Source: a virus. Taken from it: DNA of 64,000 bases. A model generated the notes under the pieces. It was not told the DNA's origin. It worked only from the letters and a program-made list of their open reading frames with translations, and ran no database searches. This document shows positions 1-64,000 of the stretch, in pieces; position 1 is the first letter of the stretch, and each line of letters opens with the position of its first letter. A program made the translations under genes and the position numbers. Where the stretch lies: the IMG/VR virus record IMGVR_UViG_3300007276_000043, positions 1 to 64,000 of that record; one strand, given 5' to 3'.

Positions 1-803
1 AACCAAGCAAAGAACCGCTGTTTTGCTTTTGATCTCTCGGTTATGTTATGGTATATGTTATTCATATTCCATTCGTGGATATCTTCTTCTGGTTGTTCCT
101 TACCGGCAAGAGAAATTAGGGTTCTAATCTCTGCTCCGTTAAAGTCAAGTTGAACAAAGACATCATTGGTTGGAACAACACAATCGGCGATCTCTTTCTT
201 CAAATTTAGGATTGGAAAAGACCCTTGTTTCGTTGTTAATCTTCCCGTCACAGATCCCCATACATCGTACAGAATGGGGGTATTTTCGCCTTTAACTTGC
301 TCAAATAGATACCTAGCCTTTCTATCGTGCTTGCTATGTCTATAGAGCCGATTTAGGTCAATTGCGGGGATTTTTTGTGAAATATCATCGCACAACTCCA
401 TTACATCAACCATATGTTGGTGATTCTGTGGTTTCTGGTGATTCTCAAGTACCCAATTGGTTATGTCGTTCTTGACCTCGCAATAATGTCGGAGGTGTTG
501 TTGAGGTATAATCTCAAACAAACAAACATCATCATAGTTTATCTTAGCGTGTGCGGTTGCTCTCAAAAAACTTCTAATCTTCCGAGAATATACTTCATAC
601 CGGTCTTGAAGGTGGACGGGACCGACTTTACCAATCTCTCTGCCGCCGCAATAGATAGAGCCATAATTGATATTCCGACCAAGAAGGTGAGGACACCACT
701 CCCAAGTACGATCAAGGTTGCTTGGGAAATTGTCGTAAATAAAACTTCCATTATAATAGATTCCATAGCACTCTCTCCTGTCGTCTAATATTTGGAATGT
801 CAT
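1..803 (-). CDS. Family-A DNA polymerase-like protein, 5' part (runs off the left edge; not in ORF track)
   Basis: Manual translation from ATG at 803 (TAATG overlap with upstream stop): MTFQILDDRRECYGIYY...WGSVTGRLTT...FPILNL...VQLDFNGAEIRTL...EDIH...RSKAKQRFFAW. These match PolA TGRL, motif A (DxxxxExR) and motif B (RxxAK..F). Frame is open to the window edge. Confidence 0.75.
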   Translation of the reverse strand, partial: MTFQILDDRRECYGIYYNGSFIYDNFPSNLDRTWEWCPHLLGRNINYGSIYCGGREIGKVGPVHLQDRYEVYSRKIRSFLRATAHAKINYDDVCLFEIIPQQHLRHYCEVKNDITNWVLENHQKPQNHQHMVDVMELCDDISQKIPAIDLNRLYRHSKHDRKARYLFEQVKGENTPILYDVWGSVTGRLTTKQGSFPILNLKKEIADCVVPTNDVFVQLDFNGAEIRTLISLAGKEQPEEDIHEWNMNNIYHNITERSKAKQRFFAW

Positions 804-2086
804 TAGTAGCCCCCACTAGACCCTCCGTTGTTTATTTTTGAAGCACCTGAAGTTGATTCAGTGGAGGGCTCGGTATCTTTATTTCTTTCTTCTTCCCTGT
901 GAATGAAGTAATTCAAACCACCATACTTAGATTTGTATGTATCTCGGAAAGTATTATTAATATACCTCATTGCTTGAAAGTTGTCAACATATTTTGTTGT
1001 TTTTATTCTTTTAATAAGCTTATTAAACATTTGCTCACTCAATGCACCCCTTTCTTCAATATTTCTAATCTGAGTATATGCTGAGAGCCATTGATTAATA
1101 GAAATACTTTGTTGTGCTTGGGCTATGGTAATTGGTTCTCTATATTTTATAACTGAGGTTAGTTTCTTTACGCAACGAGGTTTAACTATTTTTTCAAGTT
1201 GAAAATTTGCGACAAAAAGATTGTACCCATCAACAAGTTTGGTCTGCATTAAATCATAATCAAGTGTGTAAGCATACCCATAACGACTCAAAAATACGTC
1301 TTCTGTTGAATATATTGTGTTGTTTTTAGCGAACGGAAGTAAACCTGGGGATAGAATGTCTGCAACCATGACTGTTGGAGCCAATTGCGAAATCAAGAAA
1401 CCATTTGCTCGGCAAACTTTTGAATAGTATGTAAACGAAGGACTGTTTAAAACCAAATTTTCTATAGCAGGGTCGGTTCCAAAAGATAACTGCCCTATGT
1501 TGATTGCTAAACCAGAAGTAAAGATATTAGAAGTTGTTGATCGATGCCAAGAAGTAAGGGTAAATGGGATATGATTTGGATTTTGATGCAAAAATTTGAT
1601 AAAGTGATTAATAAAGTCGCTAAACTTTATTACCTCTTTTCTTACATTATCGTTGTCGAGGTAATCAAAAATATACCTATTCATTAATTGCGTTATATAA
1701 TTATTATATAATTTAACAGGGGATTCATATGCTCTCTTGATACTAAACTTAGAAAATATTGGGTCATTGCTTGGAATGGTTCCATTTTCTTGTGCGGCCT
1801 TCATTGCACCCTTGACGGATACAAAAGCGTCTGATACGAAATCAAGTAACCTATAAGAAGACTCGGTATTATCCTCTGAAACTATGACTTTCATAAAGTT
1901 CTCATTTGGATATATTGTGTTTAACCTTGTATCAACTCTTCCATACAAAACGTCTTCCGCGAAACTAAAGTCCCTAATCTCTGGGTTTGTTTGTCGGGAA
2001 GGCAAAGCCTCTCTTTTATACAGTATTCTGTAATAATAAGCCTGCCATGGAGACGATATTAGATTATTTGCTTTAAAATGAGCCAC
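803..2086 (-). CDS. Hypothetical protein (427 aa), possibly virion-associated; S/G-rich tail ending GGY
   Basis: Long ORF in operon context after baseplate genes; no recognisable motif. Confidence 0.6.
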   Translation of the reverse strand: MAHFKANNLISSPWQAYYYRILYKREALPSRQTNPEIRDFSFAEDVLYGRVDTRLNTIYPNENFMKVIVSEDNTESSYRLLDFVSDAFVSVKGAMKAAQENGTIPSNDPIFSKFSIKRAYESPVKLYNNYITQLMNRYIFDYLDNDNVRKEVIKFSDFINHFIKFLHQNPNHIPFTLTSWHRSTTSNIFTSGLAINIGQLSFGTDPAIENLVLNSPSFTYYSKVCRANGFLISQLAPTVMVADILSPGLLPFAKNNTIYSTEDVFLSRYGYAYTLDYDLMQTKLVDGYNLFVANFQLEKIVKPRCVKKLTSVIKYREPITIAQAQQSISINQWLSAYTQIRNIEERGALSEQMFNKLIKRIKTTKYVDNFQAMRYINNTFRDTYKSKYGGLNYFIHREEERNKDTEPSTESTSGASKINNGGSSGGY

Positions 2087-2100
2087 AGTTTGTTTTTCCT

Positions 2101-5100
2101 TTATGGGGGGGTTTTCTTATTTTTCTTTTGACCTTTGGTCAATTGTTGCGCTTTAATGCTTCTTTGTAATGCGTTTTCCACAATTTGAACACATTTGAAG
2201 CTTGATTTATTAGAGTCGTCTGATTCGCTAACTTCTGAGGGCGTAGTGGTCACTGTTTGTCCGTCTAAAGCCATTGTTCGCGAATCACCATCACCGCTAT
2301 ATTGAAACACAGCAGAAACATTTGTTTTAAAACCAGAGGGGCTAATAGTGGAGTTAACCTTTGTTATAATATGGTAACCTCCAATGCCTAACGCATTAGC
2401 AACCGACCTTGATTTTCCTCCTGCTGTTGGGTCCCAATCGGAACCACCGAATCCGCGAGGGTCTATAAATATCTCCATACCAGGATAAAATAGTGTATTT
2501 CCAAATAGTTCTAACTCTACATTATAGACTGCTCCAAGTTGTAACAAACCATAGTTACCTTGGTTGTAGAACCTCGCTTCTCGTAAATAAGCCATATCCG
2601 TTTTGGCGAACTTAATGTTTTTCAACAAGCCCCTATCAGAACCTATTTGAAAGTGATAGGTTCCAGTTTTTTCATCGTCAATTCGTTTTCCCCTGCCTGT
2701 GTGGCTAGTGGAAAGGACTGGCGATACTGGATATAATAATGTATAATCAAAATAGTTTTTAAGTGGTATCTCAGGGTCGTCTGGGTCTGCTGTTTTGAGT
2801 GGAAAATATGGTTTTTTTCCCTTGTTATATAACTTATCAACGTTTATAAGACTGCCTTGTGAGGGCTCTTTATCTGTATCTGTTATGAAGTTTACTTTTT
2901 TTGCGTATAAAAGAGAGTCTTTATAAATTTTCTTTTTCCCACCGAGTACTTTACCAAGAGCGGTTATTTGTGTTGTTTGGAACATTAACGAGACATCCAA
3001 TTGCCTATTGATGCAGGCGTCTGTTATAAGATCTACTAGAGCCCTCAAGAGATCTCTAATGAAATCAATCAATGGATATACTTGTTTTTCGCTTTTTACA
3101 ACATTGTTGATCATCCATTCATTAAAGTATTTAACAGAAATGGGCATGTCTGCTATGTTTGCACTGAAGATTGGATCTTTTGAATTGTAATCGCTATAAA
3201 TAAAAGAAGACAAAAGAAGAACAAATTTTTCAGTTTCTTTTCTTCTTTTTATAAACTCTTTTTCAATATCCTTTTTCAAACTAAACCTTTCTGGTACAGG
3301 CCCTGAAGGTAGAAATAAGCAGTCCATAATTGTGTGAATAATGTCGCCCAGAAAATAAAATTTAACCAACTGCTGACCTGGGGCTGCTTTTGTATTTAAA
3401 TTTACCTCACCCGATAATTCTGGTGGATCGGAGACAAAATCTTCTAAATATTCTGATACTGCTTTTTTTGGAAATGAAATAGTTCTCTGTAGACCCCTTG
3501 CGATGAGACGCTTAACAATTGATTCCCTAGAGGCTTTTATGTAATCTTTTTCGCTCTGTGCTTGATTTCTCTTTAATAGTTTTATTTGTCCAGCAGTGCA
3601 TTCGTTATTTTCTAATAGCTTTTGTATCTGCTTTCTTTCTCTTAACTTAAATGCTTCTATTTGCGGAGTTGAAAGAGCGTTCATTAGTGTGGATCTCAAC
3701 TGCGATTCTATATAAGCAGCATATGAAATTTTAATCTCTACAGAGCCGTCGTTTCTAAAGTCAATATCATGATCTATCATATTGAGAAGAAATGTTTTAT
3801 TTATCTTACCTATAGCCTTGTTAAAATCTTCAAGCTTAATGTTTCTACTTTGCAACAAATCTTTGAACTCTTTATCGCTCCTAGGATACCACCCAACGTC
3901 TGCTCTAATTCTAAAGTTTGTTGGATTATATTGATTAGCGTGAATCGCTCCATCAGTTGGTATTTTTTTATTTGGTTTATTGTTAGCAGTGTTAGGATAC
4001 AACAACAAATCAATATATCTATATGATGTCCCAGAGGATACTCTTTGTTTTGTTAGTTCATTAAAAGATTGAAAAAACAATACCAATTCCGCATTAATAT
4101 CTTTTTTTGCAGTTGCGGGAGTTCCACCTTCATAACTAAAGGAAAAACTTTTAATCCCGCCGCCTTGTCCTTTTTGTATTTGATTCGCATTAGAGAGGCT
4201 TTTCACTTCATTTGGGGAAACAAAGTTTTTAAAAATAAATTCTGTTTCTATATCTGAACCATCAACATCTGCTGTAACCCTGAACAATCTTATTTTAGGT
4301 ATTAGAGCACTCATAAGATCTGGTGTTATATCGAGGAATGGTCTTAGGTCATTTCCTGGTGAAGCTGTTAAAAGATTGGGTATAGAAGTGTGTTTTCCTT
4401 CACTATGCTGTAGGAGGTGAAACCTTCCACCAAAAGGCTCAGGGCTCAATGATACAGATTTTGCGGCTGTTCTGTGTATTGTAAAGAATTCTTCATCAGT
4501 TACAAATTTTTTCATTTCGTCTTTAATCAAATTGTGGTATGCAATTTTTAATGGCTCAATGTTGGTTGATAATAAACACTGGTCGATGTTTTTTCTTCTC
4601 TCTTCCATTCTCCTTCGGGCTTCGTCTGGGTCTAAAGGCGGTGGTGGTGCAGCGGGGGCTGCTGGTATTCCTGCTCCTTTATAAACATCGGCTTGGTCGG
4701 AGGGAGTATTGGCGTCAAGCTTTGCTTGTTTTAGAATATCTGCTATCTGATCGTTGGTTTTTCGTTCTCTCACTAAGTTTTTAACAACCGTCCATCGAAT
4801 TACAACTTCTTTAGTTGATTCTTGTATCAGTAACCATTGGGCTACTTTTGCACTAGCAATATTAACTGCGTCTTTCCACAATTGTATGAGAAAATTGTCT
4901 TGTGACTGCGACGAGTTTGGATCGGGAGACCAAGGTTGCAAGGTTAACCCAGAAGTTTTAAGGGCTTCATCTCGCTCTTCTTCGGTTGTATTTTTATCTA
5001 TTTCATTAAACTTATCAACTCTTTTGTTGAGCTTATCCCATTCCTCATTAACAACCTTAATGGCAAATTTTAAAGGTGCAAAGGTCAGGGTAGCGGGTAA

Positions 5101-6666
5101 TTGACCAGAAACAACAACGCTGCCGCCGCCGGTTCCTTGACTAATTTCTCTTGAGGCGGCAGAGACTATTTGTTGCGCTAATTTATCGCCGTGTTTATCG
5201 GGATCATAATCTAAAATTGTATTTTCTTTTGGAATGTCCAATAATTTTGAAACCGTTGGTCCTGGGGCATTGTTTATCTTTACTCTATTTGCAATATCTG
5301 CTTCCAAAATAGCCGTCAGGGTGATTGAGTCTTCAGACTTTGGTGGGCGAGTAATTGGGCTTTTATATGTCTTTATCGACTGTGGTAAGAATTCAATTCC
5401 TGAGTCTTTTAATTGTTCAAACCTTTCCAATGGAATAATTGCAGGATTCTTAAGAAATCTAAATGCCGAGTTGACTTTTAAATTTGGATAGTAGCCAGTG
5501 AATAGAGCTTCAGGGGGGCCGCCCTTTTCTATGAAGGCATCGAATGGACCAGCCTGTACTCCATCGTCAACCCTTGGTGTATCTTTATATGTAAGAGGAG
5601 GGAAAGCAAGAGTCAATTGATCTGGGCTGAATTTTACCATAAACGGAGCGAGCCCTGTTCTTGAGCCGCTGTTACTATATCTCTCGCTATATTGAGGTAT
5701 TGCTACATATCCCTCTGGAGATCCGGGGGAACCATGAGATATATACTTAGCGAAAGTTTGTAATGTAAACGATTCGCCCAACAAGTCTCCCAAACTGGAG
5801 CCTATATTCCCTGTGTCTCTTTCTAATTCATTAGTTTTGCTGTAGTGTTTATCCCAAAAATCCTTTAATGGAAGCACGTTGACGTACTTTTTCTTACCGG
5901 GGCCTGCGTCCATGATGTTTAGATAAGCAACATCATTTTCGGCGTAACGCTTACCACTCATTAAAAGAAACAATTTTCTTTCACCAGAGGTCCAAGTGTC
6001 TGGGCTTCCTTTTTTCTCTAAATGGTCTCTGAAAATGTAATTTAAATATGTAAAGCCATTGTCTTCTATGCTTTTGGGCAGCCCACCAAATATTACAGGC
6101 GGTAGCCTTCCTCTGAAAAAGTCGTCATATTTCTCATAATCTGATTTATTAAAAAAGACTCCGTACTTGAATGTACTGTTGTTTATAGCAGAATAAAAAA
6201 TATTTTGGGCAAGACCGGCCGATTCAAGCAAAGCATTAAATTGTTTGCCTGCGACCTTTGATACCCTGTATTCCTCTGGTATATTAACAGTTTGAACCTC
6301 AGTATTCCCGTTGCTAAAAACTTTTACTTGACTATATGTTTGCAACAAATATGCTATAAAAATAGGATCATTAAAGAAGCCTTTTACTTTATCTATTTCA
6401 CTGTTTTTATAAAGCAAAGACTGCAAATACATACCGATCTGAAGCCCACCAATTGAAGCATTATAATACCCTGAGTCTTTACCTGCTGCTGCTGCTGCGG
6501 GGTCGATATTGTCTCCACTCTTGGGCCAAGACTCGGTGCCTGATTTCCCGGCATCTCTATCAAGCGTGGCTTGATAAAACTCAATAGTACCGATTTTGGC
6601 TGGACCTTGTTCAATCCATTTTTTAAGTTCTCTTAAAAAACGAGAATCTCTTGGGTCTACAGTCAT
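2101..6666 (-). CDS. Large putative baseplate hub protein (1521 aa)
   Basis: Follows TMP, tube-initiator and LysM genes. C-terminal LELFGNTLFYPGMEIFID...GGYHIITKVNSTISPSGFKT resembles hub (gp27/gpD-like) C-termini. Confidence 0.55.
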   Translation of the reverse strand: MTVDPRDSRFLRELKKWIEQGPAKIGTIEFYQATLDRDAGKSGTESWPKSGDNIDPAAAAAGKDSGYYNASIGGLQIGMYLQSLLYKNSEIDKVKGFFNDPIFIAYLLQTYSQVKVFSNGNTEVQTVNIPEEYRVSKVAGKQFNALLESAGLAQNIFYSAINNSTFKYGVFFNKSDYEKYDDFFRGRLPPVIFGGLPKSIEDNGFTYLNYIFRDHLEKKGSPDTWTSGERKLFLLMSGKRYAENDVAYLNIMDAGPGKKKYVNVLPLKDFWDKHYSKTNELERDTGNIGSSLGDLLGESFTLQTFAKYISHGSPGSPEGYVAIPQYSERYSNSGSRTGLAPFMVKFSPDQLTLAFPPLTYKDTPRVDDGVQAGPFDAFIEKGGPPEALFTGYYPNLKVNSAFRFLKNPAIIPLERFEQLKDSGIEFLPQSIKTYKSPITRPPKSEDSITLTAILEADIANRVKINNAPGPTVSKLLDIPKENTILDYDPDKHGDKLAQQIVSAASREISQGTGGGSVVVSGQLPATLTFAPLKFAIKVVNEEWDKLNKRVDKFNEIDKNTTEEERDEALKTSGLTLQPWSPDPNSSQSQDNFLIQLWKDAVNIASAKVAQWLLIQESTKEVVIRWTVVKNLVRERKTNDQIADILKQAKLDANTPSDQADVYKGAGIPAAPAAPPPPLDPDEARRRMEERRKNIDQCLLSTNIEPLKIAYHNLIKDEMKKFVTDEEFFTIHRTAAKSVSLSPEPFGGRFHLLQHSEGKHTSIPNLLTASPGNDLRPFLDITPDLMSALIPKIRLFRVTADVDGSDIETEFIFKNFVSPNEVKSLSNANQIQKGQGGGIKSFSFSYEGGTPATAKKDINAELVLFFQSFNELTKQRVSSGTSYRYIDLLLYPNTANNKPNKKIPTDGAIHANQYNPTNFRIRADVGWYPRSDKEFKDLLQSRNIKLEDFNKAIGKINKTFLLNMIDHDIDFRNDGSVEIKISYAAYIESQLRSTLMNALSTPQIEAFKLRERKQIQKLLENNECTAGQIKLLKRNQAQSEKDYIKASRESIVKRLIARGLQRTISFPKKAVSEYLEDFVSDPPELSGEVNLNTKAAPGQQLVKFYFLGDIIHTIMDCLFLPSGPVPERFSLKKDIEKEFIKRRKETEKFVLLLSSFIYSDYNSKDPIFSANIADMPISVKYFNEWMINNVVKSEKQVYPLIDFIRDLLRALVDLITDACINRQLDVSLMFQTTQITALGKVLGGKKKIYKDSLLYAKKVNFITDTDKEPSQGSLINVDKLYNKGKKPYFPLKTADPDDPEIPLKNYFDYTLLYPVSPVLSTSHTGRGKRIDDEKTGTYHFQIGSDRGLLKNIKFAKTDMAYLREARFYNQGNYGLLQLGAVYNVELELFGNTLFYPGMEIFIDPRGFGGSDWDPTAGGKSRSVANALGIGGYHIITKVNSTISPSGFKTNVSAVFQYSGDGDSRTMALDGQTVTTTPSEVSESDDSNKSSFKCVQIVENALQRSIKAQQLTKGQKKNKKTPP

Positions 6667-6998
6667 TATTCCACCACCTGTAAAGCATCAGCCAAACTAA
6701 CTGGTATTTTAATTGTATCTCCAATTTTATTATGTGACTCTGTGGGCTTCTTATTGAAAGAGGCAATAACCCACCAATATTGAGGATCTCCATAGTAAAG
6801 AGAAGATAGTTTCCAATACATGTCTCCATACTTCCAAACATAATTTACGGTCTCAATAGAGTCATAAACCTCTTGTTCTAAGACTTCTTTCTCTAGAGTT
6901 CTGTATTGCTCTATTGATCTTTGACCTCTTTTATCAAGGAGGTTTTTGTATTGCTCATCAGAGTTTATTGCTATTCTTCTTTTGTTGTATCTTGACAT
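6666..6998 (-). CDS. LysM-like baseplate wedge/tail protein (T4 gp53 / P2 gpX-like)
   Basis: YVWKYGDMYWKLSSLYYGDPQYWWVIASFN...IGDTIKIP is a typical LysM-type baseplate motif; synteny. Confidence 0.75.
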   Translation of the reverse strand: MSRYNKRRIAINSDEQYKNLLDKRGQRSIEQYRTLEKEVLEQEVYDSIETVNYVWKYGDMYWKLSSLYYGDPQYWWVIASFNKKPTESHNKIGDTIKIPVSLADALQVVE

Positions 6999-7012
6999 AA
7001 TTGTTCTCTGTG

Positions 7013-7609
7013 TTATTTACCAAAAAAGGTATCTGATCCTTTTATCCACTTGTTATCCTTACCAAGACCTTTGGTCGCCTGGTGTAGCACATTAAGTGTA
7101 AAAGACAATGAAATGACTTTTGGATAAAGACTGTTTGAAGAAGTAAACATACCCATTTCTAAAACCGGTGTCCACTCAAGCCCAGACAAATAACCAAGTT
7201 GTGCCTTACTTCCCTCAGAAATTAAGTTTGCAAATTTAACAGATACCAAAGGAGGACGAGATATGAGTTTATCCTTTCCCTTTCCTTTTCCGTCTACATA
7301 ACCAGGATATAGAAATTGAGCCAACTTATCACATTGGTTCAAATTATCCTTTGCTACGTCAAGATTTGCAGCAGGCAAATCAAAGCCTAATGAAATGCTT
7401 CGTCTAGTGCCTTGAAATGTGGCGATTGGATCCATTCTGCCGTATACTTCTTCTTCATTCCAATTGGAAGTAAAGGTTTGCGTGAAAGAGGTTAAAAACG
7501 CAGGAACCACCACTTCAGCACCATTTAGTTTGCTTTTAATTGTTAATTTTGCTTGTTTGTTATCTGCAATTGCTGTTACTGATGTTTCGTAAAATTTTGA
7601 TATTGACAT
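7013..7609 (-). CDS. Tail tube initiator / baseplate tube-like protein
   Basis: WNEEEVYGRMDPIATFQGTRRSISLGF and PPLVSVKFANLI motifs; directly downstream of tape measure. Confidence 0.6.
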   Translation of the reverse strand: MSISKFYETSVTAIADNKQAKLTIKSKLNGAEVVVPAFLTSFTQTFTSNWNEEEVYGRMDPIATFQGTRRSISLGFDLPAANLDVAKDNLNQCDKLAQFLYPGYVDGKGKGKDKLISRPPLVSVKFANLISEGSKAQLGYLSGLEWTPVLEMGMFTSSNSLYPKVISLSFTLNVLHQATKGLGKDNKWIKGSDTFFGK

Positions 7610-7610
7610 T

Positions 7611-10022
7611 TTATGTTCCTGATTTTATGTGACCCTTAGCGATCATTCCTTCTAAAAGTTCAGTTGTAGCTGGACCGTCAAGTTGAATCATCATTGACTT
7701 ATCTTTGTCTTTTTCACCTGAGAAATAACCCCCAACACTATCGATGAAGCTGCCGAGGTTTCTACTCAATGCTGCACCAGCACCACCTTGGTTCATTTCA
7801 CCAGCGGCTTGACCGGTTGTAATAAGAGCCACATTAGCCAATACTGAAGATATTTTTGCACCGGATTGAGACTCTAAATTATCCAATGCTGATTGCGAGA
7901 CGCTTAGTCCTTCACCTATTGCGCTAAAAGCTGCTCTGATATCTAGTGCCATCGCGGCGACTTCTTTCAAGCTTGTTGCCATTCTTGTAACAATGTCTGA
8001 GTTTTTTCCTACACTGTTGATTATAAATCCAACGGCGGTGGCGGCGGCGGCCATTGCCGTCAAGACGCCAACAAAGACGGTTGCACCAATAGAACCAATT
8101 GTACCAAGACCTGCAAATGCTGCCGTAAGAACGCCGACTGCGCTAGCCACAAGATAAAGTCCAGCACCAAAGCCCACCATAGAGAAGCCTATACTAATAA
8201 AACTTGCATCTAATTCAGCCAAGGCCACTAATCCGTCAAATATAACTTTAAACATAAGAGCAATACTGCCTGCTATTAATGCGGCACCAATTCCCACACC
8301 TAACATTGAAAACCCAAGCGTGCCCATTGAAGCTCCAAGTGCCGCTACTTTTGGGGCTGAACTTCCGGCTACTTTACCAAATACCTTAACCATACCGGCA
8401 GCAAGAAGACCCTTTGAGGTTATAAAAATAAACCCTGCGCTCACAAGAACAGTCAAGGGGTGAAAATCTTTTAAAAAATTTAAAAACCCTGCGAACCCTT
8501 CTGCTACTTTTTTGATAAATGGTATTATAGGTTGCACATCAATTGCGAAAGCGGCCATGATTTGTTTTAATTCGTCAACAATGGACATTGCTGCTTTCAT
8601 TTTTTTTGCCATTGCTTCTGCGGTTTTATCGGCTGCTTTCTGTTGAGATTGCATATCCCTGTATGCACCCAAACTCATACCAAGAATCTTATTTGCTTGA
8701 GCCATGTCTTTAATGCCCAACTGAGCGGCAATTGCTTGTTGTGTGAATTTGTCAAGATTTTTAAAGGATGTCCCGGTTGCCTGCATTCCTTTAATAACTT
8801 CTTCAACTCTTTGTCCATGATCCATCATCATCATGTTCACGCCAGAAAAGCTTGTTCCCAAAATAGCATTCATTTTAGCTGCGGTTTGTGCCGAATCAGC
8901 AAAAGTATCAAATTTGTTTGCAATGCCCAATAACGTGTTGACTTCAACACCTGCGACTTGGGCCATTGAGGCTATCTTCATAAATACTTCTGGTGCTTTA
9001 TCACCGTAAACGGCAAGTGTAGCAAGAGAAGAATTAAACTCTTTTGTTATTTTGCTTGCGGTCATTCCAAGAGCTTGTCCCGATAAAGCAATTTCTCTTG
9101 TCAGGTTATTGGCTGCCGTTTCAGACATTCCTAAGCCTTTGGTCAAGTTGTTCAGCGTTTGTGCTGAGTCGTCTGCGGCAACGCCTAGTTTTTCAAGCCC
9201 AACAACAGTACCTAATAAATTTTGTTGCGTCGATGCTGATAATTCAGCAAATTGAGACAGTCCTGTTCTTAAGGATACTAAACCCTTACCAACGTCTTCT
9301 GCACTTACATTGAACCTTTTCATGCTATCATTTGTCGCACTAAGCATTCCATCAAACTCACGACCGAAACCAGTTGATTTCGCATAAGCTGCGCCTGCTT
9401 TGTCAACAGCGGTGGCTTGAGCTATTGTAGCTTCTGCTATTTTACTAATAATTGATACGCTAATGTTAGCAGCGTTAAATACATTTGTGAACCCTTTTGC
9501 AAGACCTTTAAGTCCACCTTCTTTCTTGGCTGCGGCTCCGAGTTCGTAAATTTGTCTTAAAAATTTATTACTGCCCTTGGATAAAAGCCCCATTTTCGTG
9601 GCCATATCTTCAAAAAACGGCTGACCTTTTCTCAGAGCCTCTTCATAGCCGGGACCCATAGCTTCAATTTCTTCTATATACTCTTTGGCGGCGTCAGCGG
9701 CGTCTTTAAGCGCAGCGATTTGGGCTCGTTGCATTTCAATTGCTTGTCTTTCAGCTTCTGTTTTCGCTTCAGTTGTTAACACGGCTTGCGCGTTAAGCTT
9801 TTCATAATCTTTTAAAAGAGTGCGAGCGGCATCAAGCTGACCAATGGTGTCACCAAAGGTTTTCGCCATTTCCATTTGTGCGGCTGTTGCTTTTGCTGTC
9901 TCTGTTGAAACTTCTTTTGTTGCTTTAAAAAGCTTTCTCATGCCCTCGGTATACTGATCGCTAGTAATCGTACCTTCAGCTTTAGCTTTGTTCAGTTTTT
10001 CAATTCTTTCAATTTCAGTCAC
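7611..10022 (-). CDS. Tail tape measure protein (803 aa)
   Basis: Ala/Gly-rich helical protein with a hydrophobic C-terminal half; position after tube and chaperone genes. Confidence 0.75.
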   Translation of the reverse strand: MTEIERIEKLNKAKAEGTITSDQYTEGMRKLFKATKEVSTETAKATAAQMEMAKTFGDTIGQLDAARTLLKDYEKLNAQAVLTTEAKTEAERQAIEMQRAQIAALKDAADAAKEYIEEIEAMGPGYEEALRKGQPFFEDMATKMGLLSKGSNKFLRQIYELGAAAKKEGGLKGLAKGFTNVFNAANISVSIISKIAEATIAQATAVDKAGAAYAKSTGFGREFDGMLSATNDSMKRFNVSAEDVGKGLVSLRTGLSQFAELSASTQQNLLGTVVGLEKLGVAADDSAQTLNNLTKGLGMSETAANNLTREIALSGQALGMTASKITKEFNSSLATLAVYGDKAPEVFMKIASMAQVAGVEVNTLLGIANKFDTFADSAQTAAKMNAILGTSFSGVNMMMMDHGQRVEEVIKGMQATGTSFKNLDKFTQQAIAAQLGIKDMAQANKILGMSLGAYRDMQSQQKAADKTAEAMAKKMKAAMSIVDELKQIMAAFAIDVQPIIPFIKKVAEGFAGFLNFLKDFHPLTVLVSAGFIFITSKGLLAAGMVKVFGKVAGSSAPKVAALGASMGTLGFSMLGVGIGAALIAGSIALMFKVIFDGLVALAELDASFISIGFSMVGFGAGLYLVASAVGVLTAAFAGLGTIGSIGATVFVGVLTAMAAAATAVGFIINSVGKNSDIVTRMATSLKEVAAMALDIRAAFSAIGEGLSVSQSALDNLESQSGAKISSVLANVALITTGQAAGEMNQGGAGAALSRNLGSFIDSVGGYFSGEKDKDKSMMIQLDGPATTELLEGMIAKGHIKSGT

Positions 10023-10025
10023 TCA

Positions 10026-10376
10026 TTAACCCTCGTCTTTGAAAGGCCACAATAATCCTGTTGTATTTTCAAAGTTCTGTACTGCTGTATTTAGTTCTTC
10101 GCGAGCTTTTACAGTTTGAAAGTGTTCTTTACCATAACGAGAATAAACATCAAGATATCCCTTCTCGGCTACAATGGCTTGAGCATATGATTTAACATCT
10201 TTGTGCTTTCCACGAATAATAAATTTAGGACCGGCAGCCTCTTCTTCATTGACGTTAGCGACAACCTTAACATCGTCTCCATACATCATTTTTAATAAAG
10301 ATTTAGACCAAGACCCTAACATCTCCATCCATGTCTCTTTAAGAAGTTTCCTTTCTGATAAATCAATTACTAACAT
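10026..10376 (-). CDS. Hypothetical protein (116 aa)
   Basis: ORF with SD (GGGAG) and upstream ACTATTTA motif. Confidence 0.65.
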   Translation of the reverse strand: MLVIDLSERKLLKETWMEMLGSWSKSLLKMMYGDDVKVVANVNEEEAAGPKFIIRGKHKDVKSYAQAIVAEKGYLDVYSRYGKEHFQTVKAREELNTAVQNFENTTGLLWPFKDEG

Positions 10377-10413
10377 ATAAATTATCTCCCCAATTGTAGT
10401 AAATAGTTTTAAT

Positions 10414-10436
10414 AAAAAAATGCCCCAAAGGGCATT
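10414..10436 (-). terminator. Rho-independent terminator
   Basis: mRNA AAUGCCC-UUUG-GGGCAUU followed by a U-run, right after the stop at 10439. Confidence 0.75.
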
Positions 10437-10438
10437 AT

Positions 10439-10631
10439 TTATCTTCGCTTATGAGCTTTATCTATTTCTTTTTTCTCGTCTTTGAATTGTTTTTGCAGTC
10501 TCTTTAAAAACCACAATCTTAATCCAACAGGTAAATTGTAAGCCTCCATAAAAGACCAACCACCATGATGTTTTAAAAGAAAAAACTGCTCATAAATAGC
10601 CTCAACATATTTATCGGTCAGGCCAAAAAAA
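10439..10631 (-). CDS. C-terminal extension of the tail assembly chaperone (gp51-like), probably reached by frameshift
   Basis: EQFFLLKHHGGWSFMEAYNLPVGLRLWFLKRL resembles T4-like gp51/GT-type segments. It has no proper start and overlaps the end of 10611..11462 at a T7 run in the +1 frame. Confidence 0.6.
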
Positions 10632-11462
10632 GTCAGCCCCAAAGGGCACCTCCAATTCTTGCTCAAAGCCGCATGCGGTACAAGAATAGTCGTCAATAAC
10701 CTTGACATCGGGATTAACTGCTTTGTAGCAAGACCTAAGAAATCTTGAATCTCTTGTAGGTAAATTATTAACAAACTGATTAATGACTTCTTGTTCAGTA
10801 TAGCCAGCCACTGAAACAATCATTCTTTTATATTGATCTGTCAAGGCAGACTCTAATAATTTGCCTTTTGCTTTATTTGTTGAAAGTTGGGACAGATATA
10901 TTTCGTCCTTACCTTTGAGTAATTTAAAGTGTACTTCGTATTTAGACAGAGGCATTGTGACTTTAAAATTGCCTTCTGGTGTTTGACTCACTCCTAAATT
11001 TTCGTCTAATGTTGTTTCGTGAGTCTTTGTATTAGTTAGATCAAAATTAAAGTCTGAGGTGTCACCACATGCTGGGCAGCTTACTCTTGTGACGTAATCT
11101 GCTCCATATCCTGAAATACGGGCGGCGATAATAATAGCATTTCGGTCACCAACAAGCAACGAAGAGGCTTTAAAATTCTTATTTACAATTATATTATCTA
11201 AGAGCCTTTCAATAGCAATCCCTTTCTTTAGAAGCGTTTTAGAGGTTAATATATCCTCATCTTTAGCTGTCATGTAACGAATTTCAATCGTATCTTGGCC
11301 ATGCATTGGGTGACTACTATCGTAACCTAAACCCTTCGAGGGAAGATCAACAAACTCTGTTGGTGCAACAAAATGCATTGGGCTCTGAACACTTGTTGTC
11401 TCTGGGGTTGGAGCCTCTGCTTGAGGGACTGCTCCAGTTCGTCCCATATTGTTTCTACTCAA
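10611..11462 (-). CDS. Baseplate hub / tail assembly chaperone (T4 gp26-like) with two CxxC pairs
   Basis: VDLPSKG..Y...IRYMTAKDEDILTS...LLVGDRNAIIIAARISGYG, CPACG and CTACG, C-terminal DFFWP; between tube and TMP. Confidence 0.75.
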   Translation of the reverse strand: MSRNNMGRTGAVPQAEAPTPETTSVQSPMHFVAPTEFVDLPSKGLGYDSSHPMHGQDTIEIRYMTAKDEDILTSKTLLKKGIAIERLLDNIIVNKNFKASSLLVGDRNAIIIAARISGYGADYVTRVSCPACGDTSDFNFDLTNTKTHETTLDENLGVSQTPEGNFKVTMPLSKYEVHFKLLKGKDEIYLSQLSTNKAKGKLLESALTDQYKRMIVSVAGYTEQEVINQFVNNLPTRDSRFLRSCYKAVNPDVKVIDDYSCTACGFEQELEVPFGADFFWPDR

Positions 11463-11479
11463 TTTTCACCTCTTTAAAA

Positions 11480-12016
11480 TTATTTTTCTGTTGTCGCATA
11501 ATCATAAGCGACAGTTATTTCTATTGAAACCAGGTCATCGCTGCTATAATCTAAATCGCCATAATTAACAGACTTAATGAATGAATTTACCAATGTCCAA
11601 GTTCTTAATGTAGTACCATCGTCCTTCATTTGTTCTATTACAAAATTAGATACTTTTGCAGCAGCGGTGGTGGTGGCGGCTACTCCGGCGGCGGCGGGGG
11701 TGGTTTTTTTCTTTGTAACTGATTCTATCTTTAAAATCCCCTCCTCTTGGAGAAAATTAAAATCTTTAGAAACCAACACCTTTTTAACTTCTTCAACAGC
11801 GGAAGCAACATCGACAATACTAATGGTCACATCATTCCAAGTGGGTACACCAGGATACTTAAACTTTTGATTTAAAAGTTGATATTCATTAGTATTGATC
11901 TCAAATGAAGGCAAAGTAACAGAATTAGCGTACCACCAATTGATATTCTGAGTTGTTCCTACTTTAAATCTGTATTTTCTTGCGGGACTTGCGTCCTTGT
12001 TACTCCAAAAAGCCAT
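11480..12016 (-). CDS. Tail tube protein, paralog 2 (gp19-like)
   Basis: RKYRF...LPSFE...KYPG...W..V...WTLVNSFIKSVNYGDLDYSSDDL..IEITVAYDYA. Confidence 0.8.
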   Translation of the reverse strand: MAFWSNKDASPARKYRFKVGTTQNINWWYANSVTLPSFEINTNEYQLLNQKFKYPGVPTWNDVTISIVDVASAVEEVKKVLVSKDFNFLQEEGILKIESVTKKKTTPAAAGVAATTTAAAKVSNFVIEQMKDDGTTLRTWTLVNSFIKSVNYGDLDYSSDDLVSIEITVAYDYATTEK

Positions 12017-12033
12017 TTAAACCTCTTATTGAA

Positions 12034-12585
12034 TTAACTTTTAGCTTCAAATCGTGTATCTGCACCGGCACCGCCAGTACAAGTTGCCCAATCATAACGA
12101 AGAGTCATATCAATTTGTTTCAAATCGTCGCTACTATAGTCTAGATCGCCAAACTTAGCAGACTTAATGAACGGATTTTTCAATTCCCAAATTTCAATTT
12201 CTTTTCCTTCAGCGTCTAAGACTTCAATCTTAACCAATCCTAAGCCAGCGGCTTTCTTCTTGGAAATAGAAGGCTTGTTTGCTGCGGCACCTTCGTTTGC
12301 AGGTACGATATATCCACTGTCTACAAGCATCTTATTTAATAAGTCGGTTGCATCGGGAGAAATAGGATCAACAAGAGTCAATGAGACCTCTGACCAAGAG
12401 ACTCTCCCTGGGAAGTAATATTTATTATCCATATGATTGTGTTCAACTTCTGAAACATCAAATGAAGGAAGAGTGGCTGTTTTTGCCCACCATACGATAG
12501 AGTTAGCTTGTCCGAAAGGGATCATAGTAACTTTAAATCTATAATTTCTTTTTGCCTCTGATGTGTGGCTGCTCCAAAATGCCAT
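12034..12585 (-). CDS. Tail tube protein, paralog 1 (gp19-like)
   Basis: KRNYRF...YYFPGRVSWSEVSLTLVDP...WELKNPFIKSAKFGDLDYSSDDL..IDMTLRYDWA; directly after sheath. Confidence 0.85.
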   Translation of the reverse strand: MAFWSSHTSEAKRNYRFKVTMIPFGQANSIVWWAKTATLPSFDVSEVEHNHMDNKYYFPGRVSWSEVSLTLVDPISPDATDLLNKMLVDSGYIVPANEGAAANKPSISKKKAAGLGLVKIEVLDAEGKEIEIWELKNPFIKSAKFGDLDYSSDDLKQIDMTLRYDWATCTGGAGADTRFEAKS

Positions 12586-12625
12586 AATTTGTTTTCTCCT
12601 TATTATAACTTAATTAGTTTCTACT

Positions 12626-15577
12626 CTAGAATTGAACGCCTGATCTTGTGATAACAAAATCAATTGCAATAAATTCTATTGCTCTTGCTGGCTTGACGAA
12701 AATCTTAGCATATAAAATGTTTTGATCAACCAAAGAAGGTGTCGTAGTTGTTTCGTCTAGAATAAGCTTGTATTCTGTGATTCCAAATCTTGCTTGGACA
12801 TCAGCCAAGATCAAATCAGCACTTGACTTGAAACGTGACCATGTTGCTTGAACATTTTGATCAAAAAGAATAGTATCTGCAATTGCTCCAACTCTCTTCT
12901 TGAGGTAAATCATCAATCGTCTTACATTGATCCTGTCCAATGCGGAAGGAGTTTGTTGCAGTGTCTTCTGACCGAAGATTACAATTTCTCCAACTGCTGG
13001 GAATCGTGCGATTGGGTTGATATTTAATTCATATAGTTCATCGCGATCTGCTTTTGGAAGGTTCTTCCAAGTTCCGACAACGCGAGGGCCGTCATTTCCA
13101 CCAAGGATAGAGATACCACCACGATTGAACCCAGCAGGTGCGAACCAAGGTCCTTCTGAATTTGCGTCAGAGAAAGCCAAAGCTCCAAGGCCAGCTACAG
13201 AAGCAGGAGCGACAAATACATCACCGTTTCCAGAAAGTGTATCGCGCATACGAACTCTTGGGTAGTAAGTGGCTGCGTAGCTAGTGTTTAAATCTCTAGT
13301 GCGAGCAGTGGCTTTAACATCATTAATTGAACCACCGGTTCTTGTACCTGAATTTTCGTATGTTTCTTTGTATTCATCATCCAAATCAATAATCGCTAAT
13401 GCATCGCCACGATCTTCAACGTCGGAAAGTAATTGATTACTTAGTGCTGTGTTTGTGAGGCCAGGAATAGAAACAACATCATAAGCTACTACTTCACTAT
13501 CTGATATAGAATCAATTGCTTTCTTAATTGAATAATTAGCATAGTGCGTAGTGTCATCGCGACTAGTAACATCTAAAACATTTTTATTTGAAAATGGATC
13601 TACTTGTGTTATATCAAGACCGTCAAATCCACCAAACATTGGAAGAGCAAACTTGCGAACACCGTCAGTCAATAGTGATTGTGATCCTGAAGCTGCTGTT
13701 TCGGCATGACCGGTTGCATGAGACCCAGAGGCCCAATAAAATTTACCATCAAGTTTTCTAACTTCATCTAAAGAAAATACAAAAGAATATTGTGTTGCAT
13801 CAGCAGCATTGTGTAGATCTATTCCACCGCCTTGGTAACGAAGTAGATCAATATAACTTCTATCACTTAAAGTATTTCTTTCGTTTTTAGAAGCAAACTT
13901 GTGCTTTAATCCAAAAAGATCTTTTGCAAGGTAATTTGAACCAGCCCTTGCTGTATTTTGTTCTGTTAATTTTAATCTTGGAGTAGAGAAAGACATTGTT
14001 AATTCCACTGTTGCGTCTTCCGTTCCGAGACCGTAGAAAATAGCATTAGCTGCGTCTCCACTAAAATAAGGAACACCAGCGGCGGCAGCTTTAGCATAAA
14101 GACCAGTCGCTGCTGTTGCGTTAGCAAGTAATGTACCTTCGGGAAGAAGATTTGCACCACTACCAGAAACAATAGAAAAACCTTTTTGATGGACTGGGCC
14201 AAAGAATCCCCAAGGAATCTTGTATGCATCATCGATTGTAGCTTTCCAGTCATCAGCCATTTCTATACGAATGTAATCTGATTGATTTGGATACTCTCCA
14301 TATAATTCATACCGCTCTTTGTTATTGTCCCAGGTTTGAAATTGATCGCCTAATCTCTTTCCTACAAAGTCTTCTGAGGATTCGTCAAGGTTTAGGTTTG
14401 AAAATTGCTCTACTATATCGTCATTTAAGTTACGAACTGTGATTGAAAAAGATGAATTTGGATTCTTAACTGATCCGAGTTGTAGATCTTCAACTGCAAT
14501 ATAGTAATTTTTCTCAAACCAATCGCCTTCACTTAGAGCAACCAAACGAAAAAGTTTTGATTGCTTATCAGAAGCAAAGTTTGCAGTATCTACTGTGGGA
14601 GCAGGATCACGATTGATGACCCAACCGGTCTTTGAGGTAGTTGCTTGTGCCGTGTGGTATAACAGGTTATTGGCAGCAAGCGAACCTGATTGCAATGGTA
14701 GCAATAAACCATATTGTTGACCAGCGGTGGCGGCTGTGCCACCTGGGCTTGTTATCAAGCGGCTAACTGCTTCTTCATATGTTTCTCCAACAAAATAATT
14801 TTTTGCCTGACCAGCAGCAAAATTAGTTGAATAGGTTTTTTGCGGATTTGTGTTTAAAACATTTCTAATATAGTTTGTTTTCTCATCTGGGTCTAGGTGG
14901 AATACCAATGATTCAGCAGGACTCCAAGATGCAGGGGCAACGGCAGCAGCATCAGTTGATACTTCTATTTTAAAGGTTGCAGGTTTTCCTGCTGTTGAGA
15001 TAGACTCAATAAGGGCACCAGCGGAAGAAGTAGTAACTGTTCCACCAGTACCTGCTAGAGTTCCACTTAAAGTAAGTGCCGAACCTGTTGTATAAAAAAC
15101 TGCCGCTAGTGTTCCATTAAGCTGCGAGCCTCCGGAGCCAGAAGGAACTATAAATAACCCATAAGCAGTTCCATTAGACGCTGGGGCCGCTTCTAAGTCT
15201 GCGCCTCCAAGATCCCAACCAGCTTTAACATAGCCGTCGGCTTGGCTTGGTGAATCTTCACCAAGAAGGCGCACAAATGTAACAGGAGATGTGTTTGATG
15301 CCAACCATGCTTGGGCAGCATACATCGCATATGTAGGGCCTTGGTTGTTACCATCACGCCAAACATCATCATTGATTGTGCCTTTGCCACTAACTGGCTT
15401 TCCAAATACATCAGTGAAATTTTCTAAACTATTAACCTTAATCGGCTTGAGAGCCGGTCCACTTGGTGAACGGCCAATAACTAATAAACCATCGTCTTGC
15501 AACGGAGCTTCAATTTTACTCTGATCAATCTCTGTGATCTGAACTCCAGGTGAAACGAAATCAAACTTTCTAGGCAT
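12626..15577 (-). CDS. Tail sheath protein (gp18-like)
   Basis: N-terminal FVSPGVQITEID; C-terminal PWFAPAGFNRG, INPIARFP, IFGQKTLQ, ALDRINVRRL, KPARAIEFIAIDF. Confidence 0.95.
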   Translation of the reverse strand: MPRKFDFVSPGVQITEIDQSKIEAPLQDDGLLVIGRSPSGPALKPIKVNSLENFTDVFGKPVSGKGTINDDVWRDGNNQGPTYAMYAAQAWLASNTSPVTFVRLLGEDSPSQADGYVKAGWDLGGADLEAAPASNGTAYGLFIVPSGSGGSQLNGTLAAVFYTTGSALTLSGTLAGTGGTVTTSSAGALIESISTAGKPATFKIEVSTDAAAVAPASWSPAESLVFHLDPDEKTNYIRNVLNTNPQKTYSTNFAAGQAKNYFVGETYEEAVSRLITSPGGTAATAGQQYGLLLPLQSGSLAANNLLYHTAQATTSKTGWVINRDPAPTVDTANFASDKQSKLFRLVALSEGDWFEKNYYIAVEDLQLGSVKNPNSSFSITVRNLNDDIVEQFSNLNLDESSEDFVGKRLGDQFQTWDNNKERYELYGEYPNQSDYIRIEMADDWKATIDDAYKIPWGFFGPVHQKGFSIVSGSGANLLPEGTLLANATAATGLYAKAAAAGVPYFSGDAANAIFYGLGTEDATVELTMSFSTPRLKLTEQNTARAGSNYLAKDLFGLKHKFASKNERNTLSDRSYIDLLRYQGGGIDLHNAADATQYSFVFSLDEVRKLDGKFYWASGSHATGHAETAASGSQSLLTDGVRKFALPMFGGFDGLDITQVDPFSNKNVLDVTSRDDTTHYANYSIKKAIDSISDSEVVAYDVVSIPGLTNTALSNQLLSDVEDRGDALAIIDLDDEYKETYENSGTRTGGSINDVKATARTRDLNTSYAATYYPRVRMRDTLSGNGDVFVAPASVAGLGALAFSDANSEGPWFAPAGFNRGGISILGGNDGPRVVGTWKNLPKADRDELYELNINPIARFPAVGEIVIFGQKTLQQTPSALDRINVRRLMIYLKKRVGAIADTILFDQNVQATWSRFKSSADLILADVQARFGITEYKLILDETTTTPSLVDQNILYAKIFVKPARAIEFIAIDFVITRSGVQF

Positions 15578-15637
15578 TAAAATACTCTGCTTTAAATAAT
15601 TAACTCACAGTAAATAGTATTGTTTTAGTCTAAAAAC

Positions 15638-16477
15638 CTATTCTCTGTAATCGTTGTCTTTTTCTTTCCAGGGAATCTTGTCTCCAACGATAACCCGCTC
15701 TCTAGATACCCGAATTTTAACATAATTCTCTCTGATTGTGACTTTTGGACGCTCTCGATTCTTGCCTTCTCCAATCAAATATCCAAGCACTTTAATTTGC
15801 ACAATTGTCTCGAACATTCGCTCGTCGTCGCCCAGATCCTTAACATTTTTAACTTCTGTAAAATCAGGTTGAATGAAGCCTTCGTATTTATAGCCGTCTT
15901 GTTCGAAGAAAAAGCCATTGATATTTCCCGTTTTAGTGATAAAAGGGGCAACTAAGTCGTTCATTTGCTGCTGATATTCCGTTCTTATGATAATACTATA
16001 CATTACAGTAACATATGAAGGCACAGGAATCGTTATTTCTTGATATACGGTCTTGTGCTTGTTGTTCAATTGTGGACCAGTTTCTCTACTGTCCTTTAAT
16101 AATCTCGCAATATCAGCATTAGTGAAGTTTCTTGTTTTCTCTTGCTGTATTCTTCGTGTGATTGTAACTGTGCCGCCTTTATAGTCGTCCTTTTCGGGAT
16201 AATGAGCTTGAAATCTACCCTTGAAAGTTGGGTCTTTTGTGATCGATTCACGGGTTACAGAAATTATAGGGAGTTTCAATCTGTCGTCACCGTCTCTTAA
16301 AAGTTCGTCTTTTTTGACCTGAAATGCCCTTTCGGATCCAAGCCAAATAACTGGGACTTTCTTCCAACCTTCGTTAGTTGTTGTATGTAAAGCGAGGGTA
16401 TTATCTGCCCAATTATAAAGCCCCATATCAATTGTTTCAATCGTTGAGGGGTCAAATATTATTTCTTTAACTTGCAT
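15638..16477 (-). CDS. Tail terminator / sheath stabiliser (gp15-like)
   Basis: KKVPVIW...ERA, LKLPIISVTR, PVPSYVTVMYSIII..EYQQQMNDLV; synteny between neck and sheath genes. Confidence 0.6.
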   Translation of the reverse strand: MQVKEIIFDPSTIETIDMGLYNWADNTLALHTTTNEGWKKVPVIWLGSERAFQVKKDELLRDGDDRLKLPIISVTRESITKDPTFKGRFQAHYPEKDDYKGGTVTITRRIQQEKTRNFTNADIARLLKDSRETGPQLNNKHKTVYQEITIPVPSYVTVMYSIIIRTEYQQQMNDLVAPFITKTGNINGFFFEQDGYKYEGFIQPDFTEVKNVKDLGDDERMFETIVQIKVLGYLIGEGKNRERPKVTIRENYVKIRVSRERVIVGDKIPWKEKDNDYRE

Positions 16478-16955
16478 TGAATAATCCGTCTCTTGCTCTA
16501 ATACACTCTGCTACTGTTTCAAACTCATGCTCTGGTTGTCCAAACAAATGTTTGGGTTCAGATTTTTTCATGATCTCGTAGTAAATATCGCCATATCTAA
16601 CAAAATCACCAACTCTAACTTCTAAGTCTTGGTCTTCAGTTAATCTCCTTCTGTGGAATTTAACGGTTATCTTTTCCATTGCATCAACTGCGATATTGGA
16701 TAAGAAGCTTGTTTCTTCTCCACCGTATTCAACAAGAGCGAATACTCTAACTGGTGGTAAGAAAGTTTTTTCTATAGCCTCGCCATAAAGAGGATGGTAA
16801 TTTGTGTGTTCTATATCAATTGGAAAATAAAGCACCTGTTGTCCGATAACTCTTTCAATGATTTCGTCATTTACTTGTTTTACCAGATCTCTTTCTTTCT
16901 CTCCAAGAAACATTGGAGGAGGAGGTTGGGCTGCTTTTTTCCACTTATCTGCCAT
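16467..16955 (-). CDS. Neck / head closure protein (gp14-like)
   Basis: GQQVLYFPID....HPLYGEA..K.F, VGDFVRYGDIYYEI; synteny. Confidence 0.65.
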   Translation of the reverse strand: MADKWKKAAQPPPPMFLGEKERDLVKQVNDEIIERVIGQQVLYFPIDIEHTNYHPLYGEAIEKTFLPPVRVFALVEYGGEETSFLSNIAVDAMEKITVKFHRRRLTEDQDLEVRVGDFVRYGDIYYEIMKKSEPKHLFGQPEHEFETVAECIRARDGLFNAS

Positions 16956-16959
16956 TTAT

Positions 16960-18213
16960 TTATCCTACGAAAATCTTCAAGGGCGTTTTGCCAACAACAT
17001 TTTGAGCATTATCAGACATCTCAGAGTCAGTGGCAAGAAGCTTTGGATAGGTCATTTCATCCAACTGGGTCTTTAATTCTTCTCTTAGAGTCTGTTGTTC
17101 GTCTTTTGCTTGAGACAGTAAGTCAGAAGCGTTTAGACTAATATTATCTCCGGGGATCGGTATAGACCCTCCAAATTTTCCTCTAATCTGTCCCAACGTC
17201 TCCTTAGATAAAGCAAGAGAAAATCTGCGGATCCATTGCTTACCAATTGAATTAATATTTTCATAAGGAAGATTTTCAAAAGGAAGCGTATTCATATTAT
17301 TGATTCCGTTTTGCCCAGACTCATAATCGTCTTCCCATGGTTCTTTTTCTTTTTCAATTGAAAACCTAAACCAAAAACTCTGAGGGGAGACACTATCTGG
17401 TATAGGATATAACCTTAATTTGTTATTAATAATTTCATATGAATAGTGAGAAGTTCTAGTATACAAATGATCCTCATATTGAATGGCTTGTATTTTATTT
17501 TGCCATACTGGGATTACTTGAAAAGAAGAATCATCTGAATATTGTCCGTAAGTGTTCATATTTCCAACGACATTTAGGCCACCATAATATCCATAAAATC
17601 TCCACATCTGTCGAGGAGTTATATAATAAACTTGATGAATCTTGACTCTTCGGCCATCAACTTTATTATAGTAAGGAGCACCTGTGTCTGTTGCCGCTGA
17701 TTCAGATACAATGGTTTGTAAGTCATAATCTTGCTCGTCAGATACTGTTGCAAAAGAAGCAGAATATATTGTCTGTCTTCCTCCTACAACTGCTTCTGTT
17801 GAATATGCATCGGCAATACGAAATGCCGCTTCAAAGGAATATTTTGGGTATTTAAGAGCTACATCTTCAGGGCCAGTAGTTACCTCCCCTTTGTGGTCGA
17901 AACTTGCTGTTTGCGCCCCTAGCATTGATCCTAGAGTGTTTTTTGATTGATGTATGTTTACTAAATAAGAATATTCTAATACTGCTTCCTCATAATTGGC
18001 ATAAACGTTCTGTTCGGTCAGTTCAATGTCCAGAACATCGCCACCTAATTTTTTATAAGTAAAGTTAACTTGTTTAGCTGCACCGGTTACAAAGTGAACC
18101 GAGCCAGAATAAACTCCAAGCGGAAGCCCAGCAACAACATTTGCTGTACTACCGGTCTCTGGTAGCACTATAGCACTCTTAGTAGAAGCTGGTGTTAAAG
18201 TTGGTATTGACAT
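16960..18213 (-). CDS. Neck protein (gp13-like head-tail adaptor); start refined to MSIPTL
   Basis: KLGGDVLDIEL, WIRRFSLALSKETLGQIRGKF..IPIPG..ISLNASDLL; SD GGGGGA upstream of ATG 18213. Confidence 0.75.
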   Translation of the reverse strand: MSIPTLTPASTKSAIVLPETGSTANVVAGLPLGVYSGSVHFVTGAAKQVNFTYKKLGGDVLDIELTEQNVYANYEEAVLEYSYLVNIHQSKNTLGSMLGAQTASFDHKGEVTTGPEDVALKYPKYSFEAAFRIADAYSTEAVVGGRQTIYSASFATVSDEQDYDLQTIVSESAATDTGAPYYNKVDGRRVKIHQVYYITPRQMWRFYGYYGGLNVVGNMNTYGQYSDDSSFQVIPVWQNKIQAIQYEDHLYTRTSHYSYEIINNKLRLYPIPDSVSPQSFWFRFSIEKEKEPWEDDYESGQNGINNMNTLPFENLPYENINSIGKQWIRRFSLALSKETLGQIRGKFGGSIPIPGDNISLNASDLLSQAKDEQQTLREELKTQLDEMTYPKLLATDSEMSDNAQNVVGKTPLKIFVG

Positions 18214-18262
18214 ACATAAATCCCCCAATCAAGATTAAATAGTTTCCAGAATGGGAAAGCTT

Positions 18263-18574
18263 CTATCTCTTCTTTGTAGTTGTCTTTGTTGCTTTTTTGC
18301 GAAAGCTTTTTTTAACTGGGGTTGCTTTTTTTGCTTTTGCTTCGGCTTCTTTCTTTGCTTCTTCTTTGGCTCTGAGTTCAGCAGCTTCAGCTTCGGCTTT
18401 GAGTTTAGCTGCTTTGGCTTCGGCTTCTTGTGCTTCTTTCAATTTTTGAATTCTTACGGAGTTTTCTTCTACGATTCTACCAAGGCCATTTCTAATAAGG
18501 TCTTGATCTGGGACTTCTTGTCCAGCATTTAATTTTCTAATAATTAACTTTTTTCTTTTGGATCTTCTACCCAT
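18263..18574 (-). CDS. Basic Lys/Ala-rich protein (histone H1-like tail)
   Basis: MGRRSKRKK...AEAKAAKLKAEAEAA...KKATPVKKSFRKKATKTTTKKR; SD AAGGAG. Confidence 0.6.
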   Translation of the reverse strand: MGRRSKRKKLIIRKLNAGQEVPDQDLIRNGLGRIVEENSVRIQKLKEAQEAEAKAAKLKAEAEAAELRAKEEAKKEAEAKAKKATPVKKSFRKKATKTTTKKR

Positions 18575-18613
18575 AATATTCTCCTTAAATATAAAATAAT
18601 TAGTCTCAAATAG

Positions 18614-18636
18614 AAAAAGCCCACCGAAGTGAGCTT
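18614..18636 (-). terminator. Rho-independent terminator with UUCG loop
   Basis: mRNA AAGCUCAC-UUCG-GUGGGCUU followed by UUUCU. Confidence 0.75.
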
Positions 18637-18660
18637 AGTCTTAATAAGTGGAAATATTTC

Positions 18661-19152
18661 CTATGATCCAGAGAATACAGCAGTAATGTTGCTTGTGTGG
18701 TTTGTCAAGAAATCATATCTTACATACCAGCCAGTCCCATCACAAACACACTCAATTGAGCTACCAGCCATAAGCAAGTGTGTATCGCCAGCTCCATCAG
18801 CAAAAGTTAATGTGTGGTGATTCTCACCAAGCTTTGCAGCACCAGCGGTTGGGCACGGAACATGACTACTGTAGTTTCCGTTTAGAAGGGTTCTTACACC
18901 ATAGCCAGCCATTTTTTCTGTTGCAGTGGTTCCTGTTTTAATTACAAGATTAGCGGAGTTAAGACCAGCCAAATCATCTTTAATAATAAATTTAAAATAC
19001 GCTCCGTCTTGTACCGCTGGAAGGGTGATGGTGCATAAAGCACTAATCAAATAGGTCTCACCGGTTTCAGCAGTTTCAATTGTTTTGCTCGCAGAAATCG
19101 TTTCCATTCTTTGACGACTTGCGACTCTTGCACTTCTTGCGCTCTTTGACAT
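18661..19152 (-). CDS. Putative capsid decoration / virion protein (163 aa)
   Basis: Immediately downstream of MCP. TITLPA..DGAYFKFII and CDGTGWY resemble the C-terminal domain of the fibre array. Confidence 0.5.
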   Translation of the reverse strand: MSKSARSARVASRQRMETISASKTIETAETGETYLISALCTITLPAVQDGAYFKFIIKDDLAGLNSANLVIKTGTTATEKMAGYGVRTLLNGNYSSHVPCPTAGAAKLGENHHTLTFADGAGDTHLLMAGSSIECVCDGTGWYVRYDFLTNHTSNITAVFSGS

Positions 19153-19212
19153 AGTTAATATCTCCTAAAAATATATATTCGCTCTATGCGATCAATAGTA
19201 AATAGTATGTTC

Positions 19213-19250
19213 AAAAAGAAAAACCCCCGATGAAATAAATCATCGAGGGC
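19213..19250 (-). terminator. Rho-independent terminator after major capsid gene
   Basis: mRNA GCCCUCGAUG-AUUUAUUU-CAUCGGGGGU followed by UUUUCUUUUU. Confidence 0.75.
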
Positions 19251-19273
19251 ATTTATTTATCCTAAGTTAATTT

Positions 19274-21091
19274 CTAGGAACCAGACTCACCATTCAATCC
19301 ACGAACGATAACAAGACCGTACATGTCAGGACGAACCATCTTCTTGGCATAACGAGTCATTACGCCCTTGCGAGGTACAAAGTCCTCAACACCGAAGATA
19401 GTTGGTGTAACTTGGAGAGGTACATAAGGAGCATATACATAGCCACTTTCAAGGAAAGAGCTACCCTTACGACCAACAAGAACAACATTACGAGGGAAAT
19501 AAGGATCCACGATAACATCAAACTTGCGACTCAAAGAACCAACTTTTTGTGCTCCGATTTCGCCTTTGTCTGCATCAGCAGTAACATTGGCACGGAAACC
19601 AGCGGTGAACTCAAGTACATTAGCAACTTCTGGTGAACAAACAACAAAGTTTGCGCCGCCACGAAGTGTCTTACGGTGAATTTGAGCAGAAACATCATTG
19701 ATAGTTTCAATCAAAGTCTCGTACCATTCGCTAACAGTACCTGTGAAGTCAGGAGCAGCAGAAGTTGCACCCAATTCAAGACCAGTAGTACGGTCAACAA
19801 AAAGACCAGGAGAACGTGACCAGTAATAAGTACCAGCAGTTGCACCGTTAACGAGGTCAGCAAGGATCTCGCGGTCAATTTCCAAAGCAATTTGCTCTGA
19901 AAGGATAGAAGTCAATTCAACTTCAGCATCCAAGTTGTGATAAGCATTCAAGTCTTGACCCAATTCTGGAGTCCACTTGGCTTTCAATTTCTTGGTTTGC
20001 GCTGTAATAGCTGTACTGTCAACTTTGATGTCAATCTCAGGAATTCGGGCTTCGCCTTCCAATCCATAAGCATTAGCATCTGTGTTAACTGAACCTAAAG
20101 CAGCACCAGCATTGAGCAAGTCAATAACTGGGAATTCCAAAGCACCAGCGGCCAAGTCAGCAGAAGCAGCGGCAGCAGCGGTAGCGACAACGGAACTGAC
20201 TCCGAGAGCCTCAACTGCTACATAACGAATTGCAGAAGCTGAAAGGTTAGTATTAGCAGCAGCAACGCGAGAAGTAAGACGTCTTACAACAGTAATATCA
20301 CCATTGGCTTGAGTCTCAACAGCATTACCAAGTGCAGCATCGCCAATTACAAATGCACTCATGTTATCAAAATCAGGTGTCATTGCGCCATTAGATGATG
20401 TGTGTGCGGATTCCAAAATATCAACAATACAAATACCAGTTCCATCTGTCAAAGACAAAAGGTCTGGGTCATACTGGATAAGTTTTTTGTTTGCTTCTGT
20501 GACACTACCATTTAAGTTGAATGCTCGGTGACATTTTATAAATGAAATGTGTGTTGCAGCAGCATTTGATCCAGTTGGTGAGCCATAAGCATAACCAACA
20601 CGACCTTCACGACCAGGGCCGCCAAAATCAGCTTTGTTACCTGGTAAAAGATCAACACCAGAAATGATGTCTTTACCAACTTGATCTGTACCGTAAATTG
20701 ATTTATTTACAGCGTTACCAAGTCTAGCAGTAATAGTATCTGCTCCAAGATTCGGACTAAATGTGAAATCTAGGAAGAAAATAAGACCTGATGGTAAGCT
20801 CATTGGTTGAACTGATACCAAGTCGTTAGCAATCAATCCAGCGAAAACACGACGGACGATTGGGAAAGCGACAGCAGCGAAACCTTCAACGTCGCCAGCA
20901 GCCATAGAAGAACTTTCACGAAGAAGTTCCTTTGCTTGGTTTTCTAAAAGACGAGCCATTCCGTGCTTTTGTCTCTCAGTTTGAAGACCTTCAAGTAAAC
21001 CTGTTTGTGACCATTTGTTGAGAAGAGCTTCGCCTTCTTTGGCCATGTCACGGTTTACTATGCCTTCTGTAAGTGTATTCAAAATAGACAT
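19274..21091 (-). CDS. Major capsid protein (T4 gp23-like, 605 aa)
   Basis: LLENQAKEL, FPIVRRVF, DLVSVQPMSLPSGLIFFLDF, TKKLKAKWTPELGQDLNAYHNLDAEVEL, EIDREIL, GYVYAPYVPL, PRKGVMTRYA; SD AAGGAGGT. Confidence 0.97.
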   Translation of the reverse strand: MSILNTLTEGIVNRDMAKEGEALLNKWSQTGLLEGLQTERQKHGMARLLENQAKELLRESSSMAAGDVEGFAAVAFPIVRRVFAGLIANDLVSVQPMSLPSGLIFFLDFTFSPNLGADTITARLGNAVNKSIYGTDQVGKDIISGVDLLPGNKADFGGPGREGRVGYAYGSPTGSNAAATHISFIKCHRAFNLNGSVTEANKKLIQYDPDLLSLTDGTGICIVDILESAHTSSNGAMTPDFDNMSAFVIGDAALGNAVETQANGDITVVRRLTSRVAAANTNLSASAIRYVAVEALGVSSVVATAAAAASADLAAGALEFPVIDLLNAGAALGSVNTDANAYGLEGEARIPEIDIKVDSTAITAQTKKLKAKWTPELGQDLNAYHNLDAEVELTSILSEQIALEIDREILADLVNGATAGTYYWSRSPGLFVDRTTGLELGATSAAPDFTGTVSEWYETLIETINDVSAQIHRKTLRGGANFVVCSPEVANVLEFTAGFRANVTADADKGEIGAQKVGSLSRKFDVIVDPYFPRNVVLVGRKGSSFLESGYVYAPYVPLQVTPTIFGVEDFVPRKGVMTRYAKKMVRPDMYGLVIVRGLNGESGS

Positions 21092-21114
21092 TAGATAACC
21101 TCCTTAAAATATGT

Positions 21115-22149
21115 CTAAGAAATGCCAGCGAGTGCTTTCATTCTATCAGTGAAAGAATGATCTTTATTCTCGTTAACACTTCTTTTTGTTCTTTGCAAAA
21201 TATTGGACAAATTAGACTTTCTGTTGACTGACTCGCTAAGTGATTTTGGACCATCATTTTTGGTGGTTCCCACTGTAGCTTTAAGAGTCTCACAAAGAGC
21301 CTTTGCTTCATCTTTTGTTTTTGCGTTAGCGATGGCTTCAACAATTTTATCTTTTTGTCGCTCATTCAAGGAGGCATCGCCTAATATTCTGTTAGAATAA
21401 ATCAATTTTGCATTTGATAGCATTGATTCTTCTAACTTGTTATTAATCTGCTTTATTGCAGAATATAATTCTTTATTTTTTGTCTTGTAAGATTCGATGG
21501 ACTCTTTCATGTCTTTCAATTTCTTTTCAAGTACCTCGTTCTCTTCTTTATATTCAGTTGATTCTGTCTTGGCCAATTCCATTTCTTGCTCATAGGCCAA
21601 TTGGCCAGCATTTGTTTGAAAGGTTCCATCTTTTACTTGGCCCATATCAACAACCAACTCTTCTTCTAAAACTTCTTCTTCTGTATCTTTAGAAAGCATA
21701 TCAAGAATTTCTTGAAGTGCTAATTCTTCTTCGTCAGCAGCAGGTTGTTCTTCGCCTTCTTCTGCGTCCAATCCTAAGTCGGTCATTAATTCTTCTGTAC
21801 TTTCTTGTTCTGCTTCAACTGCCTGCGGCTCTTCTTCTGTCGCTGCTGCTTGCTTGAGATCGCCTAAGTCAAGAAACATGTCTGCGTCGAAAGTGAACTC
21901 AACACCCAAGTCAACTTCTTGATTTGGACTTTGATCTGCAACGGCGAAAGGTGCTTCAATAGCAGCAGCGGGTGCTGCTTCCATTCCCATTTCTTGTTCC
22001 GTTATCACATTATCACTTTCCAGCAGGGAATCAACCGCTGCTTTGATTTCTGGTGCATACTTCTCAATAACTGATTGTTCTGCGTTTTTGAGGGCTGCTT
22101 CGCGAAGGGCGGCGGCATCCACAATTGCTTGTTCTAACATTGAAGACAT
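21115..22149 (-). CDS. Prohead core / scaffolding protein (gp22-like)
   Basis: Acidic coiled-coil protein just upstream of MCP with many LxE sites; MSSMLEQAIVDA..LRE.A..NA, SNAKLIYSN, RMKALAGI. Confidence 0.75.
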   Translation of the reverse strand: MSSMLEQAIVDAAALREAALKNAEQSVIEKYAPEIKAAVDSLLESDNVITEQEMGMEAAPAAAIEAPFAVADQSPNQEVDLGVEFTFDADMFLDLGDLKQAAATEEEPQAVEAEQESTEELMTDLGLDAEEGEEQPAADEEELALQEILDMLSKDTEEEVLEEELVVDMGQVKDGTFQTNAGQLAYEQEMELAKTESTEYKEENEVLEKKLKDMKESIESYKTKNKELYSAIKQINNKLEESMLSNAKLIYSNRILGDASLNERQKDKIVEAIANAKTKDEAKALCETLKATVGTTKNDGPKSLSESVNRKSNLSNILQRTKRSVNENKDHSFTDRMKALAGIS

Positions 22150-22218
22150 TAAATTTAACTCCTAAGATACTATTAACAAGAGTAAATAGTGTTTTAAACG
22201 AGAAAAGTCCGATATAGA

Positions 22219-24051
22219 TTAAGTAAGACCAACTGAGCCTGATTTGACTTGTCCGATAGAATCTTTTATTCTAAAGAAAAGTTTATTGTTACCCTCATCA
22301 AGGTAAAAAGTAACAGATCCGCTATGAAGGTTATCGTTGTGAATTGGCGTTGCTGGTGCGCCGAGAACGGCGGCACCGCTTATATAAAGATTTGCATTAA
22401 AAGCAGCAGGGACAATATTAGAAGATATCATACCACCCTCCACTACAGCAAACAGATTTGCATGCGTTGGAGATCTAATTTCTAAAAGAGACTTCCCGCC
22501 ACCGGCAAATGTTGAAGATGCAGATATTTGAAATTGAGACCCACTCATAAAAGCATACATACCATCTTGTTCAGCCTTAAAAGCACCACTTACATGGAGA
22601 GCATCCACTGGGGTGGCTTTATTGATACCTATTCTTTTATTAGTCTGATCTAAAACCAAAGTGTTTGAATTAAAATTCAAGCCATTTGGAATTGTAACAG
22701 CGGTTCCATTAATTGTTGTAACATCACCCGATGCATTACCAAGTGTGCTATTTCCATTAATGGTTAAATTTGAATCAAAAATAGCACTACCAGTTGGACT
22801 TATTGTGAGATCGCCATTAGCAGCAACAGTAAATTCAGCGGCTGATCCGGTATGGTTTGATAACTTGAGTTGAGTTGCTGAGGAAGAAGAAATCTCAAGC
22901 AACGTATTTGGAGTATTCGTGCCTATACCAACATTTCCTCCATTGAAAAATGTTGAACCATTTGCATGAATTGTTGTGGTTATACTGTTGTTGGCATATC
23001 CAGCAATAACACCATCATCGGACGAATCATAAATTTGAACAACCGTGTCCGAGGATACGTCGTCTTGAATGATTAAATCGTTTTTAACAATTGTTTTTCC
23101 GCCAGAAGGCGCAAAGGTTAAGTGTCCAAAATCATCAACACTTATTGTTGCATAATCTCCAGAATTATAAGACAATTGCAACTGTGCATTAGTACTGAGA
23201 ATCTCCAAAGGAGCGGCAGGAGTAACGGTCCCAATACCAACTCTATTGTTGGAGGCACTAACAAACAAGGTGTTAGAATCAACATTCAAACTACTATTAA
23301 CAGTTAATGTAGAGGCAGCAAATGATAAATTAGCATCTGATGTGATCGTTCCTATTCCGCCGTCAAGCAAAACTCTTCCAGCGTTTCCAAGAGCACTAGC
23401 ATCTGATATTGGTGCGTTTGCCATTAAATTCGTTACAGTGCATTTTTTTGCACCAGAACCCTGATCTATTATAACTGTGTTACCACCGGCAGGGGTGACC
23501 ACGGCAAGACCAGCGACATCCAGAGCGAGACCAGAATCATCTTGTATTCCCTTGGAACTGGCTAATTGAACTTGAGATCCAAGAATAGTCGCACCGGCCC
23601 AGTTGCCATAAAAAGCAGAACCAGAAATGTTACCAGAGCCAGAGATTGAAGTTGCCTTAAAGTCTAAAACAGTTCCATTAAAAGTTAAATTTGCTTCTCC
23701 GTCAAGTTCTGTTGTTGTTGATCCAATGGTCACAAGACGGCTTTCTACTCTGTTGTTAAGTGCAGTAACAACACCTCCTCCTCCAGTCAATAATACTCCA
23801 TTCGCATAAAATGCAGAACCAGAAATATTACCTGATGCACTTACAGGACCGGCAACATTTACAATATGATCATTAGCATTTGTACCGCCAACCTGTAACA
23901 TATTTGTGAAATGCGCCCTTGACCCAGATAAGTCATTAATTGTTTTCTGACCTGATACGGTTTGATCAGAGTGAGTGTCAACAATATTTTCAATTGTGCC
24001 TTGAGTTGCACCTTCAAAATTAACACTTCCGCTTAGAAGATTATACGACAT
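22219..24051 (-). CDS. Fibre-like virion protein (610 aa)
   Basis: Repeated RVGIGT/NVGIGT/RIGIN..P...L(E/H)(I/V) fibre repeats; SGS-rich. Confidence 0.65.
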   Translation of the reverse strand: MSYNLLSGSVNFEGATQGTIENIVDTHSDQTVSGQKTINDLSGSRAHFTNMLQVGGTNANDHIVNVAGPVSASGNISGSAFYANGVLLTGGGGVVTALNNRVESRLVTIGSTTTELDGEANLTFNGTVLDFKATSISGSGNISGSAFYGNWAGATILGSQVQLASSKGIQDDSGLALDVAGLAVVTPAGGNTVIIDQGSGAKKCTVTNLMANAPISDASALGNAGRVLLDGGIGTITSDANLSFAASTLTVNSSLNVDSNTLFVSASNNRVGIGTVTPAAPLEILSTNAQLQLSYNSGDYATISVDDFGHLTFAPSGGKTIVKNDLIIQDDVSSDTVVQIYDSSDDGVIAGYANNSITTTIHANGSTFFNGGNVGIGTNTPNTLLEISSSSATQLKLSNHTGSAAEFTVAANGDLTISPTGSAIFDSNLTINGNSTLGNASGDVTTINGTAVTIPNGLNFNSNTLVLDQTNKRIGINKATPVDALHVSGAFKAEQDGMYAFMSGSQFQISASSTFAGGGKSLLEIRSPTHANLFAVVEGGMISSNIVPAAFNANLYISGAAVLGAPATPIHNDNLHSGSVTFYLDEGNNKLFFRIKDSIGQVKSGSVGLT

Positions 24052-24106
24052 AAAAGTTCTCCAAATTTTATTATAAATAGTTTATTTTTTTATAGTTCTC
24101 GGATAC

Positions 24107-24676
24107 TTATGATATTCTCAACCAATTGGACCCATCGGAGATCAAGAACATGCTTTCATTGTCCGAATCCATTGTCCTTGTTGTAGAACCGTCAATTGTT
24201 TGAGAACTATTTCCATCGACTGTGACTGTCTTGCCTTCGGCATTTCCTGATATCTTTACAACCACTTGGGCATTTGAAGAAGCAGCGGGCAAAGTAATTG
24301 TAACATCGCCTGATGCTCCAATAAGATTAACAGGAACAACTTCGTTATTAGAAGCAGTATAATTTGCTGTCTTTGGTGAAACGACGGTTAAGCTGCTTCC
24401 TCCACCACCTCCACCGCCGGAAGCATTAGCAAAAGATAGCTGCCCACTTCCGTTTGTTTGAAGAACTTGGTTGTTCTGTCCGTCTGTAACTGGAAATGTG
24501 TAAGCACCATTAAAGGTTATGGCTCCACTTGATCCAGAAATTTTAAATCTATCAGTACCATTGGTTACTAAATGTATTGCATCTTCTTCAAAATCAATAC
24601 CGGTATTCCTATTGGCATCATCAGAGCCAGAAATATCGCCCATTATCTGATAGCCGCTTGAATATTTATATGACAT
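24107..24676 (-). CDS. Fibre-array paralog with TLPAA...TIDG...SDGSNW C-terminal domain
   Basis: YTFPVTDG..NQVLQTNGSGQLSF; C-terminal domain nearly identical to that of 26147..26755. Confidence 0.65.
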   Translation of the reverse strand: MSYKYSSGYQIMGDISGSDDANRNTGIDFEEDAIHLVTNGTDRFKISGSSGAITFNGAYTFPVTDGQNNQVLQTNGSGQLSFANASGGGGGGGSSLTVVSPKTANYTASNNEVVPVNLIGASGDVTITLPAASSNAQVVVKISGNAEGKTVTVDGNSSQTIDGSTTRTMDSDNESMFLISDGSNWLRIS

Positions 24677-25419
24677 TAATCTACTCTTTTATAGCCTAGT
24701 GTTTTTCTCGCAAGATACTTGATTTGATTTGCTGTAAGTTCTTGGTCGTAGATCGCACAAGATGTTTGAACATAAGTTGGATTCAAAGTGTTGGGAAAAT
24801 TATATAAATTACCTACTGAAAAGTATCCCGAATTTTGTGCCACATCTTCTCCCGGTGCTTTTGTGGTTGTCCCAGAGGCAACTTCGTTCCCATTTAAATA
24901 CACTTTTACACCGGTGCCGTTTGAATCTCTAGTAAAAGCAACATGGTGCCAATCATGAGCCGTTGGTATGTTTGCATGTGTATCCACTCTGTGGTATGTC
25001 CCTTGTTGACTTTCGTGCACGTAGCCAATTTGATATGGCAAGACACCACCAATTCTTGTAATTTGAAGAGCATACATCGAAGCTCCTACTGCACCAGATC
25101 CATCAAAAGATACAAAATAATGTGCTTTAGATGTTGAATCTGGTTCGTCATCTGTTGTATAAAATAGACAACAAAAAGACATTGCACCGGTATACTTAAA
25201 ATCAGTATTACTATTGCGATAATAACTAAAATGAGATAAACCCTCTGCCTCACCGGGAACAAAATCCACCTCATCGATCGGCGCATCTTGTTCTGTTAGA
25301 GTTTTACTATTACCAGAAGAATCAACAAGTTCGCTTCCTTTTACAAAGTTCCAAAGCCCAGTTGGACTAAAAGTTGTATCGTGTGCGCTTATTAAAAAGT
25401 TTTCTTTCATTACTGACAT
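24676..25419 (-). CDS. LamG/concanavalin A-like lectin-fold protein, paralog A
   Basis: DSSGN, WHHVAFTRD..G..VYLNG, IYDQELTANQI are LamG-like hallmarks. Confidence 0.75.
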   Translation of the reverse strand: MSVMKENFLISAHDTTFSPTGLWNFVKGSELVDSSGNSKTLTEQDAPIDEVDFVPGEAEGLSHFSYYRNSNTDFKYTGAMSFCCLFYTTDDEPDSTSKAHYFVSFDGSGAVGASMYALQITRIGGVLPYQIGYVHESQQGTYHRVDTHANIPTAHDWHHVAFTRDSNGTGVKVYLNGNEVASGTTTKAPGEDVAQNSGYFSVGNLYNFPNTLNPTYVQTSCAIYDQELTANQIKYLARKTLGYKRVD

Positions 25420-25430
25420 TATAAATCTCC

Positions 25431-26147
25431 TTATTTAATCCTATCATATCCGAGTGTCTTTCTCGCAAGATATTTAATTTGATTCGCTGAAAGCTCTTGT
25501 TCGTAAATCGCACAAGAGGTAACAACAACTGTATTTGTTCTAGTGGTTTCGTTGCTTTCAATATCGCCAACACAATAATATGCAGTCCCTTGTGTACCGG
25601 GTCCTTGACCTAAAGTTTCGCTATGAACTTGCTGGCCATTAAAATAAATTTTAATACCAGTTCCATTTGAATCTCTAGTAAAAGCAACATGATTCCATTT
25701 ATAATGTTCTCTAACTTTTCTATCAACAACTGCTGTACTTAATGAACCGTTGTTTTGATGAGCATAGCGAAGATATCCTGTGTTGTTAATTTGCAAACTC
25801 CACCTTGCATCATTTCCCCCACCATTGCTATCACACAAGCCCAATTGAGCATGCTTGTTAGAACTATCGGGTACTGAGCCAGTTGTGAAAATCAAACAAG
25901 CATAAGACATAGCCCCCGTGTAGTTGAAATCGCCAGAATTATTACGATAATAACTAAAGTGTGAAAGACCTTCGGCTGCTCCAAATGAAAAATCAACATC
26001 GTCAACCGCCTCATCGCTTTCGGTTAGTGTTTTACTATTACCTGATGAATCAGTCAATAAGCTTCCGCTAACAAAGTTATAAAGACCAGTTGGGCTAAAA
26101 GTTGTATCGTGTGCATTTCTTAAAAAGTTTTCTTTCATTATACCCAT
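25431..26147 (-). CDS. LamG/concanavalin A-like lectin-fold protein, paralog B; start refined to MGIMKENF
   Basis: DSSGN, WNHVAFTRD..G..IYFNG, IYEQELSANQI; TAATG overlap with upstream stop at 26147. Confidence 0.75.
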   Translation of the reverse strand: MGIMKENFLRNAHDTTFSPTGLYNFVSGSLLTDSSGNSKTLTESDEAVDDVDFSFGAAEGLSHFSYYRNNSGDFNYTGAMSYACLIFTTGSVPDSSNKHAQLGLCDSNGGGNDARWSLQINNTGYLRYAHQNNGSLSTAVVDRKVREHYKWNHVAFTRDSNGTGIKIYFNGQQVHSETLGQGPGTQGTAYYCVGDIESNETTRTNTVVVTSCAIYEQELSANQIKYLARKTLGYDRIK

Positions 26148-26755
26148 TATGCTATCCTCCACCAATTAGAGCCGTCAGAGACGACATGCATTATTTCGTT
26201 ATCCGAATCCATTGTTCTTGTTGTCGAGCCGTCAATTGTTTCTGAACCGTTACCGTCAACTGTGACGACATAACCATTTGCTGCTCCAGCGATTTTTACT
26301 ATCACTTCTGCATCTGCCGAAGCCGCTGGGAGCGTAACTGTAATATCGGCACCTGCTGATACTAAATTTACCAAAACAAGATCTGAGGCAGAAGCCGTAT
26401 ATGCACTTGTCTTTTGAGCCTGCACGTTAAAGCCACTTGGGGTTCCACCGCCGCCTGTGTTAGCATCAACTGAATTTGATAGAACAGTCCAGCCGCTTCC
26501 ATTTGATTTCAAAGAAACACGACCGTTGTTCGTGCTAATAGTTAAACTTGCACTTCCACCGATGGTCTGACCACCAGTAGCATTAATTGTAATATTATTA
26601 GAACCAGCATCTCCAACTGTATCGGTGATTGTCCAAACAACACCAGAATCAGGTGCGGTTCCTAAATTGATTGTTTTTGTTGCAGTTGAGTTAGATAAAA
26701 TTCTCCAACCGCCAGTGGGGCTTATAGCATCCCCATTTGCATCTGTAATAGCCAT
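26147..26755 (-). CDS. Fibre-array paralog with two copies of the TI(D/G)G...G..W domain
   Basis: NNITINATGGQTIGG...SNGSGW followed by TLPAA...GSETIDGSTT...SDGSNW. Confidence 0.65.
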   Translation of the reverse strand: MAITDANGDAISPTGGWRILSNSTATKTINLGTAPDSGVVWTITDTVGDAGSNNITINATGGQTIGGSASLTISTNNGRVSLKSNGSGWTVLSNSVDANTGGGGTPSGFNVQAQKTSAYTASASDLVLVNLVSAGADITVTLPAASADAEVIVKIAGAANGYVVTVDGNGSETIDGSTTRTMDSDNEIMHVVSDGSNWWRIA

Positions 26756-26833
26756 ATGATTTCTCCTATGAATAATAGCTTTGATTATTTGTAAATAGTT
26801 TTATTTTTGTTCTTTTCCTTATTCTCGGAAGAT

Positions 26834-26858
26834 AAAAAAAGGGGGGCCTAAACCCCCC
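26834..26858 (-). terminator. Rho-independent terminator
   Basis: mRNA GGGGGG-UUUAGG-CCCCCC followed by U7. Confidence 0.75.
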
Positions 26859-26876
26859 AAAAACAAATAAGTTTTT

Positions 26877-27422
26877 TTATAGGACAAACCATGCTGTGCC
26901 GTTACAAACTAATGTAACACCGGCATGAGGCGATTCAAGAATAATAGAAGCAACACCGTCAATAGTTTCAGAACTATTTCCGTCAATTGTGATATTATTA
27001 TTGTGGGCATTTCCACCAACATCTTTAATCTTTAAAACTCTTCCGCTGTGGCTGGCCGCAGCAGGTAAAGTAATAGTGATTGTATTACTAGCAGAACTAG
27101 CAGCGACAAAGTAATCTGTAGCTGCAATGGTGTAAGTTGAAGAAGTAACAGAAGTTACTTTTCCAGCTTGCGCTCCATTGAAAGTTACCTTGGCATCAAA
27201 GCTAGCATTGCCTTGAAAAGCAGATGTGCTATTGCAATCTAAAGTTCCATCAATCTGTAGCATAGAGCTAAACAAAGCATCTTCTACCACAGTCAATCCA
27301 CCGCGAACGGCAGCAGTTTGACCAGGAAGTGCGAGATTAACAGAACCAGAAAGATCGACATCACCCTCTTGTGTGAGGGAGCCGCTCATTATGGATTCTC
27401 CTACTTGGTATTTATAAGCCAT
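26877..27422 (-). CDS. Fibre-array paralog (181 aa)
   Basis: N-terminal MAYKYQVG....SGSLTQEG; C-terminal TITLPAA...KIKDVGGNA..NNITI...ETIDG...LESP. Confidence 0.65.
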   Translation of the reverse strand: MAYKYQVGESIMSGSLTQEGDVDLSGSVNLALPGQTAAVRGGLTVVEDALFSSMLQIDGTLDCNSTSAFQGNASFDAKVTFNGAQAGKVTSVTSSTYTIAATDYFVAASSASNTITITLPAAASHSGRVLKIKDVGGNAHNNNITIDGNSSETIDGVASIILESPHAGVTLVCNGTAWFVL

Positions 27423-27442
27423 TTTTTATCTTTCCTCCGAAT

Positions 27443-27471
27443 AAAAAAGGGGGAGAGGAGACCCCTCCCCC
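27443..27471 (-). terminator. Rho-independent terminator
   Basis: mRNA GGGGGAG...CUCCCCC followed by U6. Confidence 0.7.
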
Positions 27472-27507
27472 AGCAAATAAGCCAATAAGGCGAACAAGAA
27501 GTTCGTC

Positions 27508-29721
27508 CTAGAAGACTCTCCATGCATCAGCAGCAATATATACCAATTCAACAGCAGCGAATGGTGATTCTAAACGGATTGAGGCTTGACCATCAATTGT
27601 TTGAGAACCTGCTTTGTTGATTGTGATATAACGAGCAGCAGAACAGTCGCTTGGAGCCTTAACTTTAACAGATTGTCCAACAGTTGGAGAAGCTGGAAGA
27701 GTTACAGCATCTTCACCATCAGCACTCATATCAGAGAAGTAGTTAACTCCAACAACAAGAGTACCAGCAGCGGCGACATTCTGAACAACAGCAGCAGCAT
27801 CAGACATGTATACTTTGAGGCTATCAAGACCAACTTTCTTAAGTGTTCCACCGTCAGAGATCATCATCTCATCAGCATCAACAACAGCACCAGAAGCCAA
27901 TTCAGTTTGACCAGAAATAACATTGTCATTAAGCATAGAACCTTCAACTGCGTCAGCAGCGATAGTTAAAGCACCAGCAGAGCTAACAGTAGCATCGCCA
28001 GAGAACTTAGCATAAGCATACTCAGCAATCTTAAGAATGTTAGTTTGCTTCATTGTTCCAGCATCATTGTGCAAGAAACCATCACCATCAGCAAGAGCAG
28101 GTGTTTCAACAGAAGACGCACCATCAAGGAGGGCGAATTCAGCAGCAGTAACAGCAGCAGAAGCATCTGTTGCAGCAGTAGCCAAAGCTGGGATGAAGTA
28201 AGAACCAGCACTCAAAGTTGGCAAACTAAGAGTGGTATCAGCACCCGGAGTTGCACAAGTAAGAATTGTTTCGTGATCGTCAGCCGGACCTTCAAAAGTG
28301 AAAGAACTTGTGATCTCGATTGTAGTAGAATTAATGCTAGTAAGAGCACCGTTTACAGTCAAGTTACCACCAACGACAACTGGACCACTGAAAGTAGCGA
28401 TATCATCAGATTGGTTACCAATAGTGAAGTTACCACCCATATCAACATTTGTAGCGATTTTATTAAAATCGATAGCAGCATTTGAAGCAACAGAGGCATT
28501 AACGACAGCATTTGCAGCCAATTCGTCAGCACCAACAGCATCATCAGCAATCATGCTGTTTTCAACTGCTTGAGCAGCGATAGTTAAAGCACCACCAGCA
28601 GCGATAGTAGCATCACCAGAGATGTTACCAAAGATAGCATCTTCAAGATCTGAGAAAGTGATTGATTTAAGAGCATTAGAATCATCAATATCACCAGCAT
28701 ACATCAAGTCGCCTTGTGCAAGGTCACTCAAAGAAGAAGCCAAAGAACCACCATCAAGCTTGTCCATGTCGATTGCAGCATTTGCAGCAATAGAAGCATT
28801 AACAACAGCGTTTGCAGCCAATTCGTCAGCACCGACAGCATCGTCAGCTAACATAGCATTTGAGATACCACCTGCTTTAACACGAACAGCATCGGAGAAT
28901 AATTCGATAGAAGAATCATCAACACCAACAGCCAAAACACCAGCAGAAGCAGCGAGACCGTTACCAGCAACGAGAGCCATAATGTCAGCGACAGTATCAG
29001 CTTTTAAGTTACCATTGTCGTTTTGATCTTTAAAATAAAGAGCATCGTTAGCAAGGCTAATAGTAGCGTCTAAGTTAGCATCAAATCTAACAGCACCGTT
29101 TGTTACCAAAGCAGCACCACCAGAGCCAGAAATCAAAACATCAGCAGAAGCTGTGATTTCAGCAAAAGAAGCATTGTTACCTTGGAAGTTACCAGCAGAA
29201 CTAATAATATTGTTTCCACCTAAATCGTATGAAGTAGCATTAACTTCACCGCTTGAACCGTAAATAACAGCTTTGCTGTTAACGATTGTGTCGGCGGCTG
29301 CGCCGTCAAGCAAGTTTAATTCAGCAGCAGTTGATGAAACAGCACCGTCAGCCAATTGAAGACCGCCAGTTTTACCGATAATGAAGTCAAGATCGTTAGC
29401 GATTGTGATATCAGCACCCGGATCCAAAAGGATCATGTCAGAGTCTGAATCTGTACCGATGTATGAGTCGTCATCAATCTTCAAAGATTTCATAGCGACA
29501 TCACCGTCAGCATCGACAGCGAAACCAGACATAGTAATAGTGCCCATTGTAAGGTCACCAGAACCGTCGATGGAAGTAGCACCAGCGATTGCGCCAGCGT
29601 TTGTAACTCCACCTGATTGTAAGTTCAATGAATCAGCGGTAAGTGCGTCAACTTCAGCAGCACCTTCCTGAACCAAAGAACCAGATGCAGTGTATGCACC
29701 TAATTGAAATTTATAAGCCAT
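27508..29721 (-). CDS. Large acidic Ala-rich fibre-like protein with internal repeats (737 aa)
   Basis: Repeats M(L/I)ADDAVGADELAANAVVNAS and SGDAT..AGALTIAA; C-terminal TLPASP...QTIDG..SIRLESPFAAV; strong SD AGGAGG. Confidence 0.7.
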   Translation of the reverse strand: MAYKFQLGAYTASGSLVQEGAAEVDALTADSLNLQSGGVTNAGAIAGATSIDGSGDLTMGTITMSGFAVDADGDVAMKSLKIDDDSYIGTDSDSDMILLDPGADITIANDLDFIIGKTGGLQLADGAVSSTAAELNLLDGAAADTIVNSKAVIYGSSGEVNATSYDLGGNNIISSAGNFQGNNASFAEITASADVLISGSGGAALVTNGAVRFDANLDATISLANDALYFKDQNDNGNLKADTVADIMALVAGNGLAASAGVLAVGVDDSSIELFSDAVRVKAGGISNAMLADDAVGADELAANAVVNASIAANAAIDMDKLDGGSLASSLSDLAQGDLMYAGDIDDSNALKSITFSDLEDAIFGNISGDATIAAGGALTIAAQAVENSMIADDAVGADELAANAVVNASVASNAAIDFNKIATNVDMGGNFTIGNQSDDIATFSGPVVVGGNLTVNGALTSINSTTIEITSSFTFEGPADDHETILTCATPGADTTLSLPTLSAGSYFIPALATAATDASAAVTAAEFALLDGASSVETPALADGDGFLHNDAGTMKQTNILKIAEYAYAKFSGDATVSSAGALTIAADAVEGSMLNDNVISGQTELASGAVVDADEMMISDGGTLKKVGLDSLKVYMSDAAAVVQNVAAAGTLVVGVNYFSDMSADGEDAVTLPASPTVGQSVKVKAPSDCSAARYITINKAGSQTIDGQASIRLESPFAAVELVYIAADAWRVF

Positions 29722-29851
29722 ATATATTTCCTCCTAAATATAGCATGAGGTAAGGCACGTCAAGCAAAGCAAGACGCACCAATCCCCTCAACTTAACTAG
29801 GGAGCAGCAAGTCGTTTAGAACAAAAAAAATAATATATTTTTATATCTCAA

Positions 29852-30625
29852 TTAGAAGATAAAATATTTGTCCGATCCATTGCTGTAAACATTAACTGCG
29901 GCAAATGGGCTTTCTAATCTGATGCTTGAATAATCATCAATTTTTTGAGATCCCGAAGCAAGAATAAGAATTGTGTGTGTTCCTGCTGTTCCGTTCTCGT
30001 CTTTAAATATAAGTGCTTGACCGCTTGATAAAGCAGAGGCAGGCGGCAATCTTATATCTAAATTTGTTGATGCGGAAATTCCGATAAAATAATCTGTTGC
30101 GGAGGCTGTTATTGTAGAAGATATCTGGCGGCGTTTTAATATAAGACCAGATTGTATATTTAAAACATTTCCATCAAATGTAAGATTTGCCTCTCCATCA
30201 AGATCAGTTGTTGCGGAACCTATAGTAACAAGGCGGTTTGTTGCATTGTTATTTAAGGCCGTAATTGCACCGCCTTGGGTTAAAATAACATTGTTATTTG
30301 AATCCAGACCAAGAACACTAGAAGTTGTTGCTGTTGTTCCTTGTGCAAGCCCCGTGAAGTTCATACCCGAAGAGGCTGATAATCTAGATAAAGATAAGGT
30401 GTCGGTATTAGGATTGAAGGTGAATGTAGTATCGCCTTCTAAGTGTGTTTCTCCTGATACGGATTTGTAGTATGGTATAACACCACCGGCTGATTCTCCA
30501 AAAAGATCAAACTGTTTTACATTTTCTAAATTTGTTCCATCTCCACCGAAAGAACCAGTGAAAGAGCCAGAGCCAATAAAACCAGATACAGAAGAAACAC
30601 TACCAGATAATACATTGTAGCCCAT
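29852..30625 (-). CDS. Fibre-array paralog (257 aa)
   Basis: MGYNVLSGSV; ALNN...RLVTIGS..T.LDGEANLTF shared with 22219..24051; C-terminal IFKDE.G...SIRLESPFAAV. Confidence 0.65.
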   Translation of the reverse strand: MGYNVLSGSVSSVSGFIGSGSFTGSFGGDGTNLENVKQFDLFGESAGGVIPYYKSVSGETHLEGDTTFTFNPNTDTLSLSRLSASSGMNFTGLAQGTTATTSSVLGLDSNNNVILTQGGAITALNNNATNRLVTIGSATTDLDGEANLTFDGNVLNIQSGLILKRRQISSTITASATDYFIGISASTNLDIRLPPASALSSGQALIFKDENGTAGTHTILILASGSQKIDDYSSIRLESPFAAVNVYSNGSDKYFIF

Positions 30626-30642
30626 TCAAGTTTCCCCCTATA

Positions 30643-31254
30643 TCAATAAATAAACCATTTTGATATGCCGTTACTATAAATAGTCAAAGCTGGGCTATCG
30701 CCAGAAAGAGAATAGGCTGATTGACCATCTATTGTTTCTCCACCGGATGCAGAGACCGCTATTTGATTAGAACTTGCTCTGGTTGAAGTAGTTTCATCCT
30801 TGATTATTAAAGTTTTACCAGCACCTGCGACTGAAGCTGAAGGAATCGTCAATGAAACATATGATGTTGATGTAATGCCAACTATGGAGTCATATGTATT
30901 CAAGCTGTAAGAAGTTGATGCAGAAGAAGAGTAGTGTTGATTGAGTCCACCAGAAATTATAGATATTGAGCCAGTGAACACATGAGTGTCGCCTGAATCA
31001 TCTCCAAAGCGCGTACTTCCGCTTATGTCTATTTCGGTTTTAGTTGTAGTGATAACATCAAAAACATTTGCCCTAAGTGTTCCACTTATATCCATATTTC
31101 CACTAAGAACTAAAAAATCACTAGTGTAATCATACATCAAGTTAGAGCTACCAGAAATTTCCCCTAGAGAGCCACTCGCAAATTGAAGAGACTGGTCTGG
31201 TCCTTTTGCTGGTTTTTGTGCGTCTGTAATATGTACCCAACCAAATTTACCCAT
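30643..31254 (-). CDS. Fibre-array paralog (203 aa)
   Basis: ISGSTRFGDDSGDTHVFTGS; C-terminal LIIKDE...GETIDG...YSNGISKWFIY. Confidence 0.65.
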   Translation of the reverse strand: MGKFGWVHITDAQKPAKGPDQSLQFASGSLGEISGSSNLMYDYTSDFLVLSGNMDISGTLRANVFDVITTTKTEIDISGSTRFGDDSGDTHVFTGSISIISGGLNQHYSSSASTSYSLNTYDSIVGITSTSYVSLTIPSASVAGAGKTLIIKDETTSTRASSNQIAVSASGGETIDGQSAYSLSGDSPALTIYSNGISKWFIY

Positions 31255-31266
31255 TAAATAATCCTA

Positions 31267-31719
31267 CTAAAAAGTGCTACACGCAGCGAAAGCTCTCGTA
31301 TGTGCAGTGCTACGAACAAATGCAACTCGATCAACTCCAACAATTTCATATGTTCGATATTCTCTCTCATCTGGAGTTATATCGGCAGGGTCTGCATGGC
31401 CTGAGTCAGCAGGGGCCGGAATAGTAATGGCGGTGGGGGCAGTGTTAGTACCAACCGGTTGAAATGACTGCGGAAGTTCAAACCATCTTTGAAAAGCGTG
31501 GGTGTAACCATATACCTTTACGGTTCCCGGTGTACCACCATTATTGTCTTCAGTTAGAACATGAAGGTATCTTTGATTTTCAGTGGCATACCCTGTGGTT
31601 GTTGCCGTAACACCTAACAAGTCACCCGCAACACTAAATGTAACTTCAGTTGATGGTGGGCCTGCTAAATTTTTTGGGCCTCTTGTCCTTCCCCAGCTTG
31701 CTGCCTTATATACTGACAT
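31267..31719 (-). CDS. Hypothetical virion-module protein (150 aa)
   Basis: ORF with SD AGGAG and late-type motif; first gene of the array. Confidence 0.6.
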   Translation of the reverse strand: MSVYKAASWGRTRGPKNLAGPPSTEVTFSVAGDLLGVTATTTGYATENQRYLHVLTEDNNGGTPGTVKVYGYTHAFQRWFELPQSFQPVGTNTAPTAITIPAPADSGHADPADITPDEREYRTYEIVGVDRVAFVRSTAHTRAFAACSTF

Positions 31720-31748
31720 TTGTTCTCTCCTATAATACTATTTACAAA

Positions 31749-31964
31749 CTAAATAGTTCGTTTCCTTTGTTTTGCTAACTCTTTTCGGCGTCTTGCATCT
31801 GATCGTTTCTTGGCTTTTCTTTTTCTTTCCGAGGGCTTGATATAGTGGCGACGTTCTTTGGCCTCATCAATGATACCCAATTTCTTAACTTTTTTATTAA
31901 ATCTTTTTATTACTCTCTCGATGTTTTCATTCTTTCGAGGTTTTACTTTATAATTACAAGCCAT
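31749..31964 (-). CDS. rpsU: Ribosomal protein bS21 homolog
   Basis: VKPRKNENIERVIKRFNKKVKKLGIIDEAKERRHYIKPSERKRKAKK matches the S21 pattern E..E.AL(K/R)RF.......G...E...R..Y.KPS..R. Confidence 0.9.
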   Translation of the reverse strand: MACNYKVKPRKNENIERVIKRFNKKVKKLGIIDEAKERRHYIKPSERKRKAKKRSDARRRKELAKQRKRTI

Positions 31965-31965
31965 G

Positions 31966-32388
31966 TTATTTACCTACTACCTTTTTCCAATTGTGTGCGG
32001 ATCCCATTAAAGAACTGATGTCAACACCGGGATCACTTGGTGCTATATCGCTCAGAGGTCCTTGTGTCTGTGGTTGCCCTGGGGATGGGCCTGCTCTTGT
32101 CGGTGTTGTCCCCTCAAATACATTTACACCGTTATAAGCATCCGTTCCAATAGAATCAAGAAGCTTTCGTTTTTGTTCCAATAGCCGCTTTCTTTTAGCT
32201 TCTTGGGCTGCTGAGTTATCTATCTGTGGTTTTTGTTTGGGTTGTTTTGTTTCAACAATACGAGTACTAGCAGTGCCTTTCATAACCTCTGCTATCACTG
32301 TTGATAGAATGCCCTCTTCTAGCAATACTTCATTGATACATTGTTTTACTAAAGGTTTGAGAACCTTTTTCAATTCGTCTTTATTCAT
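31966..32388 (-). CDS. Hypothetical protein (140 aa), head module
   Basis: MNKDELKKVLKPLVKQCINEVLLEE leader; between protease and bS21. Confidence 0.65.
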   Translation of the reverse strand: MNKDELKKVLKPLVKQCINEVLLEEGILSTVIAEVMKGTASTRIVETKQPKQKPQIDNSAAQEAKRKRLLEQKRKLLDSIGTDAYNGVNVFEGTTPTRAGPSPGQPQTQGPLSDIAPSDPGVDISSLMGSAHNWKKVVGK

Positions 32389-32400
32389 TATTGCCTCAGA

Positions 32401-33024
32401 TTAGTCTTTTAAAATCTTTTTAAATAAGTCTCCGATAATTTCGGTCTTATTTTCATTAATTTTCTTCTCATAAATAGAAGTGGAGATACTTTTTGGTTTA
32501 TTATCGGGATAAATATAAGCATCAGGTGTTGAAGGTTCAGATACAATATCAAAACAAATTAGTTCAAAATCTTCTTGAACCATAGAAGCACCCATTTGTT
32601 CTTGGACGGAACCCATACCTCTTGACGAGATACCAAGCTTAACACCGGAGTTAACAAGGTCTTTTACAACTTTGCCTGATGGTGTGTCCAAAATTTTGAT
32701 CTTTCCGATAACATCGTTACCATCCCACCAAATATCGGTAATTAAATGAGATACATTACGAAGATTAATAACTGAATCGTCTGGGTGATCTAGTTCTCCT
32801 AATGCTCTGTTGTCTTTTACAACATTCTCATATTTTTGTATTTCTCTTCTCAAAACATTACAGGGGTAGATTCTACCATTACCATTCTTCTTCTCGCAAG
32901 TTTGAATGCGACCGGAAAGATAAAGGGCACCATCGGCAACTTCCTTTTTCTCTCTTTCGGTTAAAAGATCTTGGCAGATTCCGTCTTTACATAATTCATA
33001 AAATTCTGTTAAAAGTTTTTTCAT
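32401..33024 (-). CDS. Prohead core protease (T4 gp21-like)
   Basis: KNGNGRIYP, ALGELDHP, VSHLI, ILDTPSG, LGISSRGMGS, FDIVSEPSTPDA. Confidence 0.93.
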   Translation of the reverse strand: MKKLLTEFYELCKDGICQDLLTEREKKEVADGALYLSGRIQTCEKKNGNGRIYPCNVLRREIQKYENVVKDNRALGELDHPDDSVINLRNVSHLITDIWWDGNDVIGKIKILDTPSGKVVKDLVNSGVKLGISSRGMGSVQEQMGASMVQEDFELICFDIVSEPSTPDAYIYPDNKPKSISTSIYEKKINENKTEIIGDLFKKILKD

Positions 33025-33035
33025 TAGTTTGTCCC

Positions 33036-33314
33036 TTAGTTAGCAGGTATATTCATTTTCTTTGCTTTTTTATAAACAAGATCAAGCCCATCCATATCTT
33101 TCTTTTTTGCCATATTATGTATCATTTCCATTTCACCATCTGGACCATATTGATATCTTGTTAAAAGAACTCCAACAATATCATCACGACCAATTGCTTT
33201 TAAATCGGCTTTCAATTGTTCCATTTCTTTTGAATTCCACTCATATGAACCTTCTCGTAATGAGTTTAATTCTTCTTTAATAATCTCTATCAATCTTTCT
33301 TTTGTAATCTTCAT
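33036..33314 (-). CDS. Small protein with MKITKERLIEIIKEEL leader
   Basis: ORF with SD AAGGA; leader shared with other small proteins in the window. Confidence 0.65.
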   Translation of the reverse strand: MKITKERLIEIIKEELNSLREGSYEWNSKEMEQLKADLKAIGRDDIVGVLLTRYQYGPDGEMEMIHNMAKKKDMDGLDLVYKKAKKMNIPAN

Positions 33315-33330
33315 TATTATAATTCCTTAA

Positions 33331-33356
33331 AAAATAAAAAACGGGCGCAACCCGTT
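33331..33356 (-). terminator. Rho-independent terminator
   Basis: mRNA AACGGG-UUGCG-CCCGUU followed by UUUUAUUUUU. Confidence 0.75.
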
Positions 33357-33360
33357 CGAG

Positions 33361-33420
33361 TTAGGATCCAGAACAGCAGCGACGAACTGGTTGAAGCATC
33401 CATTTAGTTGTCCAAGTCAT
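33361..33420 (-). CDS. Putative 19-aa microprotein MTWTTKWMLQPVRRCCSGS (not in ORF track)
   Basis: ATG overlaps the upstream TGA (ATGA), is preceded by AGGAGAGGA, and the stop is followed directly by a terminator. Confidence 0.55.
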   Translation of the reverse strand: MTWTTKWMLQPVRRCCSGS

Positions 33421-33794
33421 TTGTCCTCTCCTGTTTTGTTAATTTTTAAACCACCATCATTAATTAGCATAGATAATATGTATGAAGTTCCCGAAGCAAC
33501 CCAGCCACATATAAACATATTTCCAATGGAGTATTTGAAAGTAAATAGTTCTGTCCATCCGTTTATGAAAAACAAAAACATTCCTACCCAAAATCCCATA
33601 CACATGGCACAATTCGCCATATATCCAATAAGACCGTATTGGTCTCTCCGGGGGCGGATTTTTTCAAATATTTTAGAATAAACTAAAATCTGTGTTAGTC
33701 CGTATGCGGCTAAAATAAACCAAATCATTCCCATATCAAACTCTACCATATTAAGATCGTCTGCGATGTTTATATTGCTACTATCAATATTCAT
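33417..33794 (-). CDS. Small membrane protein with CxxCxGFW motif (DUF1360-like)
   Basis: FILAAYGLTQILVYSKIF..IR...CAMCMGFWVG, three hydrophobic segments. Confidence 0.6.
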   Translation of the reverse strand: MNIDSSNINIADDLNMVEFDMGMIWFILAAYGLTQILVYSKIFEKIRPRRDQYGLIGYMANCAMCMGFWVGMFLFFINGWTELFTFKYSIGNMFICGWVASGTSYILSMLINDGGLKINKTGEDK

Positions 33795-33797
33795 TTT

Positions 33798-34388
33798 CTA
33801 CTCATATGAATACCGACCATAAATATAAGACCCAAATACATCGCTTTGAGGTATTGACCCTTTTTCAGTTTCTTGTGGAACTTCGCCGAGTTCAGTTGAA
33901 TTTGCAGCATCAGGGTCAAGCAACGCATCATCCATCATATCGTCGTATGCTTCCATTGCTTTAAAGTATGGTCGCTCTCCGTCCATCCATTGGCTGATTT
34001 CATATAAAGAAGCTTTGACCGAATCAAGCTCTGTTGATTCTAAAATTTTAGCCTCAAGGGACCCGTAGACATTACCGCCTTGAATTGAATCAAAAGCAAC
34101 AACACCCTTTTTCTTGAGGTGATCAAATAGTCGGCTCTCTGCTCCATAAACCACTTCGGACATTAAATCTTTAGCAAAGGCAACAATCTTATTTGATTCA
34201 AGCATAACAACGATATCAATATCAGCATGATCAAAGATCATTAAGTCGCCGTTCAGAGCCCTTCGCATATTTAATTTAAATTCCAGCATTTGTCTATTGG
34301 GATCAACGATCTTAATATTAACCGTCTCGTTTGCTGGCTGTTCGATTGGTTCTGGGGTAGGATCGGTAATATTTACTTTAATAGCCAT
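33798..34388 (-). CDS. Hypothetical protein (196 aa), head module
   Basis: Tight operon context; STELGEVP C-terminal motif. Confidence 0.6.
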   Translation of the reverse strand: MAIKVNITDPTPEPIEQPANETVNIKIVDPNRQMLEFKLNMRRALNGDLMIFDHADIDIVVMLESNKIVAFAKDLMSEVVYGAESRLFDHLKKKGVVAFDSIQGGNVYGSLEAKILESTELDSVKASLYEISQWMDGERPYFKAMEAYDDMMDDALLDPDAANSTELGEVPQETEKGSIPQSDVFGSYIYGRYSYE

Positions 34389-35212
34389 TATTCGAGCACC
34401 TCAGAAACAAAATCTTGAATATAAAATACTTCTTTTACCAATTCTTCGGTAATTGGAGTTTTCTTATAATTTTCAAGCTTCTCAAGAATTCTTTGAGTAT
34501 TATTATAGAATTCTTTATTATTTTTAATTTTATCTGTCTCGGAACATTTTGAGACTTGTTCCTTGAGTCGGGCCACTTCTTCGTTCAAAAACGATTTAAG
34601 ACCAAGGCCGTTATCTGAGAAAGATGTGATATAGTTTGTTAAGAGATCCTTTTGTTCTTTACGAAGGGTATTATCATAAGTTTCATTAAATTTGTTAACG
34701 AATGTCTTATACTCCAAACTATCAATATGTTTCATTTCTTGCTTTTCTTCTGTCTTTGTAGAAGCAAGCATTCCAACGACTCTTTGTTCCAAAATCAAAC
34801 GAGTTTTAGCATTAGCACCCTCTGAATTGAAATACTGATACAAAGATCCGATGTTCTTATAATTTGATATAAAGTTTGAGAAAACAGCATTAGAATAAGA
34901 TTCGTTGATCTCTTTAATTAAAGCGGTCTGTTGGTTGAAGATTTCTTTCTTATCAAGATTATTGAAATCTTTTTTGACCTCAAACAAAAATCTTTGAGAA
35001 AGATTCGGAGACATTACTTCTGCTTCTAATACAGATTTGTAGATTTCCAATTCTTTTTTAAGCGGAGAACCAGCATTAAAATATTTTTTAATGGTCTCCA
35101 GCACTTTTTGTTTTTTCTCTTCTTGTCCTCGGACAATTGCTTTTGTTAATTCTGTGATTAATGATTCGTAAAGAAAAGCGGTATTTCTTTTCTTATTGTG
35201 TCTTACTCTCAT
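34388..35212 (-). CDS. Hypothetical helical protein downstream of portal (possible prohead core component)
   Basis: MRVRHNKKRNTAFLYESL; position between portal and protease. Confidence 0.6.
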   Translation of the reverse strand: MRVRHNKKRNTAFLYESLITELTKAIVRGQEEKKQKVLETIKKYFNAGSPLKKELEIYKSVLEAEVMSPNLSQRFLFEVKKDFNNLDKKEIFNQQTALIKEINESYSNAVFSNFISNYKNIGSLYQYFNSEGANAKTRLILEQRVVGMLASTKTEEKQEMKHIDSLEYKTFVNKFNETYDNTLRKEQKDLLTNYITSFSDNGLGLKSFLNEEVARLKEQVSKCSETDKIKNNKEFYNNTQRILEKLENYKKTPITEELVKEVFYIQDFVSEVLE

Positions 35213-37124
35213 TTTCTGTGTTCTCCGATTTGTTTAAGCCTTCTAAAAGCTTCTTTATTTCTGTTGATGTTTTAAATAGTTTTTCTTCTTCTATTTTGTC
35301 CAATGATTTATTTTCTGTTATACCTCTGGCTAATGAGTCCAGCCCACCATAGCCAGTCTTACCTTTATAAATACTTCTGGTTGTGTTTCCAAACTCGCCT
35401 GTGGCTTGATTTTTCATATGTTTAGAAAAGCCGCCTTTGCGATATTTTAACTGATGTTTCTTATATGGACCTCTGGTTTTATCGTCGTCTCGTTTACCGG
35501 GGGCAGCGAGAAGAGTACCATCGTCTTCAGCAGCAGCGGGTTCTTCGGCAGCACCTTCGTCCCCGCCAAGATCAAGTTCATCACCGCCGCCAAGATCAAG
35601 TTCATCACCGCCAGTATCATCACCGCCGAGGTCAAGGTCTCCACCGCCGCCAGTGGCTTCGGGTGCTTGTCCAGCGGCTTCAAGTCCAGCCATAAACTTT
35701 CTATCATAGAACATTTCTCTTTGCATTCTAATGAATTCGTCTTCGGAGATACCAAACATATGTTCAGCGATCCATCGCATGGAAAAGAACCCTTCAGTAG
35801 CAGCACCGGCGACATCAAATTTGGTTTTCCAATGTTCAAGTTCTTGGAGTTCAGCGATCTTTGAAGGATTATTCAAAGCAAGGTCAAATGCTAAAAGATC
35901 GTCTCCTCTGAAGCCTAAAGTAAAAAGATGAATAATTCCAATTTTTTCCAATTCTGAAATAACAACTCTTTGTAATCTTTGAATTGTTCTGGCGAAACGA
36001 ATATCCTTTTGTGCTAAAGTTGTTTTATCCTCTGAGGATCCTTCGCCCATAACAAGATATGATTGGGGAACTTTAAGAGCAGCAAATAATTTTTCTCTTA
36101 AATACTTAACATCTTCTACGGTTCCTGTAAATTGACCACCGGGGAGGTTTTGTATTTCTGTTCCAGAAGCACCACCGCGAATAGGAATAAAGTAATCTTC
36201 TTCAATTGATAAGGGATTATAGCGAAGATCAACTCGACCAGTTTTTGGATCAACAACTTGATGTCGTTTCATTTGAGTCATAACTTTCTGCATATACTGT
36301 TCAACATCGTTTGGTGCGATATTTCCAACATCAATTTTAAACACTCGTCTTTCTGGGCTTCTTACAATTCTATATGCCATCATAGCATCTTCAAGAAGAG
36401 TTAATTGTCTCCAGATACGACGGGCAGGCTCAAGAACCGAAGTTCCATAAGGAGAATGCTTGTCGTTACCAAGAATGCGGAAATGAGCCATTTGCCAGTT
36501 TTCAAGAGTCATACCGGCACTATTCCATTGATATTGGACATAATTTGGGTTTGTCTCATCTTCTCCCTCTAATCTTTCAATTTCTTGGGGAGGTAGACCG
36601 ATTACGCTTCTGATTCCCATTTTGTCATCAATGTCCAAATATAAAAACAAATCCCCATACTTACACATTGTACGAGACCAACCAAAGAGATTGTGGTCAA
36701 TGTTTAAAACATTATGATACAAAGAGTGTAAAATAGACTTTATTTCTTCATTAGGGCACTTAATTCTTAACATGGGTTGTAAAGAAGAATGAGTGGTCAT
36801 TTCATCAGCATAAATATCAATAGCAGAAGCAATGATAGGTTCATATTCCATTTGGTCAAAATCGACATACCTCTCAGAACGACCCCTGTTGGAAATCATA
36901 TTAAGAGTGGTCACATTCATTGGGTTGTATTCTGACTTCTTAAATTGTTGTCCGGAAGCAGATTTAAACTTAGAAGAATAAATATCCAAATGTCTTCTTC
37001 TTAATTGGCGACCCGATTGTGTTCGTCTCTGTGTTAGTGGACCAGAGAGCAATCTTGTTAGTTGCTTAAATAATCCTGATTCGTCATTATATGGGTTTCT
37101 TGTATTCTTTCTTCTTGGGGCCAT
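35193..37124 (-). CDS. Portal protein (T4 gp20-like)
   Basis: PYGTSVLE.ARRIWRQLTLLEDAM..YRIVRSPERRVFKIDVGN, EEDYFIP.RG..GTEIQNLPGG, ALKVP, DIRFARTIQRLQ. Confidence 0.95.
   Translation of the reverse strand: MAPRRKNTRNPYNDESGLFKQLTRLLSGPLTQRRTQSGRQLRRRHLDIYSSKFKSASGQQFKKSEYNPMNVTTLNMISNRGRSERYVDFDQMEYEPIIASAIDIYADEMTTHSSLQPMLRIKCPNEEIKSILHSLYHNVLNIDHNLFGWSRTMCKYGDLFLYLDIDDKMGIRSVIGLPPQEIERLEGEDETNPNYVQYQWNSAGMTLENWQMAHFRILGNDKHSPYGTSVLEPARRIWRQLTLLEDAMMAYRIVRSPERRVFKIDVGNIAPNDVEQYMQKVMTQMKRHQVVDPKTGRVDLRYNPLSIEEDYFIPIRGGASGTEIQNLPGGQFTGTVEDVKYLREKLFAALKVPQSYLVMGEGSSEDKTTLAQKDIRFARTIQRLQRVVISELEKIGIIHLFTLGFRGDDLLAFDLALNNPSKIAELQELEHWKTKFDVAGAATEGFFSMRWIAEHMFGISEDEFIRMQREMFYDRKFMAGLEAAGQAPEATGGGGDLDLGGDDTGGDELDLGGGDELDLGGDEGAAEEPAAAEDDGTLLAAPGKRDDDKTRGPYKKHQLKYRKGGFSKHMKNQATGEFGNTTRSIYKGKTGYGGLDSLARGITENKSLDKIEEEKLFKTSTEIKKLLEGLNKSENTENESKTQ
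35563..35610 (+). repeat. 24-bp tandem repeat (2 exact copies) in the portal acidic tail
   Basis: ccgccaagatcaagttcatcaccg x2, encoding (G)GDELDLGG; a degenerate third copy lies nearby. Confidence 0.8.
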
Positions 37125-37129
37125 TTTAT

Positions 37130-38713
37130 TTATCCTTTAAAAATCCAAACAAAATCACTCATTTGTTGTTTTGCTTCTAATTGTTTTTCTTTGATGTCTG
37201 ATCCGTATCCATTCATTCCTTTAATTGAAGTGTTCATTGTGGTTTTGTTTAGATACATAGAATTTAACATTGCTTTTTTATATTCTGCTTCTCTTTGATT
37301 TACTTGTAGTGCGGTATCTCTAACCCAACATGCGATAGCCAAAGACATAACCAAGTCGTCATGATAAGATCGCATGGCTTGGGGTTTTCCATTTTTCCAA
37401 ATAAAGGTTTTAAACTCATGAAAAGTTCTTGACGAATAAAGATTTATCATTTTATTTCTTATAAACTCCTCAAGTTTTGCTACAATCAAAGGACGAGTCT
37501 TTGTAGAAGTTGTGAAACCCGCTACAGCAGTGTCCATTGCTTCGCCTTGAACAGACTCCACAAATTCATGTGTTGATTTGATTGAGTAATAAAGGTTGGG
37601 ATACCCAAGAGTAATTAGTTTTTCCAAGATCGATATACCAATTCCGTTGTTTTCAACAACTAAAAGGCAATTTCCGTATTCCGTACCTGCACTGAACAAC
37701 ATTTGAGAGTACATATCAAGAGTTGGTTTGCCTTGGTATTCTGCTACAATTTCCATTGTTTCTAATTTTAAAACATGAAATACAGAATTATCAGCACCGT
37801 CGCCTCTAGCAACATCAGCAACAAGCATATAGGAAAACCCTTCTTCAAATTTCTCCCAAATCCAAAAGTTTCTATCATACCCTGTTCTATATACTGGTTC
37901 TCTAATTGTTTCGTTTATCCAAGCAATATCATCAGGGTGGATTACTGTGTCGCCTGATGTATTAAAGTTGCATTCTAACTCTTGTGCTATTTGTCTCCGA
38001 GACATATTTTTTGTCTCTTTGTTGAACCACTCATGGTTTCTTTCGGGGTGAACATCCCATGGAAGACAAACCGGGTGGAAATCGTTCTCTTTATTGTCGG
38101 CATCAATATAGGTTTTATGAAACCAGTTTCCAACACCGTTTGGAGTTGAAAGAGCAATGCAGCGACCACCAGTTGATAGAGTAGGATACAAACCAGTCCA
38201 GAGTTCTTTTAACCCATCAACGTGAGCAGCCTCATCAATTACCAAAAGCGAAAGAGCTTCAGAACGACCGGCGTCGCCAGAAGTAGAAGCGGCTTTGATT
38301 TGTGATCCATTTGATAATTCAAATGATGTTCTGTTATCAATTGAAATTGTAGCCACTTGCATCCAAGGAGGCAGATTCTTCATTATAGCTTTTACTTTCT
38401 TTACCAAGTTGGCAGCAGTCGCAAATTTGGTTGCGATGACCAGAACATTTTTATCACGATGAAACAACATAAGCCACACACAATATGCGGCTGTAATAGT
38501 TGAAATGCCCAACTGTCGGGCTTTTAGTATAACTGTAAAGCGGAAATCATTGTAGTCGTTTAATAAATCATCTTGATACGGATAAGTTTTAAACGGAACG
38601 AGTCCTTTCAGTGGGTGTGAGATCCTACAAAAATTATTTGTAAAGTAAACTGGATCTTTCCCGCATTTAAGGATTTCTTTTACAATCTCCTTTTTTGAGA
38701 GTTTAAAAGACAT
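37130..38713 (-). CDS. Terminase large subunit (gp17-like)
   Basis: Walker A KARQLGIST, Walker B LLVIDEAAH, STPNG, nuclease DVARGDGADNS, VVENN, HDDLVMS. Confidence 0.95.
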   Translation of the reverse strand: MSFKLSKKEIVKEILKCGKDPVYFTNNFCRISHPLKGLVPFKTYPYQDDLLNDYNDFRFTVILKARQLGISTITAAYCVWLMLFHRDKNVLVIATKFATAANLVKKVKAIMKNLPPWMQVATISIDNRTSFELSNGSQIKAASTSGDAGRSEALSLLVIDEAAHVDGLKELWTGLYPTLSTGGRCIALSTPNGVGNWFHKTYIDADNKENDFHPVCLPWDVHPERNHEWFNKETKNMSRRQIAQELECNFNTSGDTVIHPDDIAWINETIREPVYRTGYDRNFWIWEKFEEGFSYMLVADVARGDGADNSVFHVLKLETMEIVAEYQGKPTLDMYSQMLFSAGTEYGNCLLVVENNGIGISILEKLITLGYPNLYYSIKSTHEFVESVQGEAMDTAVAGFTTSTKTRPLIVAKLEEFIRNKMINLYSSRTFHEFKTFIWKNGKPQAMRSYHDDLVMSLAIACWVRDTALQVNQREAEYKKAMLNSMYLNKTTMNTSIKGMNGYGSDIKEKQLEAKQQMSDFVWIFKG

Positions 38714-39255
38714 TATTTCCTAGTGTCGTTACTTGGCCTCTTTTTAGAACTAAGAGAAAGAAAATCTCTGATTGATTTATCTACTGTGTCCTCGGAAGGA
38801 GACAAGATTGGTTCTGAATCAACACCGGAGATTTTATACCATTGGTATGCCTGTACCCAAGAATGAACACGGGAAACAGATTGCACTAACACTTTCATTT
38901 CGTCTTCTTTCATAAGAGTGATTTTAACTGATTCGCCAGTAATGGCTTTATATTCTTTTTGCAAGAACTTTTTAATTTCATTAATTCGTCTCGCGATTTC
39001 ATCTTCAAACCCACCAGCATAAACTTCTTTGAGTTTAACTTCTGATTGATAATTGATGCACATCGCATCACCAGAAAATTTAACTTTAAATCCATCAATA
39101 ACTCTTGAATCAAGAATAGGATCGCCTTCTTCGCGATTAAGTCCCATTGATCGTGCTTTTCCATCGGCAGCATATCGCTCGTCGTGTGAGCCGTCATATG
39201 AATTGGCTGCTGCTTGAGCAAGACCTTGTACGATTTTTAGTGTGTTTGAACTCAT
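38713..39255 (-). CDS. Hypothetical protein (180 aa)
   Basis: Coupled to terminase by a TAATG overlap. Confidence 0.6.
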   Translation of the reverse strand: MSSNTLKIVQGLAQAAANSYDGSHDERYAADGKARSMGLNREEGDPILDSRVIDGFKVKFSGDAMCINYQSEVKLKEVYAGGFEDEIARRINEIKKFLQKEYKAITGESVKITLMKEDEMKVLVQSVSRVHSWVQAYQWYKISGVDSEPILSPSEDTVDKSIRDFLSLSSKKRPSNDTRK

Positions 39256-39362
39256 TTGCTTATTTCCTCTTCTGTGTTTTGCTCTTCAGAGGCATCTTGT
39301 GTTGTAAGTTTTTCAAGTTCTTCTTTAATAATTTGCTTGAGTTGTTCTTTAGTGAGTTTCAT
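39252..39362 (-). CDS. 36-aa microprotein MKLTKEQLKQIIKEELEKLTTQDASEEQNTEEEISK (not in ORF track)
   Basis: ATGA overlaps at both ends and fills the gap exactly; carries the MK(I/L)T..L..II.EE leader. Confidence 0.7.
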   Translation of the reverse strand: MKLTKEQLKQIIKEELEKLTTQDASEEQNTEEEISK

Positions 39363-39736
39363 TTTTTGGGTCTCCAACCTTTTTTCCATCTATCTTCCCG
39401 ACCTTCAATCCACTGTATGTAACACTTTTCGCAGCAATCAAACTTCGTCATATAGACATCATCGTTTGATTTAAAAGAGTATGTATTACAAACCGGACAA
39501 GATCGTTCGGATTCTTTATTAAGTAGTTTTTTGGGAATAAAAACCCCATTTACTTCTTCTCGATCAAAATCTTCTTTGTCTTCATAGTATTTGTGTGTTT
39601 CTTTTAGTTGAGCCAAATACTCTTTTTCTTTCTCATCTGTCCAATTGCTCTTCGGGTGTTGTATTGTTTCTTCACCATATTTCTTCGCAATTGCTTTCTC
39701 AACTTTTACTGTATAATTCGGATCTTTTTTGGTCAT
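39359..39736 (-). CDS. Small zinc-finger protein (CPVC...CCEKC)
   Basis: Cys motif near C-terminus; operon-coupled. Confidence 0.6.
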   Translation of the reverse strand: MTKKDPNYTVKVEKAIAKKYGEETIQHPKSNWTDEKEKEYLAQLKETHKYYEDKEDFDREEVNGVFIPKKLLNKESERSCPVCNTYSFKSNDDVYMTKFDCCEKCYIQWIEGREDRWKKGWRPKK

Positions 39737-40164
39737 TGAATCCCCGGTTTAATCGCATACATAATACCGATTGCTGCTCCTGCACCAACTGTGAAGCCAC
39801 CAATAGCCCACCAATGGGCATTTGAAGGGCGAACATACTTTTCTAAACTCTGGATATGCTGGTCTCGAATATTAATAATCTCTTGATATTTTTGATTGTC
39901 TGCTTCTGATTTGGCATAGAAAATATCGTATTTGTACTGTTCTTCGGCTCTTACTTGACCAATCTCAAAATCAACTCTCAGTTTGCACTCAAGGTTTTGA
40001 AATTGATTATCAACAATAATCTTGGATACAGCAGCATCGTTAAAAAGCCGCCCATCAAATGGTGCGACTTCGCCTTGTTTAATGTTACTAAATTTTGGTT
40101 TCTCGTCTTCGCCGTTTGCGGCAGAGGACCAAGTGAGCAAAGCTCCCATAAGTAGATACTTCAT
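39733..40164 (-). CDS. Exported/membrane protein: N-terminal signal, coiled coil, C-terminal TM
   Basis: MKYLLMGALLTWSSAANG...; C-terminal WWAIGGFTVGAGAAIGIMYAI; SD GGAG. Confidence 0.6.
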   Translation of the reverse strand: MKYLLMGALLTWSSAANGEDEKPKFSNIKQGEVAPFDGRLFNDAAVSKIIVDNQFQNLECKLRVDFEIGQVRAEEQYKYDIFYAKSEADNQKYQEIINIRDQHIQSLEKYVRPSNAHWWAIGGFTVGAGAAIGIMYAIKPGIQ

Positions 40165-40193
40165 GTTCTCTCCAAGATTAAAAGGATGAATGT

Positions 40194-40222
40194 ATTATAA
40201 CATATTTTTAATAACTTGTCAA
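40194..40222 (-). promoter_or_regulatory. Consensus sigma70 promoter TTGACA-17-TATAAT with extended -10 TG
   Basis: Minus strand TTGACA agttattaaaaatatgt TATAAT; -35 at 40222-40217, -10 at 40199-40194. Confidence 0.85.
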
Positions 40223-40223
40223 G

Positions 40224-40625
40224 TTATTTTTCTGGTGTCTCTGGTGTGCCTGTCTTATCAAGCATCTTGCTAATTCCCATTGCAGCAGCGGCGGCTGGTA
40301 CAGCTAAAAGACCAAGGTCTTTGAGAACACTAATGACCATCATAATATTCTCTGGTGTGATGTGTTCCATAGAAGGTGATTCGTTGAGTGGTACATCCAT
40401 CACATCGGAGAAAAGCATTTCAAGCATTCCTTCAACATCAGCACGGCTAAGATTATTAACTTCTACAAAGTTTTGAAACTCTCCAAATATTTCTTTTGGT
40501 GATAGTCGCTTGGGCATATCAAGTGCATTATATATTTCATCTTCACCACCCATATCGTGATAATCGCCTTCTGTTTGTACTTCTTCTTGAATAAGTTTTT
40601 TAAGTAATTTTGCTGTGAGTTTCAT
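40224..40625 (-). CDS. Protein with MKLTAKLLKKLIQEEV leader and C-terminal hydrophobic segment; start refined
   Basis: ATGA overlap at 40625; leader motif. Confidence 0.65.
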   Translation of the reverse strand: MKLTAKLLKKLIQEEVQTEGDYHDMGGEDEIYNALDMPKRLSPKEIFGEFQNFVEVNNLSRADVEGMLEMLFSDVMDVPLNESPSMEHITPENIMMVISVLKDLGLLAVPAAAAAMGISKMLDKTGTPETPEK

Positions 40626-40822
40626 TTTTTGCATCCTTTTGGTAAATGAGATCTTAAAGATTTTTTATATACTTCAATATCGGGTTGTGACCATCTTTTT
40701 TTGGGACAATAAGTTCTGTGATCTTCTTGGTCTTGAAGAAACAATTCTAATGCTCTCATATCTCTTTTGAGATTATCATCTCCACCGGTTAACATAGAAG
40801 CGATTAGAAGAGCCGCTTTCAT
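40622..40822 (-). CDS. Small hypothetical protein (66 aa)
   Basis: Overlap-coupled on both sides; hydrophobic N-terminus. Confidence 0.5.
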   Translation of the reverse strand: MKAALLIASMLTGGDDNLKRDMRALELFLQDQEDHRTYCPKKRWSQPDIEVYKKSLRSHLPKGCKK

Positions 40823-41103
40823 TGCTCTCTCCTCGTCACCATCGACTCGATCCGTCCCAGAGACCCCTTCATATATTCGATGTCTTTTTCCATTCCGATT
40901 ATTTGCTTTGAGTTGTCGTCGGAATTTAGAATTTTTTTTTCTAGGGACTCAATAACTTGTTCGGCGTCACCTAAATCATTTTTAAGTTCGGCAACCTTTA
41001 AATTGGTTGACCAAACCCAGCCAGCAAGTGGAAGAACCAATACTGACATAAGTAAGGAAAATAATTTCCAAATATCATCTTTTGTTATATTAGCCATGTT
41101 CAT
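40819..41103 (-). CDS. Single-TM coiled-coil membrane protein
   Basis: LFSLLMSVLVLPLAGWVW followed by heptads. Confidence 0.55.
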   Translation of the reverse strand: MNMANITKDDIWKLFSLLMSVLVLPLAGWVWSTNLKVAELKNDLGDAEQVIESLEKKILNSDDNSKQIIGMEKDIEYMKGSLGRIESMVTRREQ

Positions 41104-41503
41104 TAATCCCTAATTCATCTTCTAAAATTTTATCAATCTCTGAAGGGTTATTCTTTGCTTGTTTCAGTTTTTTTCTAACTTCAAATTCTTTCTCTATAAT
41201 AAGAGAATCAAACTCTCCCTTATATTTCTCACGAACAGTCTTCATTGCATTATCATATTTCTGCTTTGCTTGTTCGCGAAGTTTCTTTTCGGTCTCGTAT
41301 GCTTTTACAATAGCATCTTTCTCTTGCTTATAATGTTTAAGAGTAAGCTTGGCTTGGATGAGTTCCGCTCTATTTTGTCTCTTACCAAGAAGATAAACAA
41401 TAGCAAGAGCAGCAATCATCACAAGCCAACGCCAATGTTGCCGACACCAAACAGAAGCAATGTCCCACCATTTTTTAATCAACAACATAGACATAAAGCT
41501 CAC
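41090..41503 (-). CDS. N-terminal TM plus coiled-coil protein (i-spanin-like topology)
   Basis: WLVMIAALAIVYLLGK then a charged coiled coil. Confidence 0.5.
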   Translation of the reverse strand: MSFMSMLLIKKWWDIASVWCRQHWRWLVMIAALAIVYLLGKRQNRAELIQAKLTLKHYKQEKDAIVKAYETEKKLREQAKQKYDNAMKTVREKYKGEFDSLIIEKEFEVRKKLKQAKNNPSEIDKILEDELGINEHG

Positions 41504-41709
41504 TCTCCGTGTTTATAAACCTTCACAGTGTCGATGACCGATTGACCACCAACATAAACAATCGCAATCATGCCCCAGGTTTCTGGGTCAAGAAGCGAAT
41601 AGGCCATAAGACCGGTTGCTGTTGCGAATACAAGAAGTTTTCTTGAGATTGCTTTTTCAAGCAATTGATCAATTACACTTCCGGTTTTTTCTTTTAGTGC
41701 TTGTACCAT
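41500..41709 (-). CDS. Holin-like two-TM small protein
   Basis: SRKLLVFATATGLM...WGMIAIVYVGGQSVID; late motif and SD AGGAG upstream. Confidence 0.5.
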   Translation of the reverse strand: MVQALKEKTGSVIDQLLEKAISRKLLVFATATGLMAYSLLDPETWGMIAIVYVGGQSVIDTVKVYKHGE

Positions 41710-41745
41710 ATTTATCTCCTAATATGACACAATAAATAGTAAGTT

Positions 41746-44700
41746 CTATTTTAAAACAACATTAGCATATCCATCAATCTTATCTATATCAATGGTCATG
41801 TCTACAACATCTTTTAGTGATTCAAGGTGAGATACGAGCAATACAATCTTAAATTGTGTCTTTACCATCTCTAACAAACGAACAAATCCTTCCATGTGCT
41901 CGGCATCCAATGCTGTTGCTGGTTCATCAAGCACAAAAAGGTTTCCAACTGGTAAGTTAGTAATTGAAATCATACCAAGCCGTATAGCCATAGAAGCCAA
42001 TGTTTTCTCAGCACCAGAAGCCATAGAAAGAGGTCTTGGGTCATATGCTGGGTGTTTGATAAATATATCTAACTTGGAGTCTGTATTATCAAAAAAGACC
42101 TCGAAGTCAACAATATTAGCCAGAACTTTTCCTATTTCTTCATTAATAATTGGAAGACGATCTTTAATAATGTTGTATGAGATTCCATTAGCGTGCATAC
42201 ATCGCATAAACATTTCATAAGCAACCCACTTGTTTTCATAGCCCTTATACTCTTCAAGTTCTTTCTCGATGTTCTTTATGATTTGGGCGGTTGATCCCTG
42301 TTCAATAAGACATTCTTGCAACTGCTCATTACATTTAGTATGTACTTGTCGCAGTTGGGATATCTTTGTTTCAAGTGCTTTCTTTTCTCTCGTAAGTGTT
42401 CCAAGGTTCTCAATGGCTTCTCTGTTTTCTTCATATTCCGCTTCCTGATTTCTTAAACTTTCTATTTGATTCTTTAAAAGATTCAACTTGTCTTTATTAG
42501 ACGATAGTTCCATAGATTTTATTTCATTTTGATTCTGTAATTGATCAATATCTTGAGAAAACTTATTGTGTCTCTCAATATTAGAAGTAATCTCTTCTGG
42601 ATTTATAAAGTTTATTTTTTCTTGTATGTCTGAGACAAACTCTTGTAATTCCTCAATCATTTTGGTTGTGGGCATTATTTTAGTTGAAGCATCGTGAGCA
42701 TCTTTTACAAACTGATTGCTTACACAATACTTGCAATTAGGATCATACTGGTGTTCGTCAAGAAGTTTAACTTTTGATTTTAGATTTTCTAATATTTTTG
42801 TTTGTTGATTTAATTTTAATGTTATTATTGACTTTCGTTCTTTATGAGTTTTACAAGTTTCATTTAGAGAAACAAGTTGTTCATAATTCAAATCGTCAAG
42901 AACCATTTTATATTGTTCTACAAACTCTTCATTATTTAATATTTCTTTTTGAAGGTCGATGTTTTCATGTAAAATTCTCTTAACACCTTCTTCTTTAGAA
43001 ACAATATCGGCCTTAACTTTATCAATATCAATTATCTCCGCTGGTATTGAAGATATAATATCTTCTACTTCTTTTAATTTGCCGGTAAAAGATTCAACTG
43101 ATTTTGTTGTCTTCTGACATTCTTTTTTCTTATTCTCAATTGCTTCAACTATTTCTTCTAAAAGTTCTTGGTTTTTGGTTATATCTTCAAGATAATTCTT
43201 TGCTTCAAACTTCTTAATTAAAGTTTTAATATCAGCGGAGTCCTTTTTGGCTAATTTAAACTTCTGATCGAAGATATCCAAGTCAAGGAATTTAGCAATA
43301 ATCTCTTTCCTCTTCGTCGAACCTTCTTTGATAAACGACAGGGAGTCAAGCTGTGAGGCCATAGAGGTTAGTAGAAAGTCGTCAATCGTACCAAACTTCC
43401 TTCTGATATTAGCATCGGTCTCGTTGCGAGTGGTTCCGTTTAAACTCTCTTCAACTCCACCAATTTCTTTTGTAAAATCAAGATCAACCTTTGCTTCAAT
43501 TGTTTCCTTGCCTTTTAGTTTTCTTGTATACTTGTTCAAATTGCGAGCAATCTTGTATGTCGCATTATCTGATTCTATTTCAAGAAGAATTTTGGCATCT
43601 TGTTTGTTCTGGTTGATTATGTGGACATTTTTTCTTTCATTTTTAGAAGTTGTATTATACATTCCGTATAAAACACTATCAATAATAGAAGATTTACCGG
43701 AGTAGTTCTTACCAAAAATACCCACGATACCATTAAGTCGATCAAAGTTGATAGTGTTCTTTTCGCCATAGTTAAAAAGATTGTCCCAAGTCGCACTCTT
43801 AAGTTTCCAAATAACATTTCTTGTTATCTCCTCGTTTTCTTCAACGGTTTGATTATATTTTCTGTTTAATTCCAATACCTTATCCATGATTCCATCATCG
43901 AGTTCCATATCTTTAAGGTATTTTCTAATATATTTCTCTTGTACTGTGATATCTCGGAGGTTTTCTTTCTTTAAAGCATCGGAAAGGTTTGTCTTTTCGT
44001 TACCTTTGTAGCTCGTCTTGACACTAAATGAGACACTTATTGGTCGCCACTTAACCTTGGCAAAATCCATCGCTCTTTTCATTTTAATTGGAGGTATAAG
44101 ATTAGAACCAATTAAACGCAAGCGACAACCAATAGGAACATCAACTTTGGGCAATTGTCCTGTCTTAGTTAACACAACGTTAACAAACGGACGAGGGTTG
44201 TTAAGCTTATGAAATTTAACCTTAAAATCTGTTTTGTCGTTAATGTGCCACATTAAGTAGCCTTTATCAACATCCTCTCCAAAGTTCTGCTGAACAGTGG
44301 AGCCGCAATATGCTATTGTGCCTGTCTTATTAAGGAACTGCTTCTTATGTATATCTCCGAGCATAGCATAATCAAAATTCTTGAATATATCCGAATCATG
44401 CTCTCCAAACTCCATGGTATAGCCTAAATCGGTTTGACAATTTGAGATTGCTCCATGGTATAGGGCGACATTAATCTTGCTATCATCGGTGGGCTGTGTC
44501 CAATTTTCTTCGTCAAACACTGAAAGGACATTAAATACTATCTTATCATCGAGTGAAAATTCACCGGCATCTTTGAGAAAATGAAGATTAGGGTGCTTTA
44601 GTGCTGCGACGATTGGACCAATAGCATCTTCGCGATTAGCATTTTTAAGGTTACCATCGTGGTTACCTGCTATAATAATAGTGGGTGCTACATTCGCAAG

Positions 44701-44913
44701 GTTACTTAAAAACTCTGTTGCAAGAGAAAAATACTCTGGTGATAGTTGTGTCTTTGTGTGAGCCAAGTCGCCACAATGAACAATATAATCTGGTTGAGAT
44801 TCTTTCAACTGCTTATAAAGATCAGCAAAGGCTTCACGATATTCAAAATGGTATTTTAAATTACGGATATGAGTATCGGCTATATGAGCCAATTTAATTG
44901 TCTTGTTATTCAT
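41746..44913 (-). CDS. Fused SbcD(Mre11/gp47)-SbcC(Rad50/gp46) nuclease-ATPase
   Basis: Phosphoesterase ADTH, GDLAH, GNHD, GDIH; Walker A GKNYSGKSS; zinc hook CKYC; signature ASGAEK; Walker B VLDEP; SH. Confidence 0.9.
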   Translation of the reverse strand: MNNKTIKLAHIADTHIRNLKYHFEYREAFADLYKQLKESQPDYIVHCGDLAHTKTQLSPEYFSLATEFLSNLANVAPTIIIAGNHDGNLKNANREDAIGPIVAALKHPNLHFLKDAGEFSLDDKIVFNVLSVFDEENWTQPTDDSKINVALYHGAISNCQTDLGYTMEFGEHDSDIFKNFDYAMLGDIHKKQFLNKTGTIAYCGSTVQQNFGEDVDKGYLMWHINDKTDFKVKFHKLNNPRPFVNVVLTKTGQLPKVDVPIGCRLRLIGSNLIPPIKMKRAMDFAKVKWRPISVSFSVKTSYKGNEKTNLSDALKKENLRDITVQEKYIRKYLKDMELDDGIMDKVLELNRKYNQTVEENEEITRNVIWKLKSATWDNLFNYGEKNTINFDRLNGIVGIFGKNYSGKSSIIDSVLYGMYNTTSKNERKNVHIINQNKQDAKILLEIESDNATYKIARNLNKYTRKLKGKETIEAKVDLDFTKEIGGVEESLNGTTRNETDANIRRKFGTIDDFLLTSMASQLDSLSFIKEGSTKRKEIIAKFLDLDIFDQKFKLAKKDSADIKTLIKKFEAKNYLEDITKNQELLEEIVEAIENKKKECQKTTKSVESFTGKLKEVEDIISSIPAEIIDIDKVKADIVSKEEGVKRILHENIDLQKEILNNEEFVEQYKMVLDDLNYEQLVSLNETCKTHKERKSIITLKLNQQTKILENLKSKVKLLDEHQYDPNCKYCVSNQFVKDAHDASTKIMPTTKMIEELQEFVSDIQEKINFINPEEITSNIERHNKFSQDIDQLQNQNEIKSMELSSNKDKLNLLKNQIESLRNQEAEYEENREAIENLGTLTREKKALETKISQLRQVHTKCNEQLQECLIEQGSTAQIIKNIEKELEEYKGYENKWVAYEMFMRCMHANGISYNIIKDRLPIINEEIGKVLANIVDFEVFFDNTDSKLDIFIKHPAYDPRPLSMASGAEKTLASMAIRLGMISITNLPVGNLFVLDEPATALDAEHMEGFVRLLEMVKTQFKIVLLVSHLESLKDVVDMTIDIDKIDGYANVVLK

Positions 44914-44921
44914 TGAAGTTC

Positions 44922-46373
44922 CTATTGTTCAGGTTTCAGTTTTTTTATCAAGTCGTTTGCTGTCTTTTTATATTCCTCTATGTCCGTCCAACCTTGTTCT
45001 GGGAACATAATATTATTTGGAGCATAGTTTACCAATGGGATTGAGAATCCCGTGTATCGATGTTTAGTAAACATAACCTTAGAGAACTCGCCTGTCAAGA
45101 TTAAATTAATAATTTTTCTTGTTATCTCTAGAGAAATTCTTTTTCCTTTTCCGTAACCACCACCAGTCCAACCAGTATTAACAAGCCAGCAGTTAATATT
45201 GTGTTCTTCTATTTTGTTCTTCAGTAAGTTAGCATATGTATCAACCTTTAAAGGCATAAATGGTTGTCCGAAACAGGCTGAGAAGGTTGGGACAGGCTCT
45301 TTAACACCTTTCTCAGTTCCAGCAACTTTAGCAGTATATCCAAGTTTAAATTGCTGAACTGCTTCTTCTGTGGATAATTTCATCACTGGCGGTAGAACTC
45401 CGAAAGCATCACAAGTCAACATAACAATGTTTTTAGGGTGCTTATTAACATAGCCCATTATATGGGAATTGGGCACCACATCCGTTGAATAAGAGGCTCT
45501 ACCGTTCTCTGTGATGGACCCATCATCAAAGTCGGGCTTACCGTCTTTCATTACAACATTTTCCAATATCGTTCCTACCGACTTACAAGCATTCCAGATC
45601 TCTGGTTCTCCTGTTTCTGAAAGGCGAATGGTTTTAGCGTAACAGCCGCCTTCGATATTTGTAAGACCATTATCTGTCCAAAGGTGTTCATCATCGCCAA
45701 TTAAGACTCTATTGGGGTCAGCAGATAGGGTTGTTTTACCTGTGCCTGATAATCCAAAGAAAATAGTTGGATTTTCATTGCCCTTATCAACGTTCACAGA
45801 ACAATGCATTGGTAGAAAGCCTTTACTCGGTGTTAAAAAATTGATAAGAGTAAAAGCCGCTTTCTTGATTTCACCAGCATAATAAGTTCCAGAAATAAGA
45901 ATTAACTTTTCTGATACTGAAATCATTACCCTTGGTTCGTCTAAAAGTGACGGCAAGTGTAAAATAGTATATATATCAGTGACTTCCGGCGAATCTATAA
46001 CTTGTTCTTTTGTGATAAACATATTCCTAACAAACTGTGAGTGTCTCGCATATTCCGTATATACACGGAATCCAATTGCATGCTCAGGGTCTCTTATTAG
46101 AAGAGCGTCTTGTAAGTAAACTTCTTTATCTTTGACTGTGTTTAAGAACTTTCTCTTCATTTTATTAAAAGCACCTTTGGTCATTTTTTGATTCTCGGAC
46201 CAATCTACTTTTGTTTTTGTTTGCTTCTCATTAACAATATACTTTGCTGTTGGGCAGCGACCAGTATATTCACCAGTATAAGTGACGAGTGCTCCGTCTT
46301 CCGTTAAAGAACAACCTTCTTTTTCTATGGCGATCTCTAACAGTTTCGGTGTTTCTAAATTTTTATAAATCAT
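44922..46373 (-). CDS. pckA: Phosphoenolpyruvate carboxykinase (ATP)
   Basis: TGR.P..K, GTYYAGEIKK, MHCS, FFGLSGTGKTTLS, LIGDDEHLW, NIEGGCYAK, TENGRASY, LTCDAFGVLPP, GYTAKVAGTE, FSACFG, WLVNTGWTGG. Confidence 0.95.
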   Translation of the reverse strand: MIYKNLETPKLLEIAIEKEGCSLTEDGALVTYTGEYTGRCPTAKYIVNEKQTKTKVDWSENQKMTKGAFNKMKRKFLNTVKDKEVYLQDALLIRDPEHAIGFRVYTEYARHSQFVRNMFITKEQVIDSPEVTDIYTILHLPSLLDEPRVMISVSEKLILISGTYYAGEIKKAAFTLINFLTPSKGFLPMHCSVNVDKGNENPTIFFGLSGTGKTTLSADPNRVLIGDDEHLWTDNGLTNIEGGCYAKTIRLSETGEPEIWNACKSVGTILENVVMKDGKPDFDDGSITENGRASYSTDVVPNSHIMGYVNKHPKNIVMLTCDAFGVLPPVMKLSTEEAVQQFKLGYTAKVAGTEKGVKEPVPTFSACFGQPFMPLKVDTYANLLKNKIEEHNINCWLVNTGWTGGGYGKGKRISLEITRKIINLILTGEFSKVMFTKHRYTGFSIPLVNYAPNNIMFPEQGWTDIEEYKKTANDLIKKLKPEQ

Positions 46374-47308
46374 AAATTCCTCAAAGCATTAATTAGAAAA
46401 AAATTGTCGTAATCTACCGACTTTGCTTGGTTTTTTCTCTCAATAAAAACGTCATGAGACATAGAACCAACGTCCTCACAACCAGAGGTATCTATTTCAA
46501 GCAACTCGATATCATATTGTAGCATATTTTTAACGATTTGTCCAGTCTTTTTTTTCGCGTCTTCGTCTAAAGCCAAGTAAACTGGTGTATCATTTATCGC
46601 AATTGCTTGAAATAGTTTGGTGTTTTCTCGGAGAGTTGAGCCGAGAATAGGAATAGCGTTTTCCCCAGCCACTATGGCGTCAAAAACTCCTTCTACGAGG
46701 ATCACCGGACTATCCCAGTCTACAGAAAGTTGATTGAATATTATGTCCTTCTCGGCTGTTGGATTGAGATACTTTCTCTGGTGACCAACATACGATCTCG
46801 CAATAAAATAATTAACATTTCCGTCGTTGTTAAAAGACGGTATAATTACTCTGCCGCCGAAACGACCATCGTCACAATAACCAATCTTCCATTTCAATAT
46901 TTGTTCTCTGGTTATTCCTCTCAATTGAAGATAGTTGAGAACTCTTTTGGAGGAGTAGGGCAGGTGCTTGTTACAAAGAGAGATAAATTTCTCTGGTAGT
47001 TCAATTACTTGCTCTTCTTCTACATCATTCATTTCTGCGAAGATATTCTCAAATTCGTTTAAATCAAGACGACCTTCAAGTTCAAGCCACTTCTGTCGTT
47101 GTTGGTATGTTCCAAATTTACGAACAAGACGATAAATGTTCTTGCCGCTAGCAGAACATACCCAACATTTATAGCAACCTTTCGCAAAATTAACGGACAT
47201 TTTCTTTTTGTGGTGATTACAAACTGGGCAAGAAAAAATAAACTCGTCTCTAGACTTTCTATAAGATCCAAGTATATTACAAATAATCTTCTTTTTTTGC
47301 TCAAACAT
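46370..47308 (-). CDS. DNA primase (DnaG/gp61-like, Zn finger plus TOPRIM)
   Basis: CPVC..H...CWVC, YL..RGI, GRVIIP, EGVFDA, LALDEDA, EDVGSM. Confidence 0.9.
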   Translation of the reverse strand: MFEQKKKIICNILGSYRKSRDEFIFSCPVCNHHKKKMSVNFAKGCYKCWVCSASGKNIYRLVRKFGTYQQRQKWLELEGRLDLNEFENIFAEMNDVEEEQVIELPEKFISLCNKHLPYSSKRVLNYLQLRGITREQILKWKIGYCDDGRFGGRVIIPSFNNDGNVNYFIARSYVGHQRKYLNPTAEKDIIFNQLSVDWDSPVILVEGVFDAIVAGENAIPILGSTLRENTKLFQAIAINDTPVYLALDEDAKKKTGQIVKNMLQYDIELLEIDTSGCEDVGSMSHDVFIERKNQAKSVDYDNFFLINALRNL

Positions 47309-47326
47309 AAGTCACCTCTCAAAAAC

Positions 47327-47354
47327 AACATAACATATTATATTATTTTGTCAA
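47327..47354 (-). promoter_or_regulatory. Sigma70-type promoter upstream of primase-pckA-sbcDC
   Basis: Minus strand TTGACA-16-TATGTT with extended -10 TG. Confidence 0.6.
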
Positions 47355-47965
47355 GAAGAAACGATTATTCTCATAAAGTCATCATACATTGCTGGTAGTG
47401 GGAGGGCTTTTTCTACCTCTTCTTTATTTCCATCAGCAATAGCATTTCTTAAGTTTGTGGCTGATATTTCATCGGCATTAACTGTAATTGGGGGTAAATC
47501 TGTCTGGGCATTGTTATAGTCTTTTGTTATCTTTGCGAACTTCTCTCCACGACCAGCATCTTTTGATGAGTGACCAAGAGCAAACACCTTGCCTTGAAAT
47601 AAAGCAGGGTCGGCGTCCTTTACAAAATCAATAGCATCGGCAAATGGATTTTCATACTCTTTGCCTTTGCTTGAGATTCTTGAAGACGATCTAATCAACT
47701 CAACCTTGGGATCTTTGGTAACTCCGTAAAGATCAAATATTTTAAGAGTTTTATCAACATCAAAAGACATCGTTCCGTCGTCACTTTGTCTCGGAGCAGA
47801 ACCAACAAACACAAATACCTTCTCGACATCGGGGTGTTCGGCATATTTTCTGATCATTTGAAGGTGACCTTTATGTGGAGGTTTATACCCACCGGGCAAA
47901 AGAATAATATATTTATCTTTTTCTTCGGTTAAGAATCTTCTCCAATTTTCAAACAGTCTTCTCAT
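47351..47965 (-). CDS. Cytidylyltransferase-like (HxGH nucleotidyltransferase) protein with MRRLFENWRRFLTEE leader
   Basis: LLPGGYKPPHKGH and ISATNLRNAI. Confidence 0.75.
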   Translation of the reverse strand: MRRLFENWRRFLTEEKDKYIILLPGGYKPPHKGHLQMIRKYAEHPDVEKVFVFVGSAPRQSDDGTMSFDVDKTLKIFDLYGVTKDPKVELIRSSSRISSKGKEYENPFADAIDFVKDADPALFQGKVFALGHSSKDAGRGEKFAKITKDYNNAQTDLPPITVNADEISATNLRNAIADGNKEEVEKALPLPAMYDDFMRIIVSS

Positions 47966-48303
47966 AATAAGGCTTTCCTTTCATTATAAATAGCCATTAT
48001 TCTATAAAGAGACTCCAAAGCATCAGGATCAAGATATCTTTGTGGTATTCCGATTACCTCTAAAGACATTGTTATTGAAGCCTTTTCGTTTACCTCTAAG
48101 AATGCAAATTTAAAATAATTTGCTCTTTCCTCAACTTGTTGTTCGTAATCTTCAGCCTCATTATCAAGGCTCATATCTTGAAAAGCAAGGTATTCAAACC
48201 ATTCGTATAATTCTTCCGCTGCTTTATTAAGAGCATATCGGTTTAGATTAACAACTTTGCTATTATCTACTGATTTGTTCCACTCTTCAAAGTGCTTTTT
48301 CAT
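47962..48303 (-). CDS. Hypothetical protein with MKKHFEEW leader
   Basis: Overlap-coupled ORF. Confidence 0.55.
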   Translation of the reverse strand: MKKHFEEWNKSVDNSKVVNLNRYALNKAAEELYEWFEYLAFQDMSLDNEAEDYEQQVEERANYFKFAFLEVNEKASITMSLEVIGIPQRYLDPDALESLYRIMAIYNERKALL

Positions 48304-48304
48304 T

Positions 48305-48826
48305 TTACTCTTTTACGAAATCAAGCGTTCCCTTGTTGGCATCACGAACTCTTTGTTGCATAGTTTTAGATGAAGCATCGTCTTCTTTCTCTGCTTGGTC
48401 GGCTGAGACTTTGCCCTGGAGTTTATCTACTTTTAATTTTAATGCTTGTAGTGCTTCCGGTGAATCAACTTGGCTAGCCATTTGATCAACTAAATAAGCA
48501 TCAGCCATTTGATCTTTCTCAAGATCTCCAAAACTAAGTTTTTCTGCTGGGTTGCTTGCTATGTCTTTTGCTAAATCTGCTGCACCTTTCAAAGAAGTGT
48601 CTTTTTGTGAAAGTATCTGAAGAGCACTGGAGACGACATCCATAGTTGCATCATCAGCATTCTCAAATCCAGCACCCATAGCATTAGGGCTGAAACCCAT
48701 ACCTAAGCCCAATAGGAGAGCGGCGATCTTCTGCTTCATTCCTTCTTCAAGCAATTCTTGTTCGGTTTTCTCAGGAGTTGAAAAATTTCTCCAACCTTCC
48801 ATGATAAGTTTCATATCTTTAGACAT
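48305..48826 (-). CDS. Protein with MKLIMEGWRNF leader and internal signal-peptide-like segment
   Basis: ...ELLEEGMKQKIAALLLGLGMGFSPNAMGA; late motif upstream. Confidence 0.6.
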   Translation of the reverse strand: MSKDMKLIMEGWRNFSTPEKTEQELLEEGMKQKIAALLLGLGMGFSPNAMGAGFENADDATMDVVSSALQILSQKDTSLKGAADLAKDIASNPAEKLSFGDLEKDQMADAYLVDQMASQVDSPEALQALKLKVDKLQGKVSADQAEKEDDASSKTMQQRVRDANKGTLDFVKE

Positions 48827-48856
48827 AATAAATCCTCTTAATTTATCCTTAATTAG

Positions 48857-49402
48857 TTATGAATTTAGGATTATTCCTGCTAAAGCAACAACAACAGCAT
48901 CGGCTTTATCGTCTGTTCCCGGCTTGGGATTTCCATATCTCGTAAGTTCATAATTAAAATCTTCTGGATATTCATTTTTAACCCACTCTATAACTTTCTT
49001 TTTTGTGTCTTCGCCTCTTTTGATCTTGAGACCAACGGCTCCTCTTGCTTTGTTTGCGGCGATCAACTCGGCATCAAAACCAAATTGCTTCCTTACCATA
49101 AAAGAGATCATACCATTAAATCGCTGAAGTTTGCTCATCGTCATAGCGGTTGTTTTTCCACCGGAGAACATCATAAACGGAGACTCAATGTAAACTTTAG
49201 TGATATTGAATCTGTTCTTCTTGTTGATGTAATTATATGCATTAAGAGAAGAGAGGGTGTGTTCAACGACCAAGCACCTATCTTCCAATGAGGTTTTGTT
49301 ATCTAATTTTATTGTTTCAGATTTTACGAGGTTTTTGTTAGTATCAAGTATAGATAACCCTAATTTACTTGTGCTAACATCCAAGCCTAAAATATAATTC
49401 AT
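48857..49402 (-). CDS. RuvC-like Holliday junction resolvase; start refined to MNYILGLD
   Basis: ILGLDVST, YIESP, DDKADAVVVA acidic RNase H-fold residues. The track start at 49438 is the TTG of a -35 box. Confidence 0.8.
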   Translation of the reverse strand: MNYILGLDVSTSKLGLSILDTNKNLVKSETIKLDNKTSLEDRCLVVEHTLSSLNAYNYINKKNRFNITKVYIESPFMMFSGGKTTAMTMSKLQRFNGMISFMVRKQFGFDAELIAANKARGAVGLKIKRGEDTKKKVIEWVKNEYPEDFNYELTRYGNPKPGTDDKADAVVVALAGIILNS

Positions 49403-49409
49403 AACATTT

Positions 49410-49438
49410 ATTATAACATTAAATTTATTAAATGTCAA
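49410..49438 (-). promoter_or_regulatory. Consensus sigma70 promoter TTGACA-17-TATAAT with extended -10 TG
   Basis: Minus strand TTGACA tttaataaatttaatgt TATAAT aaatgtt ATG. Confidence 0.85.
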
Positions 49439-50579
49439 GTTTTAGTTTAAAAGTATATTGATCTGCTTCTGTCTTGCGAACAGGAGTTGCCATTTTGGCT
49501 ATTCCAATAAGGTTTTTATCTTTGTCGTAAATTCCAACTTTTGATAGATATGTCGTCTTTTCAAACTTTGGTTCTTCGTCAGTAAATGAAGAACTTACAA
49601 TATTTCGTATTTCTTTTGCTTGCTCAATATATTGATATGAGCCTGTGGAAACAGATAAGGAGTCTGATGAAGAAACAAATGTTGGATTTGTTGAATGGTT
49701 AAGTTCGCCATACTTGGCATGAGCAAGCATTGTCATTGTCTGAAATTGGTTTGATCCTGAGAACTCTAAAGAATAACTTGCCGACAAGGTGGTTAAAGCG
49801 ACTGAGGCGGCATCGTGAACTCCAAATCCATAATAAATCCATTTAGAAGTCTGTGCGGCTGCTGGGTCATATTTGATTGTGGTGCTGTCTAATTCCCAAC
49901 TTCCTGTGAGAGCCACAAAACCTTCGTTATAAAGAACAACACCAGCCACAGAACCTGATCCTGTTGACCCCACAGGTCCTATCTGAACCAAGTCACCATT
50001 CTCTCTATAATCACTTAGTTCGCCGATTAATGTTCCAGTTATATAATACTTTAAATTTACAGTTCCTTTTTTAATTGAAGATCCATAAAAAATAGAAGGA
50101 ATTGTTATTAAATTTACTGTCTGGTTTGCTTTGTCTCCAAGGGACGAGGAATATTGATAATGCGGAGACAAATATGAATAATGGTTAAATGTATTCTCTA
50201 ATGCTTTTATAGAGGCTGAATTGGAAGTTGCAGAAGCTATTATGCGGCCAATACTAGCAGACATGCTATATGAAGAAGTAATTATATCGCCATATTGTGC
50301 TGAATTATATGAAGCAGTTGGTGTGACTTTGAAGCCGTCTTTCATGCCGTTTTTAAATAAAAACGGATATACACTATTGCCAGCCGGTCTATCAATATTA
50401 TATTCATACAACGAAATAAATCCAGCAGGCACCCCAATGTGATTTGCGGTGTTTTGCCCTGCTAAGTTCGGGAAATTATTAATATATACTGTTCCACTTT
50501 GAATGTAAAACTTATTTTGCGGGTAAGCCTCAACAGTGTTTAAAAACAGATCGTCTTCTTCAAATTTATAAAAAGCCAT
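49428..50579 (-). CDS. Putative baseplate/tail structural protein
   Basis: C-terminal TYLSKVGIYDKDKNLIGIAKMATPVRK...FKLKLDI; paralogous to 50626..51720. Confidence 0.6.
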   Translation of the reverse strand: MAFYKFEEDDLFLNTVEAYPQNKFYIQSGTVYINNFPNLAGQNTANHIGVPAGFISLYEYNIDRPAGNSVYPFLFKNGMKDGFKVTPTASYNSAQYGDIITSSYSMSASIGRIIASATSNSASIKALENTFNHYSYLSPHYQYSSSLGDKANQTVNLITIPSIFYGSSIKKGTVNLKYYITGTLIGELSDYRENGDLVQIGPVGSTGSGSVAGVVLYNEGFVALTGSWELDSTTIKYDPAAAQTSKWIYYGFGVHDAASVALTTLSASYSLEFSGSNQFQTMTMLAHAKYGELNHSTNPTFVSSSDSLSVSTGSYQYIEQAKEIRNIVSSSFTDEEPKFEKTTYLSKVGIYDKDKNLIGIAKMATPVRKTEADQYTFKLKLDI

Positions 50580-50625
50580 TTATCAACCTCTCTCTTAAAT
50601 AGTTTTATTGAGGTTTATTGCTAGA

Positions 50626-51720
50626 TCAGTAATCCAATCTAACACGAATGGTAAATTCGTTATCAGGAGTCTTCTTAAGGGGTTCAGATAATTTAGAAAC
50701 AGCCATCAACTCATTGTTGTCGCTATAGAGACCAACAGTAGTGATATATGAAACAGGCAGATCTGTTGTTTTTGTCTTTACTCGAATTTTACTTCCACTC
50801 AAATATGTTGGGTTAGAAGAATAATTGAATTCATTATGATTTACACGACAGAAATACACTGTTGAGTTTAGTTCTACTGTGTTGTTGAACTGTAGGTTAT
50901 ATAAACGTGCCCTGATTGCATCGGCGGAACCTGATATACTAGATCCGGTAATAAATTGAAACCCTGTTGGGCCAGTAGAATAGCCCATCTGGACAGACCC
51001 TGAAGTATTGCTTATAATTCCACCTTGCGTTGCTGAATTGAAAATAGACCCTGATATAACTGCTACTCCAGCTTGGTAAAATAATAATCCAACGGGGTAA
51101 CTTTTATTTTCTGCTAATACTTTTATACCGGCACTTTGTGTTGCAAATAAAATACCATATTCTCCAACTGGTGAATTAACCAAATAGCCGCTTGATCCAC
51201 TTGCATCAGTTAACTTGATTCTTGAAGAAAAAGCAGTTCCATCTTGTGCGAAAGTTCCCGATACTCCTAGCTCCAATTCAAAAGATCCTTTTTTAATCTC
51301 ATCCTTCGTCAGTAAACGAGAAAAATTCATAAAGAAAACATTTTTTTGCTTTGATCCACCAGCAAGCAAGTCACCATCCTCATCAAATTGCAAAATAGAA
51401 CCAGTCTGATCATATCCCATAAGGACCTGGGACATCTGATTGTAAATATTAATCTTCTTTGCATTTTGTGTGTTTGCCGAGGCAGATAATCCTGAATCGT
51501 TGGAATAGCCAGCGGTTAAATCAAAAATATGATTAGCTGAGGAGCTTAAAAAAGGATAATCATAGACTGATTGAAACATTCCGTGTGAATAGTCTTTAAT
51601 ATTGGAAACACCATATGTACCAGAGACTATAGTTCCAGTTAAAGGAATAGCTTCATGAAGAAGTGTTCTTGTATTAACAATATCGTTAGATTGATTTAAT
51701 GATTTATAAAAATTGGCCAT
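50626..51720 (-). CDS. Putative baseplate/tail structural protein
   Basis: EFNYSSNPTY; C-terminal SYITTVGLYSDNNELMAVSKLSEPLKK...IRVRLDY. Confidence 0.6.
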   Translation of the reverse strand: MANFYKSLNQSNDIVNTRTLLHEAIPLTGTIVSGTYGVSNIKDYSHGMFQSVYDYPFLSSSANHIFDLTAGYSNDSGLSASANTQNAKKINIYNQMSQVLMGYDQTGSILQFDEDGDLLAGGSKQKNVFFMNFSRLLTKDEIKKGSFELELGVSGTFAQDGTAFSSRIKLTDASGSSGYLVNSPVGEYGILFATQSAGIKVLAENKSYPVGLLFYQAGVAVISGSIFNSATQGGIISNTSGSVQMGYSTGPTGFQFITGSSISGSADAIRARLYNLQFNNTVELNSTVYFCRVNHNEFNYSSNPTYLSGSKIRVKTKTTDLPVSYITTVGLYSDNNELMAVSKLSEPLKKTPDNEFTIRVRLDY

Positions 51721-51731
51721 GTTTTACTCTC

Positions 51732-52673
51732 TTATGAAATAACTGCTTTAATAAAGCGTATTGGGATATCGATAGTATATCCAGTTGACATTCCGGTGGC
51801 TCTAACCATAGTGTCTATAAAATTAACCACCGAAGCACCCGATGCCTTGTTTGTCATACCAGCGGTGCCACCAAGCTGAGTGAACAAATAGGTACTCGTA
51901 TTTAAGTCCAAACTTGCTCCAATTTTAAATTCTAATTTTGTACCTCTAGGTCCAGCGATTGTTTGTGAAGTAGAATTAGAGTCGTCTAGGTTATCAGAAA
52001 CCACATTGTCACTCGAATCAACGGTATAAAAAGCGATATTGTCGTCATCAATATAATCAGCAGCAACTCTATTTCCATTACGATCAACAATATATCCCAT
52101 TCGATTATCAATTTGAATTATATATGAACTTTCAATCATATCGCTTATTGAACTTCTTTGTTTTGGAGATATTTCTGTTGTATCTAAACCCTGGTCTATT
52201 CTAATATAATTTGAATCCTCAAAGGATTCTCCAAACAAAATACCTTGAACCTGGTCTGACCCTATATAGCCAACGGCAGAGGTTGTCCCAGCGGCATCTG
52301 TTCCTTCTGTTGAGCGATCAACAGCGACCATGAATGCACCAGAAGTATGTGTTTTAGTGTTTGTAAGATTTTGATTTAATTTTAAAACTGGTAAATAAAG
52401 CAAATTTGTATTCGCAATTGTGACAAGTTTTGTTTTCATTGAAGAACCATTATTTGTAAATGATTCAAGAACTGGCGTTTGCAAGATTTCCAAATCGTAA
52501 TATGCTGAACCTGATGTTTGGTTTGGATTATAAAGAGTATAATTAATCTCTTCGTCTCCAAGGGCAAATTTTGTGATTCGGAAAGATCCATCGCCCTTTG
52601 AAAGAACCTTTCTACCGTGATCGGTTAAAACCGCATCAAGTATTATATCACCACTGTTGTCTAAAAAAGCCAT
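51732..52673 (-). CDS. Putative baseplate/tail structural protein
   Basis: IILDAVLTDHGRKVL...ITKFALGDEEINY, a tail-collar/baseplate-type N-terminus. Confidence 0.55.
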   Translation of the reverse strand: MAFLDNSGDIILDAVLTDHGRKVLSKGDGSFRITKFALGDEEINYTLYNPNQTSGSAYYDLEILQTPVLESFTNNGSSMKTKLVTIANTNLLYLPVLKLNQNLTNTKTHTSGAFMVAVDRSTEGTDAAGTTSAVGYIGSDQVQGILFGESFEDSNYIRIDQGLDTTEISPKQRSSISDMIESSYIIQIDNRMGYIVDRNGNRVAADYIDDDNIAFYTVDSSDNVVSDNLDDSNSTSQTIAGPRGTKLEFKIGASLDLNTSTYLFTQLGGTAGMTNKASGASVVNFIDTMVRATGMSTGYTIDIPIRFIKAVIS

Positions 52674-52715
52674 TAATGAACTCCCAAATATGTCACTTTT
52701 CTCATAATAAATAGA

Positions 52716-54563
52716 TTACACAGAGAAATCTTCTTCACTTTCTTCTTTTATCAAGTTAACTTTAACATTAAAATCTATAATTTTTCCGCTATCGTTTGAT
52801 CTCACTCTAAATTTAAACTTTCTTCCCCAAATTTTATGAGCCAATTCTTCAATCCCTTCTGTATTTCCAAGACTTGCTGATTGAAGTTGTTGTTTGAACG
52901 TTGGAATAAAACCATCATTGTTTCTAAAATTTTCAATATTAAAATAAATTTGTTGTTCTGCTGCCTGCAACTGCAATAGGCTCCTAAAATTCAAATTAGA
53001 AGAGTTTGGAATTAAATTCCTTTGTTCAGTAATTAGGATTGAGTTTACTAAAACTCTCGAATCATCAGCGTCTTTTAACAATTCAACTTCATATGCAGCA
53101 CTTGGGTTGGAATATGAACCAAATTCATTAATCGTTCTAAAAATATAATAATATTTTTTATTTGGACGTATGTTATCCAAAACAACCATATTTTCAGTCA
53201 TATCAAGATTTTGAAATGTACCTATTAGATTATCTGTGAAATCATCATATATCGTTGGTCTCGTAGAAGTTCTGTAAATCTGAAATCTTGCGGATTCTTT
53301 TCTATATTTAAACTGTACTTCTCCATTTGGCAAATTATAGTTTGGTCCAATTTTATTATTTAATATCGAAAATGAGGATAAATCAGCCTGTTCTTCGCCT
53401 TTTTGTAATTCTAAATAAATCTTAACTTTTCCTTCTGAGGACATTTTGTTGTGAAATGATACAAAAGGTGGTAATGGAGGTGCCGGTATGTTTATCAATG
53501 TATTTTCAAAAATAACTACATTATCTAATCTTATTTTAGGTCTAACATTGACCACACATTCGCCAGAGTCACCATTATCAACAACATCACTAAAGAAGTA
53601 TTCTTGTCCTATAACAGCATAATAAGCAGTAGCACGATAATAATATGTTTTATTTTCTTTAATCTGGGTATCGATGAAGAGCTTATTTTCTTGTGTTGCA
53701 GCCATAAAGAAAACCTGATCGGGTGTTCCAACCGCTGTTTCCGAAAACCACTTCTCTACTCTAAAGAAAAGATATTCATTTGCATTTTCATCACCTTTAA
53801 ATATATCAACATAGTCCATTGAGTTTTTTGAAATCGTTTTTCTTATTTGACCAAAGACTTCTTGTTGTATTATATCATATGAAAGATCAATAGGTTTATT
53901 TGATATTGGATAATATGCATCAACTGGGAAAGGGTAATTGAAATTGTCTATAAATGATTTCAACGTTAAATCTTCTTCATTTGTTAGTCTAGAAACAGAA
54001 TTTGAATAGTGTCCAAAAAGCACCATGAACCTTTCATATATGCTAAATCCATATCCCAATCTATCAGCTTCTTGAATGTGATTAGAGATTTGACCATCGG
54101 TTGGATAAGTCATATATAATATATTAGAGAACTGATATTTGCTAAAATCTGCTTCTGGGTTTCCTATTAATGGTGTATTGCTATTAAAAACAATATTTCT
54201 TTGATTGGTAGAGCCTTCTTCTCTGGTGTAAAATAAGGGCAATTCTATTTCATCTGCCGGGTTTGGAGTTGCTTCAAAAAATCTATTTGTTGTAAGTGAA
54301 TATGTCGGAGTTCCAGAAGGAGTTTCGGTATCAATTTCTTGAGGAGTAATTGGCTCCAATATACTTGAATTAAAATAAGTTATTATTTCACCAGGCAATA
54401 AATCTATTGCGTTTTGTTCTTCAGTTTTGGTAAACTTTATTTTTGTTGTCTTATGATAAACATCACCCATATCAGCCAAATTTAACTGCCCTATTTCAAG
54501 TATAGAGAGAGTCTCGTCCTTAAATGGATCAGTGCCTGGTTCATTTATAACAATCTTAGACAT
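52716..54563 (-). CDS. Putative virion protein with FN3-like motifs; start refined to MSKIVINE
   Basis: DTQIKENKTYYYRATA and DNIRPNKKYYYIFRTINEFG.YSNPS. Confidence 0.5.
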   Translation of the reverse strand: MSKIVINEPGTDPFKDETLSILEIGQLNLADMGDVYHKTTKIKFTKTEEQNAIDLLPGEIITYFNSSILEPITPQEIDTETPSGTPTYSLTTNRFFEATPNPADEIELPLFYTREEGSTNQRNIVFNSNTPLIGNPEADFSKYQFSNILYMTYPTDGQISNHIQEADRLGYGFSIYERFMVLFGHYSNSVSRLTNEEDLTLKSFIDNFNYPFPVDAYYPISNKPIDLSYDIIQQEVFGQIRKTISKNSMDYVDIFKGDENANEYLFFRVEKWFSETAVGTPDQVFFMAATQENKLFIDTQIKENKTYYYRATAYYAVIGQEYFFSDVVDNGDSGECVVNVRPKIRLDNVVIFENTLINIPAPPLPPFVSFHNKMSSEGKVKIYLELQKGEEQADLSSFSILNNKIGPNYNLPNGEVQFKYRKESARFQIYRTSTRPTIYDDFTDNLIGTFQNLDMTENMVVLDNIRPNKKYYYIFRTINEFGSYSNPSAAYEVELLKDADDSRVLVNSILITEQRNLIPNSSNLNFRSLLQLQAAEQQIYFNIENFRNNDGFIPTFKQQLQSASLGNTEGIEELAHKIWGRKFKFRVRSNDSGKIIDFNVKVNLIKEESEEDFSV

Positions 54564-54564
54564 A

Positions 54565-55557
54565 TCAATATCCCCCCGTTGTTGGAGTTGTAGTTGAGGC
54601 TGGGGCGGTAGCAACAGGGCTGCCTACGGTACCACCGCTGCTGTCGCTTGGTGCTGTAAATCCGCCGCTTCCATCATTCGGTCTTGTATAGCCAGCAGTT
54701 CCAGTTTGAGCAACAATATTGGAAGTTGATCCAATCACATCATAATCTTTAGAAATATAGTGCTGAACTGATATGTTCTTTATTTCCCTTTCTTGATTGC
54801 TTGGTCTTACAGTTTGTGTAATGGAATTTTCTGGCTGTATGAAAAAATATTGCCCTTCAATTGGAAAAGATAGCAAGTCTCTTTTTATTTTTAAATTATT
54901 GTTATAATATCTCTTTAACCTGCAAAGTGTTGTCGTGGTTAAAGAATCAATATCACCTTTTTTTAAAAGTTTAAATTTTGGCTTATTAATCATAATTTCA
55001 CCTTCTTTGGACATTTCATATCCGTCAAACATTTCAACTTGGACCAACTTAAAATGATTTACATTCATTGCGGCTTGGGTTTTTAAGTTCTTAATTAAAT
55101 CTCCAGTGGGGTTGCCTTTCAGTTTTTTGACAAATTCTAATTGATATAAAAATAATGCTTTTATCTGATTTGGTAACTCGGCTAAAAATTCAGTGAATTC
55201 TCTTTTTGTTAAATTTTCATTTGCTAATGCAATAAAATTTTTCTCAAATTCTAAGTTATAGTCTCTTCCTTTTGAAATATTTATATCAGGTGGAGTGTTA
55301 AAGTTTTCAGCCACTTCGGGGGATACCTCAGTAGTAGAGGTATCAAATGCTTCATTTTCATCACTAATAAAAGAGTATCTTACAAATAATGAATTATCTC
55401 CCAAGAACTCACTGGATTCAATAAAGTCTTCAAACTGACTCACAGACACAGTTTTCGTGCTGACTGCTTCTATTGCTTTGAAATTTTCACTATTTTGTGT
55501 TATCTCAGAAACAACCAATTTTTCTTGCGGAGTTGATGATGGACTTTTAGCTGGCAT
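54565..55557 (-). CDS. Hypothetical virion-module protein with S/T/G-rich tail ending GGY
   Basis: Long ORF in the structural cluster. Confidence 0.55.
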   Translation of the reverse strand: MPAKSPSSTPQEKLVVSEITQNSENFKAIEAVSTKTVSVSQFEDFIESSEFLGDNSLFVRYSFISDENEAFDTSTTEVSPEVAENFNTPPDINISKGRDYNLEFEKNFIALANENLTKREFTEFLAELPNQIKALFLYQLEFVKKLKGNPTGDLIKNLKTQAAMNVNHFKLVQVEMFDGYEMSKEGEIMINKPKFKLLKKGDIDSLTTTTLCRLKRYYNNNLKIKRDLLSFPIEGQYFFIQPENSITQTVRPSNQEREIKNISVQHYISKDYDVIGSTSNIVAQTGTAGYTRPNDGSGGFTAPSDSSGGTVGSPVATAPASTTTPTTGGY

Positions 55558-57553
55558 TTGACTTCTCCTTTTTTATTTCAGAATTTGGCTTGCTCATTTC
55601 TTCAGTAACATTTTTCAAATCTGCTGGTTTTTGTCTTCCAACTTTAAAAACATTTGTATCAAATGTCGGATTAAATATCTTATTTACTTCTTCTAATTTG
55701 ATTGTTGATATATCTTTTAAATTAGTTGATAAATCTTTACCAAAAACCATTAAGTTTGGGCTTAAAAAAGAATATAAATTTTCCTGTAGGTCTAAAAGTT
55801 TTTCGTAACTCTTTGGGACCAACTCAGTATCCTTGTCGCTTGGAGAGGAATTGAAAAATTTATTAAATTCGTTATTTGCACGATTTTCAAATTGACTACT
55901 CTGTAGTATGGCTGCGCCTTCACCAGTATTCATATTCATATAGTTATAAGACATTGAATAATTTTTTAAAACAACCGCCTCTTTGAAAAGATAATCTAAA
56001 AATATAACGTTTCTACTGTTTGGTGTATTAACAAACGCCCTTAGCGAGTCTGCCTGTGTATTGTTGTTGGACAAATCAAATGAACTTTCAAAATCTCTTG
56101 CTAATTTAGATAAATCCTCGCTAAAACCTCTCAAAGAAAAAAGAGTTGCATTTCTAGGGTCAACTTTTGTAGATATAGAGTTGGTTAAATCCCGTTTGTT
56201 CTTATTTGATAATTCATATAAATATGAAAAAGCACGAACATAAACTTCATTAGCAGTGGACCAAGAGGGGCTATCTGGGTCGCTTATATTAAAATCGTTA
56301 AATTGTGATTCATATAATCTTGATTTTGTACGATTCAAATCAAAATCATAGTTTTTACTTCTCTCAACCATTGTATAATAATCGCTTATTTCTTTCTCCG
56401 AGATTCTCAAATCGTCTATGATGTTTGAAACAAAATCAACCGTAGGATCTTTGAAAGTTAAACCTAAACGATATTGATAGCGACCCAAAGAAGTTTTGTC
56501 TACTGTTTTATCTGTAAATTGAAACATTCTTATATCATTTTGTCCAGTATTTATTTCACTAATCAATCCAAAATCCTCTTCTACAGAATCTATTTGAAAG
56601 CCCTGACCTGATGAGAATGTCTTAACTATAATGGCAGTTTCATCGACATCCATTCGTTTTCTTGTAATTTGTAGATTTTTTATTTTAATATTGTTGATAT
56701 TTTCTGAGATTGCTTGTTGGCTCAATGTTCTTAAAAAATATCCATATTTTGTATTATAAAGAACCAAATTCTTAAAGTTTATTGAAAAAATACCAGTTAC
56801 ATTTCCTTCATTATTGATAGAGTATTTTAAATCACTAAACGAGGAAACCTGTTTTTCTCCGATTGCTTTTGGCGAATCAAATTGTTTTTTTCTGAAATCT
56901 TTAATTTTAAAATTGATAATATCCAAGGTCGTAAGTAAACTATGTTCTTCCTCAATATGCCTTGGTCCAACCATATATCCTTTCTCTGGGTGTAAGTGCA
57001 CTGGGCCGCTGTATTGTTCTCCAGTTGGTAACACAAAAACAGTCGCTGTGGATACAGCACTTCCCAAATCAATAACCGAATCAGAAGCAATGTTTCCATA
57101 ACGGCGAACAGCACCTGAGAAGTCTAAATTTGCTGCTTGTAAAATTTCGGACATTTCAAAATAAACAGAACAAAATACTTTAACTTGTTGTTCTTGATTA
57201 TTAAATTTTACATCATAAGAGTCTATAAATCTAACATTGTCTTCGGAATTTACTTGATTAAGGGACTTTGCCGGTCTGGAAATGATTTTAACCGATTCGT
57301 CTTCACCATAGTTTGAAATTAAAAAGTCTTTATCAAATTGAATTTGACCTAAAGTAATATTATCGTTCAAGCCAACATTTGAAGATATAACCATAAGAAC
57401 TCTCATGTGTTGTGAGGTCTCTGGTGTAGACCAACTATTGTTATCTTTTGAGTCACCGATTACTGTTGTGACCTTTATGCTCATTTCTTCATTAGAGGCA
57501 TCGAATAAATCTATTTCTTTTATAAAAATATTTGGTATTTGTCCTTTGCTCAT
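55547..57553 (-). CDS. Hypothetical virion-module protein with His-rich motif; start refined to MSKGQIPN
   Basis: TAATG overlap at 57553; YSGPVHLHPEKGYMVGPRHIEEEH. Confidence 0.55.
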   Translation of the reverse strand: MSKGQIPNIFIKEIDLFDASNEEMSIKVTTVIGDSKDNNSWSTPETSQHMRVLMVISSNVGLNDNITLGQIQFDKDFLISNYGEDESVKIISRPAKSLNQVNSEDNVRFIDSYDVKFNNQEQQVKVFCSVYFEMSEILQAANLDFSGAVRRYGNIASDSVIDLGSAVSTATVFVLPTGEQYSGPVHLHPEKGYMVGPRHIEEEHSLLTTLDIINFKIKDFRKKQFDSPKAIGEKQVSSFSDLKYSINNEGNVTGIFSINFKNLVLYNTKYGYFLRTLSQQAISENINNIKIKNLQITRKRMDVDETAIIVKTFSSGQGFQIDSVEEDFGLISEINTGQNDIRMFQFTDKTVDKTSLGRYQYRLGLTFKDPTVDFVSNIIDDLRISEKEISDYYTMVERSKNYDFDLNRTKSRLYESQFNDFNISDPDSPSWSTANEVYVRAFSYLYELSNKNKRDLTNSISTKVDPRNATLFSLRGFSEDLSKLARDFESSFDLSNNNTQADSLRAFVNTPNSRNVIFLDYLFKEAVVLKNYSMSYNYMNMNTGEGAAILQSSQFENRANNEFNKFFNSSPSDKDTELVPKSYEKLLDLQENLYSFLSPNLMVFGKDLSTNLKDISTIKLEEVNKIFNPTFDTNVFKVGRQKPADLKNVTEEMSKPNSEIKKEKSNAS

Positions 57554-58485
57554 TATTCGCAATCCTCGATGTCTTCATCAGTAACTAATGTTTGATATAT
57601 ATTTACTTCGCCGTCTTGTATGTCTTCACATTTTATATCCAATCCTAAGTAAATATTTTTTTCTTTAAGTTTTGATATACCCTGGCATAAATCAGAATTA
57701 GGTATTTCTCTATCTCTTGATATATTGAAATAGTTTTCAACACTATTTTCGTCAACTATGAGACCCATGACGGTTGATTCTGCGGAAAAAGGCGACTCTT
57801 CTTTTAAAATATCAATGTCTTTTTCTTGATTATCTAATGCAAAAATAAGTTTATCAAAAGTGACTTCATCATAATCATATTTAAACACTTCTATTGAAAG
57901 AGAATCTTTATAAGAGAATCCATTTTTCTCCAATAGGTGCAATAATAATTGCTCTTTTTCTAATTTTAAAAATGTATCGTCTTCTGCGACTTCTGAGGAT
58001 TCATAATCCATACTAATATATGCATCTCTGCTTAAATGTGCCAAAGACATAGTGAAATTCAACTCACACTCTACTTGAGGGACATTATAAAGGGGACTTG
58101 TTGAAGAAGAAATATAACTATTTGAAGAACTAAATTCTCCCAAAAGTGCGGTTGCTTCCCAACCATTCGCTTTTTTAGAAGAAGGCTTATTGGTTCCAAT
58201 AGGATATATTAAAATATTATCGTCTTCTGTTGTGTTTTGGTCGTAATATTTGCTTTCAACACCTGTTAAAGTTGTCTGTGGTTTTAGGCTTGGTGTATCA
58301 GTTAAAATTCTAACTTTTGTTTGTGTATTATTCTCGGAAAATCCACCGGCTTGAGTATCATATAAAATGTCATCATCAAAAAAAGCATAATATTCAGGCT
58401 TGAGTTCACCCTTCATTAAAAGTTGTCTTCCGTGCGGAGTCAACTCAATCTTTATTACGTCTTCTTTTTTATTGAAAAATGTCAT
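57553..58485 (-). CDS. Putative structural protein, N-terminus paralogous to 51732..52673
   Basis: VIKIELTPHGRQLL...YYAFFDDDILY versus IILDAVLTDHGRKVL...KFALGDEEINY. Confidence 0.55.
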   Translation of the reverse strand: MTFFNKKEDVIKIELTPHGRQLLMKGELKPEYYAFFDDDILYDTQAGGFSENNTQTKVRILTDTPSLKPQTTLTGVESKYYDQNTTEDDNILIYPIGTNKPSSKKANGWEATALLGEFSSSNSYISSSTSPLYNVPQVECELNFTMSLAHLSRDAYISMDYESSEVAEDDTFLKLEKEQLLLHLLEKNGFSYKDSLSIEVFKYDYDEVTFDKLIFALDNQEKDIDILKEESPFSAESTVMGLIVDENSVENYFNISRDREIPNSDLCQGISKLKEKNIYLGLDIKCEDIQDGEVNIYQTLVTDEDIEDCE

Positions 58486-58501
58486 TGTTTATTCCTCATT
58501 A

Positions 58502-61500
58502 TCAAGATCCACTCTTTATACAATCACTTAATTGCTGTCGATGCAAATCACTCATATTACTACGACCAATAACATCCCTTAATGCTCTCAATTCACTACA
58601 TAAGAGCCCCAATTGATCTGGTGAAATAGCAACTTGGCTGTAAGGGTCGCTTGGGTTTGCTGAAATACCAGCACTTCCGAGTGTCCCGGCACCTGTAGCA
58701 CCAACGCCAATTGCTGTACCCGCAGGGGCACCAGTCGGACCAGTGGCTATCGCGGCGAGACCTGCTTTGCCGGGAACGCCAGCACTAACAGACGATTGTG
58801 CTTCTTCTGTTAGAGCCTCAGAAACAGGAACAGCGGCTTCTGCTATTTTACCCTGTGGTTTGACTAATGTTTTGAGACCACCTGGTTCAAATTGTCCGAT
58901 GGCAACTTCAGCATCAAGTTTTGCCAATTCCACAAGAGAAAAGAAATCATATGGCCAATTAAAAGTGTTTCTTGGAACTTCTTGAAGTTTATCGCCTTCT
59001 GTTCCTACTACAGATCTCCAATAATTGGTAGTTGCTCTTTGTTTTACCTTGAAAACCATCCAACGAATTTTTGATGGTAACGGTGTTCCTTTATCGCTAG
59101 TATCCAATACTTTGCCACCAGGTTGTTGGAGGACCGTTGCTCCGCCGCCAAGAAGTTCTTGTGCTAACAATGGATGAGAAATTTCAGATCTGACTGCTTC
59201 AAATTTTGAAGTTATACTTGGATAAAGCCCTTGCCATATGTCTGCGAGGTCTTGTTTTGATAGTGTTTGTGAGAACTCAAATATATACATCGCGAAGGGC
59301 TCAATTGATTCCGTGGCTAAAAAGTCCATACTCGGTGGAAATACATAATCTCGCATTTTATTAACCATATTTGTAACAGAATCACCTGTGCCGTTGTTGG
59401 ATAAAATAGCATTTGTTATGTCTTTGCGAGGTATGTGGAAATATTTTCTAAGTCCCTCCGCTTCAATGAATGGAACCGCGACCACCGCTTCTTTAATAAC
59501 TTTTTCATTGGCGACTTCTCCCATTCTCTTTGGTTTTGTTGAGAAGTCAAGTTGGTCTGCTAATGACCGAATATTTCCAGTGTCTTTTTCAAGTATATTA
59601 GTTAACCAGTTTGAATCAATATCCTCAATCTGTAAAAAGACACCTTTTGCTTGGTCTTCTTCTATTCTTCCATACTGATGCCACATTCCTCTTGGAACCG
59701 ACTGGGAGGCGTTAAGAGGAAGTGTGACCGAAGTTTTTGAAGACAAGTGGGCAAAGTTTAACATTGGGGACTCCCACTTACTTTGAATAACTAAGCGAGC
59801 AGTCTCTTCGTTAAGGTCTCCAGATTGATCTCTTTCAATAGAAAGAAGGTTAACGGAGGCACTCAATTGCAAAGCATTAGCATTATATGCGTAGTTTTGA
59901 GCATAAGCAGACTCTATCTTTTTCGGACTACCAGCAGGAATATCAAAAATATCTTCGCCTGTATCTGTATTTGGATCAACATATCTATAATACGTTATGG
60001 AGGCAGATCTTTGAATATCTTTGGCGGTATAAATTCCGTCTTCTGTTGGCGTAAATTTAATATCAGCCCAAGCTTGTCCGTGATAATAAGGAGGAGTAAA
60101 AGGGTAATTTTCCCCTTTACTGGATTTATTACCTATTTGAGTCTCGCTGGCGAAGACAACACTTCCACCTGTATATCCGACCCCTTGTGCTTCAATTAAC
60201 GAAGGAGGACCAAATGCTGTTGGTCTTGAATACATTGTAAAATTCTCTGTAGAGTCAGCAGAATATTGCGGGGCGGTAAAATATTTAGACCCAACACCAC
60301 CAGAGACATTAGATATTTGAGCATCAGAAGTGGTTTTATACATCTTTACTCGCATCATATAATCTTTGCCTGCTTCAAACTGTTTTAATTCATTTGACGG
60401 CTTAGAGAAAAATGTAGTATAATTCTTATTTTGTAAGAAAAAGTTTGATGTCTCTGATAAAAAATTATGAGTCATCAAGGTGTATAGTCTGTCTCCAGCA
60501 ACAGAATTTAATGTTGCTGAGGAAGAGTGGTTAGCAATAATATCTGGTTCGTTACAAAACAATTCAACACCCTGTAAGGTCTCTGGTTTTATGATTGCTT
60601 CAAATGGTATTCGTTTATCAAATATTAGACCCTCTCCATTATTTATTGAGTATCTATTCTCGTTGCTAGCCAGAGAACCACTATAAGAACAATAGTAGTC
60701 GCTACCAGAAACAAATACTCTTTTGTTTGCTGATCCTGATTCTTTCAATGACCCATTGATTAAAGGATAGTCAACTGCCACACCAGATTTGATTGAATTA
60801 TACATAATCCCTGGGGCAAATAAAGGTGCAAGAATGTTTTGGAAAGTAATTTTTGCTGGTCCACCGGCAAAACCTCCTGTTCCTGATCCTGATGCTGCTA
60901 AAGAAGCACTATAAGAAGTAAAAAACTGCTGGGCTATTTGCACTGTTCTCTGTTGTGGGTAAAAACCCTCATAAGGAAGTAACTTTTTAATTGCTTTGCA
61001 TTTTAAAGTTATTTTTAATGGCTCTCCCATACTTTCGTTGTCGTTTAGAACCATTTCAAAGTTTTTCATAAAATCAGAATTTGAATAAATTTGATAAAAA
61101 TTGTCTTCGTTGGAGCCAGTTGTGCTTGATAGACCTCCGTTCAATTCAAAAATATTTAAATTTTCATCAATCGGAGACTTTGTTTCATAAAAAGAAACAT
61201 GATTTGATATTCTAAATTCTGGTATGATTGTATGGTCTTTTCCAAGCTGTCTTGGTCCTTGTATGAAATCTCCATAAGAATCATAAAATGGGTTTTTACC
61301 TGATTGTGATCCTGCTTCCCATTTTGCCTCTCCGGAAGGGACGGAATAATCTGCATCCAGATCGCTAAACAAAGATCCGCTATTGACGCCTTCAACTTCC
61401 ATTCCATTTATATTGACTGCGGAAGAGAGTGGAGTGATTGTGTGTTTTCTATTATAAATTGGAGCAGGTCTTAAATAAAGATCTAAAAAGTTAAATGCCG

Positions 61501-62515
61501 TAGAAGAAGAAAGGGCTCCAGCACCATAGGAATATTGGTTTTGTAAAATACCATAATCTGTTTTACCTGGGTTTATTATATCGAGAACATTTTTGTCCCA
61601 ACCATACCACTTAGACGCTCTTTCGTTTGTAGTGTCAATCGCTTGAGTGTTCCAATTTCTATAGGCATCCATAGTCCAAACACTTTGAGACACTTCTGCT
61701 CCAAAGCCATTATCAACTTGATCAATTGGGGTCCTGTTTGATCTATTATCTCGCCAAGGAAATGTGAATGTTGTTCTTTGTCTCACATAATTCTTATATG
61801 TGTGAAGCTGTGGGGGATAAACTGTTTCTCCGTAAGTCATAATCTCAAAGATATCAAGAGGGCTTTTCCCTCCAAGCAGGGCTCCATTTAAATAAAGTTC
61901 TTTTGCATCTTCATACAAGTCTGGGGTTATATTGACTAAACCCAATTCTTCGTTTAATTGTGCATTATTAAATTGAGAAATTGCATTTCCGAGTGGGGCT
62001 GCTATGCTTACTCTTTTTGTCCCTTTTTCTGTGATTGTAGAGCCATAAACAACAACAGGTTTAAACTTTGAAAGCACAGGAGTTTCAGAAAATTTTAAAA
62101 TAGGACCATATTTTGCTTTCTGTGATCTTGTTTTGCTGTTTCTTGTAAAAGTAAATTCTGGTCCTGGTTCTTGGACAATTGTTAAGATATTTTCTTTGAC
62201 TTGTCTACGAGTAAGTGGATTTTGACCAACTCTTATTTGTCTCCAGGTTGGAAAACCATATGGTCCATTTCTATGAAGCATAAGAGCGGGGAAGAATGAT
62301 GCTGTTGTTGGTAAATGATGTGAAAAAATAAAATTTTTATAATTTGATAAAACAGCATTAGATTCTAGTGTCTCTGGTATGCCGATTATATTTTGCTCTT
62401 TATCAATAGAAGCACCACTTGTGAGTGTTTCGGATAGATCTTCAACTATATCCCAACCCACGGGTTCATATATAAATGTATTTAATCCGACAAAATCTTG
62501 ATAATATTTAGCCAT
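58502..62515 (-). CDS. Large putative virion structural protein (1337 aa)
   Basis: SGS/SAS-rich; C-terminal IRWMVFKVKQRA...FNWPYDFFSLVELAK, then a low-complexity tail. Confidence 0.6.
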   Translation of the reverse strand: MAKYYQDFVGLNTFIYEPVGWDIVEDLSETLTSGASIDKEQNIIGIPETLESNAVLSNYKNFIFSHHLPTTASFFPALMLHRNGPYGFPTWRQIRVGQNPLTRRQVKENILTIVQEPGPEFTFTRNSKTRSQKAKYGPILKFSETPVLSKFKPVVVYGSTITEKGTKRVSIAAPLGNAISQFNNAQLNEELGLVNITPDLYEDAKELYLNGALLGGKSPLDIFEIMTYGETVYPPQLHTYKNYVRQRTTFTFPWRDNRSNRTPIDQVDNGFGAEVSQSVWTMDAYRNWNTQAIDTTNERASKWYGWDKNVLDIINPGKTDYGILQNQYSYGAGALSSSTAFNFLDLYLRPAPIYNRKHTITPLSSAVNINGMEVEGVNSGSLFSDLDADYSVPSGEAKWEAGSQSGKNPFYDSYGDFIQGPRQLGKDHTIIPEFRISNHVSFYETKSPIDENLNIFELNGGLSSTTGSNEDNFYQIYSNSDFMKNFEMVLNDNESMGEPLKITLKCKAIKKLLPYEGFYPQQRTVQIAQQFFTSYSASLAASGSGTGGFAGGPAKITFQNILAPLFAPGIMYNSIKSGVAVDYPLINGSLKESGSANKRVFVSGSDYYCSYSGSLASNENRYSINNGEGLIFDKRIPFEAIIKPETLQGVELFCNEPDIIANHSSSATLNSVAGDRLYTLMTHNFLSETSNFFLQNKNYTTFFSKPSNELKQFEAGKDYMMRVKMYKTTSDAQISNVSGGVGSKYFTAPQYSADSTENFTMYSRPTAFGPPSLIEAQGVGYTGGSVVFASETQIGNKSSKGENYPFTPPYYHGQAWADIKFTPTEDGIYTAKDIQRSASITYYRYVDPNTDTGEDIFDIPAGSPKKIESAYAQNYAYNANALQLSASVNLLSIERDQSGDLNEETARLVIQSKWESPMLNFAHLSSKTSVTLPLNASQSVPRGMWHQYGRIEEDQAKGVFLQIEDIDSNWLTNILEKDTGNIRSLADQLDFSTKPKRMGEVANEKVIKEAVVAVPFIEAEGLRKYFHIPRKDITNAILSNNGTGDSVTNMVNKMRDYVFPPSMDFLATESIEPFAMYIFEFSQTLSKQDLADIWQGLYPSITSKFEAVRSEISHPLLAQELLGGGATVLQQPGGKVLDTSDKGTPLPSKIRWMVFKVKQRATTNYWRSVVGTEGDKLQEVPRNTFNWPYDFFSLVELAKLDAEVAIGQFEPGGLKTLVKPQGKIAEAAVPVSEALTEEAQSSVSAGVPGKAGLAAIATGPTGAPAGTAIGVGATGAGTLGSAGISANPSDPYSQVAISPDQLGLLCSELRALRDVIGRSNMSDLHRQQLSDCIKSGS

Positions 62516-62516
62516 T

Positions 62517-64000
62517 CTATTCTCCGAAAATCTCTGAAGCGGTTGGGAAGTTTATCGCTGGAACAAAACCAGAATCCCCTCCTATAATTACTGACGAACT
62601 CAAAATTCCATCTCTTGGCGAATAACCATATATTCTTTGGTTTCCACTTGTAACTGAATAATTATTACCTAATGAGGAAGTTACCCAACCATATTGGAAG
62701 TCAGATTGGGGTATTGGTGAGTTCACAAAAGCATTATCAAAATTATCCGTAAGGACCGGGGATAACACCGTTGAGTTATCCGCTGGTATTTTTCTTCCGT
62801 TTCTTTGAATCTTATGAAAATTAGGAACAACGACATAACTTTCAGCAACAGGATTAGCGTGTTGCGAATCTGCTCCAAACTGACCGCAGTGTCTTCTTAA
62901 AAGTGTTTGTAAGCCTTCACGATAGTTGTTTTGACTGTTCATTCGGATTGTACCGGCTTCGCCACTTCCAGAAGAACGAACAGTATAGTTTCTATAATTT
63001 AAATTATTATATACTGAGTATTCTCTCGCATAAACATCAAGGTATCCGAGGGAATTTACTTCGATACCGCCGGGTGCGGAAAATCGTGAAGTAATGATTG
63101 TGTTTGTAACCGACGATGTAATGACGGCATTAACTACATCTAAGGCACTTCTTGTATCTCCACCTGTTGAGGAGCCACCATCGACAGCCACAAATGTTCT
63201 ATAACTGTTTCCGGGGTCTGGGACAGGGGTATAGCCAGAAGCTTGAATTTCAAGCAAAGAATCGCCAGTGCTAGATGTGATTCCTATTGTCGCCTTACCA
63301 ACAGAAGGAACATCGGCATAGATATTAAAAGAATAATTTGTATTAAAGTAAGAGTCTGCTTGAATAGCACCGGTAACATTTGCAAAAAATTCAGCATTAG
63401 AGGAGCCAGTTAATATAGCATTTGAACCGGGAGTTACTCCCCCACCAAGTTCTATTTCAATTATAACAGATGCTCCTGCAACATTTGCGATTCTCAATCG
63501 GTCTGCATCAACAACGGAAGAACTTGTTTCTATAATAAAAGATCCGCTGTGTAATACTTCTGTTGTTGGTACGACTACTAACGAACCTGTGTCTGGTTGC
63601 CTGTTATTTTGATAAACACCAAAAACATTCCCCGAAACAAATGGTGCTTGTCCAAATAAGGACATTGGGTGTGTTGTTTCTGGTAGGATTGAGCCAATTG
63701 AAGTCGGTAGATAAAGAGACTGTTCTGGGTTCTTGACCAAATATAGGTTGTTTTCGTGCTTTCCGAAGCTTTGAACAATTTCGTGATTTTCTTTGTAGTT
63801 TCCGTGAGTAAAGAAAGGACTTCCGCCAGTATTTGTTTTAATATTTTTAATATTAACTGGTCTTTTTGCTCTTTCTTCTCGATAGTATGTTGCACCTTTT
63901 CTTGCAGGGTCGGGATATGGGCTACCATAGTCTGCCCCTACGAACCCAAAAGCACCGTCAGATCCAGTATATTCACTGAATAATATTTGCCATGCTTCTT
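62517..64000 (-). CDS. Large putative virion structural protein, 3' part (frame open to the right edge)
   Basis: Manual translation upstream of 63740 stays open (EAWQILFSEYTGSDGAFGFVGADYGSPYPDPARKGATYYREERAKRPVNIKNIK...), so the track start at 63740 is artificial. Confidence 0.7.
   Translation of the reverse strand, partial: EAWQILFSEYTGSDGAFGFVGADYGSPYPDPARKGATYYREERAKRPVNIKNIKTNTGGSPFFTHGNYKENHEIVQSFGKHENNLYLVKNPEQSLYLPTSIGSILPETTHPMSLFGQAPFVSGNVFGVYQNNRQPDTGSLVVVPTTEVLHSGSFIIETSSSVVDADRLRIANVAGASVIIEIELGGGVTPGSNAILTGSSNAEFFANVTGAIQADSYFNTNYSFNIYADVPSVGKATIGITSSTGDSLLEIQASGYTPVPDPGNSYRTFVAVDGGSSTGGDTRSALDVVNAVITSSVTNTIITSRFSAPGGIEVNSLGYLDVYAREYSVYNNLNYRNYTVRSSGSGEAGTIRMNSQNNYREGLQTLLRRHCGQFGADSQHANPVAESYVVVPNFHKIQRNGRKIPADNSTVLSPVLTDNFDNAFVNSPIPQSDFQYGWVTSSLGNNYSVTSGNQRIYGYSPRDGILSSSVIIGGDSGFVPAINFPTASEIFGE

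Follow-up and report, generated by a model that had tools for sequence, protein, structure and literature searches.

A short N-terminal leader that most likely loads unrelated small proteins into the capsid of an uncultured T4-like phage and its relatives

In an abundant, uncultured marine T4-like phage and its relatives, a 14-residue N-terminal tag most likely loads hundreds of unrelated small proteins into the capsid. We analysed a window of 64,000 nucleotides from a 76,463-bp contig (Table 1). These leaders are probably capsid-targeting propeptides in the style of T4, judging from their register, their resemblance to the capsid maturation site, the genes they precede and the way their cargos are exchanged. 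Genes are named below by the position of their start codon.

Table 1. Leader genes, head-module genes and upstream motifs, with positions in the window
Feature	Position	Strand	Remarks
Major capsid protein (gp23-like)	19274..21091	-	phrog_138
Predicted capsid maturation site L56-L57-R58-E59↓S60	20915-20926	-	
344-aa protein 5' of capsid gene	21115..22149	-	no family match; position kept in relatives
140-aa conserved protein just 3' of protease	31966..32388	-	leader-like N-terminus ending VLLEE
Prohead protease, Peptidase_S77 (T4 gp21 type)	32401..33024	-	Pfam E 3.6e-32; phrog_207
92-aa protein, family-1 leader	33036..33314	-	codons 1-16 = 33267-33314
Portal protein (gp20-like)	35193..37124	-	phrog_213, E 1.3e-74
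36-aa ORF, family-1 leader and 21-residue acidic tail	39252..39362	-	
133-aa acidic protein, family-1 leader	40224..40625	-	
CTATTTAT motif	41732..41739	-	head of the run 41709, 40625 (leader), 39362 (leader), terminase, portal
204-aa NMNAT/PPAT-like nucleotidyltransferase (predicted), full family-2 leader	47351..47965	-	MRRLFENWRRFLTE↓E
113-aa protein, degenerate family-2-like N-terminus	47962..48303	-	W8 present; residue 14 without x-E
CTATTTAT motif, 21 nt 5' of NMNAT-like gene	47986..47993	-	
169-aa protein, partial family-2 leader, then hydrophobic stretch	48305..48814	-	

Leader sequence, register and codons

An earlier note, made from the sequence alone, had described two families of leaders on otherwise unrelated proteins, and all of the N-termini it quoted are found among the window's ORFs, on the minus strand. 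When the entire 76,463-bp contig was translated in six frames, the family-1 core L..[ILV]I.EE and the family-2 core [FMLI]E.W[RNK].[FSY] each gave three matches, all six on the coding strand and within 20 residues of the start of a stop-delimited ORF. Both cores are real, but the two families turn out to be two flavours of one 14-residue architecture and have a register in common: M1-K2 at the start, hydrophobic positions 8, 11 and 12, then Glu14. In a logo of 46 leaders, selected by HMM and independent of the leader pattern scan, L8 is present in 41/46, I12 in 46/46, E14 in 44/46 and E15 in 39/46; the flavour 2 consensus is W8, F/Y11, L/V/I12 and E14. The predicted cleavage site at the leader end is I-I-K-E↓E (flavour 1) or F-L-(N/T)-E↓E (flavour 2). 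Among the sampled loci, which were partly chosen because they bear leaders, 11% of genes have the 14-residue register, versus an internal rate of 0.2%, whereas a 10-residue register, the length of the T4 tag, is at background frequency in this lineage. Confinement to N-termini at a fixed register supports a role in capsid targeting. Flavour 1 shows modest amphipathicity, with a hydrophobic moment not clearly above that of shuffled sequences.

Within the window, residues 12-14 read I-K-E in 33314 and 39362, I-Q-E in 40625 and L-T-E in 47965. As expected of a T4-type capsid-targeting tag (CTS, 10-20 residues), these leaders are short, lie at the extreme N-terminus and, in these four genes, end in the head-protease motif (L/I)-x-E, with Glu at position 14. 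Of the three genes that had been assigned to family 2, 47965 is complete, 48303 is degenerate, and 48814 retains W8 and F11 with S-T-P at 12-14 and LLEE at 22-25; (L/I)-x-E at the residue-14 register is thus absent from two of the three. Start codons were placed at the second ATG for 48814, where the motif begins (the ORF opens at 48826), and for 40625 (its ORF opens at 40634). The ATG of 39362 overlaps the stop codon of the preceding gene, and this ORF is kept in one relative (L003); two others (L005 and L006) carry a cargo homologous to the 133-aa protein. The 92-aa protein had no tblastn match in cultured phages even at E 10, and its AF2 single-sequence model (pLDDT 61) was too poor for a fold search.

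Third codon positions in the leaders are free and amino acids fixed: L8 is written with five codons, and E15 with GAA and GAG about evenly. Because synonymous codons vary freely, selection acts on the leader peptide, not on the DNA. A k-mer search for a common DNA element upstream of leader genes picked up nothing except the conserved protease-adjacent locus, and 5' of leader genes there is no enrichment of the T4 late promoter TATAAATA. Both the free synonymous codons and the absence of a shared upstream DNA motif favour capsid targeting.

Head module, cassette slot and upstream motif

A gp21-type prohead protease is present, with a Peptidase_S77 score of 111.9 bits versus a cut-off of 27. 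Aligned to the T4 gp21 structure 5JBL, it retains the His (LGELDHP) and Ser (GISSRGMGS) motifs, and the HP and SRG(M/L)GS common to both proteins place it in S77; judged by these motifs, the protease is intact. In the capsid protein, LLRE↓S aligns with FLTE↓A of T4 gp23, and relatives have LLRE, VLRE or IVSE there. LLRE resembles the leader ends IIKE and FLTE, which supports the proposal that leaders end in prohead-protease-type sites: both are hydrophobic-hydrophobic-x-Glu. That the T4-homologous site of the capsid protein matches the leader ends, in a phage with an intact S77 protease, supports the capsid interpretation. The 140-aa product of 32388, listed earlier as a loose family-1 member, is instead a separately conserved protein, possibly of the core or scaffold; its orthologues in L214 and L215 are 33-42% identical. 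By position, the 344-aa protein is the probable scaffold.

Gene 33314 occupies a hypervariable cassette slot directly 5' of the protease, within a portal-to-protease block headed by the portal gene; this is the position of genes 67 and 68 in T4. When the locus is compared with those of relatives, DNA identity persists to the end of the leader but is lost in the cargo, and the same leader precedes four unrelated cargos in phages whose proteases are 95-97% identical. An RNA-library contig likewise matches 33267-33698 and diverges beyond, and the loose ends of many environmental contigs cluster at 39312-39319 and 39361-39364, the borders of the 39362 leader codons. Cargo is exchanged exactly at the end of the leader, whose codons are kept, and the leaders are portable as had been claimed. 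A slot at the gene 67/68 position in which the leader is kept and the cargos are unrelated again points to the capsid. The leader-coding stretch acts as a repeat in assemblies; depth figures there derive from contigs and give no expression ranking.

The motif CTATTTAT occurs in 14 copies, on the coding strand, and its 7-mer core CTATTTA is found 19 times on that strand versus once on the other. Ten copies lie 21-51 nt 5' of start codons. Eight of these precede sheath, probable scaffold, fibre and other virion-block genes (for the 344-aa probable scaffold gene, CTATTTAC lies 33 nt upstream), and the remaining two precede the NMNAT-like gene and the 69-aa gene at 41709. Before the NMNAT-like gene it is a putative late-type promoter. 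The presence of this virion-gene motif, CTATTTA(C/T), before both the enzyme gene and the gene run with the two small leader genes is further support for capsid targeting.

Cargo repertoire in relatives

By its motifs, Pfam match and the Rossmann-like fold match of its model, 47965 encodes a predicted NMNAT/PPAT-type nucleotidyltransferase. It scores 22.9 bits against CTP_transf_like (cut-off 21), the homologue alignment shows (H/T)xGH as PHKGH and ISxTxxR as ISATNLR, and the best Foldseek matches are NadM and PPAT (probability 1.00, TM 0.57). AF2 models residues 2-12, in the leader, as a detached helix of low confidence, and strand beta1 starts from residue 18. Every homologue bears a leader, down to 35% identity, where it reads MK(S/T)F(K/R)QFF(T/L)E, near the T4 tag. 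Two viral loci with such distant homologues were found, both short. Conservation of the enzyme's leader over this distance, with a detached helix in the model, also supports capsid targeting.

In relatives, which the earlier note had proposed to scan, leaders spread well past the window: 297 distinct leader proteins form 243 unrelated cargo clusters by BLASTP, with distinct Pfam folds, so that, as with a T4-type CTS, one tag is common to unrelated proteins. Cargos are mainly small, acidic and soluble (median pI 4.9; 64% below pI 5.5), and TM-like segments are found in 1% of them versus 15% of other small ORFs. Pfam identified GNAT, AAA_33 (P-loop kinase), nucleotidyltransferase (NMNAT/PPAT-like) and one pentapeptide-repeat protein among the leader proteins of relatives, and no replication or structural families; replication proteins had been named earlier as the comparison to make. 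The breadth of the 243 clusters, with few TM-like segments and no replication or structural family, supports capsid loading. In charge, the cargos differ from those of T4: the T-even internal proteins IPI, IPII and IPIII are small, basic and DNA-associated, whereas these cargos are mostly acidic.

In complete relatives, about one leader gene in two is distant from the head module. Of 30 leader-bearing contigs, 21 encode S77, among them every contig with a completeness of 59% or more; the other nine are 3-58% complete. That the most complete contigs all encode S77 supports the capsid reading, but the link is confounded by lineage, since the leader contigs sampled all come from a single broad clade. 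Bacterial genome collections gave 16 pattern matches, nearly all of them in MAGs and in some cases on large contigs. Two checked multi-leader contigs also encode S77 and are therefore probably mis-binned phage; one match in an isolate genome, at the start of a HIT-family protein, is due to chance. Among the cultured phages profiled (T4, RM378, Mel-JY01 and Flavobacterium phage immuto), only immuto gave a match, which was weak and corresponds to a related domain inside a 908-aa protein that carries no leader information. Exactly these leaders were found in no cultured phage.

Proposed mechanism, alternatives and known systems

We propose that the 14-residue N-terminal helix, through its hydrophobic residues at 8, 11 and 12, would dock a protein on the prohead scaffolding core. 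Upon shell closure, the gp21-type (S77) protease would cleave after Glu14, at the type of site used in capsid protein maturation, and the released cargo would remain in the head and probably be delivered with the DNA. We infer docking, cleavage, head retention and injection from the likeness to T4. A tag this short and self-contained would allow new cargo genes to be plugged in by recombination at the leader codons, and the cargo set would therefore change fast. Counted against this interpretation are the acidic cargos, the many genes outside the head module, the lineage-confounded S77 link, the modest amphipathicity of flavour 1, the two of three window family-2 genes without the Glu14 site, and the lack of an exact leader in a cultured phage.

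The first three of these observations would also suit a helix that docks on some other common partner (for example a protein of the phage or of its host, a chaperone, a timed-degradation adaptor or an oligomerisation handle), with no link to the capsid and its protease-site likeness being coincidental; many leader genes do lie among auxiliary genes, and one relative (L084) encodes a ClpS-like adaptor at 2045-2365. We consider this unlikely, as it leaves unaccounted for the near-invariant Glu14-Glu15 after two hydrophobic residues, fixed from Met1, as well as the match to the capsid maturation site, the protease-adjacent slot and the virion-gene-type motif before the enzyme gene. Alternatively, leader proteins might enter the prohead and be cut there, but as expendable accessories of the core or scaffold, comparable to T4 gp67/gp68, whose fragments exit at maturation instead of being delivered as effectors. 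The slot's position, the acidity of the cargos, the 39362 product (merely a leader and an acidic tail) and the small, acidic T4 gp67, which contains LIKEE, are in keeping with such a role. Structural accessories are expected to be conserved, however, whereas near-identical phages here bear unrelated cargos, and clusters that include enzymes and a pentapeptide-repeat protein make the idea decidedly improbable. There is very little to suggest that the leader is the recognition sequence of a modifying enzyme, as in RiPP leaders with a radical-SAM enzyme: Radical_SAM (PF04055) is absent from G000 and from the complete relatives G001 (100% complete, six leaders) and G002 (92%, five leaders), and no other candidate partner enzyme adjoins leader genes. 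Finally, although leader codons are recombination breakpoints and repeat-like in assemblies, the conserved stretch is most improbable as a DNA or RNA element (a mobile regulatory or recombination cassette of the T4 promoter-stem-loop type, or a translation-initiation element) with an incidental peptide, given fixed amino acids over free third codon positions and no shared upstream k-mer.

If capsid targeting is correct, sequence alone identifies several hundred candidate virion-delivered proteins, most without a known family, in this abundant marine clade, and the T4 internal-protein strategy would be ancient, widespread and far more expandable than the T-even phages alone indicate. Such a tag would be a simple handle for finding first-strike anti-defence proteins, with the NMNAT-like enzyme predicted to be delivered with the DNA. 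Foreign proteins may also be packaged in phage heads with it, as a second and orthogonal tag. We can speculate further that the lineage is plug-and-play, any gene behind the tag being loaded and injected as part of a strain-specific arsenal of mostly acidic, pre-made proteins that act ahead of the expression of any phage gene; DNA mimics, acetyltransferases, kinases and an NAD-salvage-type enzyme are conceivable examples. The two flavours might differ in the loading site or the copy number that they address.

The closest known system is the T4 CTS, which IPII and IPIII carry as MKTYQEFIAE, a sequence confirmed in the T4 record; IPI and Alt have related propeptides, and removal is by gp21 (Mullaney and Black 1996, via PMC9026906, PMC3012670, PMC5694885). 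Residues 4 and 7 of that tag drive targeting, and residues 8 and 10 processing (PMC9026906). Both are short tags starting at Met1 on unrelated proteins, with hydrophobic residues three apart followed by hydrophobic-x-Glu at the same spacing, a gp21-family protease in the same genome and cargo polymorphic between close relatives. The leader profile has no match in the T4 genome; no sequence homology to the T4 tag is detected, and only spacing is common. The putative tags described here have 14 residues versus 10, come in two flavours, and serve a far bigger, mostly acidic repertoire with a dedicated swap slot by the protease. T4 gp67 and gp68 are likewise small proteins encoded between portal and protease, gp67 being acidic and both cut by gp21 at (L/I)-x-E, but they are a conserved structural core pair, unlike the unrelated cargos of near-identical phages. 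Propeptides are also known from head and ejection proteins of phiKZ, 201phi2-1 and SPN3US, where a gp21-related protease acts after Glu on many head proteins (PMC5694885, PMC9026906). Those giant phages also have conserved N-termini on diverged proteins, but these proteins are paralogous, their propeptides mostly exceed 100 residues, and the motif is (A/S/G)-x-E. Phage P1 packages its Dar anti-restriction proteins in the head. They are loaded by protein-protein hierarchies and have no short cleavable N-terminal tag; the likeness lies in defence-countering cargo delivered from the capsid.

Leader architecture in the window and related loci

The occurrence of N-terminal leaders ending in a head-protease-type site on several genes of this phage is real, and its extent is much larger than first reported. 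Every N-terminus quoted in the earlier note was found in the window. When the whole contig was translated in six frames, the family 1 core L..[ILV]I.EE and the family 2 core [FMLI]E.W[RNK].[FSY] gave three matches each, and all six were ORF N-termini on the coding strand. Leader genes are named here by start position; 39362 is an ORF of only 36 codons, and 40625 and 48814 each begin at the second ATG of their ORF. Membership turned out narrower than had been proposed, with the full leader including Glu14 present in 33314, 39362, 40625 and 47965 only. The product of 48814 retains W8 and F11 without a cleavage-type site at the residue-14 register, 48303 carries a degenerate leader, and 32388, put forward as a loose family 1 member, instead opens a protein that is conserved in its own right and encoded downstream of the protease.

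Logos were built from 46 distinct leaders in loci that had been fetched via the protease rather than via the leader. Family 1 reads M1 K2 (L/I)3 T4 x x x L8 x x (I/M/L)11 I12 (K/Q/R)13 E14 E15 (L/I/V)16, and family 2 (27 examples) reads M K L (I/L) (L/F/M) E N W8 (R/N) x (F/Y)11 (L/V/I)12 (N/T)13 E14. Judged from these sequences, the two families have one common architecture, with hydrophobic residues at positions 8, 11 and 12 and a glutamate at 14. The 14-residue register occurred at 11% of gene starts versus 0.2% of internal positions in the sampled loci, a sample enriched by locus choice; a 10-residue register was seen there at background frequency only.

Cargo exchange and cargo repertoire

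The site directly upstream of the protease, a cassette slot holding 33314 in the window, shows how leader and cargo (the protein part behind the leader) relate. Among the window and five relatives with proteases 95-97% identical, near-identity runs through the preceding hairpin and leader codons 1-16, and similarity is wholly lost from the leader end until the protease start. Four unrelated cargos occupy the slot in these six phages, with additional ones in more distant relatives. Environmental contigs independently confirm the swap pattern at the level of sequence: the match to an RNA-library contig (33267-33698) stops precisely at the end of leader codon 16, with 582 unlike bases beyond it, and in many DNA- and RNA-library contigs the match is limited to 39312/39319 - 39361/39364, where the 36-aa ORF has its leader codons. 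The hairpin, GC-rich with a T run, lies between a 125-aa membrane-protein gene and the 92-aa leader gene, is kept in the five relatives and looks like a terminator directly before cassette and protease.

The protease-anchored search yielded 80 related loci, and a degenerate family 1 DNA pattern matched at least 120 viral contigs, often as two or three tandem matches. Approximately 2.1 Mb of related loci encode 297 distinct family 1 proteins (median length 112 aa), which fall into 243 BLASTP clusters when compared beyond residue 18. These clusters and the cargo swaps at the leader end bear out the earlier claim that the leaders are portable among unrelated proteins. Among 146 of the larger leader proteins, few matched any Pfam family (GNAT acetyltransferase [2], pentapeptide repeat, AAA_33/polynucleotide-kinase-like, DUF285, FliG_C and nucleotidyltransferase), and none matched a replication or virion-structural family, so that leaders on replication proteins, named in the earlier note as a finding against its proposal, did not appear in this set. 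Cargos are acidic, with a median pI of 4.9 versus 6.3 for other small ORFs, and TM-like segments are found in 1% versus 15%. The product of 48814 is unusual among the leader cargos, almost all of which are without TM-like segments, in having a hydrophobic Gly-rich stretch, AALLLGLGMGF, after its partial family 2 leader and an LLEE site.

The enzyme encoded at 47965 (204 aa) contains the motifs PHKGH and ISATNLR and matches CTP_transf_like; the nearest structures to its AF2 model (pLDDT 88.5) are NadM-type NMN adenylyltransferase and PPAT. In this model the leader is a low-confidence helix (residues 2-12) before strand beta1, which starts from residue 18, with Glu14 in the intervening linker. 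All aligned homologues carry a leader except two N-terminally shorter entries, and homologues approximately 35% identical have the 10-mer MK(S/T)F(K/R)QFF(T/L)E, near the T4 tag.

Several further observations concern individual cargos and loci. A cargo domain with the motif KYDVWPSAYASGA recurs behind family 1 leaders and has no Pfam match. In one cargo protein a leader-like stretch, ...ELVNIVKEEV..., recurs approximately 35 residues after the N-terminal leader, a hint that some proteins consist of several modules linked at sites of the protease type. A 106-aa ORF resembling, by eye, the ClpS protease adaptor sits in that variable region of a relative which in the window holds the three family 2 genes. 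Within a collection of bacterial and archaeal genomes the family 1 pattern occurred in only 16 stretches, almost all on MAG contigs. Two of these contigs, NHDW01000006.1 (305,838 bp; loci L224, L232 and L235; Methylococcaceae MAG) and PBIO01000025.1 (101,404 bp; loci L226 and L231; Halobacteriovorax MAG), have seven family 1 leaders each, and are probably phage contigs mis-binned with bacteria, since an S77 protease is also encoded in both of the MAGs that contain them. The match in one isolate falls on the N-terminal end of a HIT-family protein and was rejected as a chance match.

The phage and its expression context

The window makes up the initial 64 kb of a 76,463-bp IMG/VR viral contig with an estimated completeness of about 42%, and almost all window genes are on the minus strand. 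By capsid protein identity the nearest cultured phages are Microcystis phage Mel-JY01 (about 48%), Flavobacterium phage immuto (about 45%) and Rhodothermus phage RM378 (about 42%), and near-identical DNA occurs in public sequencing runs of 13 studies, the majority carrying a marine or seawater label. Aligned to the T4 gp21 structure 5JBL, the protease keeps the His and Ser motifs. Two other ORFs resemble known proteins, namely ribosomal protein bS21 (71 aa, by eye) and ATP-dependent PEP carboxykinase (483 aa, full length).

Features of the window and of related loci
Feature	Sequence	Position	Strand	Remark
CTATTTA(C/T) sites	window	10399, 15610, 19198, 22182, 24073, 26791, 41732, 47986, 52707 (among others)	coding	one more at 71580 of contig
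Major capsid protein	window	19274-21091	-	T4 gp23-like
bS21-like ORF	window	31749-31964	-	two genes downstream of protease, between 140-aa protein and fibre genes
Prohead protease	window	32401-33024	-	Pfam Peptidase_S77 (T4 gp21 family), E 3.6e-32
Hairpin with T run	window	about 33342-33354		
Portal	window	35193-37124	-	gp20-like
Candidate large terminase	window	37130-38713		527-aa ORF; matches annotated large terminase of phage immuto (nucleotide and tblastn)
PEP carboxykinase-like ORF	window	44922-46373	-	flanked by primase gene and 1055-aa SbcCD-like gene
Leader gene 48814	window	48305-48814	-	
Tail sheath	window			
KYDVWPSAYASGA cargo domain	L085	3784-4470		
KYDVWPSAYASGA cargo domain	L084	3634-4209		
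KYDVWPSAYASGA cargo domain	L028	2335-3528		
Cargo with repeated leader-like stretch	L187	6563-7246	-	
ClpS-like ORF	L084	2045-2365		relative G002

The T4 late promoter TATAAATA is not enriched upstream of the leader genes. The motif CTATTTA(C/T), also written (A)CTATTTA(C/T), has 14 copies on the coding strand, where its 7-mer core occurs 19 times versus once on the opposite strand. Ten of these copies are followed by a start codon 21-51 nt further on, and eight of those ten precede virion-block genes (sheath, probable scaffold, fibre and others). One copy is 21 nt upstream of enzyme gene 47965, and another heads a gene run with both small leader genes that continues into terminase and portal. 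We infer that CTATTTA(C/T) may serve this lineage as a late promoter; it differs from TATAAATA of T4.

Leaders, the prohead protease and the T4 tag

When capsid N-termini are aligned, the T4 gp23 maturation site F-L-T-E|A falls on L-L-R-E|S (residues 56-60) of the window capsid, and relatives have LLRE, VLRE or IVSE at this position; thus, a maturation site of the type hydrophobic-hydrophobic-x-Glu has persisted in the lineage. The same motif closes the leaders, as IIKE, FLTE or FLNE. Of 30 contigs bearing leaders, 21 encode an S77 protease; every contig of 59% completeness or more is among them, and the nine that lack it are 3-58% complete. Lineage confounds this co-occurrence, since all five leader-bearing genomes that were compared directly fall within one broad clade. 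The best available reading is that the leaders are probably capsid-targeting tags in close parallel to the T4 system; by analogy, leader proteins would undergo targeting, cleavage and injection.

Binding of the leader to a different protein partner is an unlikely alternative, as it accounts neither for the near-invariance of Glu14-Glu15 after two hydrophobic residues, nor for the match to the capsid maturation site, nor for the slot beside the protease. Leader proteins might also enter the prohead as disposable accessories of its core, in the manner of T4 gp67, an acidic protein containing LIKEE; hypervariability and enzymatic cargos speak against this role for most members, and we consider it less probable still. 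Service to a radical-SAM modifying partner is highly improbable given that two relatives with essentially complete genomes, bearing five and six leaders, lack radical-SAM. Least credible is a regulatory or recombination cassette acting as DNA, against which both the synonymous codons, varying within the leader while amino acids are fixed (five codons for L8, ATC or ATT for I12, nearly even GAA/GAG for E15), and the lack of any k-mer common to regions upstream of leader genes argue; selection on the leader, as read from these codons, is at the peptide level and not the DNA level.

The capsid-targeting reading has its closest precedent in T4. The phrase "capsid targeting sequence" was not found in the best-ranked literature on marine phages, cyanophages or metagenomes. 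T4 head proteins bear 10-20-residue propeptides of this kind (PMC5694885), and the internal proteins of T-even phages are very diverse, with the targeting sequence as their sole common part (PMC3012670). In the T4 record, IPII and IPIII both begin MKTYQEFIAE. Residues 4 and 7 of the T4 tag serve targeting and residues 8 and 10 serve processing (PMC9026906), and the spacing of these four residues is that of leader residues 8, 11, 12 and 14.
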